Shown: one piece after another, positions 1 to 64,000 of the stretch
Position numbering within the stretch: the stretch's first letter is position 1
Layout: each line of letters opens with the position of its first letter
Translations under genes and position numbers: made by a program
The notes under the pieces: generated by a model
Databases searched by the model: none
What the model was told of the DNA's origin: nothing
The model's input: the letters and a program-made list of their open reading frames with translations, nothing else
Origin: Longimicrobiales bacterium
GTDB lineage: Bacteria > Gemmatimonadota > Gemmatimonadetes > Longimicrobiales > Gaopeijiaceae
DNA length: 64,000 nucleotides
Direction of reading: 5' to 3'
Assembly (NCBI GenBank): GCA_963664435.2
Contig: CAXXKM010000002.1
Coordinates: 256,001-320,000 of the forward strand

Positions 1-1066
1 TCGCGCCTCCGTATCCCACGTAGCGCGCGTCCGTCTCCTTGTCGAGCTGTTTGGACGACGTCCCCGACGACACCAGCCCGTGGAAGCCGCTGATCGCCCC
101 ACAGGCGATGGTCACGAAGAGGAGCGGGAACCAGTTGGGGGTATCGGGCGGCAGATTCGTGTTGATCGCGGGCGCCACCACCGGGGCGTTGGTAAAGATG
201 ATGCCGAGCCCGATGATGCCGAGCGCCACGAACAGCTGGTGGCTGTTGACGTAGTCGCGGGGCTGGAGCAGCAGCCAGACCGGCAGCACGCTGGCGAAGA
301 AGGCGTAGACGAAGAGGACGATGACCCAGCCCGCGCGCACGCCGTCGGTGGTCGCCGCCGCCGCCGCGGCGGCCTGATCGCCCCCGCTGGCCGCTATCTG
401 GGCAGCCGTGGGCGCGAAGCCGAAGAAGTCGGGCAGCTGGAGCGGGACCGACTGGCCCACCCAGATGAGGAAATAGAGCACCGCCAGCGCTCCGAGCGAC
501 GGCAGCAGCAGCCCGGCGCCCGACCGGTAGATGAGGAAGCCCACCGTGATCGCGACCACAAGGCTGCCCCAGACGGGAAGCACCGCCCCCGGGTTGCCGA
601 TGAACAGGTTGGAGATGACGACGGCGAATACCGCGTTCACCAGCAGCAGCAGGAAGAAGATCACCAGCATGAAGAGCACCCGGCCCCGGTCCCCCACGAT
701 CTTGCCTGCCAGCGTCCCGATGGAGTTCGCCTTGTGCCGGGTCGAGATCCACAGCGTGCCGAAGTCATGCACCGCGCCCGCGAAGATGGTGCCCAGCACC
801 ACCCACAGGAACGCGGGCAGCCACCCCCAGATGACCGCGATCGCCGGGCCCACGATGGGTGCGGCTCCCGCAACGGAGGTGAAATGGTGACCGAAGAGCA
901 CGTTGCGGTTGGTGGGCAGGAAGTCCACCCCGTCCTCGAACTCGTGCGCCGGCGTGCGGAAGTCGGGGTCGAGCCGGTAGATCTTCTGGGCGACGTACCG
1001 GGAATAGACCCGGTATCCGGTGGCGAACGCGGCCAATCCGATCAGTAGGAGTACGATTGAACTCAC
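1..1066 (-). CDS. cstA: Carbon starvation CstA family peptide/pyruvate transporter (5' part; runs off window start)
   Basis: Manual minus-strand translation from GTG 1066 (in-frame ATG at 1075): SSIVLLLIGL...TPAHEFEDGVDFLPTNRNVLFGHHFTSVAGAAPIVGPAIAVIWGWLPA, the CstA N-terminal signature; missing from the ORF track because it is truncated. Confidence 0.92.
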   Translation of the reverse strand, partial: MSSIVLLLIGLAAFATGYRVYSRYVAQKIYRLDPDFRTPAHEFEDGVDFLPTNRNVLFGHHFTSVAGAAPIVGPAIAVIWGWLPAFLWVVLGTIFAGAVHDFGTLWISTRHKANSIGTLAGKIVGDRGRVLFMLVIFFLLLLVNAVFAVVISNLFIGNPGAVLPVWGSLVVAITVGFLIYRSGAGLLLPSLGALAVLYFLIWVGQSVPLQLPDFFGFAPTAAQIAASGGDQAAAAAAATTDGVRAGWVIVLFVYAFFASVLPVWLLLQPRDYVNSHQLFVALGIIGLGIIFTNAPVVAPAINTNLPPDTPNWFPLLFVTIACGAISGFHGLVSSGTSSKQLDKETDARYVGYGGA

Positions 1067-1132
1067 GGAAGCCATCCTTTGCTGAGGGAACGATGCGGCT
1101 TCGCCAGCCTGCCGACGCGCGGAACGGTCAGT

Positions 1133-2110
1133 TTACGTCGCGCGCTCCGACCTCGGCAACGCCCCGGCCAGACGTTCCAGCGCCCCCAGCCCATGCAGCC
1201 GGCCCTCGAACAGAGGAATGGCGTGCACCGGATATCCGGAGAAACTCCTGCGCACCCGATCGGCGTATTCCCGCTGGCGGTCGCGCCGGGCCCCCAGCAA
1301 CGTCCCGTCCGCGTCCTCAGGCACCACCTGGTTCAGGAAGATGGCCGCGACCGGGATCCCGTACTTGTCGAGCATCTTCACCGAACGCTCCGTCTCCGCG
1401 ACGGGCAGATGCTCCGGCGTGACCACGAAGACGAAGCCGGTGCGGTGCGGGTCCGTGATCAGGGCGCGTGCATGGCGGAAGCGGGCCCGGCGTTCGGTGA
1501 GCGCGCCGAGCACCGGATCCTCAGCGGGATCCTCGGAGCCCGCCGCCGCGCCCGCCACGTTGCGCCACATGCGCCCGAGCACGTTGACCTTCCTGCGCCG
1601 CGAGATGAGCCCGCTGATCCATGTGTCCATCAGCTCCGGCAGCGAGAGCAGCCGTAGCGTGTGGCCTAGCGGGGCGGTGTCGAAGATCAGGCGGTCCCAG
1701 CTGTCGCGGGCCTCCTCGGCGATGCGCGTGAACCGGTCGAACAGCGCGGCTTCCTCGGCCCCGGGGGTCACGCGCGCGATGTCGATCTGGCGCTCGACCT
1801 CCGCCATCAGGCGCGGTGGCGTGCTGTCGGCGATGCGCGCCTTCACGTCGTCGATGTAGCGGTCGGCTTCCTCCGCGGGATCGATCTCGAGCGCCCACAG
1901 CCGCGGGCGAACCTCCCGCGCCTCCCCGCCCAGCCTGGTCTCGAGCACGTCCGACGTCGAGTGCGCGGGATCCGTCGAGACCAGCAGGGTGCGGTGCCCC
2001 TCGCGCGCGGCCTCGAGGGCCATGGTGGCGGCCAGGGTGGTCTTGCCGACCCCGCCCTTGCCGCCGAAGAAGACGACCTCCCGGTCGAGAATGCGGCGCG
2101 GCCTGGCCAT
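1133..2110 (-). CDS. ArsA/Get3 family ATPase (single domain)
   Basis: Deviant Walker A GGKGGVGKTT, STDPAHS and DTAPLGHTLRLL motifs. Confidence 0.92.
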   Translation of the reverse strand: MARPRRILDREVVFFGGKGGVGKTTLAATMALEAAREGHRTLLVSTDPAHSTSDVLETRLGGEAREVRPRLWALEIDPAEEADRYIDDVKARIADSTPPRLMAEVERQIDIARVTPGAEEAALFDRFTRIAEEARDSWDRLIFDTAPLGHTLRLLSLPELMDTWISGLISRRRKVNVLGRMWRNVAGAAAGSEDPAEDPVLGALTERRARFRHARALITDPHRTGFVFVVTPEHLPVAETERSVKMLDKYGIPVAAIFLNQVVPEDADGTLLGARRDRQREYADRVRRSFSGYPVHAIPLFEGRLHGLGALERLAGALPRSERAT

Positions 2111-2191
2111 CAGCGTGGAGCCGGAGCGGGCCTCACCGGCGATTCGTTCCGCGGGCCGCGCGGGGTCCCGGCTTCAACCGCGGGCCCGGTC

Positions 2192-2512
2192 TCAGCAGCA
2201 CCTGAATCCGCCGTCCGGCGGACGGGGCATGCCGATGCGCCGGTGCCACTGGTGGAATTCCTCGATCACGTCGGGATAGATCTCGAGGGCGTAGAAGGCC
2301 ACCGGGTTCGGGGCTCCCAGCAGGTCTGCAAACCCCAGGAGCAGGAAAGTGTCGCGCTCTTCGCGGTACGCTCGATAGATCTGGGACCGGTAGGGCGCGA
2401 AGTAGATGCCCTCGTAGATCTCGCCCGCGGCCCGCAGGCCCTTCCTCACGCGCCGGATGGCCTTCCGGATCCGGGACGCCAGCCGACCCTCCCTACCCGG
2501 CATCGTATTCAT
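2192..2512 (-). CDS. Small CC*-terminated protein (cory-CC-star-like) associated with CstA/ArsA
   Basis: LLGAPNPVAFYALEIYP...FHQWHRRIGM...GGFRCC-stop; sits beside the ArsA and cstA genes. Confidence 0.8.
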   Translation of the reverse strand: MNTMPGREGRLASRIRKAIRRVRKGLRAAGEIYEGIYFAPYRSQIYRAYREERDTFLLLGFADLLGAPNPVAFYALEIYPDVIEEFHQWHRRIGMPRPPDGGFRCC

Positions 2513-2885
2513 CCTCCGTCACCGGATCTCCCCAGCTCGTCACCGCGTTCACGTTGAGCGCGATGTGGGTCATGGCTCCGCCGGGCGCGGCGCCGTGCCA
2601 GTGGTTCTCGCCGGGCTCCACGACGATGAGGTCTCCCGGCCCGGCTTCCCCGACGGGCTCGCCTTCCTTCTGGTATCGGCAACGGCCCTCCACGATGTAG
2701 AGCATCTGATGACCGCTGTGCGTGTGCCAGTTGGTGCGCGAGCGGGCCTCGAAGTGGACGCGGTAGACGTTCACCCGGGGATCGGCGGGGAGGGCGCCCT
2801 CGATGCGGCGCAAGCTCCCGGGGCCGGTGAAGTTGACCGGATCCGAGGATTCGCGCTCCAGGGTCTCAAGGGGGAAGACGTTCAT
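2493..2885 (-). CDS. Cupin domain protein
   Basis: From ATG 2885 (MNVFPLE); cupin motifs WHTHSGHQMLYIVEG and GENHWHGA. Confidence 0.88.
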   Translation of the reverse strand: MNVFPLETLERESSDPVNFTGPGSLRRIEGALPADPRVNVYRVHFEARSRTNWHTHSGHQMLYIVEGRCRYQKEGEPVGEAGPGDLIVVEPGENHWHGAAPGGAMTHIALNVNAVTSWGDPVTEDEYDAG

Positions 2886-3060
2886 CTTTGCAGTCTCGCC
2901 GTTTTGCGGTTTGGAGAGGTGTTGCCGCGTGCCCATGATCGCGCCTGCCGCGTGCATTGGCCAGTGGACTCCCGTGACGAGGCTCAACATATTTCCGGGC
3001 TGAAGCAAGTGGATTCCGGAGCCGAAGCAGGAATCACGCAGTCGACCGTCTCGCAGAACA

Positions 3061-4053
<993 letters not shown>

Positions 4054-4054
4054 G

Positions 4055-4987
4055 GTGAACCGGCCGGTCGCTCCATCGGGCCCGGATGTCGACCGCATTA
4101 TCCGGGCGGCGCTGGCCGAAGACCTCGGGGACGCGGGCGACATCACCAGCCGGGCGGTGATCCCGCGGGGCGCGCGCACGAGCGCGGCGCTGGTCGCGCG
4201 CGAGGCGGGGGTGGTGGCCGGCCTGCCGGTCGCCGCGCGCGTGTTCGCGCTGGTGAACCCGGAAGTGGCGACCGAACCGCTGTGCAGGGACGGGAGCGCG
4301 GTGACCGGAGGCAGCGTCCTGGCCCGCATCCACGGATCGGCGAGGGATGTGCTGGCCGCTGAGCGGACCGCCCTCAACTTCCTGGGACACCTGAGCGGCA
4401 TCGCCACCCGCACCGCCCGTTTCGTGACGGCCGTCGCGGGAACGCGCGCCCGCATCCTCGACACGCGCAAGACCACGCCCGGGCTGCGCGCGCTGGAGAA
4501 GTACGCGGTGCGCGCCGGCGGCGGAGCCAACCACCGCATCGGCCTATACGACGCGGTGCTGATCAAGGACAACCACATCGCGGTCGCGGGGAGCGTCGCC
4601 CGAGCCGTGAAGGCGGCCCGCGCCGGGACCGGCACAGCCATCGAAGTGGAAGTCGAGACGTGCGGCCAGGCACGAGAAGCGGTGGAGGCGGGCGCGGATA
4701 TCATCCTCCTGGACAACATGGACCCTGCGACCATGCGTGAAGCGGTGCGCCTCATCGACGGAAGAGCCCTCACCGAGGCATCCGGGGGCATCGACCTGGA
4801 ACGTGTGCGCCAGGTGGCCGGGACGGGGGTGGACCGGATCTCCGCGGGGGCGCTGACCTATGGCGTTCCGCGCCTGAACGTCGCCCTCGATTTCGAGAGC
4901 GCCGGCCCCGACGCCAGCCCTGACCTCGACGACGCCGGCCCCGACCTCGACAGCGCCGGCCCCGACCTCGTGAACGCCGCCCCGTGA
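4055..4987 (+). CDS. nadC: Nicotinate-nucleotide diphosphorylase (carboxylating)
   Basis: EDLG..GDITS, ERTALNFL, DTRKTTPGLR, LIKDNH, EVEVE, LLDNM and EASGGI motifs. Confidence 0.97.
   Translation: MNRPVAPSGPDVDRIIRAALAEDLGDAGDITSRAVIPRGARTSAALVAREAGVVAGLPVAARVFALVNPEVATEPLCRDGSAVTGGSVLARIHGSARDVLAAERTALNFLGHLSGIATRTARFVTAVAGTRARILDTRKTTPGLRALEKYAVRAGGGANHRIGLYDAVLIKDNHIAVAGSVARAVKAARAGTGTAIEVEVETCGQAREAVEAGADIILLDNMDPATMREAVRLIDGRALTEASGGIDLERVRQVAGTGVDRISAGALTYGVPRLNVALDFESAGPDASPDLDDAGPDLDSAGPDLVNAAP
4898..4987 (+). repeat. In-frame 21-bp tandem repeat (GCCGGCCCCGACCTCGACnnn; AGPDLDx) extending the NadC C-terminus
   Basis: Units at 4934-4954 and 4955-4975, with degenerate copies at ~4901 and ~4976. 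Confidence 0.8.
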
Positions 4988-5826
4988 GTCCGCCGGACGC
5001 GACTCCGCGCGAATTGCGCCGCCTTCACGACGAAGCTTCGCGCAACCGCGAGACCTTCTACCTCGATCCCGAGACCGGCCTGGCCGTCTTCACCGAATTC
5101 GGCCTGCGCCAGCGGGGCAGTTGCTGCTGGAGCGGCTGCCGCCATTGCCCCTACGAAGCTGAGCGGGCAGACACCGTGGAGGGCGGCCCGGCCGCGGAGC
5201 CTCCGCGGTGGCTCACCTCCCTGCGCCCTGCGCCCGAGCCCGTCGACGTGCTCTTCTGGAGCGGCGGCAAGGACAGTTTTCTCGGCTACCGGGCCCTGGC
5301 GCGCGAGGGGGCCCGTCCCGTCGTCCTCCTGACGACCTTCGACGCGGCCAGCCGGACGATCGCGCACCAGGAGCTGCGGGTGGACTTGGTGATCCGGCAG
5401 GCCGAGCACCTGCAGGCGCCCCTGCTGGGCGTTCCCCTTCATCCCGGCCTCGCCTACGAAGCACGCATAGCCGAGGCCGTCGCGTCGATCCCGGCGATCG
5501 CGCGTTTCGTCTTCGGCGATCTGCACCTCGAGCACATTCGCGAGTGGCGCACGGGGGCGTTCCGGGAGCTCGCGGAGAGCCGCGGCGCATCGCTACATTT
5601 CCCCATCTGGCAGGTGCCCTACGAGGCGCTGATGGCGGATCTGGAGGCCAGCGGCATCGTCTGCGAAGTGTCCGCCGTTACCGATGCGGCGCTGGGCGCG
5701 CTCGTCCCCGGCCAGCGCTTCGACCGACAGGTGATGTCGCGGCTCCCCGACGGCGTGGACCGCTTCGGCGAGAACGGGGAGTTTCACACCCTTGCAAAGG
5801 TGTGGGAGGTGGTCGACCTCCCTTGA
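4984..5826 (+). CDS. Fusion of a Cys-rich DUF5522-like domain and a Dph6/MJ0570-like PP-loop ATP pyrophosphatase
   Basis: RGSCCWSGCRHCPY; PP-loop WSGGKDS; FGDLHLEHIREWR; GENGEFHT; GTGA overlap with the nadC stop. Confidence 0.82.
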   Translation: MSPPDATPRELRRLHDEASRNRETFYLDPETGLAVFTEFGLRQRGSCCWSGCRHCPYEAERADTVEGGPAAEPPRWLTSLRPAPEPVDVLFWSGGKDSFLGYRALAREGARPVVLLTTFDAASRTIAHQELRVDLVIRQAEHLQAPLLGVPLHPGLAYEARIAEAVASIPAIARFVFGDLHLEHIREWRTGAFRELAESRGASLHFPIWQVPYEALMADLEASGIVCEVSAVTDAALGALVPGQRFDRQVMSRLPDGVDRFGENGEFHTLAKVWEVVDLP

Positions 5827-5884
5827 CAGCCTTGGGCGAGCAGTGCCACTCTGTGATTGGGTGTCATACTTCATACTTGGTGAT

Positions 5885-6124
5885 ATGATGCGCACGACCA
5901 TCTCCCTTCCCGACAGCCTCGCCAACCTCGCCCGAAGCGAGGCCCGGCGGCGAGGTGTGAGTTTTTCCGCCCTCGTCCGTCTTTCCCTTGAGCGGCATTT
6001 GTGCCGATCAGCCGGAGACAGGCTGCCCTGGCAAGGCATCATCGCGGACTCCTCATACGCCGCGCGCGACCTCGATCGAGCGATGGCGGCCCGATGGCCT
6101 GACGATGTTGCTGGCGATCGTTGA
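5885..6124 (+). CDS. Ribbon-helix-helix antitoxin (VapB/CopG-like)
   Basis: MMRTTISLPDSLANLARSEARRRGVSFSALVRLSL; overlaps the PIN toxin start. Confidence 0.8.
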   Translation: MMRTTISLPDSLANLARSEARRRGVSFSALVRLSLERHLCRSAGDRLPWQGIIADSSYAARDLDRAMAARWPDDVAGDR

Positions 6125-6515
6125 CAGCGGACCACTCCTGGCAAGCGCGAACTCCGCCGATCCCGATCACGCGGCTTGCGTGGAAGCGCTGACCGAGTCC
6201 GGCGTCGATCTCGTCATCCCGGCTCTCTGCGTCGCGGAAGTCGCGTGGTTCCTCGGACGCCGCCACGGGGCTCAAGCGGAAAGCCGGTTCGTGGACGCCC
6301 TGTCCAGGTTCACGGTCCTGGCCCCTGACGCGAAAGATTGGCCCCGCATTGCCGGCCTCGTCCGCCAATACGCGGATCTTCCACTCGGAACCACGGACGC
6401 TTCAGTCGCGGTGCTAGCCGAAAGGCTCGCGACGACGCGGATCATTACGCTCGACAGGAGGCACTTTTCGGTGCTGCGCAACGCGCGCGGGCAAGCGTTC
6501 GATCTTCGCCCCTGA
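6105..6515 (+). CDS. vapC: PIN-domain VapC family toxin
   Basis: [18 protein letters not shown] and [11 protein letters not shown] motifs; ATG at 6105. Confidence 0.88.
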
Positions 6516-6548
6516 GTTGGGCGGGTTCGATCTGATCCGGACCCGTTC

Positions 6549-9500
6549 TCACTTCCGCGCCAGGCGAAGCGCGTCCTCCTGCAACACCTCGTCGAGGTGG
6601 CTCGCGAGCCGGTCGGCGTCGTCTTCGTCGAAGACCAGCGGCGGCTTGATCTTCACCACGTTGTGGAGCGGGCCGTCGGTGCTGAGCAGGATGCCGCGGT
6701 CGCGCATGCGCTCGACCAGGTAGCCCGCGTGGCGGGGGGCCGGTTCGAGCGATTCGCGGTCCGTCACCAGCTCGATCCCCTGGAAGAGGCCGGTCCCGCG
6801 CGCGTCTCCCACGATCGGATGGCGTTCCACCAGGCCCTTCAGCCCAGCGAGCAGCCGCTCTCCGACGCGGCGAGCGTGGTCCTGCAGCCCTTCCTCTTCG
6901 ATCACGTCCAGAACCGCCAGGCCGATGCTGCACGACACCGGATTGCCGCCGAAGGTGTTGAAGTACTCCATCCCGTTGTTGAAGGAGTCGGCGATCTCCG
7001 GGGTGGTGACCACGGCGGCGAGCGGATGGCCGTTGCCGATGGGCTTGCCCATGGTGACGATGTCCGGCACCACGCCGTGGTCCTCGAAGGCCCAGAAGGA
7101 CGAGCCGGCCCGCCCGAACCCGACCTGCACCTCGTCGGCGATGCAGACGCCCCCGGCCGCCCGCACGCGCTCGAACGCGTCCCGCAGGAAGCCGTCCGGA
7201 AGCACGATCTGGCCGCCGCAGCTCAGGATCGACTCGAAGAGGAAGCCGGCGGGCCGTCCCCCGAGCGCGTCGATGGCGCGGCCAACCTCCTCCGCGTAGC
7301 GCGCGCCGCAATCGGGATCGGAGGACCGGTAGCGGCCGCGGTAGCCGTCCGGCATGGGGACGCACGCCACCCACGGCGGCGGCCCCGCGCCCCCGGGCCC
7401 GTCGAACTTGTAGGAGCTGAGCTGCACCAGGGAGCTGGTGTTGCCGTGGTACCCACCCTCCAGCACGACCATGCCCTCGCGGCCGGTGTGGGTGCGGGCC
7501 ATGCGCAGCGCCAGCTCGTTGGCCTCGCTCCCGGTGCAGACGAAGAAGCAGACGCCGAGCGGGTCGGGTAGTGTGCCCGCGAGACGCCGGGCGTACTCGG
7601 TGAGGCTGTCGTGCAGGTAGCGGGTGTTGGTGTTGAGCACCGCCATCTGCTCGATGCCAGCCTTCACCACGCGCGGGTGCGCGTGGCCCACCTGCGCGAC
7701 GTTGTTCACGCAGTCCAGGTACGGCTGGCCCCCGTCGTCGAACAGGTAGGCGCCGCTGCCGCGCACCATCTCCAGCGGACGACGGTAGGAGATGGAAAGC
7801 GACGGCCCGAGGAGCTGTCGGCGCGCGCCCAGCAGCTCCGGGGCCGCATTCCTGCCGGCCGGGGTCAGCTCCGGGATCCCCAGCACCAGGTTGGGATCGG
7901 GCGAGAGGCTCAGCCACACCTCGCGCTGGCCGGGGGGCGCCACGCCGGGGAAGTCGCCTTCGCGGCCCAGCAGGTCCGTCATCAGCTGGAAGTGCAGATG
8001 CGGGGCCCAGTCTCCGTTCTCCGGATACGGCCCGATTCTGCCGATTTCGTCTCCGGCGGCGATCTGCTGCCCGGGCTCGAGCCCCGCCAGGGAATCGCGC
8101 GACAGGTGGCCGTAAAGAGTGTACCACGCCCCGACCTCACCGGCGTCGGCTCGCGCGCCTGAGTCGGCCGCCCCCCCGGCTTCTCGCGCGCCTTCTTCGC
8201 GTGCCTCGTGCCGCAGAACGATGGTCGGCCCGTAGTCGAGGTGCGCATCGTTGTCGCGGAAACTGTGCACGGTCGCGGCGAAAGGAGCGTGGACCGGCGT
8301 GCCGGGTTCGGCGAAGAGGTCGATGCCCACATGGACGGTTCGCCGCTCGAGGCCGTCTTCCCCCTGGATGGCGAAGGCGTCGGAATCGTACCACCGGCGC
8401 GCTTCGTCATAGCGTCCGACGCCCACGCCGGCCCCGACGGCGCGCATGTGCCGGAACAGCAGATCGGTCCAGCCGCGCGCATCGAGGTCGCCCGTGGTTC
8501 CGAGCCATCGGCTGCCGACGCTCAGGTCGAAGACGGTGTGCGGACCCTCGGCCAGCGCTCGCGGCAGGACCGGCGCGAAACAGCCCTCGTCACGGCGGCG
8601 CTCGAGCCAGGCGCGCAGCGGCCCTGTCCGCGGACACGCTTCCAGGTTACACGCCTCGCGCAACCGGTAATGGACGAAGTCCGGGTGGAACTCCTCCCCG
8701 CGGTCGAGGCGTTCCAGAAGTTCCCAGACGTGCGTTTCGCTGATGCTCAGATACTCGTTGCCCGGCTCCCGGGCCCGCTGGTAGGCAGCCATGGTCGCGC
8801 TCAGGCAGAGCCGCATCCCGGTGAGCGGAAAGACCGCGGCGATTTCCTCCTCCCCGAGGGAATACTCCTCGTGGAAGCCGCTCACGAGCTGCGCCAGGGC
8901 CCCGACGGGATCGCGCTTGGAAAGCATCGCGTAGGCTCCCGCGACTGCCGGTTCGGAAGCCAGCCAGGTGCGCATGGCATCGCCGAAGTCGATGATGCCG
9001 GTGACGCGCCGATCGCCGTAGCGGCCCCCCGGCGGCGTCTCCTCGGCCCGGTTGGCCAGCACGTTGTAGTCGTTGGCGTCCCCGTGCACCACCTGGGTTC
9101 GAAGGGCCGGGATCAGGGGCGCCAGCCGCTTCTCGCAGTCCGCCATCCTGCGGCGTAGCAATGCCCGGCGGTCCTTCGCCTTCACGGTCCCCACCCGCTC
9201 CTCGAAGATGGCGGACGCGGTGCGCAGGTCCCAGTGGAAGCCGGTCTCGGACGCCGGATGCTCGAAATCGGCGAGCGCGGCGTCCAGGCGGGCCAGCAGG
9301 CCTCCCCAGGAGCGCAACAGCTCCAGACTCTGCGGGCGTACCTCGGCAACCGGCACCCCGGGCAGCCAGGTGACGAGACGGAGGGGGTAGTGGATGCCCT
9401 CCTTCTCGATGGACGAAAGTGTGGCTCCGTCCAGATCCGGAAGAACAGCGGGAAATGGTGATCGCAGCGATTCACTGTCGCGTCCATCGCGCGGCAAGCG

Positions 9501-9857
9501 GGTACGGGGATCCGCCGATGCCGCGATGGAGCCGGCAGCAGGCATGCCGTCACCGACGCCGTCGCGCCGAGCCCATCGCTGCGCCAAGCGGGCGAGAATC
9601 GTGTTTTGCATCGCCAGGGAAGCTTCGTCTTCCTCAGAGTTGGCGATCTTGAGGATGCAGGCTTCGCAGTCAGCGGACTCCCCGCCGGCCAGCAACGGAA
9701 CCCGGTCCTTCGGGTCGACCCGCCCGCCATGCCCGCGCGGGCGCAAGAGGAAGTTCTGGTCCCGCTCGCTGGGGAGTTCCTTGGCGCGGACCGCGAGGCC
9801 GTAGCGTTCGATGGCCAGCGTCTCGGCTCGTTCGGGGGTGAAGCTGGGACGGTTCAT
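6549..9857 (-). CDS. Fusion: APH-like phosphotransferase + M23 peptidase-like domain + class III PLP aminotransferase/phospho-lyase
   Basis: HGDANDYN and IIDFGD (kinase); HVGIDLF, YGHL and PHLHFQ (M23); [17 protein letters not shown] and FNTFGGNP (class III PLP). Confidence 0.9.
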
Positions 9858-10171
9858 GGCTCGCAATGCGGAGTCCGGCTTGCTCCTCGCTGGTTTCGCT
9901 CGCGTGATGTTGGACAGTTCTCGGAATCGAACGCTCCATAGTCGCCTGGCCGGCGTGCGACGGCAAAAAAGAGACGGCGGGATGGGATGCGCCTACTGGA
10001 AAATACCGCCGGCGGGCCGGCGCCGCCTCGGCGCACCTCCGTTACCGCCATGCCGGCTTCCATGCTCAGCCGTCACGCGTGAGTTGATCCGCGTCCACCC
10101 CAAGACCATCTTGGGCGTCATGAAACATCATCAGACGGGAAACCCGACGCGGCGGGGGCCAAGGAAGCGGC

Positions 10172-11359
10172 ATGCTGTTCCGTAGACTCACGGTCAAGGG
10201 GCTGCTGTCCTTCGGGCCGAAAGGGATCGATCTTCCCCTGGAACCGCTGAACGTTCTAATCGGCCCCAATGGTTCTGGGAAAACCAACCTCTTGGAAGCC
10301 TTGGCGGTGTTGCAGGCTGCGCCCGGCAACCTGAGTGAGCCGTTCGTCACCGACGGCATTGTCGAGTGGCTCTGGAAGGGACCGAATGCGCGTGATTCAT
10401 GCACCATTGAGGTCTCGATACGCGACAGCAGCCGCTCGATGAAGCACTCCCTGACGTTGACCCACCACGCAGGACACCCGGTCATAAAGGACGAAAGGCT
10501 GGAATCGCGGACGATGCCCGATCAGGATGACGACTCCCTGCGTTTCCGTCGTTCTCGCGAGGACGGTTGGCCAACCGAAGCAGCGGGACGATTCATCGTT
10601 GATATGCGAGAATCGGAGTCAAAGCCGAGAAACCTGATTCTATTCGATGCCGCCTATCACCCCGAAATGTCATTCGTTTCGCTCGTAAGCCCACCCGACT
10701 TCCCCGAGCTTTGGCGACTAAAGGAACAATACACGCGCATCAGTCTCTTTCGGGACTGGTCCTTTGGGCCAAAAGCGGGATCGCGCCAATCCCCGAGCGC
10801 CCATGACCGCGCGGACTTTCTGAGCGAGGGCGGAGCGAACCTGCCTGTGGTGCTCTCGCACTTCCACGGTGAATCCAAGGCGCGAATGGTTAAGGCGCTG
10901 CGGCAGCTGTCGGGTGACATCATGGACTTCAGCTGCTCCGTGGCGGGCGGCAGGGTATTGCTCTTCCTTACGGAGCGTGGATCTCGGCTCATCCCCGCAA
11001 CCCGCCTCTCCGACGGCACACTCCGCTATCTGTGCCTGCTCGCCATACTGCTGCACCCTGAACCACCCCCACTCGTCGCTATCGAGGAACCGGAGCTCGG
11101 GCTTCACCCCGACTTGTTGCCGACGCTGGCCGATCTCCTGGTCGATGCGTCCCAACGCACGCAATTGGTCGTTACGACCCACTCCGACATCCTGGTGGAT
11201 GCGCTGACCGAGAAGCCGGAGAGCATCGTGGTGTGTGAAAAACACGACGGCCAAACCGAAATGCGCCGGCTGGACAGGAACGACCTGGAGAAGTGGCTCA
11301 AGGACTACCGCCTTGGCGAGCTTTGGACCTCGGGAGAGTTGGGCGGCAACCGTTGGTGA
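10172..11359 (+). CDS. ABC-type ATPase (AAA_21/AAA_15-like, soluble)
   Basis: GPNGSGKTN, signature LSDGTLR, Walker B IEEPELGLHP, VTTHS; C-terminal LGELWTSGELGGNRW. Confidence 0.9.
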   Translation: MLFRRLTVKGLLSFGPKGIDLPLEPLNVLIGPNGSGKTNLLEALAVLQAAPGNLSEPFVTDGIVEWLWKGPNARDSCTIEVSIRDSSRSMKHSLTLTHHAGHPVIKDERLESRTMPDQDDDSLRFRRSREDGWPTEAAGRFIVDMRESESKPRNLILFDAAYHPEMSFVSLVSPPDFPELWRLKEQYTRISLFRDWSFGPKAGSRQSPSAHDRADFLSEGGANLPVVLSHFHGESKARMVKALRQLSGDIMDFSCSVAGGRVLLFLTERGSRLIPATRLSDGTLRYLCLLAILLHPEPPPLVAIEEPELGLHPDLLPTLADLLVDASQRTQLVVTTHSDILVDALTEKPESIVVCEKHDGQTEMRRLDRNDLEKWLKDYRLGELWTSGELGGNRW

Positions 11360-11952
11360 CCGCCAAGCTGTACATCGAGGGCGGTGGGGAAAGGTCGAAG
11401 AGCCAAGCGGCGCGTTTCCGTCAGGGTTGGAATCGCTTCTTCGAGAAGGTCGGGGTAGGTGGGCGTGTCAAGATCGTGCGCGGTGGAAGCCGCGATCGCA
11501 CCTTTGACCGGTTTGTCAGTGCGGTTTCGGAACCCTCGCATGACGATTTGCCCATTCTCGTTGTCGACAGCGAAAGCGTCGTTCAGCCGGAACATTCTGT
11601 CTGGGAGCATTTGAGGACGAGAGACAACTGGCGCCAGCCGCAGAACGCGGGCGACGATCAAGCCTTCCTGATGGTCCAGTTCATGGAAACCTGGTTCCTG
11701 GCCGATCGCGAGGCGTTGCAACGCTACTTCGGTGCAGGCTTTCGGAAGAAGAAACTGAAGCAGTGGCCTCGGTTGGAAGCGGTGGGAAAGGCGGCCGTCC
11801 TGACCGCACTTGACCAAGCCACGTCAAAATGTTCGAAGCCCTACGGGAAGGGCAGAGCCTCCTTTGAGCTACTGGGGACGATCGATCCCGGTCGGGTCGC
11901 GCAAGCGTGTCCTCATGCCAAGTCACTGATGGATCGCCTCAAGGAGCTTTAG
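11356..11952 (+). CDS. DUF4276 family (TOPRIM-like) protein
   Basis: YIEGGG, LVVDSE, METWFLADREAL and CPH motifs; GTGA overlap with the ATPase. Confidence 0.8.
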   Translation: MTAKLYIEGGGERSKSQAARFRQGWNRFFEKVGVGGRVKIVRGGSRDRTFDRFVSAVSEPSHDDLPILVVDSESVVQPEHSVWEHLRTRDNWRQPQNAGDDQAFLMVQFMETWFLADREALQRYFGAGFRKKKLKQWPRLEAVGKAAVLTALDQATSKCSKPYGKGRASFELLGTIDPGRVAQACPHAKSLMDRLKEL

Positions 11953-12021
11953 CAACGTCCGCCTGAGCCAATCCGACTCGCCCTGCTCGAGCGAACCACC
12001 CCTTATCCCTTCCCCGCCACC

Positions 12022-13494
12022 TCACCCATCTCCCAGCGCCCGCCGCAGGAACTTCGCCGCGCGCGGGATGACGCCGTTCAAGTCGAAGACCTCGTGTCCG
12101 GCGCCCTCGTAGATGAACGCCTCGAATTCCGGCGGTTGCCGCCCCAGCGCCTCCATGACCCGGATCAGGGAATGCGCCTGGCTTACGGAGACGGTCTCGT
12201 CGACGACTCCGTGATGCAGCTGGACGGCAGGCAGATCCTCGGCGAAAAGCACGGCGGAGCGGCGAACCAGCTCCAGGCGAACCCTGCCAAGTTCCATCCG
12301 ACCGCCCAGATAGGGCTGGACGAGTGTGGAATCCATGTGCGCGACCCCGGTGAGTTCGCGCGGCATTCCCAGCGCCGCCTCGCGCACGATCTCCCGCACC
12401 CATTGGTCGAAAAAGTCGGTGGGACCGAACAGGGTGATGATGTTCTCGACCCGTTCGTCCCGAATTCCGGCCAGCAGAGCCACGCCTCCGCCCCGGCTGC
12501 CTCCCAGGAGGCTGAGGCCTTCGGGTTTCGCCTGCGGGGTCAGCGCCAGCGCCACGTTCAGGAGCGCCAGGGCATCGTCCACGTCGTAGTCCCAGTGCCC
12601 GCCGGGGCCTGTCGAGGTCCACTCCCGGTCGCCGTGCCGCAAGGGCTCGCTGCGATACGACGGAATCACGTACACGAAGCTGTCGCGCAGCTCCCCGAGC
12701 GCGAAGGCGAGGAACTGGACATCGTCCACGTCAACGCCGTTGTCGCCGCCGTGCAGGTACATCAGGACGGGCAGGCTGGCCGCCCGCCTCGTCTTCGGGG
12801 CGACGATCGCTCCGTAGTGACGCACCTCGCCGACCAGGTGGGACACCACGCGCAGCGTCGCCGGGGAACCAAAGAGAGAATAGGCCTCGGTCAACTCGAT
12901 GGTCAGGCCGGCGGGCGAAATGTCGCGGTCCGCCCAGTCGGCGCGCACGGCCGCGATCTCCGCAGCGGTGGCCGGCGCGAAAAGGACCTCGAGTTCGGCT
13001 TCCAGGTCGATCGCGTTGGCAGTGACCGCCGTCGCGGCCAGGCCCGCCGCGACCAGGAGCGTCTGGACGCCGGGATCGGGTCCGATCGTCCACGTGATCG
13101 ACACGTCGCCGTTCTGGTCGGTGGTGGCTCGACCCGGCTCCACCCCGCCGCTCCCCGGGGTCGTCACGAAGTCGACGGAGATGCCGGGAACCGGAAGTCC
13201 GTCCGCATCCAGCGCGCGGAACACGATCGGTTCGTCGAGCCGGGTGCCGATCAAGGCCGGCTGACCTCCGCCGGACACGACGGTGATGGCGACCGCCGAG
13301 GGCCCGGGGTCGAGCTCGACCGGATCGCTGGTCCGTTCGCACCCCGCCAGTACTGTGAGCGTCAGCAGCGCCGGCAGCGGGCGCCAGCGTCCCGGCCGCG
13401 CGGCCTTCCGGCGAAACAACGCGGTCGCGGGTCGCACAGGCGGGCCGAACACCTCGTGGTGCACGGCACGGGTTGTCCGGAGCCGGGGTGTCAT
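12022..13494 (-). CDS. Lipoprotein with an Ig-like (Big-1-like) domain and an alpha/beta hydrolase (S9-like) domain
   Basis: Lipobox VLAGC; ATTDQNG Ig-like segment; YLHGG, GGSRGG nucleophile elbow, [13 protein letters not shown]; start uncertain. Confidence 0.75.
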
Positions 13495-13688
13495 TCGGCT
13501 ATCGGCACTGCTCGGCAAATCAAGCCTCCTCAAATCGCGCTCGCCGGTTTCTCGTCCCATGGCATCCGCTTGCCGGGAACGATAACCCCAACCGTGTCCC
13601 AGCGGCGCATGGCTCTTCCGCTTGCCCGCACGGGAGGCGGAGACCCACATTCGCGCGGTCCGTCAGGCGATTCAACCCGGAGGCCTCC

Positions 13689-15401
13689 ATGTCCCCAGGC
13701 GTTCAAGCCGCGCTCGCGCTCCTCCCCATTTTCATCGGAGGAACCCTGCTCGTCGGATTCCGGGTGCCGGCGAAGTTCGCGATGCCCATCGCCTACGTCT
13801 CGGCCGTCGTCGTGGCGCTGACGGCGTGGCAGGTGGCCCCGGTGCGCGTCGCGGCGTCTTCCGTCCAGGGGCTGTTCCTGACCTTCGATCTGCTGGTCAT
13901 CATCTTCGGCGCGATTCTGCTGCTGAATACGCTGGAACAGTCCGGGGGCGTCTCGGCCATCCGGCGCAGTTTCCGCAGCATCAGCGAGGACCGCCGGGTC
14001 CAGATCATCATCATCGCCTGGCTGTTCGGATCCTTCATCGAGGGGGCCGCCGGGTTCGGCACGCCGGCTGCGGTGGCCGCGCCGCTCATGGTGGCGATGG
14101 GCTTTCCGGCCGCCGGGGCCGTGATGATCGGCATGATGATCCAGAGCACCGCGGTGACCTTCGGCGCCGTGGGCACGCCCGTGCTGGTGGGGGTGCAGGG
14201 CGGCCTGGGGGGAGAGGCCTTCGACGCCCAGCTCCTGGCCGCCGGCATCACCATGGACGAGTTCCTGCGCCTGGTGACCGACCGGGTCGTGGTCCTGCAT
14301 GCCATCGCGGGCACCCTGATGCCCACCTTCATGATCGTCATGACCACCCGGTTCTTCGGCGCCAACCGGTCGTGGACGGAAGGGCTGTCGATCTTCCCCT
14401 TCGCGCTCTTCGCGGGGGTCGCGTTCACCGTCCCCTACATGTTCACGGGCTGGCTCCTGGGACCGGAGTTTCCCGCGCTGCTCGGGGCACCGGTCGGCCT
14501 CGCGATCGTGATCTTCGCCGCGCGCCGGGGTTTCCTGATCCCGGACGACACATGGGACTTTCCGGAGCGGAGCCGCTGGGGCCGGGGCTGGGCCAGCGGG
14601 CTGGAGGCCCGGCAGGACCTGGACGACGACGACAGGCGGGTTACGGTGGGCATGGCCTGGGCGCCCTACGCGCTTCTGGCGGTGCTGCTGGTGCTGAGCC
14701 GGCTGGCGGCGCTGCCCGTACAGGACTGGCTGCGCACGCCCGCCATCACCTGGGCGAACGTCTTCGGGACCGACATCACCGCCACCACCACCCCGCTCTA
14801 CCTTCCCGGCACCATCCTGATCGCGGTGGTCGCCGTGACCTTCTTCCTGCACCGCATGAAGTTTGCCGAGCTGCAGCGCGCGTTCACCAAGTCGTCGCGC
14901 GTGCTCCTCGGGGCCGGTTTCGTGCTCATCTTCACCGTGCCGATGGTACGCATCTACATCCAGTCGGGCGTGAACGCGGCCGACCTGGTAAGCATGCCCA
15001 TCGCCATGGCCGCCTGGGTTGCGGACAACGTGGGGCAGGTGTGGCCGCTGTTCGCCGGCGTCACCGGGGCGCTGGGAGCCTTCATCGCCGGGTCGAACAC
15101 GGTCAGCAACCTCATGTTCTCGCTCTTCCAGCACGGCGTCGCGGAGAGGCTGGCGGTGTCGAGCGCGATGATCGTGGCGCTGCAGGCGGTCGGGGCCGCG
15201 GCCGGAAACATGATCGCGATCCACAACGTGGTCGCCGCATCCGCCACCGTGGGCCTGCTGGGTCAGGAGGGGGTCACGCTGCGCAAGACCATCCTGCCCA
15301 CCATCTACTACCTGACCGTCATCGGCGTGCTGGGGCTGATCGCCGTGCACCTCATCGGCCTGGCCGATCCACTTATGGTGGCGAGCGGCGGAAGTCCCTA
15401 A
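13689..15401 (+). CDS. L-lactate permease (LctP family)
   Basis: [34 protein letters not shown] and GNMIA motifs; GGAGG RBS before ATG 13689. Confidence 0.93.
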
Positions 15402-15622
15402 GCCACGTTGCGAGCCGGCGAGGCGGCTGATCCGGGCGCCGATCGATCCGGAAATCATCCAACCGGTTACCCCCGGACGGCTGTCCGGCGCGGACACGGT
15501 TCGGCGCGGGAATCCTTGACCGGGGTGTGGCGGGCCAATCTCTTGGATGAGGGGAGTCGCCGCGTTCAGGCTCGCCTCGCGGACCCCGCCCGAAGCTTCG
15601 CCCCGAACAAGGACGGTCTCGC

Positions 15623-16933
15623 ATGTCCGACTCTCGACGACACGGCTTCATCCACGGCATCGCCGCTCCGCTGCTTGTCCTCACCCTCGCCGGCTGCGCG
15701 CCCGCCGACGCGCCATCGCCGGATCGCGTGGTCGCTTTCACCGGCATGCGCCTCATCGACGGGCTCGGCGGCGCGCCGGTCGATGACGCGGCGATGGTGG
15801 TGCGGGACGGGCGCATCGAAGCGGTGGGCCCGGCGGCCGGGATGGAAATCCCCGAGGGCGCCGAACAGATCGACCTGAGCGGCCGACATGTGGTGCCCGG
15901 ACTCATCAACACCCACGGCCACGTGGGCCGCTCGGCCGTCGTCGGGCTGGAAAGGGAGGCCGCCGACGAGGCCGTCCGCGACGAACTCCGGCTGTACGCG
16001 GCCTACGGCGTGACCACTGTGAACAGCCTGGGCGGGGGCGTGGAGCCGAGCATGCGCGTGCGCGACGCCCAGAGGGACAACCCCGGCCTCAACTACGCCC
16101 GCCTGCTCATGTCCGGCCCCGTCCTCACGGGCTCAACCCCTGACGAAGTGCGCGCACAAATCGAGGAGAACTCCCGCCTGATCCCCGACTGGCTCAAGCT
16201 GCGCGTCGACGACAATCTGGGCTCCTCGACCAAGATGCCGCCCGAGGCCTATCGGACGGCCATCGACGAAGCTCACGCCATGGGCCTCCGCCTCGCTTCC
16301 CACATGTTCTACCTCGAAGACGCCAAGAACCTGCTGCGCTCGGGCAGCGACTTCCTCGCCCACAGCGTGCGCGACACGAACATCGACCAGGAGTTCGTCG
16401 ACCTCGTCATGGAGACGGGCGTGTGCTACTGCCCGACCCTGACCCGCGAAGTGTCCACTTTCGTGTACCGCGAGCGCCCCGTCTTCTTCGACGATCCGTT
16501 CTTCACCCGTTACGCCAACGCCGAGGAAGTGGCCACTCTGCTGGACGAGGAGCGCATGAACTCGGTCCGGGAAAGCCGCTCTGCGGCGCTGTACGAGGAA
16601 GCGCTGGCCGTGGCGCTGGGCAACGTGAAGGCGGCGGTCGACGCGGGTATCATCGTGGCCATGGGCACCGACACCGGGCCGTTCGGCCGCTTCCAGGGCT
16701 ACTTCGAGCACATGGAGATGGAGCTCATGGCCGCCGCCGGGCTCTCCCCGTCCCAGATTCTCGCCTCTGCCACCGGGGACGCCGCAGCGTGCCTCGAACT
16801 GGACGACGTGGGCACGCTCGAGGCCGGCAAGTGGGCCGACTTCGTCGTCGTCAGCGACGATCCCCTCGCCGACATCATGAACCTGCGCTCCATCGAGTCG
16901 GTGTGGATCGCGGGAAACCAGGTGGAGCGCTGA
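15623..16933 (+). CDS. Amidohydrolase family lipoprotein
   Basis: Lipobox LAGC; PGLINTHGH, MGTDTG and GKWADFVVV motifs. Confidence 0.88.
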   Translation: MSDSRRHGFIHGIAAPLLVLTLAGCAPADAPSPDRVVAFTGMRLIDGLGGAPVDDAAMVVRDGRIEAVGPAAGMEIPEGAEQIDLSGRHVVPGLINTHGHVGRSAVVGLEREAADEAVRDELRLYAAYGVTTVNSLGGGVEPSMRVRDAQRDNPGLNYARLLMSGPVLTGSTPDEVRAQIEENSRLIPDWLKLRVDDNLGSSTKMPPEAYRTAIDEAHAMGLRLASHMFYLEDAKNLLRSGSDFLAHSVRDTNIDQEFVDLVMETGVCYCPTLTREVSTFVYRERPVFFDDPFFTRYANAEEVATLLDEERMNSVRESRSAALYEEALAVALGNVKAAVDAGIIVAMGTDTGPFGRFQGYFEHMEMELMAAAGLSPSQILASATGDAAACLELDDVGTLEAGKWADFVVVSDDPLADIMNLRSIESVWIAGNQVER

Positions 16934-18060
16934 CAAATCCCAGGTCCCCACTCGTCGTCGTGCCGGTGAAGAGCCGCGCCGACCTGCGACGCTTCGTCGA
17001 CCTGCCATGGTCCATCTATCGCGACGACCTCGACTGGGTGCCGCCGCTGAAGCGCGATGTCCGTGCCGCCTTCGACACGGCGAAACACCCCTTCCACTCA
17101 CACTCCGAGGTCCAGCCCTGGCTCGCATTGCGCGGCCGCCGGGTCGTGGGGCGCATCTGCGCAATCCGGAACCGGAATCACGAACGGGTGCACCGGGAGG
17201 CGGTTGGTTTCTTCGGCTGGTTCGAGTGCATCGACGACGCAGAGGTGGCGGAGGGGCTGTTCGAGGCCGTTCGGGGCTGGCTGCGGGATCGCGGTCTCAC
17301 GGCCATGCGCGGCCCGACCAGCTTTTCCACCAACGAGACCACCGGCCTCCTCATCGAAGGAGACAGGGGGCCACCGGCGCTTCTTCTGGCCCACAACCCG
17401 CCCTGGTATCCGACCCTGCTCGAGGGCTGCGGGCTCCGGAAGGTCAAGGACCTCTACGCCTGGCACATCGTGGCGGGGAACTGGCCCGAATACCTGTTTC
17501 GCGCCGAGAGGATCGTGACGCACCGCTACGGCATCCGCATCCGCACATTCGAAATGCCGAGGTTCGACCAGGAACTCGCCCTCGTTCGGCGACTCTACAA
17601 TTCCGCCTGGAGGAAGAACTGGGGCTTCGTGCCCATGACGGACGCCGAGATTGATCGCATGGCCGCCGAGCTGAAGCCGATCATGGATCCGAGCCTGGCC
17701 CTGTTCGCGGAAACACCCGCAGGGGAAGTGATCGGACTCGCGCTCGCCTTGCCGGATTTCAACCAGGTGCTGCACAGGCTCAACGGGCGGCTCACTCCGC
17801 TCGCAATCATCAAGCTGCTGGTCCACAAGCGCAGGATCACGCGCCTGCGCGTCCTCATCCTGGGGCTCCTGGAGGAGTGGCGGGGCAAGGGCATCGATGC
17901 GCTCCTCTACCTCGCGCTGTTCCGAAACGCCAGTGCAGCCGGGATGACGGAGGCGGACATGTCCTGGATTCTCGAGGGAAACCACCGAATGAACGCCGCG
18001 ATCGAACGCATGGGAGGCAGGATCTACCGCACCTACCGCCTCTACGAGGCTCCGCTGTAG
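16930..18060 (+). CDS. GNAT-like N-acetyltransferase (YghO-like)
   Basis: GRICA, GFFGWFE, RGP, NWGFVPMT, WRGKGI and SWILEGN motifs; start approximate, overlapping the upstream stop. Confidence 0.78.
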   Translation: MTNPRSPLVVVPVKSRADLRRFVDLPWSIYRDDLDWVPPLKRDVRAAFDTAKHPFHSHSEVQPWLALRGRRVVGRICAIRNRNHERVHREAVGFFGWFECIDDAEVAEGLFEAVRGWLRDRGLTAMRGPTSFSTNETTGLLIEGDRGPPALLLAHNPPWYPTLLEGCGLRKVKDLYAWHIVAGNWPEYLFRAERIVTHRYGIRIRTFEMPRFDQELALVRRLYNSAWRKNWGFVPMTDAEIDRMAAELKPIMDPSLALFAETPAGEVIGLALALPDFNQVLHRLNGRLTPLAIIKLLVHKRRITRLRVLILGLLEEWRGKGIDALLYLALFRNASAAGMTEADMSWILEGNHRMNAAIERMGGRIYRTYRLYEAPL

Positions 18061-18174
18061 CCGGGCTCCTTTCTCGCCTGGCACGCTTCCGCTCTGATCA
18101 CAACCGCGCGGCCCGGCAGCCCATACCGTAGCGGCAGTTCACCGCGGATCCGCGCGAACCGGGCGTCCCCCCCG

Positions 18175-18203
18175 TTGACCCCCTTCACGCCTCCGGCTAG
18201 AAT
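18175..18203 (+). promoter_or_regulatory. Sigma70-type promoter of the btuB leader
   Basis: TTGACC (18175-18180), 17-bp spacer, TAGAAT (18198-18203). Confidence 0.7.
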
Positions 18204-18209
18204 CTCGCT

Positions 18210-18385
18210 TCAGTAGAGGCCGGAGGGGCCCACGGAAGCCGGTGCGAATCCGGCGCGGCCCCGCCACTGTGATGGGGTCCGGGTTTTCCCGGAAACTCCG
18301 GCTCCGATGTGCCACCGGGCCCTGAAGGCGAGCCCGGGAAGGCGAGACCGGAGGCCTCAAGCCAGGAGACGAGCCCGTCCGGCGC
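18210..18385 (+). ncRNA. Cobalamin riboswitch
   Basis: GGAAGCCGGTGCGAATCCGGCGCGGCCCCGCCACTGTGA, GCCACCG...GGGAAGGC and AGCCAGGAGAC B12-box elements upstream of a TonB-dependent receptor. Confidence 0.93.
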
Positions 18386-18443
18386 CCTTTTCGACCACCT
18401 CCGCGGGGAGGTGAGGGGCGCCTTCCAAGACGCGTTCGCGTCG

Positions 18444-18486
18444 GTCGGCATCTCCTCTTTCTTCCGCGCGGCAGAGGAGAGCCGAC
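18444..18486 (+). promoter_or_regulatory. Shine-Dalgarno-sequestering hairpin (riboswitch expression platform)
   Basis: GTCGGC(A)TCTCCTCT pairs with AGAGGAGAGCCGAC, covering the GAGGAG RBS just before ATG 18487. Confidence 0.7.
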
Positions 18487-20565
18487 ATGAGCCGTGCTGG
18501 ATCCGCCCGTCTTGCCGCCGCGGCCACCCACCTCGCCTCCGCGACCGCCCTCCCTGGCGCCGCCAACGCACGCCCTGCTGCCGCGACCGAACGTCTTGCT
18601 GCCGCGGCCGCTGTGTGCCTTGGCGCCATTGCCATCACCATGGCCTGTCCTGCCGTGCCCGTTGCCGCCCAGGGACCGGGCAGCCTGCAGGGGCTGGTGG
18701 TCACCGCCAACCGGCTGCACCAACCCGAATGGGCCGCCGCGGCCCACACGACCATCCTCCACGGCCCCGAACTGGAACGGGCCGGCATCGAGTACGTGGC
18801 CGACGCCCTGCGCCAGCTCCCGGGCGTGGCGCTGGCCCGGAGCGGCTCGTTCGGCGCCATCACTTCGCTCTTCCTGCGCGGAGGCGAGTCGGACTACGTG
18901 CAGGTGCTGGTCGACGGGGTGCACGTGAACGAACCCGGCGGAGCCTTCGATTTCGCCTCCCTCACCACGGACAACGTGGAGCGCATCGAGATCGTGCGGG
19001 GGCCCGCCTCCGCGCTCTACGGCTCGGACGCGGTGAGCGGCGTCATCCAGATCTTCACCCGCCGGGGAAGCGGCCGGCCCCGGGGAGACCTGTCCTTCCA
19101 GGGGGGCAGCTACGGCACCCGGCGCTGGCAAGGGGGACTCTCGGGCGGCACCGGGTCGCTCTCCTATGCATTTTCCGCCGGGAGGAACGAGACCGACGGC
19201 ATCCTCGATTTCAACAACGAGTTTCTGCAGACCACGGTCACGGGACTCGTCCAGGGGAGGCTCGATGAAGCTGCCGACGCATCGGTGTCGGTGCGTTACG
19301 AGGATCGACGCTTCCACTATCCCACCGACGGCTCCGGGAACCTGGTGGATGAGAACGCCAACAGCTTCGGGGACGCCCTCTCGGTCAACATCGGCGCGGG
19401 ACGGCGCTGGAGCGACGCCTTCGAGACCCGCTTCGGGATAAACGTCCACGAATCGGACGCGGGCACCGACGACGCCCCGGACGGACCGGCCGACACGCTC
19501 GGCTACCACGGTTTCAAGAGCCTCGCCGACCTGCGGCGGACGACGTTGGGCGCACGGGCCATCTGGCGTCCCGGCGAGGGAAGGTCGGTCGCCGCCGGAT
19601 ACGAGCTGGAGCAGCAGTCGGTACGCGATTTCAGCGAATCCCTCTCCCAGTGGGGCCCGAGTTCGGCCAACTCGCGGAACGAGCGCGGAAACCAGGCTTT
19701 CTACGCCCAGCTGTCGGAGTTTCGCGGGCCGGCGGCGCTGAACGCCGGGCTGCGCCTCGAGGACAACGAGCGCTTCGGCGCGGCGATGACCTGGCGCGCG
19801 GGTGCGGCGTGGCGCGTGGCGTCCTCGGGCACGCGCATGCGGGCGTCGGCGGGCACAGGGATCAAGGAGCCGACCTTCTACGAGACCTACGCCACCGGCT
19901 TCGCGACCGGCAACCCGGAACTCGAGCCGGAGGAATCGACCAGCTTCGAGGCTGGGCTGGACCAGGAACTGGGGAGCATCGGCCGACTCTCGATCACCGG
20001 ATTCAGCCAGAGCTACCGCAACCTGATCCAGTACACCTTCTCGCCTCCCGAGCCGGGGGGTCCCAACTACCACAACGTGGCACGGGCGCGCAGCCGCGGG
20101 CTTGAGGCGGAGGCGTCGGTTGCGGCGAGCCGCGTGCGGCTGTCCGGCTTCTACACGTACCTAGACACGGAAGTGGAGGACGCGGGCTTCGACGAGGGCC
20201 CTTCGGCGACGTTCGTGGAGGGGGAGCCGTTGCTGCGCAGGCCGAGGCACACCGTCGGGGCGAGCGCCTTGGTCCAGGTCGCGAGCGGGATCGGGCTCGA
20301 CGCGAGCGTGCGGCGCACGGGAGAGCGCGGCGACCGCGACTTCAGCGGCTATCCGGCCGTCCCGGTCACGCTGCCCGCGTACACGCTGGTGGATCTCGCG
20401 GCAAGCTTCGAGCTGGCCCCGGGCCCGGGACGCCCGGGGATGCGGCTGACCCTGCGCATGGAAAACCTGCTGGACGAATCCTACCATGAAGTGTGGGGAT
20501 TCGCCGCGCCCGGGCGGGCCGTCTACGTTGGCGGCAGCGTGGCGGTGGGCGGCAGCGAAGGATAG
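18487..20565 (+). CDS. btuB: TonB-dependent vitamin B12 receptor (BtuB-like)
   Basis: VVTANR, LRGGES, VERIEIVRGPASALYGSDAVSGVI plug motif, ENLLDESY...PGR C-terminus; downstream of a B12 riboswitch. Confidence 0.85.
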   Translation: MSRAGSARLAAAATHLASATALPGAANARPAAATERLAAAAAVCLGAIAITMACPAVPVAAQGPGSLQGLVVTANRLHQPEWAAAAHTTILHGPELERAGIEYVADALRQLPGVALARSGSFGAITSLFLRGGESDYVQVLVDGVHVNEPGGAFDFASLTTDNVERIEIVRGPASALYGSDAVSGVIQIFTRRGSGRPRGDLSFQGGSYGTRRWQGGLSGGTGSLSYAFSAGRNETDGILDFNNEFLQTTVTGLVQGRLDEAADASVSVRYEDRRFHYPTDGSGNLVDENANSFGDALSVNIGAGRRWSDAFETRFGINVHESDAGTDDAPDGPADTLGYHGFKSLADLRRTTLGARAIWRPGEGRSVAAGYELEQQSVRDFSESLSQWGPSSANSRNERGNQAFYAQLSEFRGPAALNAGLRLEDNERFGAAMTWRAGAAWRVASSGTRMRASAGTGIKEPTFYETYATGFATGNPELEPEESTSFEAGLDQELGSIGRLSITGFSQSYRNLIQYTFSPPEPGGPNYHNVARARSRGLEAEASVAASRVRLSGFYTYLDTEVEDAGFDEGPSATFVEGEPLLRRPRHTVGASALVQVASGIGLDASVRRTGERGDRDFSGYPAVPVTLPAYTLVDLAASFELAPGPGRPGMRLTLRMENLLDESYHEVWGFAAPGRAVYVGGSVAVGGSEG

Positions 20566-20675
20566 GCGGGAAGGAGGCCCCGGCGACCCGGGATGGGACG
20601 CGGTCGGGGGGAAGAGAATCGACGGCCGGAAAGAGGCCGCTCATCGGACAAACCGGAGAAGAAGGAGGAAGGGAG

Positions 20676-21281
20676 ATGAAACCGCGGCTTTCCGTGATCG
20701 TGGCGATGCTTGCCGTGGCCGTCTGCGTGCGGCTGGCCCCGTATCTGCTGGCGCAGTTCGGGATGTCGATCGACCCGGAGCGGACCACCTATCCGTGGAA
20801 CTTCTCGCCCATGCTGCCGCTCTGCCTGTTCGGGGGAGCGTTTTTCGCGCAGGCGCGAACCGCGTACCTGGTCCCGTTCGCCGCATGGGTGCTCGGCGAC
20901 CTGGGGATCCTGGCGCTGACCGGTCGGGTCGACTGGGCGTTCTACCCCAACCAGCCGCTGGTCTACCTGTCGCTCGCCCTAGTGGCGACCACGGGATTCG
21001 CGCTGCGCGGCGAGACGTCGTGGACGCGGGTGGCGGGCGCCGGGCTGGCGTCGTCGGTCGGGTTCTTCGTGATCACCAACTTCGGCGTGTGGGCCTTCGG
21101 CGACGGCCTGCTCTACCCGAAAACGCTCTCCGGGCTGGTGGACTGCTACGTGCGCGCGATCCCCTTCTTCCGCAACACCCTGATCAGCATGGTGGTCTTC
21201 CTGCCGCTCCTGTTCAGCCGCGTCGCCCTGAGAAACCCGGCGCCCATCCCGCTCTCCCGGCTCGCGTCCAGCCGCACATAA
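20676..21281 (+). CDS. DUF6580-like putative membrane transport protein
   Basis: WNFSPM..LCLFGG, FFVITNFGVW, CYVRAIPFFRNTL; multiple TM segments. Confidence 0.75.
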   Translation: MKPRLSVIVAMLAVAVCVRLAPYLLAQFGMSIDPERTTYPWNFSPMLPLCLFGGAFFAQARTAYLVPFAAWVLGDLGILALTGRVDWAFYPNQPLVYLSLALVATTGFALRGETSWTRVAGAGLASSVGFFVITNFGVWAFGDGLLYPKTLSGLVDCYVRAIPFFRNTLISMVVFLPLLFSRVALRNPAPIPLSRLASSRT

Positions 21282-21301
21282 CACGGACATCAGGCACCGG
21301 G

Positions 21302-22237
21302 ATGTCCCACCGGATCGTCTCGCTCATCGCGAGCGCGACCGAGATCGTGTGCGCGCTGGGCTTCGAGCGCGAGCTCGTGGGCCGGTCGCACGAGTGCGAT
21401 CATCCGCCCGGCGTCGCCCGGCTGCCCACCTGCTCCAGCTCGAAGGTGCAGGTGGCGGCCTCTAGCCGGGCCATCGACGACCAGGTGCAGGCGATCGTCC
21501 GGGACGGCCTGTCGGTGTACAGCGTCGACCCCGTCCTTCTGGACCGCCTGGCGCCGACCGTGATCGTCACCCAGACCCAGTGCGAGGTGTGCGCGGTCAG
21601 CCTGAGGGATGTGGAGCGGGCGGTGTGCGACCTGGTGCGCTCGCACCCCGCGATCGTGTCGCTCGAACCGATGGCGCTCGCCGACGTGTGGAGCGACATC
21701 CGAGCGGTCGCGGGGGCACTGGGGGAGCCGGCGCGCGGCGAGGAACTGGTGGCGCGCCTGACGGGTCGGCTCAAGGTGCTCCGCGCCGCTACGAGCACCC
21801 TGCGGCCGCGACCCTCCATCGCCTGCGTCGAGTGGATCGACCCGCTCATGATGGCGGGCAACTGGGTGCCGGAGCTGGTGGAGTGCGCCGGCGGGGTGGA
21901 TCCGCTCGGGGAGGCGGGAAAGCACTCGGGCCATATGGACATCGATGAGCTCGTTGCCGCTGACCCGGATGTGATCGCAATCATGCCCTGCGGGTTCGAT
22001 ATCGAGCGCGCCGAGCGGGAGATGCCCGCGCTCACGGGGCGTCCGGAATGGCGGAGGCTTTCCGCCGTGCGCGCCGGGCGGGTGGTGATCACCGACGGGA
22101 ACCAGTACTTCAACCGGCCGGGACCTCGCGTGGTGGAGTCGGCGGAGATCCTGGCGGAGTGCCTGCACCCCGGGCGCTTCGACTTCGGGCACCGCGCGCG
22201 CGGATGGAGGAACTGGGAGCCGGGCCGGTTCCGCTAA
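21302..22237 (+). CDS. Cobalamin-binding periplasmic protein (BtuF-like)
   Basis: RIVSLIASATEIVCALG, GRSHECD, TQTQCEVCAV, EWIDP, PCGF and FNRPGPR motifs. Confidence 0.85.
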   Translation: MSHRIVSLIASATEIVCALGFERELVGRSHECDHPPGVARLPTCSSSKVQVAASSRAIDDQVQAIVRDGLSVYSVDPVLLDRLAPTVIVTQTQCEVCAVSLRDVERAVCDLVRSHPAIVSLEPMALADVWSDIRAVAGALGEPARGEELVARLTGRLKVLRAATSTLRPRPSIACVEWIDPLMMAGNWVPELVECAGGVDPLGEAGKHSGHMDIDELVAADPDVIAIMPCGFDIERAEREMPALTGRPEWRRLSAVRAGRVVITDGNQYFNRPGPRVVESAEILAECLHPGRFDFGHRARGWRNWEPGRFR

Positions 22238-22303
22238 CTGCTGCGGGCGGATTCCGTAAACCGGGCGGCGCCAGGGGATCCACAGGCCCAACGTCGACGG
22301 GTA

Positions 22304-23236
22304 TCAGCCGCGGGTCCACTCCACGCTGCGCTCCCACAGCTCGCGCGCCAGCGCCCCGTCGCGCGCCTGCGGGCTCGGAGTCTTCTCCCGCTGGACGTGG
22401 AAGTACCGTCCAGTCAGGGCGTCCCGGGAAGGATCCGCTACGAGGTTCATCACCGCCTTGCCGCCCACGTCCGGGCCTGCCATGAACCAGGTGAAGGGAA
22501 GAAACAGCAGGCGCGGGGCCATTGACGTCTTCTTCCAGATCTCCGTCGCCAGCACGCCGGGATGCACCGCATTGGCCGTGATTCCGCGCCCGCCCCAACG
22601 CCGAGCCGTCTCGAAGGTGAAGAGGACGTTGGCCAGCTTCGAGTCCGCGTAGGCCTGCAGGCTCCCGGTCCAGGCGCGGCCGCGGGCGATGTCCTCCAGC
22701 CCCGCCCGCCTCAGATCGCCGCTCTGGTGACCCCGCGAGCTCACGTTGACGATGCGCCCCCGCCCGGCTTCAAGTTGGTCGCGCAGGAGACGGGTGAGCA
22801 GGAAGTGGCCCAGGTGGTTGGTGGCGAAGGTGAGCTCGAACCCCTCCGGCGAATGCACGCAACGTGGCCGCGAGACGCCGGCGTTGTTCACCAGGATGTC
22901 GATCGCCGGCAAGCGGGCGGTCAGCCGCCCGGCCAGCGCGCGCACGTCGTCCTGCCGGGAAAGATCGGCGAGTTCGAGGTCGACCCGAGCTCCAGTGCCC
23001 TTTTCGCCCGCTGTCCCGACAGCGTGAGCGCCCTTCCCGACCTGGCGCTTCGCCCCCGCGGACCCGCCCGCCGCGCGCTCCCGCAGCTCTTCCAGCGCGC
23101 GCTCGCCGCGTTCGCGGCTGCGGCACACCATCGTGACGTGCGCGCCCGCGTCAAGGAGCATCCCGGTCGCCGACCGGCCTACCCCCGAGTTGGCCCCGGT
23201 CACGACGGCCACCTGCCCTTTCAGGGAACCGGCCAT
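22304..23236 (-). CDS. Short-chain dehydrogenase/reductase (retinol-DH-like)
   Basis: TGANSGVG, NNAG, NHLGHF, YADSKLAN and HPG motifs. Confidence 0.92.
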   Translation of the reverse strand: MAGSLKGQVAVVTGANSGVGRSATGMLLDAGAHVTMVCRSRERGERALEELRERAAGGSAGAKRQVGKGAHAVGTAGEKGTGARVDLELADLSRQDDVRALAGRLTARLPAIDILVNNAGVSRPRCVHSPEGFELTFATNHLGHFLLTRLLRDQLEAGRGRIVNVSSRGHQSGDLRRAGLEDIARGRAWTGSLQAYADSKLANVLFTFETARRWGGRGITANAVHPGVLATEIWKKTSMAPRLLFLPFTWFMAGPDVGGKAVMNLVADPSRDALTGRYFHVQREKTPSPQARDGALARELWERSVEWTRG

Positions 23237-23244
23237 CGCCACCG

Positions 23245-25587
23245 TCAGCTGCCGTCCTCAGCCGCGCTCCTCTCCCGCTCTTCCCCGAAGTGCTCGGCGA
23301 ACCAGTCGAACATGCGCTGCCAGTGGTCCACGAAGTCGGCCTCGCTGCTCGCGCGCCCGGCACCGTGCCCGCCCGCGGTGTAGTGCACCCACACCACCTC
23401 CTTCCCCAGCCGCCGCAGCGCGTAGTACATCTCGCGCTGGTTGGTGGCCGGTACGTTCCAGTCGCCCTCGCCCGAGAGCATCAGCAGCGGCGTCTCGATG
23501 CGGTCGGCGAACATCACCGCCGAGTGCTCGATGTACTTGTGCGGCTGTTCCCAAAGCGTCGCTCCGATGCGGTCCTGCCCCACCTCGGCGGCCGCGTAGT
23601 TGCGTGTGGTGATCTTGGGCGAATCCCCCAGGAAGGAGATGATGTTCACCTTGCCCGACACGTTCGCCGCCGCGGCAAAGCGGTCCGTCTGGGTGATGAG
23701 CAGGTTGGTCGCATAGCCGCCGTAGCTCTGACCGTAGACGCCCACCTTCTCCGGGTCGACCAGCCCCCGCTCGATGATCTTGTTGATTGCGTTCGGCACC
23801 GCCTTCAGCCAGGCCTCGCCCGGAAATCCCTCCTCGAAGCGCACCGAGGGCCGGAACCCGAACCATCCCTGCGCGGTGATCAGGTTCATGTTTTCGTTGA
23901 ACCCGTTGTCGAAGTACTGCTCATAGATCTCCGCCACCATCGGGTAGGCTCGTCCCGGCTCGTAGTTGGCCGGATAGTAGAGGATGCCGTAGAGGGTGTT
24001 GCCGTCCACGTCCAGGTACTCGACGAGTTCGCTTCGGGTCAGGGCGACATCCTCGAGCCGGGGATTGGATTCGGTCAGCTGCCGGGGTGAGGTGCCGTCG
24101 CCCCGGGCCACCCAGATCTCGTTGGGATGGTCCCCGTCCGACATGGCGTACACGAAAGTGGAGCCATCCTCGGAGATGTTCCACGAACGATAGAGGGCGT
24201 CGTCCAGCATCAGCGTCTCGATGTTGCCGGAGGCCGTGTCGAGGCGCTTCAGGCCTCGATCCCAGCGATCCCGGGCCGAGTAGCTGAAGTAGAGATGCCG
24301 GCCGTCGCCGCTCCACCCGTGGACCTCCCGGCGGGGGCGTTCCTCTTCGCCCTCTTCGAGTTCGAGCAGGGTGCGCATGTCGTTGGTGTCGAGATCGAGG
24401 AGATGCCAGGCATCCTGCGAGGTCAGCAGAAGAGCGTCGCCGGAAGGACCCCAGCGCTCGACGGAGAACTGCGGGCCGTCGGAATCGGACTCTTCGTCGT
24501 CGGTCGGCGGATTGGCCTCTGTTGCGCCGTTGGCGGATTCGGCTGGCGCCGGTCGATGACCCTCGGTCACATCTACCGCCTCGTCCTCGTCGAGCCGCCG
24601 TACGAAGACGGAGCCGTCCTCGGCGTAGGCGAAAGCGTCCCGGGCGTCGCTCCACGAGATGTTCAAGCGCTCCTCGCCCGTGTCCCGGAGCGATTCGGGC
24701 TCGGCCCCGGTTTCCAGCCCGAGCCGGAAGAGCTCGTACTCGGTACCGTCGCGCCGAGTATACGACGTCTTCGTGCGCGTGGCCGTCGAAAACGTGATGA
24801 AGGTCCCGTCCTCGGAGAAGCCCGGAGCGACGAGCGTCTCGCCGGAGAGCACCTCCCGCACCGAGCCGTCGGCGACGGAGACGAGCACCGTTTCCTGCCG
24901 GTTGGCGAGGTTTCGTACACGGTCCCAGGCGAGGAAGTCGTTCCGGGAGTCCTGCACGATGACGGACGCGTCGGTCAGGGCGTGGAACGCCGCGCGCGCC
25001 TCATCCGCCCAGCCCCGGGGGCGAAGTCCGAGGAGGAGGCTGGTCCCATCCGGCGACCAGACCAGCGGCGAGGACGAAGCGATCTCGTTGTCCGTGCGGA
25101 GCGAGACGGCCCTGCCCGCACCCGCGCCCGCGTCGAAGATGCGGAGCCGGTACTGCCCGTCCTCCACGGCGAAGTAGGCCAGGTGCCGTCCGTCCGGCGA
25201 CCATGCATGGCCGCGCAACTGCGCCGGATCCTCGTGCACCCAGGTACGGTCGCCGCTCTCGGTGTCGATGACCATCAGCCGGGTCGACACGGGCGAAATG
25301 TAGGTGGGGTCGCCAAAGCGCTGGTGGTCGACGTCGGTGCGATCCCGCCGGGTCGTGACCGTGATGGCCACGCGCCCGCCGTCCTCCGTCACGGCCACAA
25401 TGCCCGGTGTGCGCACGTCGAGCGCCACCTCCGGGGTGAAGGGTTGCTGCTGGGCGGTGACGGGGACCGGCGTGGAGAATGCCAGCACAACACCGCAGGC
25501 GGCGGCGACGACGCCGGGTGCGCGGACGATGAACGACGGAATCACCGATAAGGCGCGGGAAGCAGTGATGGGTCGGACAATACTCAT
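23245..25587 (-). CDS. S9 family prolyl oligopeptidase / acylaminoacyl peptidase
   Basis: Beta-propeller WSPDG repeats; GQSYGG, GEGDWNV and GGHG catalytic motifs; signal peptide. Confidence 0.9.
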   Translation of the reverse strand: MSIVRPITASRALSVIPSFIVRAPGVVAAACGVVLAFSTPVPVTAQQQPFTPEVALDVRTPGIVAVTEDGGRVAITVTTRRDRTDVDHQRFGDPTYISPVSTRLMVIDTESGDRTWVHEDPAQLRGHAWSPDGRHLAYFAVEDGQYRLRIFDAGAGAGRAVSLRTDNEIASSSPLVWSPDGTSLLLGLRPRGWADEARAAFHALTDASVIVQDSRNDFLAWDRVRNLANRQETVLVSVADGSVREVLSGETLVAPGFSEDGTFITFSTATRTKTSYTRRDGTEYELFRLGLETGAEPESLRDTGEERLNISWSDARDAFAYAEDGSVFVRRLDEDEAVDVTEGHRPAPAESANGATEANPPTDDEESDSDGPQFSVERWGPSGDALLLTSQDAWHLLDLDTNDMRTLLELEEGEEERPRREVHGWSGDGRHLYFSYSARDRWDRGLKRLDTASGNIETLMLDDALYRSWNISEDGSTFVYAMSDGDHPNEIWVARGDGTSPRQLTESNPRLEDVALTRSELVEYLDVDGNTLYGILYYPANYEPGRAYPMVAEIYEQYFDNGFNENMNLITAQGWFGFRPSVRFEEGFPGEAWLKAVPNAINKIIERGLVDPEKVGVYGQSYGGYATNLLITQTDRFAAAANVSGKVNIISFLGDSPKITTRNYAAAEVGQDRIGATLWEQPHKYIEHSAVMFADRIETPLLMLSGEGDWNVPATNQREMYYALRRLGKEVVWVHYTAGGHGAGRASSEADFVDHWQRMFDWFAEHFGEERERSAAEDGS

Positions 25588-25779
25588 GGACAGGATCACT
25601 TCCGAGAGGTGGCACGGATTCTCAGGGCTGCAACGTACGTCCCCGCGGCTCAGGTGCGAAAGCGGATGCCAGAAGACCAGGTTGAGCACCGCGACGGCGG
25701 CCATCATGGCAGCAGGCGCAACCCCGAGGCGCTGGGTTGCCCGGGACCGGTCGCCCTCTCGACCGACTCGCTGGTACCG

Positions 25780-26355
25780 CTACTCCCGCGCCCGCATCCA
25801 GAAAGCCACGGTCGCGCAGGCGAACGACGCGACCCACGCCAGGTAGCCGAACTGCAGCGTTTTGTCGCCTTCGCTCGCGACCCAGGAGGGCCAGAACCAC
25901 GCGTTCAGGACAGTGGCCGCGGCCAGGACGAGCACCGGCCAGCGCGCGTCGGACGACCATCTGCCATGCATGGCGCTTCCCAGGATCAGCAGCGTGGTCA
26001 ACGCGCTGATCACGCCGAGAGGTCCCGCCGCCCCTCCAACGGCCAAAAGGAACGCATGATAGCCCGTTACGAGGTCTTCGAACACCTGAGAGTCGTCCCG
26101 AGAGGGAGGTGCCGGCGAGGTTTCCCTCGGCTCGGCGGACGTAGCGGAGGCTTCGGTTGCGGTCGAATCAGCCGGAGGTGGTGGAGGAGCCGGGGCATCA
26201 GGGGCATCACAGGAGTACGACAACGCCGGCAACAGGAACGAAACCGCGAACAGCAACCAGCTGGCAGACAACACACGCCGCCAGCGTGGCGCAAGGAACC
26301 GCGCAAGCCTCCCGTGGCGCCCGTTCACCCTCGTCGGTAGTCCGGCGTGCGGCAT
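25780..26355 (-). CDS. Hypothetical membrane protein
   Basis: GGAGG RBS before ATG 26355; several hydrophobic helices and a Pro-rich loop. Confidence 0.6.
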   Translation of the reverse strand: MPHAGLPTRVNGRHGRLARFLAPRWRRVLSASWLLFAVSFLLPALSYSCDAPDAPAPPPPPADSTATEASATSAEPRETSPAPPSRDDSQVFEDLVTGYHAFLLAVGGAAGPLGVISALTTLLILGSAMHGRWSSDARWPVLVLAAATVLNAWFWPSWVASEGDKTLQFGYLAWVASFACATVAFWMRARE

Positions 26356-26381
26356 CTCGCTGCCTCCTCCGGCTGGGTGGA

Positions 26382-26969
26382 TCAACCCGGCGGCCCGTCC
26401 GGATGCAGTTCGCAGGTCGGCGGCTGAAGCCGGGTCCAGGAGAGCGAGGTGATCTGCCAGTCCCCGCCGTCGCGCATGAGAATGAAGGCGTCGGCCCCGC
26501 AGTGGCTCAGGTCTTCGCCCACGTAGAAGTCGTACGGCGTCCAGACCATCGCGAGGTCGCCGCTGATGCGCACTTCAGGATCCCACATGCGCTCGGTCAT
26601 GCGCGGCCCTTCGGCTTCAAGGCGGGCAACCATGCCGTCCAGCGTGGATGTGGAGGAGGAGCGCTCCCCATCGGCCGACAGCTCCACCGAATGCATCAGG
26701 ATGTCGGGATGCAGGATGGCGGTCAGCAGCTCCGTGTCCCGTTCGCCGAGGGCGTCGAAGAGCGACTGGACGGTGGCGAGAATCGCCGCCCGGTCGGCAT
26801 CCGAAGGCATGTGATCGGCGGATGCCATGGCCTGGGCCATGGGCGCGCCCCCGTCGGCGGCCGACATCATGGTCCCGGCCTCCGAGCCCTCGCCCTGTTG
26901 GTCTCCGGAAGAGCTGCACGCGGCAAGCGCGAAGGTGGCGAGGACGGAAACAGCGGTGTTGCGGATCAC
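26382..26969 (-). CDS. NTF2-like (DUF4440/lumazine-binding-like) lipoprotein
   Basis: Lipobox LAAC; VWTPYDFY...SHCGADAF...WQI motif. Confidence 0.8.
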   Translation of the reverse strand: MIRNTAVSVLATFALAACSSSGDQQGEGSEAGTMMSAADGGAPMAQAMASADHMPSDADRAAILATVQSLFDALGERDTELLTAILHPDILMHSVELSADGERSSSTSTLDGMVARLEAEGPRMTERMWDPEVRISGDLAMVWTPYDFYVGEDLSHCGADAFILMRDGGDWQITSLSWTRLQPPTCELHPDGPPG

Positions 26970-27127
26970 GATATGGTTCCTCCCGGGGACGGCGGGGAAT
27001 CAGCCTCTCACAAGGTCGATGCACGGTCCTTCAACGTATTGCCGCCGTGCCCGCCTCGCAGCCCGCCCCGCAACCGGCCCGGGAAGACCGCGGACATCGC
27101 CTGTCGAAAACCTGACCCGCCCCCCAT

Positions 27128-28657
27128 CTACCAGAAGACGACGTACAGCACCGCCGCCCCGGCGATCACCCCGCCGGCCCAGAACCGCCCGCCCGGCGCC
27201 GGCGTCAGATCCACGGCCGCTTCGGACCGCGGCAGCGCGCGCGCTTCCTCCAGCGGACGCACTCGCGTGACCATCCCCATGAACGCGCAGATCACCAGGA
27301 ACGTGATCGCCATGTGGTGCAGGAACGCCACTTCGGGAAGCAGCCATAGGAGCAGACCGTAGACCGGAACCCCGAGCAGCATGCCGCCGAAAGCTGCCCG
27401 CGGCGGCGTCCGGGGCACGAACAGGCCGAACAGGAAGGCGGCCACGATCCCGGGCGAAATGAAGCCCCAGAACATCTGGATGTACTCGAAGACGCTCCCC
27501 GCCCGCGCGACCAGCGGCGCCCACAGACACCCCACCACGGCCAGAACCGCGGTCGTCACCCGCCCGACCGTCATGAGCCGGCGCGATGAGGCCTGCGGGC
27601 GCAGGTGCCGCTTGTAGAGGTCGACGCTGAAGATCGTCGCCGCCGAGTTGAGCATCGAGTCAAGCGAACTCATCACCGCCCCGAAGAGCGCCGCGAACAT
27701 GAGCCCGGTGAGACCCGCGGGCAGCAGCTCGCGCATCATCACCGGGTACGCCTGGTCCGGATTCGACACCTGCTCGGCGAACAGCTCCGCGGCCATGATC
27801 CCGGGGAAGACGATGATGAAGGGGATGAGCAGCTTGATGAAGCCGGCCAGGAAGATGCCGCGCTGCGCGTCGGCCAGGCTGCGGGCGGCCAGCGTCCGCT
27901 GGGTGATGAACTGGTTCAATCCCCAGTAGAAGATGTTGGGGATCCAGAGCCCGCCGATGAAGACCGCAAGCCACGGCATCTCGGGATGATTCCATGGGAG
28001 AACGGTGTGAAGCTTGCCCTCGGCGGCCGCGAGAAAGGGTTCGATGCCCCCGATCGCGCGAAAGCCGAGCACCGTCACCAGCACGCCGCCCAGCAGCAGG
28101 GCCACGCCCTGGATGAGATCGGACCACACGACGGCCCTCAATCCGCCGTAGATGGTGTATCCGCCGGCCAGCACGCCGATCAGCCAGATGCCCGCCCCGA
28201 TGTCCAGCCCGAAGATGGATTCCAGCGCAAGCGCCCCGGAGTACAGCACCGTGGCAAGGGCGACCAGGACATACGCCGCCATGATGTACATTGCCATGAG
28301 CGTGCGCGTGCGCACGTCGTAGCGGTACTCGAGGAACTCCGGGATGGTGTAGATGCCCGCCTGCAGGAAGCGCGGGAGGAAGAACAGGCCCACCAGCACG
28401 AGCGTGACCGCGGCCATCCACTCGTAGCTGGCGATGGCGAGCCCGAGATCGTACCCGCGGCCCGCCATGCCTACGAAGTGCTCCGTGGAGATGTTGGACG
28501 CGATCAGGGAGAAGCCGATCAGCCACCACGGCAGATTGCGGCCCGCGAGGAAGTAGCCCGCCGCATCGTGCCTGCCGCGGGAGGCGTACAGCGACACCCC
28601 CACCACGAGGGCCAGGAAGCCCGCGAAGGCGGCGAGGTCGAGCGGTTGGAAGGTCAC
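27128..28657 (-). CDS. Sodium:solute symporter (SSS, SGLT-like)
   Basis: YFLAGRNLPWW, ASNISTEHFVG, GGLRAVVWSD, NQFITQR and MSSLDSMLNS motifs. Confidence 0.95.
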   Translation of the reverse strand: MTFQPLDLAAFAGFLALVVGVSLYASRGRHDAAGYFLAGRNLPWWLIGFSLIASNISTEHFVGMAGRGYDLGLAIASYEWMAAVTLVLVGLFFLPRFLQAGIYTIPEFLEYRYDVRTRTLMAMYIMAAYVLVALATVLYSGALALESIFGLDIGAGIWLIGVLAGGYTIYGGLRAVVWSDLIQGVALLLGGVLVTVLGFRAIGGIEPFLAAAEGKLHTVLPWNHPEMPWLAVFIGGLWIPNIFYWGLNQFITQRTLAARSLADAQRGIFLAGFIKLLIPFIIVFPGIMAAELFAEQVSNPDQAYPVMMRELLPAGLTGLMFAALFGAVMSSLDSMLNSAATIFSVDLYKRHLRPQASSRRLMTVGRVTTAVLAVVGCLWAPLVARAGSVFEYIQMFWGFISPGIVAAFLFGLFVPRTPPRAAFGGMLLGVPVYGLLLWLLPEVAFLHHMAITFLVICAFMGMVTRVRPLEEARALPRSEAAVDLTPAPGGRFWAGGVIAGAAVLYVVFW

Positions 28658-28714
28658 GGATCACGTTCTCGTCCACGGGGAGGCACGGGAAGGATACGCC
28701 CTGCAGACCCGGAC

Positions 28715-28735
28715 CTGGTGTGACCAGTATGGTCA
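28715..28735. promoter_or_regulatory. Overlapping inverted repeats upstream of the symporter; putative GntR/FadR-type operator
   Basis: CTGGT-GTG-ACCAG (28715-28727) and TGACCA-GTA-TGGTCA (28721-28735). Confidence 0.45.
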
Positions 28736-28898
28736 AGACAGGCCGATCGGCCGTCAAGCTCAACGCACGGCACCCTGACGCAACTTAAGGGCCTACCGTC
28801 GCCGCCAGTGACGGGAATCCGGACGGCCGCGGTGGGGCGATGCTAGTTTCGACCATGGGAACAACCATGACGGCATTGATTCAGGAGCCTCGAGAGCG

Positions 28899-29135
28899 GT
28901 GACCGGATACCTGTTCGTGGCGCTCGCGGTGCTCGTGGCCCTGGCCGGATGGCGGGTCCGGAACCGGCTGCGTCACCGGACCCGGAGCGGGGTGACGGAT
29001 GAGATCGTCCATGAAATCGAGACGCTCGGGCGTGTGGACGCGGAGGATGTCGAGCCGGTGGACCTGGAGCGGGCGCGGGCCGAAGAGGACGAGTTCTGGG
29101 CCCAAACCTGGGACCAGCCTGAAGAGGACTGGTAG
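28899..29135 (+). CDS. Small hypothetical membrane-anchored protein
   Basis: N-terminal TM helix, acidic tail ending FWAQTWDQPEEDW. Confidence 0.7.
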   Translation: MTGYLFVALAVLVALAGWRVRNRLRHRTRSGVTDEIVHEIETLGRVDAEDVEPVDLERARAEEDEFWAQTWDQPEEDW

Positions 29136-29137
29136 GC

Positions 29138-29156
29138 CCTTGACCCTGACGTAACG
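29138..29156 (+). repeat. Partial att-core copy CCTTGACCCTGACGTAACG
   Basis: 19/19 identical to 59765-59783. Confidence 0.8.
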
Positions 29157-29282
29157 GGGGGGAGGTTACACTGGAACCATTCCCCGGTGGCTACCGGGGT
29201 GCATCCCGCCGATACCCGCCCACGAGGGGATCGTATCAACGGGATCGGCGACGGGATTTTGTCGGTCAGCGGGGCAGCAGGG

Positions 29283-29753
29283 CTATGGGGAAACGTGGGC
29301 TTCCGGATCGCGATCTGCCACCACGTCCAGGGCGATGCCGTGCTCCAGCCATGCCTTGAGCGCGGCGAGGACGAGAGTGAAACCGCCCATACAGTCGAGT
29401 GCCATGCCGACAACCTCCTCTTCGGTCCCCCGGAACCCGGTGTTGGAGATCTGAACGAGGGTCGCTTCCGCTCCGAGCGAAGTGAACTGCCACTCCACGG
29501 TCGTCGAGGGCTCGCCCCATTCGATGAGGATGCTGGAGGGCCGCTCGATCGCCTTGACGTGGACATCGGCAGAGACGCCGTAAATCTCCCACTCCCAGGT
29601 CACCTTCGCGCCCGGCTCCAGCGTTCCGCTGCTCCTGGTGAACCAGAAGCGGGTAGTGATGGTGGGATCGATGAACGCGTCGAATACCTCGTCGGCCGGC
29701 CGCCGGACGAGCATCTGTGCCTGAACGACAGGATCGATCACCTCGCCTCCCAA
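29283..29753 (-). CDS. SRPBCC/AHSA1 domain protein
   Basis: VFDAFIDPTITTRFWFTRSSG..LEPG..VTWEW; C-terminal helix LAALKAWLEHGI. Confidence 0.85.
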   Translation of the reverse strand: MGGEVIDPVVQAQMLVRRPADEVFDAFIDPTITTRFWFTRSSGTLEPGAKVTWEWEIYGVSADVHVKAIERPSSILIEWGEPSTTVEWQFTSLGAEATLVQISNTGFRGTEEEVVGMALDCMGGFTLVLAALKAWLEHGIALDVVADRDPEAHVSP

Positions 29754-29903
29754 CGGTCGGGGCGCTCATCTGCGACCGTCAGATGGTCGACTGGTCGCTC
29801 GGTACCATCCTGGCACATCGCGATGCCGCCGGGAAGGGCGTCCCCTTGATCCTGACGTAACGTCATGCGGTGTCATGTTTGTATCTTTCTGTGGTCGTTG
29901 GCG

Positions 29904-31113
29904 TTACGTGTTCGGCAGCCCGGATTCCCGCTGTTTGACTCCCGCTATTCTCGACTCCCGTCGCGACCCGCGGCGGCGGGCTTCCAGAGCGTTCCGAAGC
30001 TGTCCTTCATCGGCTCGCTGATAGCACTGAAGCACCGTCTTGGCGGTCTTCCAGCCTCCGAGTTCGCACAACACTTTGAGCGGTTGGTCCATGAGGTCGG
30101 AGGCAAACTTCCGCCTCAAGGAGTGCCAGCCTCTCCCGCGCTTGGGTTCCAACCCCGCCAGCTTCTGGGCCCTGTCCCACCAAAAGCGTACAAGCGTCCG
30201 TCCCGCGCATCTCGAAGCGTCCCTCGGCGCAGGGAGCACCGGACCGTTGCCGGTCCCCGGGCTTCTACGTCGCGCCTCCATGAGGGCTGCGCTCGCCTCA
30301 GCAGTCACCGGTGTGTAGTGCTCGTATCCTGTCTTCTCGTGCTCCGCCCGCCACCGAACCGTTTCCGCTTCAAGATCGATATCCGACCATCGGAGCTGGC
30401 GAATGGCTCCGATGCGGTGTCCCGTCTCGTGCGCGAGCACGAGCGCGACGTAGAAGCGCCAATTGACCTGCCCGGACACTCCGAGAAGCGCCTGGTATTC
30501 CTCTTCGGACAACACCACTCGCGTGGGGTTCTTCTCCGTGGGCGTCTTCAGGCCTCTCAGGGGATTCGAGTCAAGGAGCAGGTTGCCCTGCACGTCCCTC
30601 GACTTGGCGGCCCAGTTGAGCACGGCGATCAGGAACTTCAGGTCGCTTTCGATGGTCCGGTCGGACACCGGCCTGCCGCTCGGGCCGATCTTGCCCGCGC
30701 GCCGTGCCCGGATGAACCGGTCCCAGTCGCGCTGAGAGAGCGTCGCGGGACTCCGGCCCCGTCCGAAGAACCGGAGGAACATCGTTGTCGCCGCCCGGTC
30801 GGATCGTTGAGATGTCTCCGCCTTCGTGGGCGTCACCTCTTCACCGTAGATGTCAAAGAGCCTCTCCAGCGTGAGCGGCTCGGGTTCCTTGTGGCCGTTC
30901 GGCTCCGGCTTTGCGAACCCTGCGGCGAACTCGTCCGCCTCCCGCTTCGCGCGCCTCCAGTCGCGGTGCTTCAGCGACCGGGTGAGCCTGCGTCCGTTCT
31001 CGCGCCACTCCATCTGGTACAGGCCGGTCTTGGCGTCGGGAAACACCCTCACCCGGTTCCGGCCCCATTCACCGGCGCCGTAAGAGCGCCGACTTCCGTT
31101 TCGTGCGTGCCAT
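29904..31113 (-). CDS. Tyrosine recombinase/integrase, with an apparent +1 frameshift near codon 7
   Basis: Catalytic TGHRIGA, HEKTG, WHSLRR, LGGW and CYQ; RBS+ATG at 31113 is out of frame with the main ORF 29904-31052. Confidence 0.9.
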
Positions 31114-31769
31114 CATTCGATTCCTCCGATGATGGACTGCACGATCTGCGCACTTGAAAGCTCGCATGTGGGTGGCGTTTTCTCCAGTCGCGCTCAGAAG
31201 CGCGTTTCCGGTCCGGAATCGCGTCGCCGGGGCCGTAGCGCGAAGTGCCATCCGCATCGTGGGTGGGCGGGCACGAAAACGGCTTACGGGGGACACACGT
31301 CCGATTCCAAATATCGTTGGACGCCTTGTGGGTACGGCGCAAAGGGGCGGTGGCGGTGATCCTTGGGATCGTTCCAACCTCCTGATGCCGTTGCCGTCAC
31401 TACGGTGGAGCGCCGGGGTGTGATCAACCTCGTTCCCGTAGCGGCCTAACTTAGCGCAACGCCAGTTGGTGGCGTGGAGTACGGTTCGGCGGAGGCCTCT
31501 AGCGGTGCCAAGCGAGCGAGCGGTGAAGTTTGCTCATGCGATCAAGGGCCGGCAACGTAGACCGCGAGCCAAAGAAGGATGGATCCACCGGAAACAGGAG
31601 CCAAGATTGAGCAGCCACCAAGACCAACAAGTGGATGCGATTCTGGAAATGCTGCAGCGAATCCTGACGGCGCTCGAAAGGCACAACAAGACGCGGGGCA
31701 CATCTCCACAACTCCACGCGGTTTCCGAGTTGTACGATGAGCCCCATTACATCAGAGTCAGTGCCGCCA

Positions 31770-31860
31770 TGCTGGCCCGCCAAAGCGATCCACTCGGCCT
31801 GCCGGCCCGTCAGCGCAAACCGCTCCAACGCCCTCTCGGGGGCTTGAGATGGACGAGCAT
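31770..31860 (-). pseudogene. Short frameshifted remnant of a hypothetical element gene
   Basis: MLVHLK..ALERFALTGRQAEWIALAGQHGG after a GGAG RBS, then loss of coding character. Confidence 0.3.
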
Positions 31861-32087
31861 GCTCCGTCCGCCGTCGTCTCCATGGCGAAGCGGTGAAGAA
31901 CCGGTCGGAGGGAAGTCAACCCGTCGGGAACCTCCAAGATATCCGTAGTTGTGCGACCGGGAGCCCTCCCGGAGGGCGCTCGCGATAGACGCTCGCTCGC
32001 GGGACGCGGATTTCGGGCGGTGTGCCCAGAGGAGGAACCGGCGCTCGCCTCGCCTCCGAGGGCTGCCGTTTCCTTTGGCAGCCGCGC

Positions 32088-33647
32088 TCAGTCCGGCACT
32101 CTGCCGGGCAGCCCGAAGCTGACGAGAACTGGGGTTTCCGAGCCCCTGCGACCCGCGCCCACGGCATCGGCGGCTGTCGTCGCCGCAGCCGAGGCCGCAT
32201 CCTCGCCTCGGAGCACCGAGGTCAGCCTGCCCGTCTCGCGATCCAGCACCAGTGCCATGGCCTGGTCGCTGGCCTCGTTCAGTTCGACCGAACCCTCCGG
32301 ACCCGAAAGTACGATCCGTTCCAGCAGGTCTGCCCAGTCCTCCTCGGCCGGAATCGCAAACAGGAAGTTGCCCCCGCCGTGGCTCAATTCCTCCATCGCG
32401 AAGTCCAGTGAGAACTCGCGACTGCCCCCGGTGGCGAACCCTTCGAGCCGGTAGGGACCGGCCTCGGTCGGAAGCTGGACAGGCAAGTCCAGCGTGAACG
32501 CGGGGTTCAGCCTCAATTCACCGTCCTGAGTAGTGCCACCCCAGAGCAGCAACCGCCGGGCATCTGCCGAACCGGCCTCGGGAGTCGCGGGGGGTGTCGG
32601 GCGGCTTTCCCTCCTCAGGCGCTGCCTCAGTGCACTGGCGAAATGGTAGTCGCTGATCCAGGCCGGAATGCAGTATCCCATCACGTCGGGTGTCGACGGC
32701 GGCACCAGCTCCCCGGAGCGCGCGTCGTATCCCCAGACTCCTATGGAGCCATCGTTGTAGGGATAGTTCAGATCAGCGGACTCGTAGGCGAATCCGAGGT
32801 TGCATGGAGCGTGCCAGATGAGGTACATCGCGTGGCCGAGTTCGTGGGCCATGATGTGATCGATCTCTCGTCGCAACCTGCCGACGCCCACGAACCCTGC
32901 CGCGATTCCGACCGTGCCTGCTCCCGAGCCACCGATGACTCCAAAGTAGTAGCCCGTTCCGCCGTCCATGGTTCGGAGCAGGAGCATTTCGTCGACGAAG
33001 TAGCTCCAGTCCTTGTAGCTATCCGGGTATTCGGTCCGGATGAACGGCTCTCGCACCCTGATGGAATACTCGCCCACTGGGAGCACCTGGGTCACGTATT
33101 CGACCGTGGGGTGTTCCGGTCCCAGCTCCGAGGTCCAATCGAGAACGCCGCTGTCCGGAGCTTGCGCCGTAAGCGTGGGCACGACGGTAAGATCCATGCG
33201 CGGCATCTCGCGCACATCGAGCTGCAGCCGACCCTGCGCGGGAAACCGGGCAACGCTGCCAGCGGCGCGCGGCACGACTCTTCCGGGATCCACCTCTACA
33301 GCCACTTCGACGCCCGGCACCAGGATGTCGCCCGGGACTGCGGCGAGCAGGGACTGATCCGGATGAGCGGCAGCCGCATCCTCGGGGATGCCCAACTCTG
33401 AACGGAGTTCGAGTTCCGCGCGGTGGACCTCCCGGCCGTTCAGGAAGAACCGCGCCTCTCCGCCGGGCTGGTAGTCGTTCGCGTGGTCGGCGGTCACGAG
33501 CACGCGCACGAGCCCGTCGCGCCCCGCGATCAGCGGCACGCGCCCCGCGAGATCCTGGGCCGCCTGATTGACATGCGCGCCGACCACGGAAAGCCGGACT
33601 GCCGGCGAGCAGTTCGTGCCGCCCGTATGGCTCTCGATCGCCCCTAG
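32088..33647 (-). pseudogene. 3' part of the IS-interrupted surface lipoprotein: zinc metalloprotease (M66-like) domain
   Basis: HELGHAMYLIWHAPC zincin motif and DVMGYC Met-turn; in frame with 35333-38273 once the IS is removed. Confidence 0.82.
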
Positions 33648-35332
33648 CCCGGATTTCTCACAGGGTGGCGGATTTGGGTGTGGAATGAAGGATTGAGGCC
33701 GTGGTTGGGCGGGTCAACCGGGTTGCAGGGCGGGAAGGGGTCCCGGTTTCGTCGTGTGAGAGGCGAGAGACGGGGAGAACTGCTGGCTGAAGGGGTCTTC
33801 ACTGCTCGCGGGGCGCACGGGTCCCGGCGGTCTTGCCGAGAGGATGTCCGGAGTGCGTGGGAACTACGCTGGCAATCGTGCGTGGACCCGGGCGAAGGCG
33901 GTCGCGGAGGGGTGTGCGGAGTCCATCGCGACCTTGAGCCGCCGGATGGAGACGGTGACGCGGGCACCGATCTTGAGGAGCTTGAGCCGGAGGGTTCCGG
34001 CGGTGGCGCGGGCCAGGCGCGTGCCGTGGAGCGCACGGCGCAGGGCGTCGAAGAGAATCGAGGCGAAGGCGGAGAAGAGGAGCCGGAGCTGGTTGGCGGC
34101 GAAGCGGGAGGCGGAGGTCCGGTCGGAGAACAGGTCCAGCTGCTGCTCCTTGATCGCGTTCTCCATGTTGCCCCTCGGGCAGTAGACGCGCTCGTAGACG
34201 GACCGGGCCGAGAAGGTGTCGGGCAGCGAGGTGACGACGAAGCGGGGGTTGGACTTGCCGGGCAGGTGCTCGGCCTTGGCGACGACCCGGCGCTTGCGGG
34301 ACCAGCTTGTGAGGGTGGCGTAGAGGAACTCGGTGAACCGTCGGGCCGACCGGCCCCGGCGCTCCGCTGACGCCGCGGCGTCAGCCAACTCCGGGCCGAT
34401 CTTCTTGACGAGCCGCGAGTTCCGGGCCAGGCCGATGGCGTAGTCGACGTCGTTGTCTTCGCACCAGGCCAGGAGGTCTTCGCGGGCATAGGCGGAATCG
34501 GCCCGAAGCAGGATCTGCAGTCTCGGCCACCGTTGCCGGAGCCGTTCGACGATGCGGCCGAGGGGCCCCCTCACGCCTCCGGCGGGATCCGCGTTGCCCG
34601 GCCTCAGCAGCGCGAAGAGCGGGCGGCCGCCGCAGGTGATGTACAGCGGCAGGAAGCAGTAGTGGTTGTAGTAGCCGTGGTAGAAGCCGCCCTCCTGGCG
34701 GCCGTGGACCTCGTCGTCGGTCGAATCGATGTCCAGCACGAGCCGGGACGGCCGCCTCCCCCTCCAGGCGTCGATGAACGACTCGAGCAGCACGGCCTGC
34801 AGCGCGTCCGCATCGTGCTCGATCCTGTGGTACCGCCCCGGCGCCCCGGCGGGAGGTGCATGCTCCAGACGGTTCAGCGTGCTCTTGCCCGCCAGCGCCG
34901 CGCAGTTCCTGCGGCGGCCCTCGAGCTTCCCGGAAAACAGCGCCAGCAGCGGGTCGTGCCGCAGCTCGTCATGGTCGTTGAGATCCTCGTATCCCAGCGC
35001 AATGCCCATGATCCGCTGCGCCACCAGCGTCTCGACCGAGTGCTCTGTCAGGCGGGCATCGCGGTGGTCCGTGAAGCACGCGGCCACCCGGTCGACGAGC
35101 CCAGTGGACCGGTCGGCCGCTCTGAGCAGCAGCGCTCCCCCGTTCGACGTAATCGATCCGCCGTCGAACGCCGCGGTCACCTTCCGGCCCTGGCACCCTT
35201 GAAATCCGAACGAAACGGGTCTATACTGTGTCGGCATCGGTCCTCTGGTGTGGTGACTGTCAAGTTTGTGCGGCACATAAACTTAACAACCCCCGGAGGC
35301 CGATGCCATCTTATTGCTGTGAGAAATCCGGG
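33648..35332 (-). mobile_element. IS1380 family insertion sequence (1685 bp)
   Basis: Perfect 16-bp terminal inverted repeats CCCGGATTTCTCACAG (33648-33663) / CTGTGAGAAATCCGGG (35317-35332); flanked by CTAG/ATAG (imperfect TSD). Confidence 0.95.
33864..35237 (-). CDS. IS1380 family DDE transposase
   Basis: FDGGSITSNGG, GYEDLNDHD, LDIDSTDD, RADSAY and RGNMENAIKE motifs. Confidence 0.96.
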   Translation of the reverse strand: MPTQYRPVSFGFQGCQGRKVTAAFDGGSITSNGGALLLRAADRSTGLVDRVAACFTDHRDARLTEHSVETLVAQRIMGIALGYEDLNDHDELRHDPLLALFSGKLEGRRRNCAALAGKSTLNRLEHAPPAGAPGRYHRIEHDADALQAVLLESFIDAWRGRRPSRLVLDIDSTDDEVHGRQEGGFYHGYYNHYCFLPLYITCGGRPLFALLRPGNADPAGGVRGPLGRIVERLRQRWPRLQILLRADSAYAREDLLAWCEDNDVDYAIGLARNSRLVKKIGPELADAAASAERRGRSARRFTEFLYATLTSWSRKRRVVAKAEHLPGKSNPRFVVTSLPDTFSARSVYERVYCPRGNMENAIKEQQLDLFSDRTSASRFAANQLRLLFSAFASILFDALRRALHGTRLARATAGTLRLKLLKIGARVTVSIRRLKVAMDSAHPSATAFARVHARLPA

Positions 35333-38273
35333 ATAGCCACGCCTGGTACCATTCGACCGCCGGCGCGCAGAGACCGCTGTCGTTCCATTGGAAGTCGGCC
35401 AGATTCGGCAGCCCGGCCAAGGAACCGGGCAGCGCGCCGGTGAACCGGTTGCCCGCCACGAGCAGGGTCGTGAGTTCCGAGAGGTTTCCGAGTGCGGCCG
35501 GAAGCCGGCCGTCGAACCGGTTAGCCGACAGATACAGCTCGCGGAGTTCCGCCAGCTTGCCCAGTTCGCCCGGTAGTTCGCCAGCCAGCCGATTGTCCCG
35601 GAGATCGAGACGCCTCAGGTCCGCGAGGAATCCGATTTCCGGCGGGACCGTACCCGAGAGCCCGTTGGCGCGAAGGTCCAGCTCCGTCACGCGGCCTTCC
35701 TCGTCCGTCGTCACGCCATGCCACTCCGACACCGGCTGATCCGTCAGCCAACCGATTGCGTTTGTCCACCCGGGGCCGCCAGCCGCCTCGTACAGTGCCG
35801 CCAGCGCGTCCGCGAAGCAGGTGGGTCCGCCCCTCATGTCCCGGATGGTCTCCAGCCACGCCTGAAACTTCGGATCGGTAGGCGCGCACAGCCCGGTGTC
35901 CTCCCACACGAACCTCGTGAGCGGCAAGTCGATCAACTCAGTCGGGATCGGTCCCGCCAACTCGTTCTCTGCCACAGTCAGGATTTCCAGGCGGCGAAGA
36001 TTGCCGAGCTCGGGCGGAAGAAGGCCGGTCAGATTGTTGTCGCTGAACAACAGGTACCTCAGGTCCACGAGATTGCCTAGTTCCGGCGGCACCACCCCCT
36101 CCAGGCTGTTGCCCTGGAGCAGCAGTTCGGACAGCCGGGTCAGCCCGCCGAGCCACGGCGGGATCGACCCGCTCAGGTCGTTGTGGGGAAGATAGAGACG
36201 TCGGAGGTTCTGGAGTTCGCCGAGCGAGGGCGGAATCGAGCCCGTTAGCTCACTATAGTGGAGCGTGAGGCTCTCGAGATCCGCGAGGTTGCCGAGTTCC
36301 GGTGGAATCGAGCCCGTAAAGCGGTTATAGCCCAGCTCCAGAAGCCGAAGCTCGGAGAGATTACTCAGCTCGCGCGGAATCGGGCCCGTGAACTGCGGGC
36401 AACAAGCGTAGGCGGTGAGATCCAGCTCGCGCAGACTGACGAGACCGCCGAGTTCCACCGGAATTTCGCCCGTCAAGTCAAGGTTCTGACCGAGGTCGAG
36501 GACCTCCAGTTTCGCGAGGGCTCCCAGTTCTGCCGGAATCGTGCCCGACAGGCGGTTCGCCCTCAGCCTCAACGAGCGCAGCTCCGGGAGACCAGCGAAG
36601 AACGGCGGAATGTGGCCGACGAGTTCGTTCGCGGAAAGATCCACGCGTTCGAGATCGGTGAGCTTGCCAAGATCCGAGGGGATGGCACCGGTCAGCGCAT
36701 TCTCGCTCAGGTTCAGTTCCTCAAGATTGGAGAGATCGCCTAGTTGCGCCGGAATGCCGCCAGTGAAGTTGTTGCCGTACAGGTTGAGCGACTCGAGGTC
36801 GGCGAGCCTGCCCAGCTCCGGCGGAATCGGTCCTGTCAATTCGGTGCGGGAGAGATTCAGCTCGCGCAATTCCGAGAGATACGCGAGTTCCACCGGAATC
36901 GAGCCGTGTAGCCGATTGGACAAAGCCAGGGTGACCACCCGGCCGTCGCCGTCGGTCTCGACGCCATGCCACGAATCCAGAGGCAGGTCCGTCAGCCAGC
37001 CCTCGCTGTTGTGCCAGAACGATCCGTTGGTGGCGTTGTAGAGCGTGACCAGAATATCCCGGTCGCTCGGATACCAGACCAGCATGTCGATGGTGCCGCT
37101 AATATCCGAGCCCGCCGACCCGGCGGCCGTGATCTCCACCGCGCCCTCCGCAACCGCCGTCACCAGACCGGTATCGTCCACCGTCGCCACGGTCTCGTTG
37201 CTCGTCGACCAGACAAACACGACGCCCGCATCCGCTACCGGAAAGCCGTTCGCGTCGGTCGGCTCCGCCAGCAACCGGACCGCCTCTCCCGGAGCCCGGA
37301 GCGTGTCCACCGCCGGCGTGATGCGAACACCCTTGATATCCTGGACCACCGTCACACGAGCCTTGGCCGACAGCGTTCCCGTCACCGGCGAACTGGTCGC
37401 CGCCGAGATCGTTGCACTCCCGGTCCCGACCGCGGTTACCAACCCCGTTGAGTTCACCGCCGCCACCGTCTCGTCGGCCGAAGTCCATTCGATCGTGCCC
37501 ACGCGCGTGACCGTGTGGCCGTTGGCATCCACCGCTTGTGCCGTCAGTCGCGTGGTGTCTCCCAGCGCCTGGAGCGCAACCTCGGCCGGAGCGATTCCCC
37601 GGAATTCGACCGCTCGCTGCGCGACCTCCACGACTGCCTCCGCAGTCATCCCCGAGACCGTCGCCGATATCGTCGAGCGTCCGTTCCCGACCGCCGTCAC
37701 CAGACCCGTGGAGTCCACGGTTGCAACTGTGCCTGCCGAACTTGCCCAAGCGAAATCGGATCCGACTGCGACCAGGTTGTCGGCGTCGTCATACGCCACC
37801 GCCTCCATCCGTATCGTGCCTGCAAGAGCAAAGAGTTGGAAGAAATCGCGCTCCATGCCGACCCGCGTAGGTTCTCCCAACTCCACCTTGACCGATACCC
37901 TGGACTGTACGCTCCCTTGGCCTCCTGGCATGCCCGTGAGGCTCGTGCCTAGCACCTCACCGGTGACGGTCGCCGACCCTCCGCCCACCGCAGTCACTGA
38001 GGCGCGGTAGGTGTCGGTAATGGACGGCACCATCGCCACCGACTCGTCGCTGCTGGCCCAAAACATCTTGGGCCCGTCCGGATTACTGCGCGCCGGGGGG
38101 GGACCGCCGACCTCTGCGGTCAGTTCCGCCTGCTGTCCGATTCCTCGAAGAACTACCTCTCCTGGTCGAATTTCCAAAGTAATTGGTGCTTTGGGCTCCA
38201 CCGGATCATCCCCACACCCGGCCACGAGCAACAGGAGCAGACGTGCTCTCGAGTGCCACCACCGCCGGATCAC
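35333..38273 (-). pseudogene. 5' part of the IS-interrupted lipoprotein: Big_2 Ig-like repeats plus plant-type 24-aa leucine-rich repeats
   Basis: Lipobox LVAGC; WxSSxxxVATVDxxGLVTAV repeats; many LxxLxLxxNxLTGxIPxELGxL units; W(H)GV caps. Confidence 0.9.
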
Positions 38274-38638
38274 GGTGTGACCGTCACCCATTCAGCCACC
38301 ACGCCGACCCCGCCTTGCCCGTCCCGCACCGCCAGCATGACCAGGAAGGTCCCCGCGGTCGCATATCTGTGGACATGCACTGCCTTCGTTCCCGCCGCCG
38401 CGCCGTCACCGGTCGACCACTGCCAGGCCGCGATCCCCGCATCGTCCGTCGACGTGCTCGTGAAGGTGCAATTCAGCCCGCTGCAGGACGTTGTGAAATC
38501 GGCGGTCGGCGGGGTGTTGGTTGCCCGGAACGGCCCACCGGTCGTGAGGGACAGAGTTGCGGACGTGGAGTTGTTGTGATCGTCCGTCACCGTCAGCACG
38601 ACGGTATAGGTGCCTTGCGAATCATAAGTATGGTCCAC
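38270..38638 (-). pseudogene. C-terminal PKD-domain fragment (5' truncated)
   Basis: HTYDSQGTYTVVLTVTD, PTADFT, WQWSTGDG and HRYATAGTF motifs; no signal peptide. Confidence 0.7.
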
Positions 38639-38825
38639 CTCCCGGCCCGAGCCCGAGAACTCTTCTAAGTCTAATCAGGACTCCACGATCTGCCGTTCTC
38701 GCCGTTGACGAAGATCTGGATCCGTCGGCCCGAAACAGCGGAGACTGGGGGCCAAACGGCGGACATTGTAGTAGCTGTCCCACAAGGAAGCGAGCGCGGC
38801 GAGGCTCCGCTCGGCCGCGTCATTC

Positions 38826-39060
38826 ACGCGGCGGCGTCACTCCGTGCTGGGCTATCGCTCGCCGCTCGAGTTCGAACGTCTCCACGTGGCCACTGTGGAC
38901 GGCCCGGCCTGTGAACGCCCTCCGGGCGCCCACGAGTCCGTTGGAGCCCGCGCTACGCGCGGACTCCAAACCGCCCACAGGAAGAGATGTTGATGTACAG
39001 GCCATAACGTGAACCCAAAATAACGTTAACCTGTCCGCGAGAGCGGGGCAACAAAGCTCA
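38826..39060 (+). mobile_element. IS3-family 3' end remnant
   Basis: RRRHSVLGYRSPLEFER (IS3 OrfB C-terminal motif) at 38829-38879, followed by an IS3-like end CTGTCCGCGAGAGCGGGGCAAC (39031-39052). Confidence 0.65.
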
Positions 39061-39067
39061 GCACCCT

Positions 39068-40048
39068 TCAGCCCGGTCCAGTGTAGTTGGCTTCGGAAGA
39101 CACCGGCCCATATATGTTCGCGGAGGTGCACGGTCCTTTCCTTATGAATCTCCCGGATCCCTGGATCGCCTGCACGCTGAACACCGGCCAGTCTTCCGGG
39201 TCGGTGTCCCCCGACCTGCCCAGGCCCGCCTGGACGGCCAGGGTATAGGTCGTTACACCATTGGATCCACTCAAAGACGGGAACGGGCCTTTCCACTGTG
39301 GGCCCGTAGTTGGGCCCGTACGGCATCTATCGATTTGTGTGCGGTACGCGCCGACCCAGACGTGGAAATTGCTGGTATTGCTCGACCTTTCCCAACGGAT
39401 AATGTAATCGTGGCCGTGATTCCACTCCACCGTAAGATTCGGGATGGGCCCCGGCCCCGGGGCGTTGGCCTGGTCCGTCTCCAGACCGCGTATGGTGAAG
39501 TCCAGTCGATGCGACAGAATCCGGCCGTCTTCGGTGCACAACGCGCTGGACCCCGCGCAACGCGTGCGCCGCCAGGCCCTGGACCGGTCTACAATTCGCA
39601 CAGTCCCCTCCCCAGATGGCTCCACAGTGAGTTGCCAGTGGCTGGTCACCCATCCGCTTCTTCCGTCCGACCGCCGCTTACGGTCCTGGCGGGTCGCTTT
39701 CTTGATGCGGCCCCCGCTGGTCTGGAAGGAGCCGCGGCTTCTGTGAGCTATATACTGGGGCTTGGTGACAATCGGCTCGCTGAAGATGAGCTCGACGGTG
39801 AAGGCACTCCCGTCGTGATCGCTCGGATGCAAGACGTCGGCAGTGAGGGGCACAGCCCCCGATCGGTTGGCCCGCATCGGCAGAGGGCCAGTGTTGAGCG
39901 TGTCGCTCGCGAGCACGGTGACCTCGTGCGCGGGCGAGGTAGTCGCCAGCGTCACGGAGCTAGGGTCAGGTGTGGTTGGGGATTGAATGTCCGAACAACC
40001 CAACAGCACAACAGCAGCCAGTGAGCCAGTGAAAATCCGTCTATTCAT
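39068..40048 (-). CDS. Secreted lipoprotein with beta-rich (Ig/fibronectin-like) domains
   Basis: MNRRIFTGSLAAVVLLGC lipobox; HDGSAFTVELIFSEP and WQLTVEPSG..ALCTEDGR segments. Confidence 0.7.
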   Translation of the reverse strand: MNRRIFTGSLAAVVLLGCSDIQSPTTPDPSSVTLATTSPAHEVTVLASDTLNTGPLPMRANRSGAVPLTADVLHPSDHDGSAFTVELIFSEPIVTKPQYIAHRSRGSFQTSGGRIKKATRQDRKRRSDGRSGWVTSHWQLTVEPSGEGTVRIVDRSRAWRRTRCAGSSALCTEDGRILSHRLDFTIRGLETDQANAPGPGPIPNLTVEWNHGHDYIIRWERSSNTSNFHVWVGAYRTQIDRCRTGPTTGPQWKGPFPSLSGSNGVTTYTLAVQAGLGRSGDTDPEDWPVFSVQAIQGSGRFIRKGPCTSANIYGPVSSEANYTGPG

Positions 40049-40148
40049 GGGCCTGAGGTCTCCTTGAAGTTGTGCCCCGCTCCTCGCTGTCTCGCGGGGG
40101 CGTCCACTAATGAAGAAAGAAGAATACACGAGTTGTACTGGACGCGCG

Positions 40149-40164
40149 TCCCCAATATTGGGGA
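40149..40164. promoter_or_regulatory. Perfect 16-bp palindrome TCCCCAATATTGGGGA (copy 1); putative LuxR-type operator
   Basis: Identical copy at 41687-41702; lies upstream of the 39068-40048 gene. Confidence 0.65.
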
Positions 40165-40247
40165 GATGTTGCGTCTTCTTCTGAGGATATTCAGGTAGTT
40201 CCGAAAAGGCGGAAGAGGTCAGCGCCGACCCGCGGCGGCTTCCGCCT

Positions 40248-41402
40248 TCAGCGCCGGGATTCCGGAGCGCCGCCCAGCGAAAGCACGAGCCGCACCAGGT
40301 CCGCCTGCCGGGACAGGCCGTGCTTGGTGAACATGCGCTTCACATGCGAACGGATCGTGCTTTCCCCGCGGCCCGTCGCCGCGGCGACCTCGCGGACGGT
40401 CATGCCTTCGGCCAACAGCGTCGCCACACGGCCCTCCATCCCGGTGAGCCCGAGCACCCGCGCCGCCACGGCCGGATCGATGCGGATCCGGCTCGCCGGG
40501 TCGGTGACCAGCACCAGCGCCGCGACCGGCCAGATCCGCAAGTCTGTCTCCGGTCGGCCAACCGGGTTGACGTGCAGCGCCAGCGGTGGCAGGGGCCAAG
40601 GGCGGCTGACCATCGTCGGGCCGGCGGCGCCCTGAGCCCCGGAGGGTGGCAGCGCTCGCGCCAACACCGCCTGGAGTTTGGCGTTGTCCTCCTTCAAGCG
40701 GGCGTGGAGGAAACCGCCCTTGTCGAACAGACCCTCGCCGGTCCGGAGCACATCCCGGGCGCGGTCGTTCGCCTCCACGATCCGCCCGCGCCCATCGAGC
40801 TGCACGATGCCCAACCCGGTGATGTCGAGCAGCGTCGCCACGGACGCACCCAGTGCGCCGGCCCCGGCCAGCGCCTGCTGTACGCACACGCATTGACGGA
40901 TATGGGGCAGGAGGCGCCGGATCAAGTTGAGCTGGGCGGACGACCAGCCATTCCCGTCGACCGAGTCGTTGACGTGCCAGACGATCCGCGAGCCACCCGG
41001 CCCGTCCAGGCGCACAATGATGCTGTTGCCGCCGCCATGGGAGGGGACCAGCAGCTCGTTGTACGTCGCGGAGGTCTTCAGCTCCTCCTCGCGGTAGAGG
41101 TCGGTGACATGGACCAGCTTGCTGTCGGGGAGACGCCGGACGCGCGGGACCCGTTCGTCCAGGGCATAGTAGTTCTCAAAATATTCCCGCTCCAATGCCC
41201 GCCGCCGTTGTCCGCGGGCGAACGACCACGCAAAGATCATCCGGATGTCCTTTTCGGAGTCACCGTCGGCGAACAACATGCTGCTGCCGTGCGTGCGCAG
41301 GGCGTCGTCGATGAGCGCGGTGGCGCTCGACCACCGCGCACGGTCGAACGCCGTCTCGTGCAGCGAAGCCAGGATGGCGTGGAACACCTCCCGTTCGCTC
41401 AT
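40248..41402 (-). CDS. LuxR-type HTH transcriptional regulator with PAS-like domain
   Basis: C-terminal LTGMEGRVATLLAEGMTVREVA...TIRSHVKRMFTKHGLSRQADLV; central LDGRGRIVEAN. Confidence 0.9.
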   Translation of the reverse strand: MSEREVFHAILASLHETAFDRARWSSATALIDDALRTHGSSMLFADGDSEKDIRMIFAWSFARGQRRRALEREYFENYYALDERVPRVRRLPDSKLVHVTDLYREEELKTSATYNELLVPSHGGGNSIIVRLDGPGGSRIVWHVNDSVDGNGWSSAQLNLIRRLLPHIRQCVCVQQALAGAGALGASVATLLDITGLGIVQLDGRGRIVEANDRARDVLRTGEGLFDKGGFLHARLKEDNAKLQAVLARALPPSGAQGAAGPTMVSRPWPLPPLALHVNPVGRPETDLRIWPVAALVLVTDPASRIRIDPAVAARVLGLTGMEGRVATLLAEGMTVREVAAATGRGESTIRSHVKRMFTKHGLSRQADLVRLVLSLGGAPESRR

Positions 41403-41686
41403 CGGCGCGCCGTCGCTCGCGGACCGTGGGCCACCCGGATTCCGGTCGGCTCTCTCGCCATGAACCCTCCCCCCGTGTCGCTGATGCACCGCTGCAACCC
41501 TGCGCCCCGCTACGTCCAGGGCCGTACTGCCCGCGCCGACGCCAGGGGACACCCGCACCGCCTTCAGGGGCAGGGCAGGTAACACGGCAGACACGAGGAA
41601 TGCGTCCTCCGCACGCTGGCCCGAATGCGCGCACCTTCTGAAAAAATCAGATCTTGAATAGTACACGAATTGTGCGCGGGTACGCA

Positions 41687-41702
41687 TCCCCAATATTGGG
41701 GA
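41687..41702. promoter_or_regulatory. Perfect 16-bp palindrome TCCCCAATATTGGGGA (copy 2)
   Basis: Upstream of the LuxR gene; flanking TACACGAnTTGT is also shared with copy 1. Confidence 0.65.
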
Positions 41703-41793
41703 GAACGGCGGCTTTTCCTGACCGTGGTATGGCAGGGGGAAACGAGCTCAAGGAGCGGAGCCGGATCTCCTGACAAGCCTGTTTGTGCTCTCA

Positions 41794-42140
41794 CCCGGAC
41801 CGGTCACCAGCACTGCCGGCGATCGAGCTTACGTATGCGTTAAGAGTATATACGACACATACTTACCATTAATCACGGGAACGATCCCAGTCATGACACA
41901 GCGTGTGCGGGAGTCCATTGCTTTTCAAGGGGTGGGCCGACGTCAGGTCATAGGCCGATTTGACGGTGGGCGCATGTCGTCGGACGGCGGAGCCCTTCTG
42001 TTGCGGGAAGCGGACAGGGTACTGGACGTGGCCGTCCGGATCGTGGCTTGCTTCGACGATCACCGGGATCCGGCCCGAACGGAGCACCCGGTCGGGGCGC
42101 TGGTCAGGCAGCGGGTGTTCGGGCTCGCGCTGGCGGATAT
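41794..42140 (+). pseudogene. Truncated IS1380-family element (left end plus first ~80 codons)
   Basis: ATG 41893: FDGGRMSSDGGALLLREADR...FDDHRDPARTEH..LVRQRVFGLALA, homologous to 33864-35237; CCCGGA..TCAC end at 41794. Confidence 0.85.
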
Positions 42141-42150
42141 GGGGCAGGAG

Positions 42151-42295
42151 GCGGGGATAGGCCCGACTTCTCGGCCTACAAGATCCGTGACGTGACGGCT
42201 CCCCCGCGTGCGCGGGGATAGACCGCCGTCATAGCCGACGAGATGCGGGCGCTGGTGGGCTCCCCGCGAACCTTGCCGCGCACGCCGGGGGACCC
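42151..42295 (+). CRISPR. Orphan type I-E-like CRISPR fragment: half repeat, spacer, full repeat, spacer, degenerate repeat
   Basis: Full 29-nt repeat GGCTCCCCCGCGTGCGCGGGGATAGACCG (42197-42225); 3' half GCGGGGATAGGCCC (42151-42164); GGCTCCCCGCG... from 42258; two 32-nt spacers; exact 61-nt period. Confidence 0.8.
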
Positions 42296-42311
42296 ATTCT
42301 GGCCGGGGTGG

Positions 42312-44390
42312 TCAGTCCGTGATGACCACAGCCCGGTACTGCCCCGGGTCCCCGAGCTGGTAGTCCTCTCCCGTGACCTCGATGACGCGGACCCGGTACA
42401 GAGGCAGCCGGCCCCGGTCCGGCACCCGGAACCGCATGAGGGGACCCGCTTCGAGGGAGCCCGCCACGATGATCCGGTGCCGCCCGGGCGCCTTGGATTC
42501 GTACAACTCGAACCCGGGAGCGCGCACGGCTTCGATGCCGGGGCCTTCGAGCTCCAGCAGAACGCCGGTGCCGCGACCGGCCGCCGGGCCGCTGCGGCCG
42601 CGGCGGCCCGGCCGGCGGCGGCAGGGGGAGGGGAGCCCGTCGGGGTTGTGCCGCACCGCGCTTCGCCCCGCCTGCACCGGTCGATCCACGCGAGCAGGTC
42701 GCCGAGGTCGTAGCGGCCGTTTGCGTGGCCCGGGAGGTCGAGCGCGGCCAGCCGCGCTTCGCTGAGCCGCACGTCCCCGAACAGAGCGCCCGCGGCCTCG
42801 TCCGGCGTCAGGCCTTCCGCGACGGCCAGAGCCTCCTCCAGCGCGTCGTCCCCAACGACCGCGCCGGCGCGATCCGACGCGGCGGAGCCCGCCGCGACAT
42901 CGCCGCACAACCGGCGTCGACCACGGCCCGTTCTTCGCCGCGCCCCTGAAAGCCGCCGCCACCCGGAAGTAGGCCGCCCCCTTCGTCCTGTAATGCAGTG
43001 GGGGTGGAGGGGGGTGTGCCGCTCGGCGTGTTCTCTTTGCTATCATAGAACCCGCCGCCCCACCAGTCGTCCTGCTGCTCCCCCGGCGGCGGCACATCGC
43101 AGTCCTCGACCTTCTCCCCAGTGGATCACCCAGCCGCGCGCTCCAGCGTGAAGCCGAGATCCTCCAGCCCCCCGCCGATGCTCTCGTGCTCCGCCGCTAT
43201 GGCGACGGTGACCGCGGGGATGGGGGCGCCGATGACCGCGATTTTTTGTTTGCGTGCGTTTGACGCTTCCGACCAGCTGCCGGCGTCGGAGGACCTGACA
43301 TGCCCCTTGTCGCTGATGCTCCAACCGCTCGCCTTTGCCCGCATCCTCCTCGTTCGAGTCGGTGCATCGAACGTTGGCCGTTCCGACCGAGGCCGCGAAC
43401 ACCACAAAGTATGGGGTCTCCTGCTCGAGGGTCGCCGTCCGCCGGTGCTGTGAATGTGTGCAAGGCGGCGCTGGTCCCGACCGTAGACTCGCTGGTCAGT
43501 GCGTACAGGCTGCTGCCCGGAGCGTCCGATGCGTCCGCTCCGTGGATGCTTACCTGCACTTCGTGGCTGGCGCTCTGCACACGGACATAGGCCTGCACCG
43601 AAGTCAGCGTGTACCCACCCTCGTTGTCGCTCGTGGTGAATCCCGTCGCCAGCGACAACTTGTTTGAACCCGAAACACCCAGGACCAGTAACGAGGTGCC
43701 GTTCCGCCCGGTGTTCGAGACCAGGGCGGACGCGGTGGTGGTGGTCTCGTCGTCGCGGATCGTGATGCTGGCGGTGCCGATGTCCGTCCCGCCGGGATCG
43801 CCGGCCACCGTGATGGTCCGGTCGCCGTCGGCCGAACTGTTCCCCACGGCGGTGACGGTGACGGCCCACCGAGCTCTCGCTCGCCGGAAGACCACCTGGT
43901 GGCCCGTCGTGATCATGTCCGCGTCCGCCGGGCTCACGCTGAAGTGGGTCCCCTCGGTGGCCCCGGAGAAGGTCAGCGTGACCGTCGTGTCCCTTGCGAA
44001 GGACCTATTGGGTCGGGTGTTCTCCACCGTCACGGTGGAGACGTTCTCGATGATGAGCATCGTCGCGGCGGCGTCCTCCTCGGCGATCGACGCCGGGTTC
44101 GCCGACAGCGACAGGAGCGGCTGGTTGTCCTCCTCGTCGGTGATGTACACCGGGAATTCGGACGGAGGGTTCGGACAATCCGCGAGCGGGCCCGTGTCGA
44201 TTGGTTCGCACGTGTTGCCGTCGGGCTCCCGAAACGCCGCAATGCCCGCCGGGAAACCCCAGAGCCGCTCTATGATCAGGCCGGACCGTTCCCTGCCCTC
44301 GTAGATCGCGTCGTCCAGGATGAACGGGCCAAGGTCGTACAAGGGCAGGCGGGCCACCCACGGTTCGGTGTCGGCGTCGCGTAGGCCGGG
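42312..44390 (-). pseudogene. Fragmented large surface/adhesin-like protein gene
   Basis: Frameshifted pieces: Thr/Val-rich beta domains (43197-44357), ANGRYDLGDLLAWIDRC, and a C-terminal LLELEGPGIE...YRVRVIEVTGEDY domain. Confidence 0.6.
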
Positions 44391-44725
44391 AAGGTCTTCA
44401 ACTCCGAGTTGGTGTAGAGGTCGGTCGTGGGGACGGGTTGGCTGTCGGGCAAGCGCCGGACCCGCTCGACTCGTTCGTCCTCAGGATAGTAGACACTGAA
44501 ATACTCGCGTTCCCATTCACGGTGGCGTTGTCCGCGGTAGAAGAACCCCGCGTAGAAGATCCGGACGGCGTCGTCCCCGGGGCGGCCGGCACCGAACACC
44601 AGGCTGTTGCCCTTGGCGCGCAGCACGTCGTCGATGAGGCCGGAAGTTGTCGGCCAGCGGCCGTCGTCGAGCGTGGCTTCGTGCAACGACTCCAGGATCC
44701 GATCAAACGCGTCTGGTTCGCTCAC
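44390..44725 (-). pseudogene. N-terminal remnant of a second LuxR-type regulator
   Basis: FDRILESLHEATLDDGRW...EREYFSVYYPEDERVERVRRLPDS..TDLYTNSELKT aligns with the N-terminus of 40248-41402; HTH absent. Confidence 0.85.
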
Positions 44726-44741
44726 GACGGTCCTCGCCTCT

Positions 44742-46073
44742 TCAGGCCCGGATGCAGGAAAGGGGCAGGGACTGGAGGCCTCGGACCACGATGCCCCGGC
44801 AAAACCGGGGGCGACTCCCCAGCAACCTGATCGACTTGAACCGGTCGAGCAGCATCTCCAGAACGATCCGGCTCTGCAAACGCGCGAGCGGAGCGCCAAG
44901 GCAATGGTGGATCCCGCCGCCGAACGAGAGGTGCCGACCCTGGCGGCGATCGATGTCGAGGCGGTCCGGATCGACGAACACGTCCGGATCCCGGTTGGCC
45001 GCGCCCAGAAGGAGCACGATGTTGTCCCGTTTCCGTAGCGGAAAGCCGTTCACCTCGCAGTCCCCGAGCACCCGCCGAAAATCGGCCTGCACCGGAGAGT
45101 CGAAACGCAGCAGTTCTTCCACCGCGGCCGGGATCAGGCCCGGGTCGTCCCTGAGTCGCTGAAGCTGATCGGGATTGCGAAGCAGGGCGAGGATGCCGTT
45201 GCCGATCAGGTATCCGGTGGTCTCGGTGCCGGCGCTCAGAAGCAGACGCAGCATGTTGAGCGTCTCGCGTTCAGTCAGGCGCGCACCTTCGTCCTGCGCT
45301 CGCGCCAGGGCGCTGACGATGTCCTCCCGGGGCGCGGCTCGCCGCTCCCCGATGATCGGTCGAAAATAGCCGTCGAACGCTCGGGAGGCCGCGCCGCCAG
45401 CCTTGCGTTCCCGCCGGCTGATCGTCGGCTCCAGCAGACGCGCGCGCTGGGCCGCCCACACTGCGAACCGCGCCCGGTCCTGCGCCGGGACGCCCAGCAT
45501 CTCGGCCATCACGATCACCGGCAGGGGTCGAGCCACCGCCTCCATCAGATCGAACGCGGACGGGTCGTCGATGTCGTCCAGCAGGCCCCCCAGGATGGTG
45601 CGTACGCGGGACTCGAGCCCACTGATGGCTCTCGGCGTGAACGCCCTGCTTACGAGCGCCCGCAACCGCGTGTGGTCCGGAGGATCCAGAAACAGCAACG
45701 TGAACTCGCGCGGCGGGGGCAGCATGGCCAGCTGCCGCCGCGTCAGGGAGCCCTTGCGCGGATCGTTGCCGAAGTGCCGATGGTCGCGCAAGATGGCGTC
45801 CACATCGACGTGGCGCGTGAACACCCACGCTCTCAGCAGCCGGCTTCGATGCACCGGGGCCCGGGCGCGGAGGGCCGCATAGGCAGGATACGGATCCCGG
45901 ATCGTCCGTGCCGACAACGGGTTGTACGCGACTCCGGTCTGCACGCGCTCCAGCCGGACGATCGCACTGATGACCGGAGCCCGGATGGCGTCGCCCACCG
46001 AGTACGTCGCCGCCCGCGGCGAGCGGGTGGAGGTACGCCGCCGGGGCTCTTGCCAAGTCGAGAAGAGACCCAT
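44742..46073 (-). CDS. Cytochrome P450
   Basis: DPPDHTRLR, AGTETT, EELLR and heme motif FGGGIHHCLG; true start probably near 45998. Confidence 0.95.
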   Translation of the reverse strand: MGLFSTWQEPRRRTSTRSPRAATYSVGDAIRAPVISAIVRLERVQTGVAYNPLSARTIRDPYPAYAALRARAPVHRSRLLRAWVFTRHVDVDAILRDHRHFGNDPRKGSLTRRQLAMLPPPREFTLLFLDPPDHTRLRALVSRAFTPRAISGLESRVRTILGGLLDDIDDPSAFDLMEAVARPLPVIVMAEMLGVPAQDRARFAVWAAQRARLLEPTISRRERKAGGAASRAFDGYFRPIIGERRAAPREDIVSALARAQDEGARLTERETLNMLRLLLSAGTETTGYLIGNGILALLRNPDQLQRLRDDPGLIPAAVEELLRFDSPVQADFRRVLGDCEVNGFPLRKRDNIVLLLGAANRDPDVFVDPDRLDIDRRQGRHLSFGGGIHHCLGAPLARLQSRIVLEMLLDRFKSIRLLGSRPRFCRGIVVRGLQSLPLSCIRA

Positions 46074-46382
46074 GACCGGAAAAGATGCCCGATGGAGTCT
46101 CGTCGCAAGTCCCGGGCAGGCTCATCCTCGGCACTCGCGGCACTCGCATCCCGTGGAGGCGGAGGCGGTGCCCCAGGGCTTCGGGAGCGCCAAGTCCAGC
46201 CGCGTCGGCGGCGCAACTCCGGTCCTGGCATCTGCTCCAACAACGAACACGGTGTCGGTTACCACATGCCCAATCCGCACGAAGAATTGATCCCCGCCAA
46301 CTCGGCGGCGAGGGCAACGAAACGGTTACCTTGGGGTCGTTTTGTTCCCGCACCCCTATAGATGCCCGAGAGGAGAAGCAGC

Positions 46383-47315
46383 ATGAAGTCCATCCGCCAA
46401 CTGACGTCCCTCCTACGGCTGTCCGTCCCGGCAGTGCCGCTCCTGGTGGGCGCGGCGCTGTTCTCGCTCCCCTCCGGCGCCCTGGCTCAGGACGGCTGGT
46501 ATATGCGCATGGGGCTGGGCACTGCCCTGGCTCCGGGCATGACCGTCCACGGTTCGGACGACGACTGGTCCACGAAGTGCGACCTGCTCTCCAACCCGGC
46601 CCAGGTCGAGACCGACCCGGGCAGCTGCGCTTCCGCTCCGCCGCGCGCGGCGTGGTACAGCGACGTGGAGGGCGGGACGGGCATGATGGCAGGCCTCGTG
46701 CTGGGCTACCGCGTGCACCGGCTGCGCATCGAGGGGGAGTACTCCTTCCGCGCGACGACCTACGGCGGACCGGTACCGCCGGTCATCGGCGACGAAATCA
46801 CGCTGGGCAAGGCCGACCAGGAACTCGAGGAAGCGGAAGCCGGTGTGGACGACGTTCACGCTCACGGCGTGTTCGTCAACCTCGCCTACGAGTTTCGCAA
46901 TGCGTCGCGCTACACGCCGTACGTCGGCGCCGGAGCGGGCGCCGCGCTCACCAGGCTGGACTACTACACGCGCTGGAAGCGCAACGACGATCCCGAACGG
47001 ATCGACACCTTCGACGACCCGATGATGAAGGCGCGGATCGCGGGCACCACCTCGATCTCGGACGCGAAGCTCTCGGACGTGATCGCGAGCTACCAGGTGT
47101 TCTCCGGCGTGGACTATGACATGAACGATGGTGTCTCGATCGGCATGCAGCTCCGCTGGACGGGCCACCGCGAGTTCGAGGACCAAGCCGAATACGCGCA
47201 AATACGAAGCCACGAATCGTCCGTGGGGCGGGGCTCCGACGTGCAGTACCGGGCCGAGACCAGCGGGCTGGCTGCACTCGGGGTGGCCTTGACCCTGAAA
47301 TGGCGGCCCGAGTGA
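46383..47315 (+). CDS. Outer-membrane beta-barrel protein (OmpA/Opa-like)
   Basis: Signal peptide; GYR..RIEGEY, NLAYEF, TPYVGAGAG and YQVFSGVDY strands. Confidence 0.8.
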   Translation: MKSIRQLTSLLRLSVPAVPLLVGAALFSLPSGALAQDGWYMRMGLGTALAPGMTVHGSDDDWSTKCDLLSNPAQVETDPGSCASAPPRAAWYSDVEGGTGMMAGLVLGYRVHRLRIEGEYSFRATTYGGPVPPVIGDEITLGKADQELEEAEAGVDDVHAHGVFVNLAYEFRNASRYTPYVGAGAGAALTRLDYYTRWKRNDDPERIDTFDDPMMKARIAGTTSISDAKLSDVIASYQVFSGVDYDMNDGVSIGMQLRWTGHREFEDQAEYAQIRSHESSVGRGSDVQYRAETSGLAALGVALTLKWRPE

Positions 47316-49044
47316 GCGTCGGGGAGCCCGGACACTGCCCTGCCCAGTCGCGGCCGGATGAACGGCCACGGTATACGCCTTGATCGATTGTGTGCGCCGA
47401 GTCTGGTCCACATCACTGGAAGAGACGACGGGTGGCCGGAACGCCTTGGGGCGTACCGGGCCGAGTGGAAGGCCAAGTCAAGCAGAGCCCGTCCGGGGGC
47501 TGGTCCCTACTGCCGAACGCCCAAGACGGCTTTTCCATCGCCTGGGTCCTTCTTGGTCCCATGCTGCCATTCGTTTACCGGGCCGGCCGGGAAGAGCTTT
47601 TTGGGGTAACCGAGACCCCATCGAGGAGGAAGGATGGACGACCAGAGGCTCAAGCACTGTGAGCGCGCGGTCCGGGTCAGTGAGTGGCGCCGGGCGTGGC
47701 TTGACGGCTGGGCAGAAGGAGCGAGCTGGGCGTTGGCGAGAACGGCACACGCCCCGCGCCGCAGTGGTCACCCGGAGTCTGTCATATGCAGCCTAGTCGA
47801 GCATGTCGTGTCAGGGGACGGGGGCCAGGAGTCGCCGGCCATCGTCGAGCCGGGAGGGCAGGGACGCGGAATATGATCGGCGGGAGCTGTTCGGGTCTAC
47901 GGGGAAAACCGGACAGCTACGCGGGACAATCTGGGATGAGCCTGGCGGTGGGTTGAGCTGGTTGGTTTCCCAAGACTACCTGCTGTCCGACCGTCGGCGT
48001 GCAGCGGGCTCTTGCCTGTGCAGCGTGCGGTCATGTCCGACGATCAGGCGACGGGGTAGGACTGATCCCGACCACGTGCCCCCCCGAAACGGCTGCGGCA
48101 GCATGAAGCTGCCGCGAGGAGAAGATCGGGCTGTCCGTCGAGAGCAATTCCCACCATTTCATTCGGGATTCCCCGCTGTCATCGCTCGGCGAAACCCATC
48201 CCTTCAAACGGCAGGAGATGAACGCACGTCCTGTCCAAGCGGTCCACCGGAGGTTCATTCTCAGGCGGTAGTGACGAGACTGAGCGGGAGGGTCGTTCTG
48301 TATTGCCCGTGGTCGGGTCACGTGCTCCAGTTGCTCCCCGGCGTTCGTCGTGCCGAGCCGAACGGTGGGAGGCGGATCGTTGAATGCCGGACGCGGCGCC
48401 ACATCCTTGGTGGACGGATTCATGCGCTCGCCATCGGCTGGAGGCTTTCGAGGAAAGCCCACGCGATAAACTGCTCAACTTCCCCCAGCCACTCGACAGC
48501 CTCGCCGTGGACGACCAGCGCCGGTAGCAAGGCCATGATGACCCACGGGCCGTCTGGAAGGTGGTCGCGGAAATCGCTCACAAAGCTCGATCGGTGGTGG
48601 CCCGGATAGGCACCGGACAAAGGGTGCGCCCGCCGGTAGACGGTGGACACACCCCGTCCATTCCTCTCCTCGCGGCTTTCCGAGCGAGTAGTCCTCTCCC
48701 TACCACCCAGCGGCGGGCTGAGGGGGATGCCCACACACCGCTGCCCCAACTACGTTTAGGTTGGTTGCTTGAGTCTCCACCCGCTGAACCCTGACCATGC
48801 CATCCCCACGCTCTATGACCTCGAAACTCCTGCCCGTAAGGCGATGACCGCACGGCCAAAGGCCCTTTCGTTGGGAAGGGTCCGTTCGGCATCGAGGTCT
48901 TCGAACTCCCGACCGCCAGCCTTCGGCGGGTCCCCGACCTGCATTCGGACCCAGGGGAGGCCGTGCCCCGTGGGGGCTCTTCAGCCGGAGGGGCGGCATG
49001 CTGCATCCGACTGATCCACCACGTCCTTCCCCCGAGCAGGGCTC

Positions 49045-52000
49045 ATGAGCGAGGTAACGTCTGGGAAGGACCGGGGCGTGACAGTGAATGGAGGCGAGCG
49101 AGAGCGGCGAGCCTTCGTCGAGCAGGTGCGCCACGAGAACGAGAAAGACTTTGGCCCATCCGCACGTAGAGCGGTCGATAGGATGCTCGCAGCGGGACAT
49201 CCGCACCCGTGGGCCTACGTCTACGAATTGTCACAGAACGCAATCGATGCGGGTGCTCGACGAATCTCTTGGCTGACCAACGGTGGGTCGCTGTCGTTCC
49301 AGCACGATGGGGACGTTGCGTTGGACAAACCCGCCGTGCGTGGGCTGTCTTCGATTGGTGCTTCGACCAAGGGGCAGGACGCCATCGGGTTCATGGGAGT
49401 TGGCTTCAAGTCAGTCTTCAATCGGTTTCGGACAGCGCGGGTTTCGGGTTGCGGCTGGCGTATCAAGTTCGACATCGGAATACGCCGCGGGGCGCTCGAC
49501 ACGACGTTCCCTGACAGGTTCGACGCGCTACGGCCACACTGGGATCCTGAGCGGCTCGATCCCGATGCTGGTTGCACTACCGCTTTTTTCTTCACCAATC
49601 CCGTGGACCCGGCTGCCTGCTTGGCCGACGACCTCGCGCACCTAGCGTCCCCCGACGACCCAACTCCGTTGTCTGTGCTCGCGTTGCGGGGTTTGGAGCA
49701 GGTGTGCATCGACGATGTCACTTGGGACCTCTCGGTGCGGGACGGAGTGGTCGAAGTTCGTCGCGCGCCCGATGGGCTCTCTCGGCGGTGGCGGTTCTTC
49801 GTGTCATGCTATCGCCCGGATGACGCCGCGATGCGACGGTTCTTGCAGGCGCGTCAGGACCTCACGTACCAAGAGGCCAGTGGGTCAGAGCGACCGAAAC
49901 GGAGCGTCGTGGCGCTCGTGCCCTTGGACGAGGACGGGTTACCGAACCCACCGTCCCAAGGTCGGGTCTACGCGACACTTCCGACTCGGGTGCCCATTCC
50001 CTTCGGATTCCATTTGCAGGCGGACTGGCTCGTCAACCTGGAACGCCAAAGCCTCCGTGCAATCAGGGGAGATCCTTGGCAGGAAGCCATCGTGCAGCAA
50101 GTCCCGGTGCTTGTGCGAGAAATGCTCCTTTGGCTGAAGGAGGAATCAGAATCCGCTAGGAGCCGAGGTTACCGGATCCTGTCCGGCCCCACTCGTGTCG
50201 AAGGCGAAATCTCCGATGTACTTGGTGCCCTGCGGTCCGATTTCGTTCGCTTGCTAGGGGATTTGGAGATCGTTCCAGTGCTCGGGTCGGAAACCAGACG
50301 ATTCTCCACACCGCAAGAGATCGTGCGCCTACCCGGCCGGTTTCTCAGCGAGTTTGGAAAACGCCCGGCGTGGCGTCCAGATTTGCTGTTTGACCGCGAC
50401 CTGATGGATGAAGGTCTCTTGGGGAGTCGCGCCGTGCAGTTCGCCAACTGGCTTGGGTGGGGACTCGACATCGATCCTGATGACGTAGAGTGGACTGTCA
50501 CGCTACCGCTTTGGTGGTCCGCGGCGGGGGGGAACACGGACGCGCTCTTTGCGCTTTGGTCGTGCGTCTCCGAGCAGGAATGGCACCACGCACCCGTCGT
50601 CCCTACGGAAGCCGACGGGTGGCTCCCCGCCGACGAGACGTGCTGGCTCAACGAAGAACCGCCGTCCGTCAAGGAACCGAGTGGGGCTGTGGTCGCCGCG
50701 GCGCTCGCTGGCTTCTTGCCTGCCGCCGAACAACGCCTACCACCGAGAATCCGCGCGCTTGTCAATCGAGATCGCACCTCCCACCCAGGCGTCACCTGGC
50801 TGAAGGAACGGCACCGGGAGCAGCGGTTGAAAGACATCGTTCGGCAAGTTTGCACCGATGCCGGAGACGGCGACGCCTTCCCGCTCGTCGAACTCCTGGA
50901 TTGGGCCGTTGCCCGGGGTGCGAACCGCCATGACCTAGTGCCGCTGGTCCTGACCGAAGATGGTGCGCACAAGCCATCCGCAGCATTGCTCGCGGGTCCG
51001 CTCGTGCCGGGTGGAGAGGATCGACGCCGACTCTTCCCGAGCGTGCCAGCGCTCGTGGAAGACTACGCTTTCATCGACGACCAGCAAGCGGCCGTGCGCT
51101 TCATCGAAGGACTCGGGGTCCGCGGTGACGCCACGCTCAAGGAAGAGCGCCACGATGTCGGCCGCAACAAACAGGCGGTCGGCAAGCTACTCGGGATTGA
51201 GGTGGACCGGATTGAGCCTGCAGCGCGCTGGTCGGGGTGGACTGTGCTCGACTACGACCTGCCTTTCCAGGTTCAAACCGTCCCACTGGACGCCCTACAG
51301 AGATGGCTTTCACGCGAACATACCCTTCTTGCGCACAAGGGCAGGCTGAAGGCGAGCAGCAGTTTCCATGGCCCGAAAACAACTGACGGAGAACGACCCT
51401 CGAAGTGGGTGAAGACGCTGGAGGAGCTTCCGTGGATTCTCTGTGAAGATGGCCAACGCAGGAAGCCCGCAGATTTGCTAATCGACGCCGACCCCGACTA
51501 CGAAGATGCGCCCCTCGCGCGTATCGATCCGGACTTAGCGAACCGCTTGAAGCAGGAAGGGGTTCGTTTCGGCGCCGACATCTCCCTCTCTCCCGTGCTG
51601 CGCCGGTTGGAGAAGCGAGGCTCATCTAACTTGCCGGACGCCGATCTGGCGGGTTTGCTCGAAGATGCGTTGGCAGAGATCGAGGCGGGCACCGTGACGC
51701 GCGATGAACTGATAGCCACGCTTCGCTCCGTGAAGCTACGCGGCGTCCCGTTGGAACGTGTAGTGCGAGAGGCTGGTCGTCCCGGGACGCGAAGTGACCT
51801 CGGCGGATGGGTGGTGGCGCTTTCCTCTGTCGAGGCAGTTTTGGCTACGGCGGTGGATCGAATTGAGATCGAACTGCCCAGGACAACCACGGGCCAGCAG
51901 GCTCTCGGATACCTCTCTGAACGCTGGAGACGTAGGCCGGAGTCCGTCGGTGAGATCCGAGCCCACATAGCGTCCGCGTATCGCTACGTCCTTCAAGACT

Positions 52001-53346
52001 TGGAGCGCGACGATCTGGACCGTGGAGTCTGGCGCGACGCAAAGCAAGAGGCTCGGCTCTATGGCAAGGGTCGTTGGCATGAGATCAGTGACTCACTCGT
52101 GGTCGATGATGTCCGATCCCCCTTCATTCGCCAACTGCTTACAGCCAACCGCGTAGCCATCTCAGCCGCACACCTCGGAGGAGCCCCAGAACAGATTCGC
52201 CTCGTTGCGGCCGAACTTGGGATCGCCTGCCTTTCGACCAAGATCAAAGTAAGTGAGGGACCTGAGCTTCCCCGCCCGCCGTGGATGGACAATTTAGAGA
52301 GACTCTTGGCGGCTCTCGGCACCCTTGAGGGCCGCCAACCGCTGAGGAGAATCACATGCCGCAAACACCTCGCGTTGCGCGTCGAAGGCGAGAGCCACCA
52401 AGTCACCGCCTATTTCGTCCATGATGAACTCATGGTCACCGGGACTCCAGAGACCTTCGGTACGGAAGCGGCCGAGCAACTCGTCGAGCAGTTCCAGTTG
52501 GGACAGCGAGGTAACTCGATACCGCGGCTGACGGCAGCGCTTGGTTCCCTTGCGGTGGATGAACGGTTTTCTGAGAATCTGAAGGTGCTCGCTAGCGGTC
52601 TCGGGTTGTCCGTACCAGAGCCGACCTTGAGACCTGAAGCAGACACCGGAGAAACCCTGCCGTCAGGTCGCGTTGATCCGGAACCAGCAGTTACGACTCG
52701 AACCGTCCCGGATTCGCGACCTGAACCGCCCGACGGCCAAAGCCGCAGGGTCCCACCCAGGGATCAGGCCGCCCAATCCCCAAAGACCACACCTGATTCG
52801 AGCCCTGCAGCAGACCAATTCGCGATCCTCATCGGCAGGAATCAGGGAAAGGCGTCCTCGGTGCCAACTGCGGGGGGCTCAGATGCGGTCGAGCTAACCA
52901 AGACCAAGACTCCCCCGAAGGACGATAAGAAAGCGCGTGCTACCGTGGTCAAGTACGAGACACGGCACAGGCGGCGGGCTGAGGAAATGCCAGCCGGTCA
53001 ACCGGGCTTCGATGTTCTCAGCGACGACCCCGAGACGGGGCGGCAGCGACGCATCGAAGTGAAGGGTGTCAAGGGGGATTTCGCGGAGGATGCGAGCGTG
53101 CTTCTCACGGCACGCCAGGTGGAAGACGCCCTCCAGCACAAACAGCCCGACGTGCAATACTGGCTCTATGTAGTCGATCGCACGGAGACGGATAATCCGC
53201 GGGTTTTTCCCATCCCATGGACACGGAATCGCAGCCAGCTTCGATACGGTTTCTATGCTGAAATGTGGGCGCAGTGTGCGGAAAGGGAACCGCGACACTC
53301 CGATACGATAGTTCGGCAAGAGGACGTAGAATCGGAGGTTCGGTGA
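49045..53346 (+). CDS. Sacsin-like GHKL ATPase with C-terminal DUF3883 (NOV-C, PD-(D/E)xK-like) domain
   Basis: YELSQNAIDAGA, IGFMGVGFKSVF, FGFHLQADW; C-terminal PGFDVLS...IEVKG...YWLYVV. Confidence 0.85.
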   Translation: MSEVTSGKDRGVTVNGGERERRAFVEQVRHENEKDFGPSARRAVDRMLAAGHPHPWAYVYELSQNAIDAGARRISWLTNGGSLSFQHDGDVALDKPAVRGLSSIGASTKGQDAIGFMGVGFKSVFNRFRTARVSGCGWRIKFDIGIRRGALDTTFPDRFDALRPHWDPERLDPDAGCTTAFFFTNPVDPAACLADDLAHLASPDDPTPLSVLALRGLEQVCIDDVTWDLSVRDGVVEVRRAPDGLSRRWRFFVSCYRPDDAAMRRFLQARQDLTYQEASGSERPKRSVVALVPLDEDGLPNPPSQGRVYATLPTRVPIPFGFHLQADWLVNLERQSLRAIRGDPWQEAIVQQVPVLVREMLLWLKEESESARSRGYRILSGPTRVEGEISDVLGALRSDFVRLLGDLEIVPVLGSETRRFSTPQEIVRLPGRFLSEFGKRPAWRPDLLFDRDLMDEGLLGSRAVQFANWLGWGLDIDPDDVEWTVTLPLWWSAAGGNTDALFALWSCVSEQEWHHAPVVPTEADGWLPADETCWLNEEPPSVKEPSGAVVAAALAGFLPAAEQRLPPRIRALVNRDRTSHPGVTWLKERHREQRLKDIVRQVCTDAGDGDAFPLVELLDWAVARGANRHDLVPLVLTEDGAHKPSAALLAGPLVPGGEDRRRLFPSVPALVEDYAFIDDQQAAVRFIEGLGVRGDATLKEERHDVGRNKQAVGKLLGIEVDRIEPAARWSGWTVLDYDLPFQVQTVPLDALQRWLSREHTLLAHKGRLKASSSFHGPKTTDGERPSKWVKTLEELPWILCEDGQRRKPADLLIDADPDYEDAPLARIDPDLANRLKQEGVRFGADISLSPVLRRLEKRGSSNLPDADLAGLLEDALAEIEAGTVTRDELIATLRSVKLRGVPLERVVREAGRPGTRSDLGGWVVALSSVEAVLATAVDRIEIELPRTTTGQQALGYLSERWRRRPESVGEIRAHIASAYRYVLQDLERDDLDRGVWRDAKQEARLYGKGRWHEISDSLVVDDVRSPFIRQLLTANRVAISAAHLGGAPEQIRLVAAELGIACLSTKIKVSEGPELPRPPWMDNLERLLAALGTLEGRQPLRRITCRKHLALRVEGESHQVTAYFVHDELMVTGTPETFGTEAAEQLVEQFQLGQRGNSIPRLTAALGSLAVDERFSENLKVLASGLGLSVPEPTLRPEADTGETLPSGRVDPEPAVTTRTVPDSRPEPPDGQSRRVPPRDQAAQSPKTTPDSSPAADQFAILIGRNQGKASSVPTAGGSDAVELTKTKTPPKDDKKARATVVKYETRHRRRAEEMPAGQPGFDVLSDDPETGRQRRIEVKGVKGDFAEDASVLLTARQVEDALQHKQPDVQYWLYVVDRTETDNPRVFPIPWTRNRSQLRYGFYAEMWAQCAEREPRHSDTIVRQEDVESEVR

Positions 53347-53468
53347 TTCCCGCCATTCGATAGCGGTTTCCCCGCGATTTCAGCCCTGCGGCATCAGACG
53401 TGGGCCAAGGGCAGGAAGCGCAGATCGTGCAGTCCTGTAAGATTTTGGACGATTCCCTGCCCTGATTC
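53346..53468 (+). repeat. Diverged copy of the island right-end sequence
   Basis: Colinear with 59635-59757: ATTCCCGCCATTC, GCAGATCGTGCAGTCC and TTTGGACGATTCC shared at the same spacing. Confidence 0.8.
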
Positions 53469-54371
53469 GTGCCATTCTCAACCTGTCGGCCCGTAGGTTC
53501 CTCCCAGGATCTACGATCGCCCGTGTCCGATGGTACGGGTGGGGCAGAGCGCGGCGGCGCGGCAGCGAGCGCCGCCGTCGCCAAGAAGTGACGCGTCGCC
53601 CGACGGCCTATAGCCGTCCTTGAGGCTGGCGACCAAGGGGTCGAGGAACTGGCCCGCAATGGTCGGATGTCTGCCGTTTCGGGCGGTGCGCGGGAGCGTT
53701 TGGGGGGCGTCCGCAGGGCTGGCTCACGACCGTGGGTGGTCGTAAGCGCCTACCCTCGGTAAGACCCAAGGGCTGGCGGGCGGCTCCGCCCCCTCGACGC
53801 CCGGACAGTCCGCGCCGAAGCGCGCAAGGATCGCGGCCGACGGTTTCGCCGCCGACCGCCGCCGGACGGCCATCGCCGCAACGGCGACGAGGTTCCTGAG
53901 GCGGCCTCCGTCCTCGGCCGCGCCGAACACCGGCGCGGAAGGCCCAGGGGTCTAAGGGGGGCGGAGCCACCCCCTTTGCCAGCCGCAGTGTTCAACACTG
54001 CGTGGGCTGCTCCCGCACCATAAGGGCGCGAGACAGCCCCCCGGTAAGCGGGCCGAACGGCCGGCGGCGACGGGAATCTCGGGTCGGCGGAGTCTCCATG
54101 CCATCTGTCAGGAGCGGCGGCTCCGGGAGGTGTTCGCCCCCGGAGAATTGACGCGCAGAATCGCCGATGTCGTGAACGAACTCGGGCTACAGCCATGGAA
54201 GCCGCCCGAGCCGCTCGATCCCATCGAGGAGAAGGAGGTGAATCTGGTCGTCTGGATGGGAGTTCTGGAAGCGGTCCATTGACTGAGATGCAGCGAAGCT
54301 CTCATCTTGGCGCTGCCGAACTCTAGTGTCTGCTTCCACTCCCAGCCACTTCCCGAGACCCCAGAGACTCC

Positions 54372-55772
54372 ATGCCTAGAGTCGCGAGCCTGCCGATCAA
54401 GCAGCTGCAGCTAGACCTCAGAAACTTCCGAACGGTGCCGCAAGCAAACGAAGAGGAAGCCGTAGACGCGATGGTGTCTATCCGACCCGGCTGGTTCTGG
54501 GCGCTCATGGAGAGTCTCTTGGACAGCGGCTACCTCCCCATAGAGAGCGTTCTCGTGCTTGAGGGCGTGGGTTCCGACGGGAAACCGACCTTCACGGTCA
54601 AGGAAGGGAACCGTCGCGTAGCGGCCCTGAAAATCGCGCACGGACTCTTGAGTCGTTCACACCTCGAAGTTCCAGCGAACATCGAGAGCAACTTGGCCGA
54701 TGTATCGAGTGGTTGGCGGGCCGAGACCGACGAGGTTCCCTGCATCATCTATCCGGCGTCGGAAAGCGACACCGTGGACCGTATCGTCACGCTCGCCCAC
54801 GGCAAAGGGCAGAAAGCGGGCCGCAGCAACTGGACCGCAGTCGCACGTGCAAGACACAGTCGCGACGTCAACGGCGCGAACGAACCGGCGCTCGATCTAC
54901 TTGAAGCCTACCTGAAGGACGGTAAGAACCGAACACCCCTGCAGGCCCAGCAGTGGGCAGGTGACTACCCGCTAACTGTGCTCGCGGAAGCAATGAATCG
55001 GGTCGCTGGACGCTTGGAAGCGGATTCCGCACGGGACCTCGCAAGCCAATACCCATCGATCTCCCATAGAGACGCGGTTGAAGCCATCACACGAGATATT
55101 GGGTTAGGACTGCTAACCTTCAAGGACATCCGCCAGCCGGAGGCGGATTTCGCGGCGCGCTACGGCATTCCGCGGGCCCCTGACGGGGATGCTTCCAAGG
55201 GTACGTCCAGGAAATCAAAGGAACAGGAAGGACAGAAAAGAGGAGCCAGTAAGAAGGAGACCAAGCGGGGGGCCAAGACCAGGAGTACGAAAGCAGAAGC
55301 CTCAAGTTTGCGCGATCCCAAGGCCGTTAAGGCAATGGTCAACGGTTTCAAGCCTCGGGGATCGGATCGCGAGAAAGTGGTTCTTCTACGAAACGAGATG
55401 CGTTCGTTGGTCCTCAAGAATAACCCCCTGGCTTTCTGCTTCCTTCTCCGTAGCATGTTCGAGATTTCCGCGAAGGCGTACTGCGGGGACCAGGGTGCCA
55501 AGGGCGGGCTCTCCACCAAGAAGAACGGCAAAGATCGACCTCTAGTGGATATCCTCCGCGTCATCACGAAGCACTTGACGAAGAACAAGGCCGACAAGGA
55601 ACGTACTAAGCAGCTACACGGAGCAATGACAGAATTGGCACGACCGGAAGGCCTGTTGTCGGTAACCTCCATGAATCAACTGGTTCACAACCCGAAGTTC
55701 TCGGTGACGACGGGGGACGTCTGTCAGCTGTTCGGTAACATATTCCCACTCCTGGAAGCGATGAATGAATGA
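54372..55772 (+). CDS. ParB/Srx-like N-terminal domain protein with a HEPN-like C-terminal domain
   Basis: LQLDLRNFR and VKEGNRRVAALK (ParB-like); LLRSMFEIS...MNQLVHNP (HEPN-like). Confidence 0.7.
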   Translation: MPRVASLPIKQLQLDLRNFRTVPQANEEEAVDAMVSIRPGWFWALMESLLDSGYLPIESVLVLEGVGSDGKPTFTVKEGNRRVAALKIAHGLLSRSHLEVPANIESNLADVSSGWRAETDEVPCIIYPASESDTVDRIVTLAHGKGQKAGRSNWTAVARARHSRDVNGANEPALDLLEAYLKDGKNRTPLQAQQWAGDYPLTVLAEAMNRVAGRLEADSARDLASQYPSISHRDAVEAITRDIGLGLLTFKDIRQPEADFAARYGIPRAPDGDASKGTSRKSKEQEGQKRGASKKETKRGAKTRSTKAEASSLRDPKAVKAMVNGFKPRGSDREKVVLLRNEMRSLVLKNNPLAFCFLLRSMFEISAKAYCGDQGAKGGLSTKKNGKDRPLVDILRVITKHLTKNKADKERTKQLHGAMTELARPEGLLSVTSMNQLVHNPKFSVTTGDVCQLFGNIFPLLEAMNE

Positions 55773-55860
55773 GCCTGGGCAACCCGGCGGAATGTGCTGG
55801 GGTCATGATGGTGAGGGGCTCTGATCGCATGCTACGTCACACCCATCCGGTACGCCCGGA

Positions 55861-55996
55861 GACGAGATCGACCGGGATGCGTGGGCGACGTAAGACGAAC
55901 GTCTCTCGCCCGTTCTACAAGCACGGGTCGCGGCGGATCGCGGTCAAGGGCATCAACCACCTCGGCAATCAGGCCATGAAGGTGTTCCGGGCGTAG
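55861..55996 (+). pseudogene. C-terminal remnant of a type III-associated DNA methyltransferase (Mod-like)
   Basis: EIDRDAWAT-stop, then SRPFYKHGSRRIAVKGINHLGNQAMKVFRA-stop in another frame, resembling the recalled Mod tail SRPF..GRIAVKVINHLGDEVMKV. Confidence 0.55.
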
Positions 55997-56025
55997 GCCG
56001 CACTCGCCCTTCGTGAGCCCTTCGG

Positions 56026-57114
56026 TCACACATCGAAACAGAAATCGTGTTCCACGAGTTTTGACGCCTTCGCGCCGCGAAATGCATTCGCCTGTGTGCC
56101 ATTGACCGTTGACGAAAAGCCACTGCTGGTAAGGGATACCTCTCGATCCAAGCCGCTCGCCAGCGCCCGGGACAGCCCATCCCGCAGTTCCGACTTCCCG
56201 AAACGTCGCCCACCAATTCGGACGACCACACGAGCGCGCTCGGCCAGCAGCCCCCGCCATCCTTCGACCGATTCCGTGACAAACTTCCAGTACTGTTTCT
56301 TGCAGTAGTGACGGTCGTCCTGCCGCTCATACGCAGCTCCCGGCCTGCCCCCAAGGAACCACAGCCTGAGCCATTGATCCTCACGGAAATTCGTCGTGTC
56401 CAGATACGGTGGTGACGTAATCACATCGGTCACGCGGCCGGTCAGCGACAGTAGCGCTTCGCCCGCTTGGCGCGCATCGGCCTCAACCACCTGTCCCTCA
56501 CTCTCGGGAGGGGGAGTTCGGAACCGGTAGTCGATCATTCGGTGCAGGATCTCGAATACGTCCCGGCGAGGCGGCTCGTGACTGTTCCTACGCCACCACC
56601 GGATGGAGTATCCAGGCTTCGTGCTGATCGTGCGCGGCATGCGATTGCTGAAGCAGTTCGGCGTGCGATGGGATTCGCCGTGGAGAGCCCCCAGGCAGAG
56701 CGCCGCTATGAAGCGGTCCTTTCGGCAGTTCCGCCAATCGAGTGCCGATCTCAGGTATCGAATTTGAGGGAGTGTTTCGGGATGATAGCATAGCTCGAAG
56801 AACTCCTGTATCTTCCCTTGCCAGCCGGGATCATTGGGTTCCTGGAAGTCGGCCTGCAACTCCTTGACCCGTTCCCGGGCATGCGCCGGGCTCGGCGGAA
56901 TAGCCTTGGCACCGGAGAGACATACCGCAACGGGATGTACGTCGCAGCCGGCAGCTTCCCTGCCCTGCAGCAAGGCTTGAAACACCGTTGTTCCCCTTCC
57001 GCAGAAGGGGTCGAAGACGACGCCATCATGGGGACTTGCCGCTAGCCGTGCTTTCACGAACGACTCGGGGAACATCGCGAAGTATGGGCAGATCGAGTGG
57101 AATCGATGCCTCAT
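56026..57114 (-). CDS. DNA amino-methyltransferase (probably N4-cytosine, alpha order)
   Basis: PYFAMFP, motif I DPFCGRGTT near the N-terminus, motif IV ITSPPY later. Confidence 0.88.
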   Translation of the reverse strand: MRHRFHSICPYFAMFPESFVKARLAASPHDGVVFDPFCGRGTTVFQALLQGREAAGCDVHPVAVCLSGAKAIPPSPAHARERVKELQADFQEPNDPGWQGKIQEFFELCYHPETLPQIRYLRSALDWRNCRKDRFIAALCLGALHGESHRTPNCFSNRMPRTISTKPGYSIRWWRRNSHEPPRRDVFEILHRMIDYRFRTPPPESEGQVVEADARQAGEALLSLTGRVTDVITSPPYLDTTNFREDQWLRLWFLGGRPGAAYERQDDRHYCKKQYWKFVTESVEGWRGLLAERARVVVRIGGRRFGKSELRDGLSRALASGLDREVSLTSSGFSSTVNGTQANAFRGAKASKLVEHDFCFDV

Positions 57115-58106
57115 GCGGCCTCCCGAGCACGGTCACGGTAGCTCGCGACCCAATCGACGACCGCCTGAAGCTGGTCGTACGCTTCGATGTTCACGCCCGC
57201 CTCGACGAGCTTCCGCGCTTCAGAGACCCGCACGGGAACTCGTAGGCGGTGCAGCATGTTGCCCAAGGAGCGCACATGATCGCGCAGCTTCAGGTCGGCT
57301 ACCGCGAACGGCACGATCATGTAGGGAATGAATCGCGTTGCGGGCGAGTCCGCGAACCAACGCTGTTTGAACACGTCCAGATGGCCGAGCAGTGATTTGT
57401 CTTTCCAGTCCTTGCCGGTGGCGACTTGGGCAACGGCAAGCAGAAACCCAGGCTGTCGATCCGGATGAAGACGAGCGGCGAAGACATCTACCTTGTCGTC
57501 TTTGGGGCGCTCCGGCGCACCGGGCTGCCGACTGACCGTGCCGTCCTCGAACGTTGACCAGATCTCCTTGAGTTTCCCGAGAAATGAGGACCCATCCGGC
57601 CGTGGGAAATCGAAACTCCAAGCAACTCCTTGAATCTCGGCCGCTAGAGCAGCCGTGCTCAGGTATTGGAAGAGCCGCCGAAGCCCTGGGATTTCCTCTT
57701 CCTCAGGAATCAACCGCGAGTTGGAAAGGACTGGCGAATGCAGATTCGACAAGACCAAGCTCAAGACGTATGCCGCTTTTCCGAGAGACTCCCCAACGGG
57801 CTCGTAGGTGAGGATATCTCCGTTGGGATCGAGCCAAAACGGATACGCAGAACCGAGCACCTCGTGTCTGCTTTCAATCCTCTGGATGACCTCAGACTTC
57901 ATCTCCTCCACCCCGTCTTTCATCTCGTCGTCAAGATCGGAGGGTTCCTCGTCGGCACCGATTGAAGCCTCGTTCGCGACATCGGAGGTTCGAACGAAGC
58001 CGTCCTCGGCGAAGAACGCTGCAAGCTCCAGGAAATCGGCAGCCGAATCGGGGTCTCGCAACTCTCCCACCAACTCATCGAGGGGGACGTAGAGGCCCAG
58101 TCTCAC
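57111..58106 (-). CDS. Hypothetical protein with a restriction-endonuclease-like PD-(D/E/Q)xK-type motif
   Basis: KDDKVDV...AQVATGKDWKDK; ATGA/GTGA overlaps with both neighbours. Confidence 0.6.
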   Translation of the reverse strand: MRLGLYVPLDELVGELRDPDSAADFLELAAFFAEDGFVRTSDVANEASIGADEEPSDLDDEMKDGVEEMKSEVIQRIESRHEVLGSAYPFWLDPNGDILTYEPVGESLGKAAYVLSLVLSNLHSPVLSNSRLIPEEEEIPGLRRLFQYLSTAALAAEIQGVAWSFDFPRPDGSSFLGKLKEIWSTFEDGTVSRQPGAPERPKDDKVDVFAARLHPDRQPGFLLAVAQVATGKDWKDKSLLGHLDVFKQRWFADSPATRFIPYMIVPFAVADLKLRDHVRSLGNMLHRLRVPVRVSEARKLVEAGVNIEAYDQLQAVVDWVASYRDRAREAA

Positions 58107-59239
58107 CGTTCCGTCTCCGCCCGTCGGCGCTTGTCGTTCATCCTCGAGTGTAGTACCTCGGCCGTTTCCTTGATGTCCTCCGATATCCCGAGTAGTGACT
58201 CATCCCGCCCGTCATAGGCTCGCACGGAGCCGATCGCTGCCTGTAGCGCCCGACGAGATTCGATCAGGGACTTGGTGAACCTTGCTGTCACGGGCTCCGC
58301 TACTTCGTGTGCGCGATCAAGGTTGCCGGTGATCTTCAGTTCATGAATCGCCTCCGGCTTGGCGAGCACCTCACCCAGCCGCTTGATGTCCGGGTTCTGC
58401 CTTTTGACGACGTGCTTCTCGTCGTCGGGCCGGTAGCCATATATCCACCGAAGAACTTGGCGAAGCTCTCCCGTCTTTTCGGCCGGCACCGGATCGAGCT
58501 CTGGATCGTAACGAGCCCAGCCACTGGCCAAGCCCAGATACGCCATGTATTCAGATCGGGACAGGGCGGTATACAGGTGGGAGAAGTTGAATTTCTTCGG
58601 ATACCGGTCTTCGACCTCGAACAGTGCCTCGTCGCTCGCCTGCTCCAGAACGTAGATCGCCGACACCATGCGCTTGATCGTATCGTGCCGGTCGCCGATC
58701 GCTCTCGCGATGTCGTCCAGACCGACACCCGAGTCCTTCGATTCCTTGTACCACTTCGCCGCAAACCGCGCTTTCGCGTAGGCGTCCCATTTCTGTGGGC
58801 CGTTGATGTGCTTGAAGCCGATCAGCGGCCGCGCCTGGATCCGGTCGGAAACCCGGTAGACGGTGACTTGGTCGAACGTAGGGCGTAGACTGTCCGGTAT
58901 CCCCGGGATGGTGAGATTCAGCCCCTCGTGGCTGCGGATTCGGGAGACGAAGTCCGGTTCCAAGAGCAGTCGGACGGCCGCGAGCCGCCGGTTCCCCTCC
59001 AGTACAACGAGTTCTCCACCCTCCGGTCCTTCCATCACGACTAGGGGCTCGATATCGAGGTATCCGTTGGAGGACATCGACTGGAGAAGCTCGTCGAGCT
59101 CGGCACTGCGGTAGAGCTCGGCGACCAACGCCTCGTCGGAGTGGCGCCCCGCCTGCCCCGTCAGACGCGGGTTCTGGCGATCCAAGCGGAGTTGCTCCAC
59201 CGAGACCTTGGTAGGATGCTCGACTCTTGGGAGGGTCAT
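58103..59239 (-). CDS. ParB/Srx-like N-terminal domain protein
   Basis: LRLDRQNPRL, EPLVV, VLEGNRRLAAV and KHINGPQKW motifs; ATG 59239 (alternative 59296). Confidence 0.78.
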   Translation of the reverse strand: MTLPRVEHPTKVSVEQLRLDRQNPRLTGQAGRHSDEALVAELYRSAELDELLQSMSSNGYLDIEPLVVMEGPEGGELVVLEGNRRLAAVRLLLEPDFVSRIRSHEGLNLTIPGIPDSLRPTFDQVTVYRVSDRIQARPLIGFKHINGPQKWDAYAKARFAAKWYKESKDSGVGLDDIARAIGDRHDTIKRMVSAIYVLEQASDEALFEVEDRYPKKFNFSHLYTALSRSEYMAYLGLASGWARYDPELDPVPAEKTGELRQVLRWIYGYRPDDEKHVVKRQNPDIKRLGEVLAKPEAIHELKITGNLDRAHEVAEPVTARFTKSLIESRRALQAAIGSVRAYDGRDESLLGISEDIKETAEVLHSRMNDKRRRAETER

Positions 59240-59766
59240 CTCTGGCTCCAGGTTCGCGGCGCTCGCATATGCAGGCGGGTATCCGTCGTACGCCATTCGA
59301 TCCTAAGCTGCTTGACGAAGGCGACTAATGGAAGAGCACGGTCGGCGGGGGTGCCGTTCCGGCCCCGAATTCCAAACATACCATGCCGGGCAGCCGCAGG
59401 TGTCCGCAATCCCGTCGCGAAGACCTCCTTGCCAGCCGCTAGCCTGTCACCCGTACAACGGGCTCGGCGGCCGCCGCGAATAGCGACGTGGCCCTTACCG
59501 TGATGTACAGGTCAGAGTCTCTCGGAGAAAGGAGACGGGTGGATCAAGAACGCCCAGGACCTTTCCGCAGAGCCCTGCTAGCCGGAATCGCTGCTCGGCA
59601 GAAGACCGCGACAGACGCGCTGTCGGTGACTGGCATTCCCGCCATTCTGGTACGATTCTCCCGCTATTCTGCGCGGATGGGATCAGCGACGCCCCAATGG
59701 CAAGGATGGCAGATCGTGCAGTCCCGGTTGACTTTGGACGATTCCTTGCCGTGATCCCCTCCCCCC

Positions 59767-59797
59767 TTGACCCTGACGTAACGTCAGGGTTTACCTT
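59767..59797 (+). promoter_or_regulatory. MerR-type promoter/operator
   Basis: -35 TTGACC (59767-59772), 19-bp spacer, -10 TACCTT (59792-59797); dyad ACCCTGACGT-A-ACGTCAGGGT (59770-59790); ATG 6 nt after the -10 (leaderless). Confidence 0.85.
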
Positions 59798-59803
59798 CCG
59801 TCC

Positions 59804-60616
59804 ATGAACACCGGAAAACCACCGACAGCAGGCGATTCGTCCGCCGAGGAACTCCACACCGTGGGCGAGGTTGCGCATCTGGCCAAGGTCACCGTGCGCA
59901 CCCTCCACCACTACGACCGCATCGGGCTGCTGGTCCCGTCGCGACGGGCCAAGAACGGCTACCGGCTCTACGGCTACGCGGACCTGGAGCGACTCCGGCA
60001 AATCCTGCTCCTGCGCGAGTTGGGGTTCGGGCTCGACGGCATCGGGCAGATGCTGGACGCGGGGGCGTTCGACCAGCGCCGCGCGCTCGTCGCGCAGCGC
60101 GACCTGTTGCGCGAGCGGCAGCGGAGGACGGAAAGAATCATCGCGGGCGTGGAGGGCGCGCTCGAGGCGATGGAGGAGAAGAGACCGATGGCGAAAGCAA
60201 GGATGTTCGAGGGGTTGCAGGACTTCGACCACGAGCAGTACGAGGACGAGGCCCGCGAGCGCTGGGGCCGGACGGACGCCTACAAGGAGTCCATGCGGCG
60301 CACACGGCGCTATTCGAAGGACGACTGGACGCGCATCAAGGCCGAAGCGGAGGACGTGATGGCCCGCCTCTCCGCGCTCCTGGAGGAGGGAGCCCACGCC
60401 GCGAGCAGGGCGGCGCGGGAGCTCGCCGAGGAGCACCGGTGCCACATCGACCGCTGGTTCTACCCGTGCAGCCACGCCATGCACGCGGGCCTGGCCGACA
60501 TGTACACGGCGGATCCGCGATTCATGGAGCACTTCGAGAAGCGCGGAGAAGGGCTGGCGGCGTTCTTCCGGGAGGCGATCCTGGCGAATTCGGCGCGACG
60601 GAGAAACGCCCCGTAA
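59804..60616 (+). CDS. MerR family regulator with TipAS antibiotic-recognition domain (TipA/Mta-like)
   Basis: VGEVAHLAKVTVRTLHHYDRIGLL, GYRLY, YEDEARERWG..DAY and GLADMYTADPRF motifs. Confidence 0.93.
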   Translation: MNTGKPPTAGDSSAEELHTVGEVAHLAKVTVRTLHHYDRIGLLVPSRRAKNGYRLYGYADLERLRQILLLRELGFGLDGIGQMLDAGAFDQRRALVAQRDLLRERQRRTERIIAGVEGALEAMEEKRPMAKARMFEGLQDFDHEQYEDEARERWGRTDAYKESMRRTRRYSKDDWTRIKAEAEDVMARLSALLEEGAHAASRAARELAEEHRCHIDRWFYPCSHAMHAGLADMYTADPRFMEHFEKRGEGLAAFFREAILANSARRRNAP

Positions 60617-60676
60617 GCCACGGTACATGGCGGCAGCCGGACGCGGGCGCGGAGCCGCGGATAATCTCCGACTGCG

Positions 60677-64000
<3,324 letters not shown>

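Follow-up and report, generated by a model that had tools for sequence, protein, structure and literature searches.

An operator dyad as the probable attachment site of small tandem integrative elements in Longimicrobiales

Layout of the island next to tipA

The DNA analysed here (the window) consists of 64,000 nt of Longimicrobiales bacterium, from positions 256,001 to 320,000 of the forward strand of contig CAXXKM010000002.1 (assembly GCA_963664435.2). It contains an island lying between a host gene and a tipA-like gene, with the following features.

28899-29135 (+): host 78-aa gene, whose stop codon adjoins the tipA promoter in empty alleles
29137-29156 (+): true left junction, with the host -35 (29140-29145), the left half-operator, and the core CGTAACG (29150-29156)
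29157-29842: 0.7-kb remnant of an earlier tandem element, whose first bases resemble integrase-proximal ends in genomes G014 and G011
29283-29753 (-): AHSA1/SRPBCC gene in the remnant
about 29776-29846: end of a repeated element in the remnant
29842-29865 (+): internal tandem junction, TTGATC variant, with core 29856-29862 and right arm TCATGCGG, the integrase-proximal element end
29904-31116 (-): tyrosine integrase (open frame 29904-31052, 382 aa)
29924-29948 (+): paired TCCCGC(T/C) direct repeats, candidate arm-type sites by their presumed function; same pair at 59635-59668
32088-47315: cargo (M66-like peptidase, LRR and Ig-like protein, LuxR-HTH protein, cytochrome P450, outer-membrane beta-barrel)
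33644-33663 and 35317-35336: inverted repeats enclosing a DDE_Tnp_1_4 transposase in the cargo
48147-53466 (+): nested module with a Tiamat TmtA-like gene (49045-53346)
54372-59296: defence-like cassette (two PD-Lambda-5_A-like genes, a methyltransferase, and one gene of no assigned function)
59635-59776 (+): element far end, with the family-wide GCAGATCGTGCAG...CCGTGAT block; its last bases give a -35 and a left half-operator identical to those of the host
59767-59797 (+): rebuilt MerR-type promoter (-35 TTGACC 59767-59772, 19-bp spacer, -10 TACCTT 59792-59797; dyad 59770-59790, core 59777-59783)
59804-60616 (+): tipA-like gene (MerR HTH and TipAS), with a nearly invariant internal M129

The original prediction bounded the island by 24-bp direct repeats on the -35 and dyad of the tipA promoter, at 29842-29865 and 59763-59786, which differ by a single base (TTGATC vs. 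TTGACC). A third copy at 29137-29156, overlooked at that time, is identical over 20 bp to 59764-59783; a shuffling control gave three matches against 0.00 expected (100 shuffles). Because the flanks match the empty allele of genome G007 (54/56 bases left of 29156, 16/20 bases right of 59783), and because, in G002 and G007, the tipA promoter follows immediately on the stop codon of the 78-aa gene, sequence comparison places the outer boundary at 29137-29156, for an island length of 30,627 bp, instead of at 29842. The right copy stands as proposed, within a complete MerR-type promoter, but the left one is an internal junction between the 0.7-kb remnant and the integrase-bearing part. Contigs from runs X1 and X3, which may derive from the source sample, match 29292-29889 without differences. 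No RNA data set was listed as containing the sequence, which has no bearing on expression. The end at 29776-29846 was presumed, from a short motif, to be IS110-derived, an origin left unconfirmed by a Pfam search that gave nothing. The nested module, of which a 91% copy exists at locus C3 of genome G000, ends in the family far end (53346-53466) without a CGTWACG core.

The integrase matches PF00589 (E 4e-16) and belongs to a family of multi-copy, lambda-like tyrosine integrases of Longimicrobiales (Gemmatimonadota), in which R213, H310, R313, W334, and Y344 are invariant. Its best fold-search matches are XerA, lambda Int, and Tn1549 Int; a sequence search for solved structures matched none, and three strands are predicted with low confidence for the N-terminal domain. 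Owing to an extra base near 31096, the first ~21 codons are read in a frame different from that of homologues; the strain-specific contigs give no coverage of this base, which may be real damage or an assembly error.

The window contains no tRNA or tmRNA, which rules these out as the target, and a phage origin was ruled out, as no relative was found in viral contigs. Conjugation, relaxase, and virion genes were not found among the 50 window ORFs tested, a filtered set in which small genes may be missed. A MobC/NikA match lies inside another element of G000, adjoining a second integrase. An integron (IntI/attC) was ruled out as well: NCBIfam gave only weak Xer-type matches, far below the cut-off, and the ends are att-like direct repeats.

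The operator dyad as probable attachment site

Ahead of the gene encoding the MerR HTH and TipAS domains, the tipA promoter has a 19-bp spacer, and its dyad overlaps the -35 at the 3' end. Across phyla, 98 of the 116 motif loci lie ahead of a MerR HTH encoded on the same strand, and TA...T occurs at 19 bp. The dyad fits the AlbA half-site determined by SELEX, ACNCTNACG (bioRxiv 10.64898/2026.09.21.753095), and, by analogy with the AlbA and TipA papers, TipA would bind and activate at the tipA promoter. A sigma-70 scan found no promoter, because it allowed only 16-18-bp spacers.

Family integrases were searched for in 19 genomes of the genus and 10 others, out of 60 relatives. Among 129 such integrases, 39 (33 before the junction label was loosened once) end in a CGT[A/T]ACG core and group together in one clade, with low support values (0.66 and 0.41) and a single marker residue, A283. 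The attB of this clade is almost certainly the dyad ACCCTNA-CGT[A/T]ACG-TNAGGGT, the operator of the TipA/AlbA class. The prediction of an operator attB is borne out by the relatives, as breakpoints fall at the same 7-bp centre in all the empty and occupied alleles examined; for a second G000 element, the empty allele was found in G014. The aligned alleles locate the exchange in the 7-bp centre CGT[A/T]ACG, and show elements occupying the site in either orientation. The central base is the same at both ends in 13/13 pairs (window counted twice), and integrase ends have A or T in this place with roughly equal frequency. T.AG.GT is matched by the outer arm in 32/39 junctions and by the inner arm in 2/39 (one row being mis-parsed).

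The 90 other family integrases end in different sequences, and tipA accounts for 8 of the 39 clade junctions. With 34 different flanks, and about 31 junctions mapped away from the tipA promoter, the target is not unique. An RNA guide of the IS110/IS1111 type was ruled out upstream of the integrase, as the 520 nt preceding the gene hold no clade-specific target-matching words (38 clade vs. 81 other genes), and no Rfam match occurs in 27000-64000.

Of the 16 same-genus genomes that have tipA, 12 carry an element at the tipA site, whereas 4 have this site empty; in a second lineage, it is occupied in 5/6 genomes. These counts are not independent, since the genomes compared are kin. The left flank of the empty alleles is also that of G003, G016, and G017; within these shared host flanks, the element ends of G003 and of G016/G017 are closely similar but oppositely oriented. 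An element can indeed supply a replacement -35, as had been proposed: the tipA-side junction is known for 11 occupied genomes of the genus, and in six of these the -35 and left half-operator come from the element end. In the other five, the -35 is lost, which makes the regulatory effect larger than first proposed. Judging from these junctions, some ends with a captured -35 and half-operator rebuild the tipA promoter, and others remove it. No excised circle, attP joint, or recombination was observed in contigs over 28300-31700; a contig joint from run X6 (29833 -> 29137) is either a circle or merely a longer linear end.

Extra dyads and competing explanations

In G000, 19 of the 259 CGTWACG words carry a T.AG.GT-type arm, against 0.16 expected. 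The possibility that the motif is simply frequent genome-wide and unrelated to island ends does not hold: it is frequent, yet those copies also serve as island ends. Among the 10 intact dyads of G000, a -35 accompanies only one. Dyads lie at an atpG/atpD junction, inside a 2-oxoglutarate dehydrogenase gene, and as in-frame insertions in an enzyme, one having arrived as 27- and 42-bp in-frame insertions. The extra dyads are absent at orthologous positions in G001, G006, G008, and G009, and those in coding sequences contain TTA, which makes up 0.08% of the Leu codons, at places where CTG is present in outgroups. Dyads are constant while their flanks diverge, and the sets of sites differ between lineages. 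By these comparisons, the extra dyads are recent and devoid of promoter geometry. Their origin seems to lie either in the conversion of resident sequence or in in-frame insertions of 27-42 bp, which suggests a spreading target, and a spread driven by the elements is, taken alone, somewhat probable. A parS/matS-like host site was ruled out, the copies being dispersed, lineage-specific, and recent. Five genomes with a tipA hit and no family integrase have 0-1 dyads, and 10-23 are found in 5/6 second-lineage genomes with both. G006, G066, G068, and G070, with 8-17 family integrases and no full-length tipA, have 0-1 dyads and no clade member among the best hits.

The last co-occurrence would be expected if TipA were a targeting or gating partner, the integrase finding or capturing attB through bound TipA, whose ligand state would control both integration and excision, but it would be equally expected if the operator DNA were needed merely as a seed. 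The host arm shows its greatest variability where the AlbA motif prescribes no base, and the element arm is unlike it; nevertheless, of the two positions left free by SELEX, one hardly varies among the targets (37/39). MerR half-sites overlap bases contacted by a core-bound integrase, which predicts competition, and G065 has a clade integrase with no tipA hit, although this genome may be incomplete. A gating role would suit the ligand-dependent binding of TipA, which binds its own promoter poorly in the apo form until the ligand is bound (PMC7762955). Altogether, a dependence of the clade on TipA is doubtful, and the full partnership with ligand control unlikely. In a broader combination, the clade would co-opt the operator, find or gate it via ligand-controlled TipA, and multiply it across the chromosome by conversion and short footprints; this is quite unlikely. 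If true, the element would build its own landing pads, which would also be decoy TipA sites and rearrangement points.

That the extra dyads are host-selected TipA sites, forming an expanded regulon or decoys merely exploited by the elements, is improbable. All 10 intact G000 dyads have at least one perfect SELEX half-site, their constancy amid diverging flanks fits selection, and one lies just upstream of what we take to be a MATE exporter-like gene. Selection for TipA binding, however, accounts poorly for the nine dyads without a -35, their housekeeping and in-frame positions, the different site sets of the lineages, and the 0-1 dyads of tipA carriers without the integrase family. Less probable still is a single-site element (29842-59786) toggling tipA between TTGATC and TTGACC promoters. 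From the sequence, core excision of the inner element alone would put TTGATC before tipA, but the host allele is TTGACC (29140-29145), TTGATC stands at tipA in none of the relatives examined, the clade uses many other flanks, and the integrase of the window copy is frameshifted near its start. The host-versus-element switch of the original prediction is not supported, TTGATC being a decayed internal junction. A run X6 contig carries a longer version of the 29842-side end, with TTGACC, from which we infer that TTGATC derives by a short deletion between two near-repeats.

Proposed model and comparison with known systems

The model retained, likely as a whole, is that of a tandem array of small elements from one integrase clade, with an operator-dyad attB and a spreading target. 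The window island would be such an array. Recombination would rely on ordinary overlap homology, the central A or T setting the orientation, and the integrase would read the dyad itself, TipA competing with it without being needed for recombination. The seed target would be the tipA operator, and the remaining dyads would stem from element traffic, through conversion of near-matching sequences and short footprints left behind. As classical integration and excision leave the host arms unchanged, the route to new dyads is not demonstrated, and room is left for a host factor, because A283 alone marks the clade and the element-side arm is unlike the host arm. Against the model stand the eight dyads of G018, where a clade integrase was not found, the clade integrases of G062 and G065, with 0 intact dyads, and the low clade support.

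These marine Gemmatimonadota elements would represent a new class of integration target, a regulator's operator, where insertion rebuilds or removes an autoregulated promoter depending on the arriving end. Textbook integration would not predict that perfect target sites, as they appear to do here, arise anew in housekeeping genes. The family integrases, 72-87% identical yet with many different 7-bp cores, offer a natural series for changes in target specificity. Because the same operator sequence is present in many phyla, the clade integrase may have ready targets beyond its own host group.

In the literature searched, whose coverage leaves out most subscription papers, no system with an operator-targeting integrase is described, in agreement with the original statement on this point. 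The elements resemble those of lambda-type and ICE tyrosine integrases by the R-H-R-W-Y set, the fold matches, the 7-bp matching core, and the repeats at both ends. Nevertheless, their target is a transcription-factor operator instead of a tRNA or gene end, dozens of loci are used in both orientations, and neither phage context nor, among the tested window ORFs, transfer genes were found. Islands integrating into tRNA genes, and the CTX and TLC phages at dif, regenerate their target. Here too, the element end carries a displaced piece of the host (the -35 and half-operator), but only some ends do so (6/11), it is a promoter that is restored, and the recombinase is encoded by the element, unlike host XerCD. 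Res-site hunters (Tn5053/Tn402 family), which are DDE transposons dependent on a resolvase, likewise insert at DNA to which a different protein binds, here a predicted TipA site, whereas a dependence on TipA is doubtful in the present case. Sequence-specific insertion into a dispersed palindrome is shared with ISPa11, ISPpu9/10, ISKpn4, and IS4321, which insert into REP, attC, and TIR targets (PMC1525189; PMC11187229). These insertion sequences use RNA-guided DEDD transposases, whereas a tyrosine recombinase without target-matching words in the 520 nt upstream of its gene is found here. Finally, the TipA, Mta, and AlbA autoregulatory promoters have the same 19-bp spacer, half-site, and overlap of the dyad with the -35 at its 3' end, but, in Longimicrobiales, the dyad would double as a recombination site and recurs without the promoter.

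Boundaries of the island and identity of its repeats

The window is C2:256001-320000 of the source genome, G000. The right-hand repeat bounding the island is a full MerR-type promoter, located upstream of tipA. The features of the locus are as follows:

28773-28791: degenerate dyad-like word ACCCTGACGCAACTTAAGGG, 360 bp outside the outer left junction
29137-29156: direct-repeat copy; host -35 reads TTGACC
29843-29862: direct-repeat copy; junction of a 0.7-kb remnant with the integrase-bearing part
35283-38291: LRR and Ig-like repeat protein; similar genes are carried by another dyad element of the same genome (L444)
48577-53473: Tiamat TmtA-like module with its own far end (away from the integrase) of the type shared across the integrase family; 91% copy in G000, the source genome, at C3:430080-434972
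54372-59296: cassette of lower GC (about 60%) with two convergent PD-Lambda-5_A-like genes, a methyltransferase and an unknown gene
59764-59783: direct-repeat copy; the MerR-type promoter
59804-60616 (+): tipA, a MerR-HTH and TipAS gene

The original prediction placed the island between two repeats, starting at 29842; both repeats are real, but three copies exist (0.00 expected in the window), and the left end was misplaced. Because empty and occupied alleles change at dyad-centre cores, the outer left end is 29137-29156. TTGATC, noted in the 29842 copy, is best read as the product of a small deletion, since a sequencing run with matching contigs (X6) has a longer form of the 29842-type end, carrying TTGACC. 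The window's own integrase gene carries one additional base close to its start, and intact copies of its clade occur elsewhere in the genome. Its relatives are mostly found in Longimicrobiales or Gemmatimonadota records, and one sequencing run that contains roughly half of the locus carries the label sponge metagenome.

The palindrome within the repeats (dyad, core CGT[A/T]ACG) is a TipA-class operator, as had been proposed. Searching for exact matches to the -35 and dyad combined returned at least 117 loci from many phyla, 116 with enough downstream sequence; among the matches listed, 98 of these 116 are followed by a same-strand MerR HTH, with TA...T at 19 bp downstream. This geometry matches that of AlbA, whose SELEX half-site, ACNCTNACG, is reported to overlap the -35 at its 3' end, within a promoter with a 19-bp spacer (bioRxiv 10.64898/2026.09.21.753095). 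The source organism's own TipA probably binds the dyad. Apo-TipA is reported to bind its promoter poorly until ligand is bound (PMC7762955).

Empty and occupied tipA sites in relatives

tipA is present in 15 of 18 same-genus relatives, hence 16 genomes with G000. The tipA and dyad tallies include two unpublished genomes (G056, G037), on which no junction claim depends. Empty sites were found in G002 and G007, where a 78-aa gene directly adjoins the tipA promoter, and in G018; in G013, the dyad is intact, with a toxin-antitoxin cassette immediately to its left. Element sequence flanks the dyad on one or both sides in the other 12, and the switch from host sequence always falls on a CGT[A/T/G/C]ACG-type core at the dyad centre; the empty and occupied alleles examined share this breakpoint. 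The central base is identical at both element ends in 13 of 13 pairs, as overlap homology in lambda-type recombination predicts. Six further genomes have a tipA that is 68-71% identical; five of their sites are occupied and one is empty. G062 has no intact dyad; its tipA junction (L486) has an 8-bp core, CGTGAACG, and thus a 20-bp spacer.

The integrase end lies toward tipA in G001, G003, G009 and G010, and away from it in G000, G005, G011, G014, G016 and G017. A replacement -35, expected from the element, is found in part of the cases: of the 11 occupied genomes in which the junction on the tipA side is known, six have the -35 and left half-operator rebuilt (G000, G004, G011, G012, G014, G016) and five have lost them (G001, G003, G005, G009, G010). 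An 867-bp HepT/MntA-type toxin-antitoxin cassette without integrase (L450:13333-14206, L449:9485-10358) is bounded by two halves of a tipA-type promoter in G001 and G009, where it adjoins a MATE-like gene; it adjoins tipA in G010, G013 and G014.

The dyad clade and the proposed spread of its target

G000 holds 26 copies (E <= 1e-150) of this lambda-like tyrosine integrase family, whose ends lie in tRNA-like and a wide range of other sequences. Homologues were expected to be flanked by operators; 39 of 129 distinct integrases have the dyad core at their end (33 under a stricter pattern), but tipA promoters account for 8 of these 39 junctions, which have 34 different outer flanks. All three trees group the 39 into one clade, at low support. 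T.AG.GT fits 32 of 39 outer arms and 2 of 39 inner arms (one row mis-parsed). Sister groups, 72-81% identical, have very different ends (G000 genome-wide; L229-L308, L451-L480): tRNA-like ends, same-family integrase genes and coding sequences. A single residue distinguishes the dyad clade, so a switch of target would seem to require little change in the protein.

Beyond tipA, G000 has nine intact dyads, four additional elements bounded by such dyads on both sides, and three further single ends. The strict pattern occurs 1-15 times per genome in the genus (reversed-pattern control: 0) and 0-2 times in 42 other relatives. The extra dyads are recent. G000 and its close relatives carry those at the atpG/atpD junction and two other gene edges, which G001, G006, G008 and G009 lack; a fourth site exists in G016 and G018 and is missing from G000. 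In three coding regions, the dyad took the place of near-matching Leu-Thr-Leu-Arg codons, bringing in TTA (29 of about 34,700 Leu codons), and one enzyme gene has it as an in-frame insertion of 27 bp (G064, G067) or 42 bp (G063); G061 keeps a 15-bp remnant, and four other genomes have no trace of it. In G067 and G069 (L495, L503), a dyad lies right behind a tRNA-like gene end, and is absent at the matching G000 place. In G009, a 1-kb duplication (L445:1287-2338 and 14296-15307, 90% identical) starts at a dyad in coding sequence, its second copy lying 13 kb off, a sign that neighbouring host DNA may have been captured.

Mechanism and comparison with known systems

Classical integration gives no account of new dyads. 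Co-occurrence with elements points to element traffic as their likely source, with exceptions in G018, G062 and G065. The flanks of several dyads map to separate places in G000, as would fit recombination between dyads. A host-selected regulon fits poorly; a -35 accompanies one of the ten G000 dyads, the tipA copy. In the best model, the integrase would read the dyad directly and TipA would compete with it. The principal alternative makes TipA a targeting or gating partner of the integrase, and co-occurrence fits a need for the TipA protein or for a DNA seed alike. An RNA guide was also looked for upstream of the integrase gene, and none was found.

The element class is already known, and the available part of a Palauibacterales genomics paper does not mention integrases (PMC10469786). 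As originally predicted for the operator target, the literature searched yielded no description of an operator as attB, nor of a spreading integration target. Res-site hunters and dif-exploiting phages are among the nearest parallels. So are REP-targeting insertion sequences (PMC1525189; PMC11187229).
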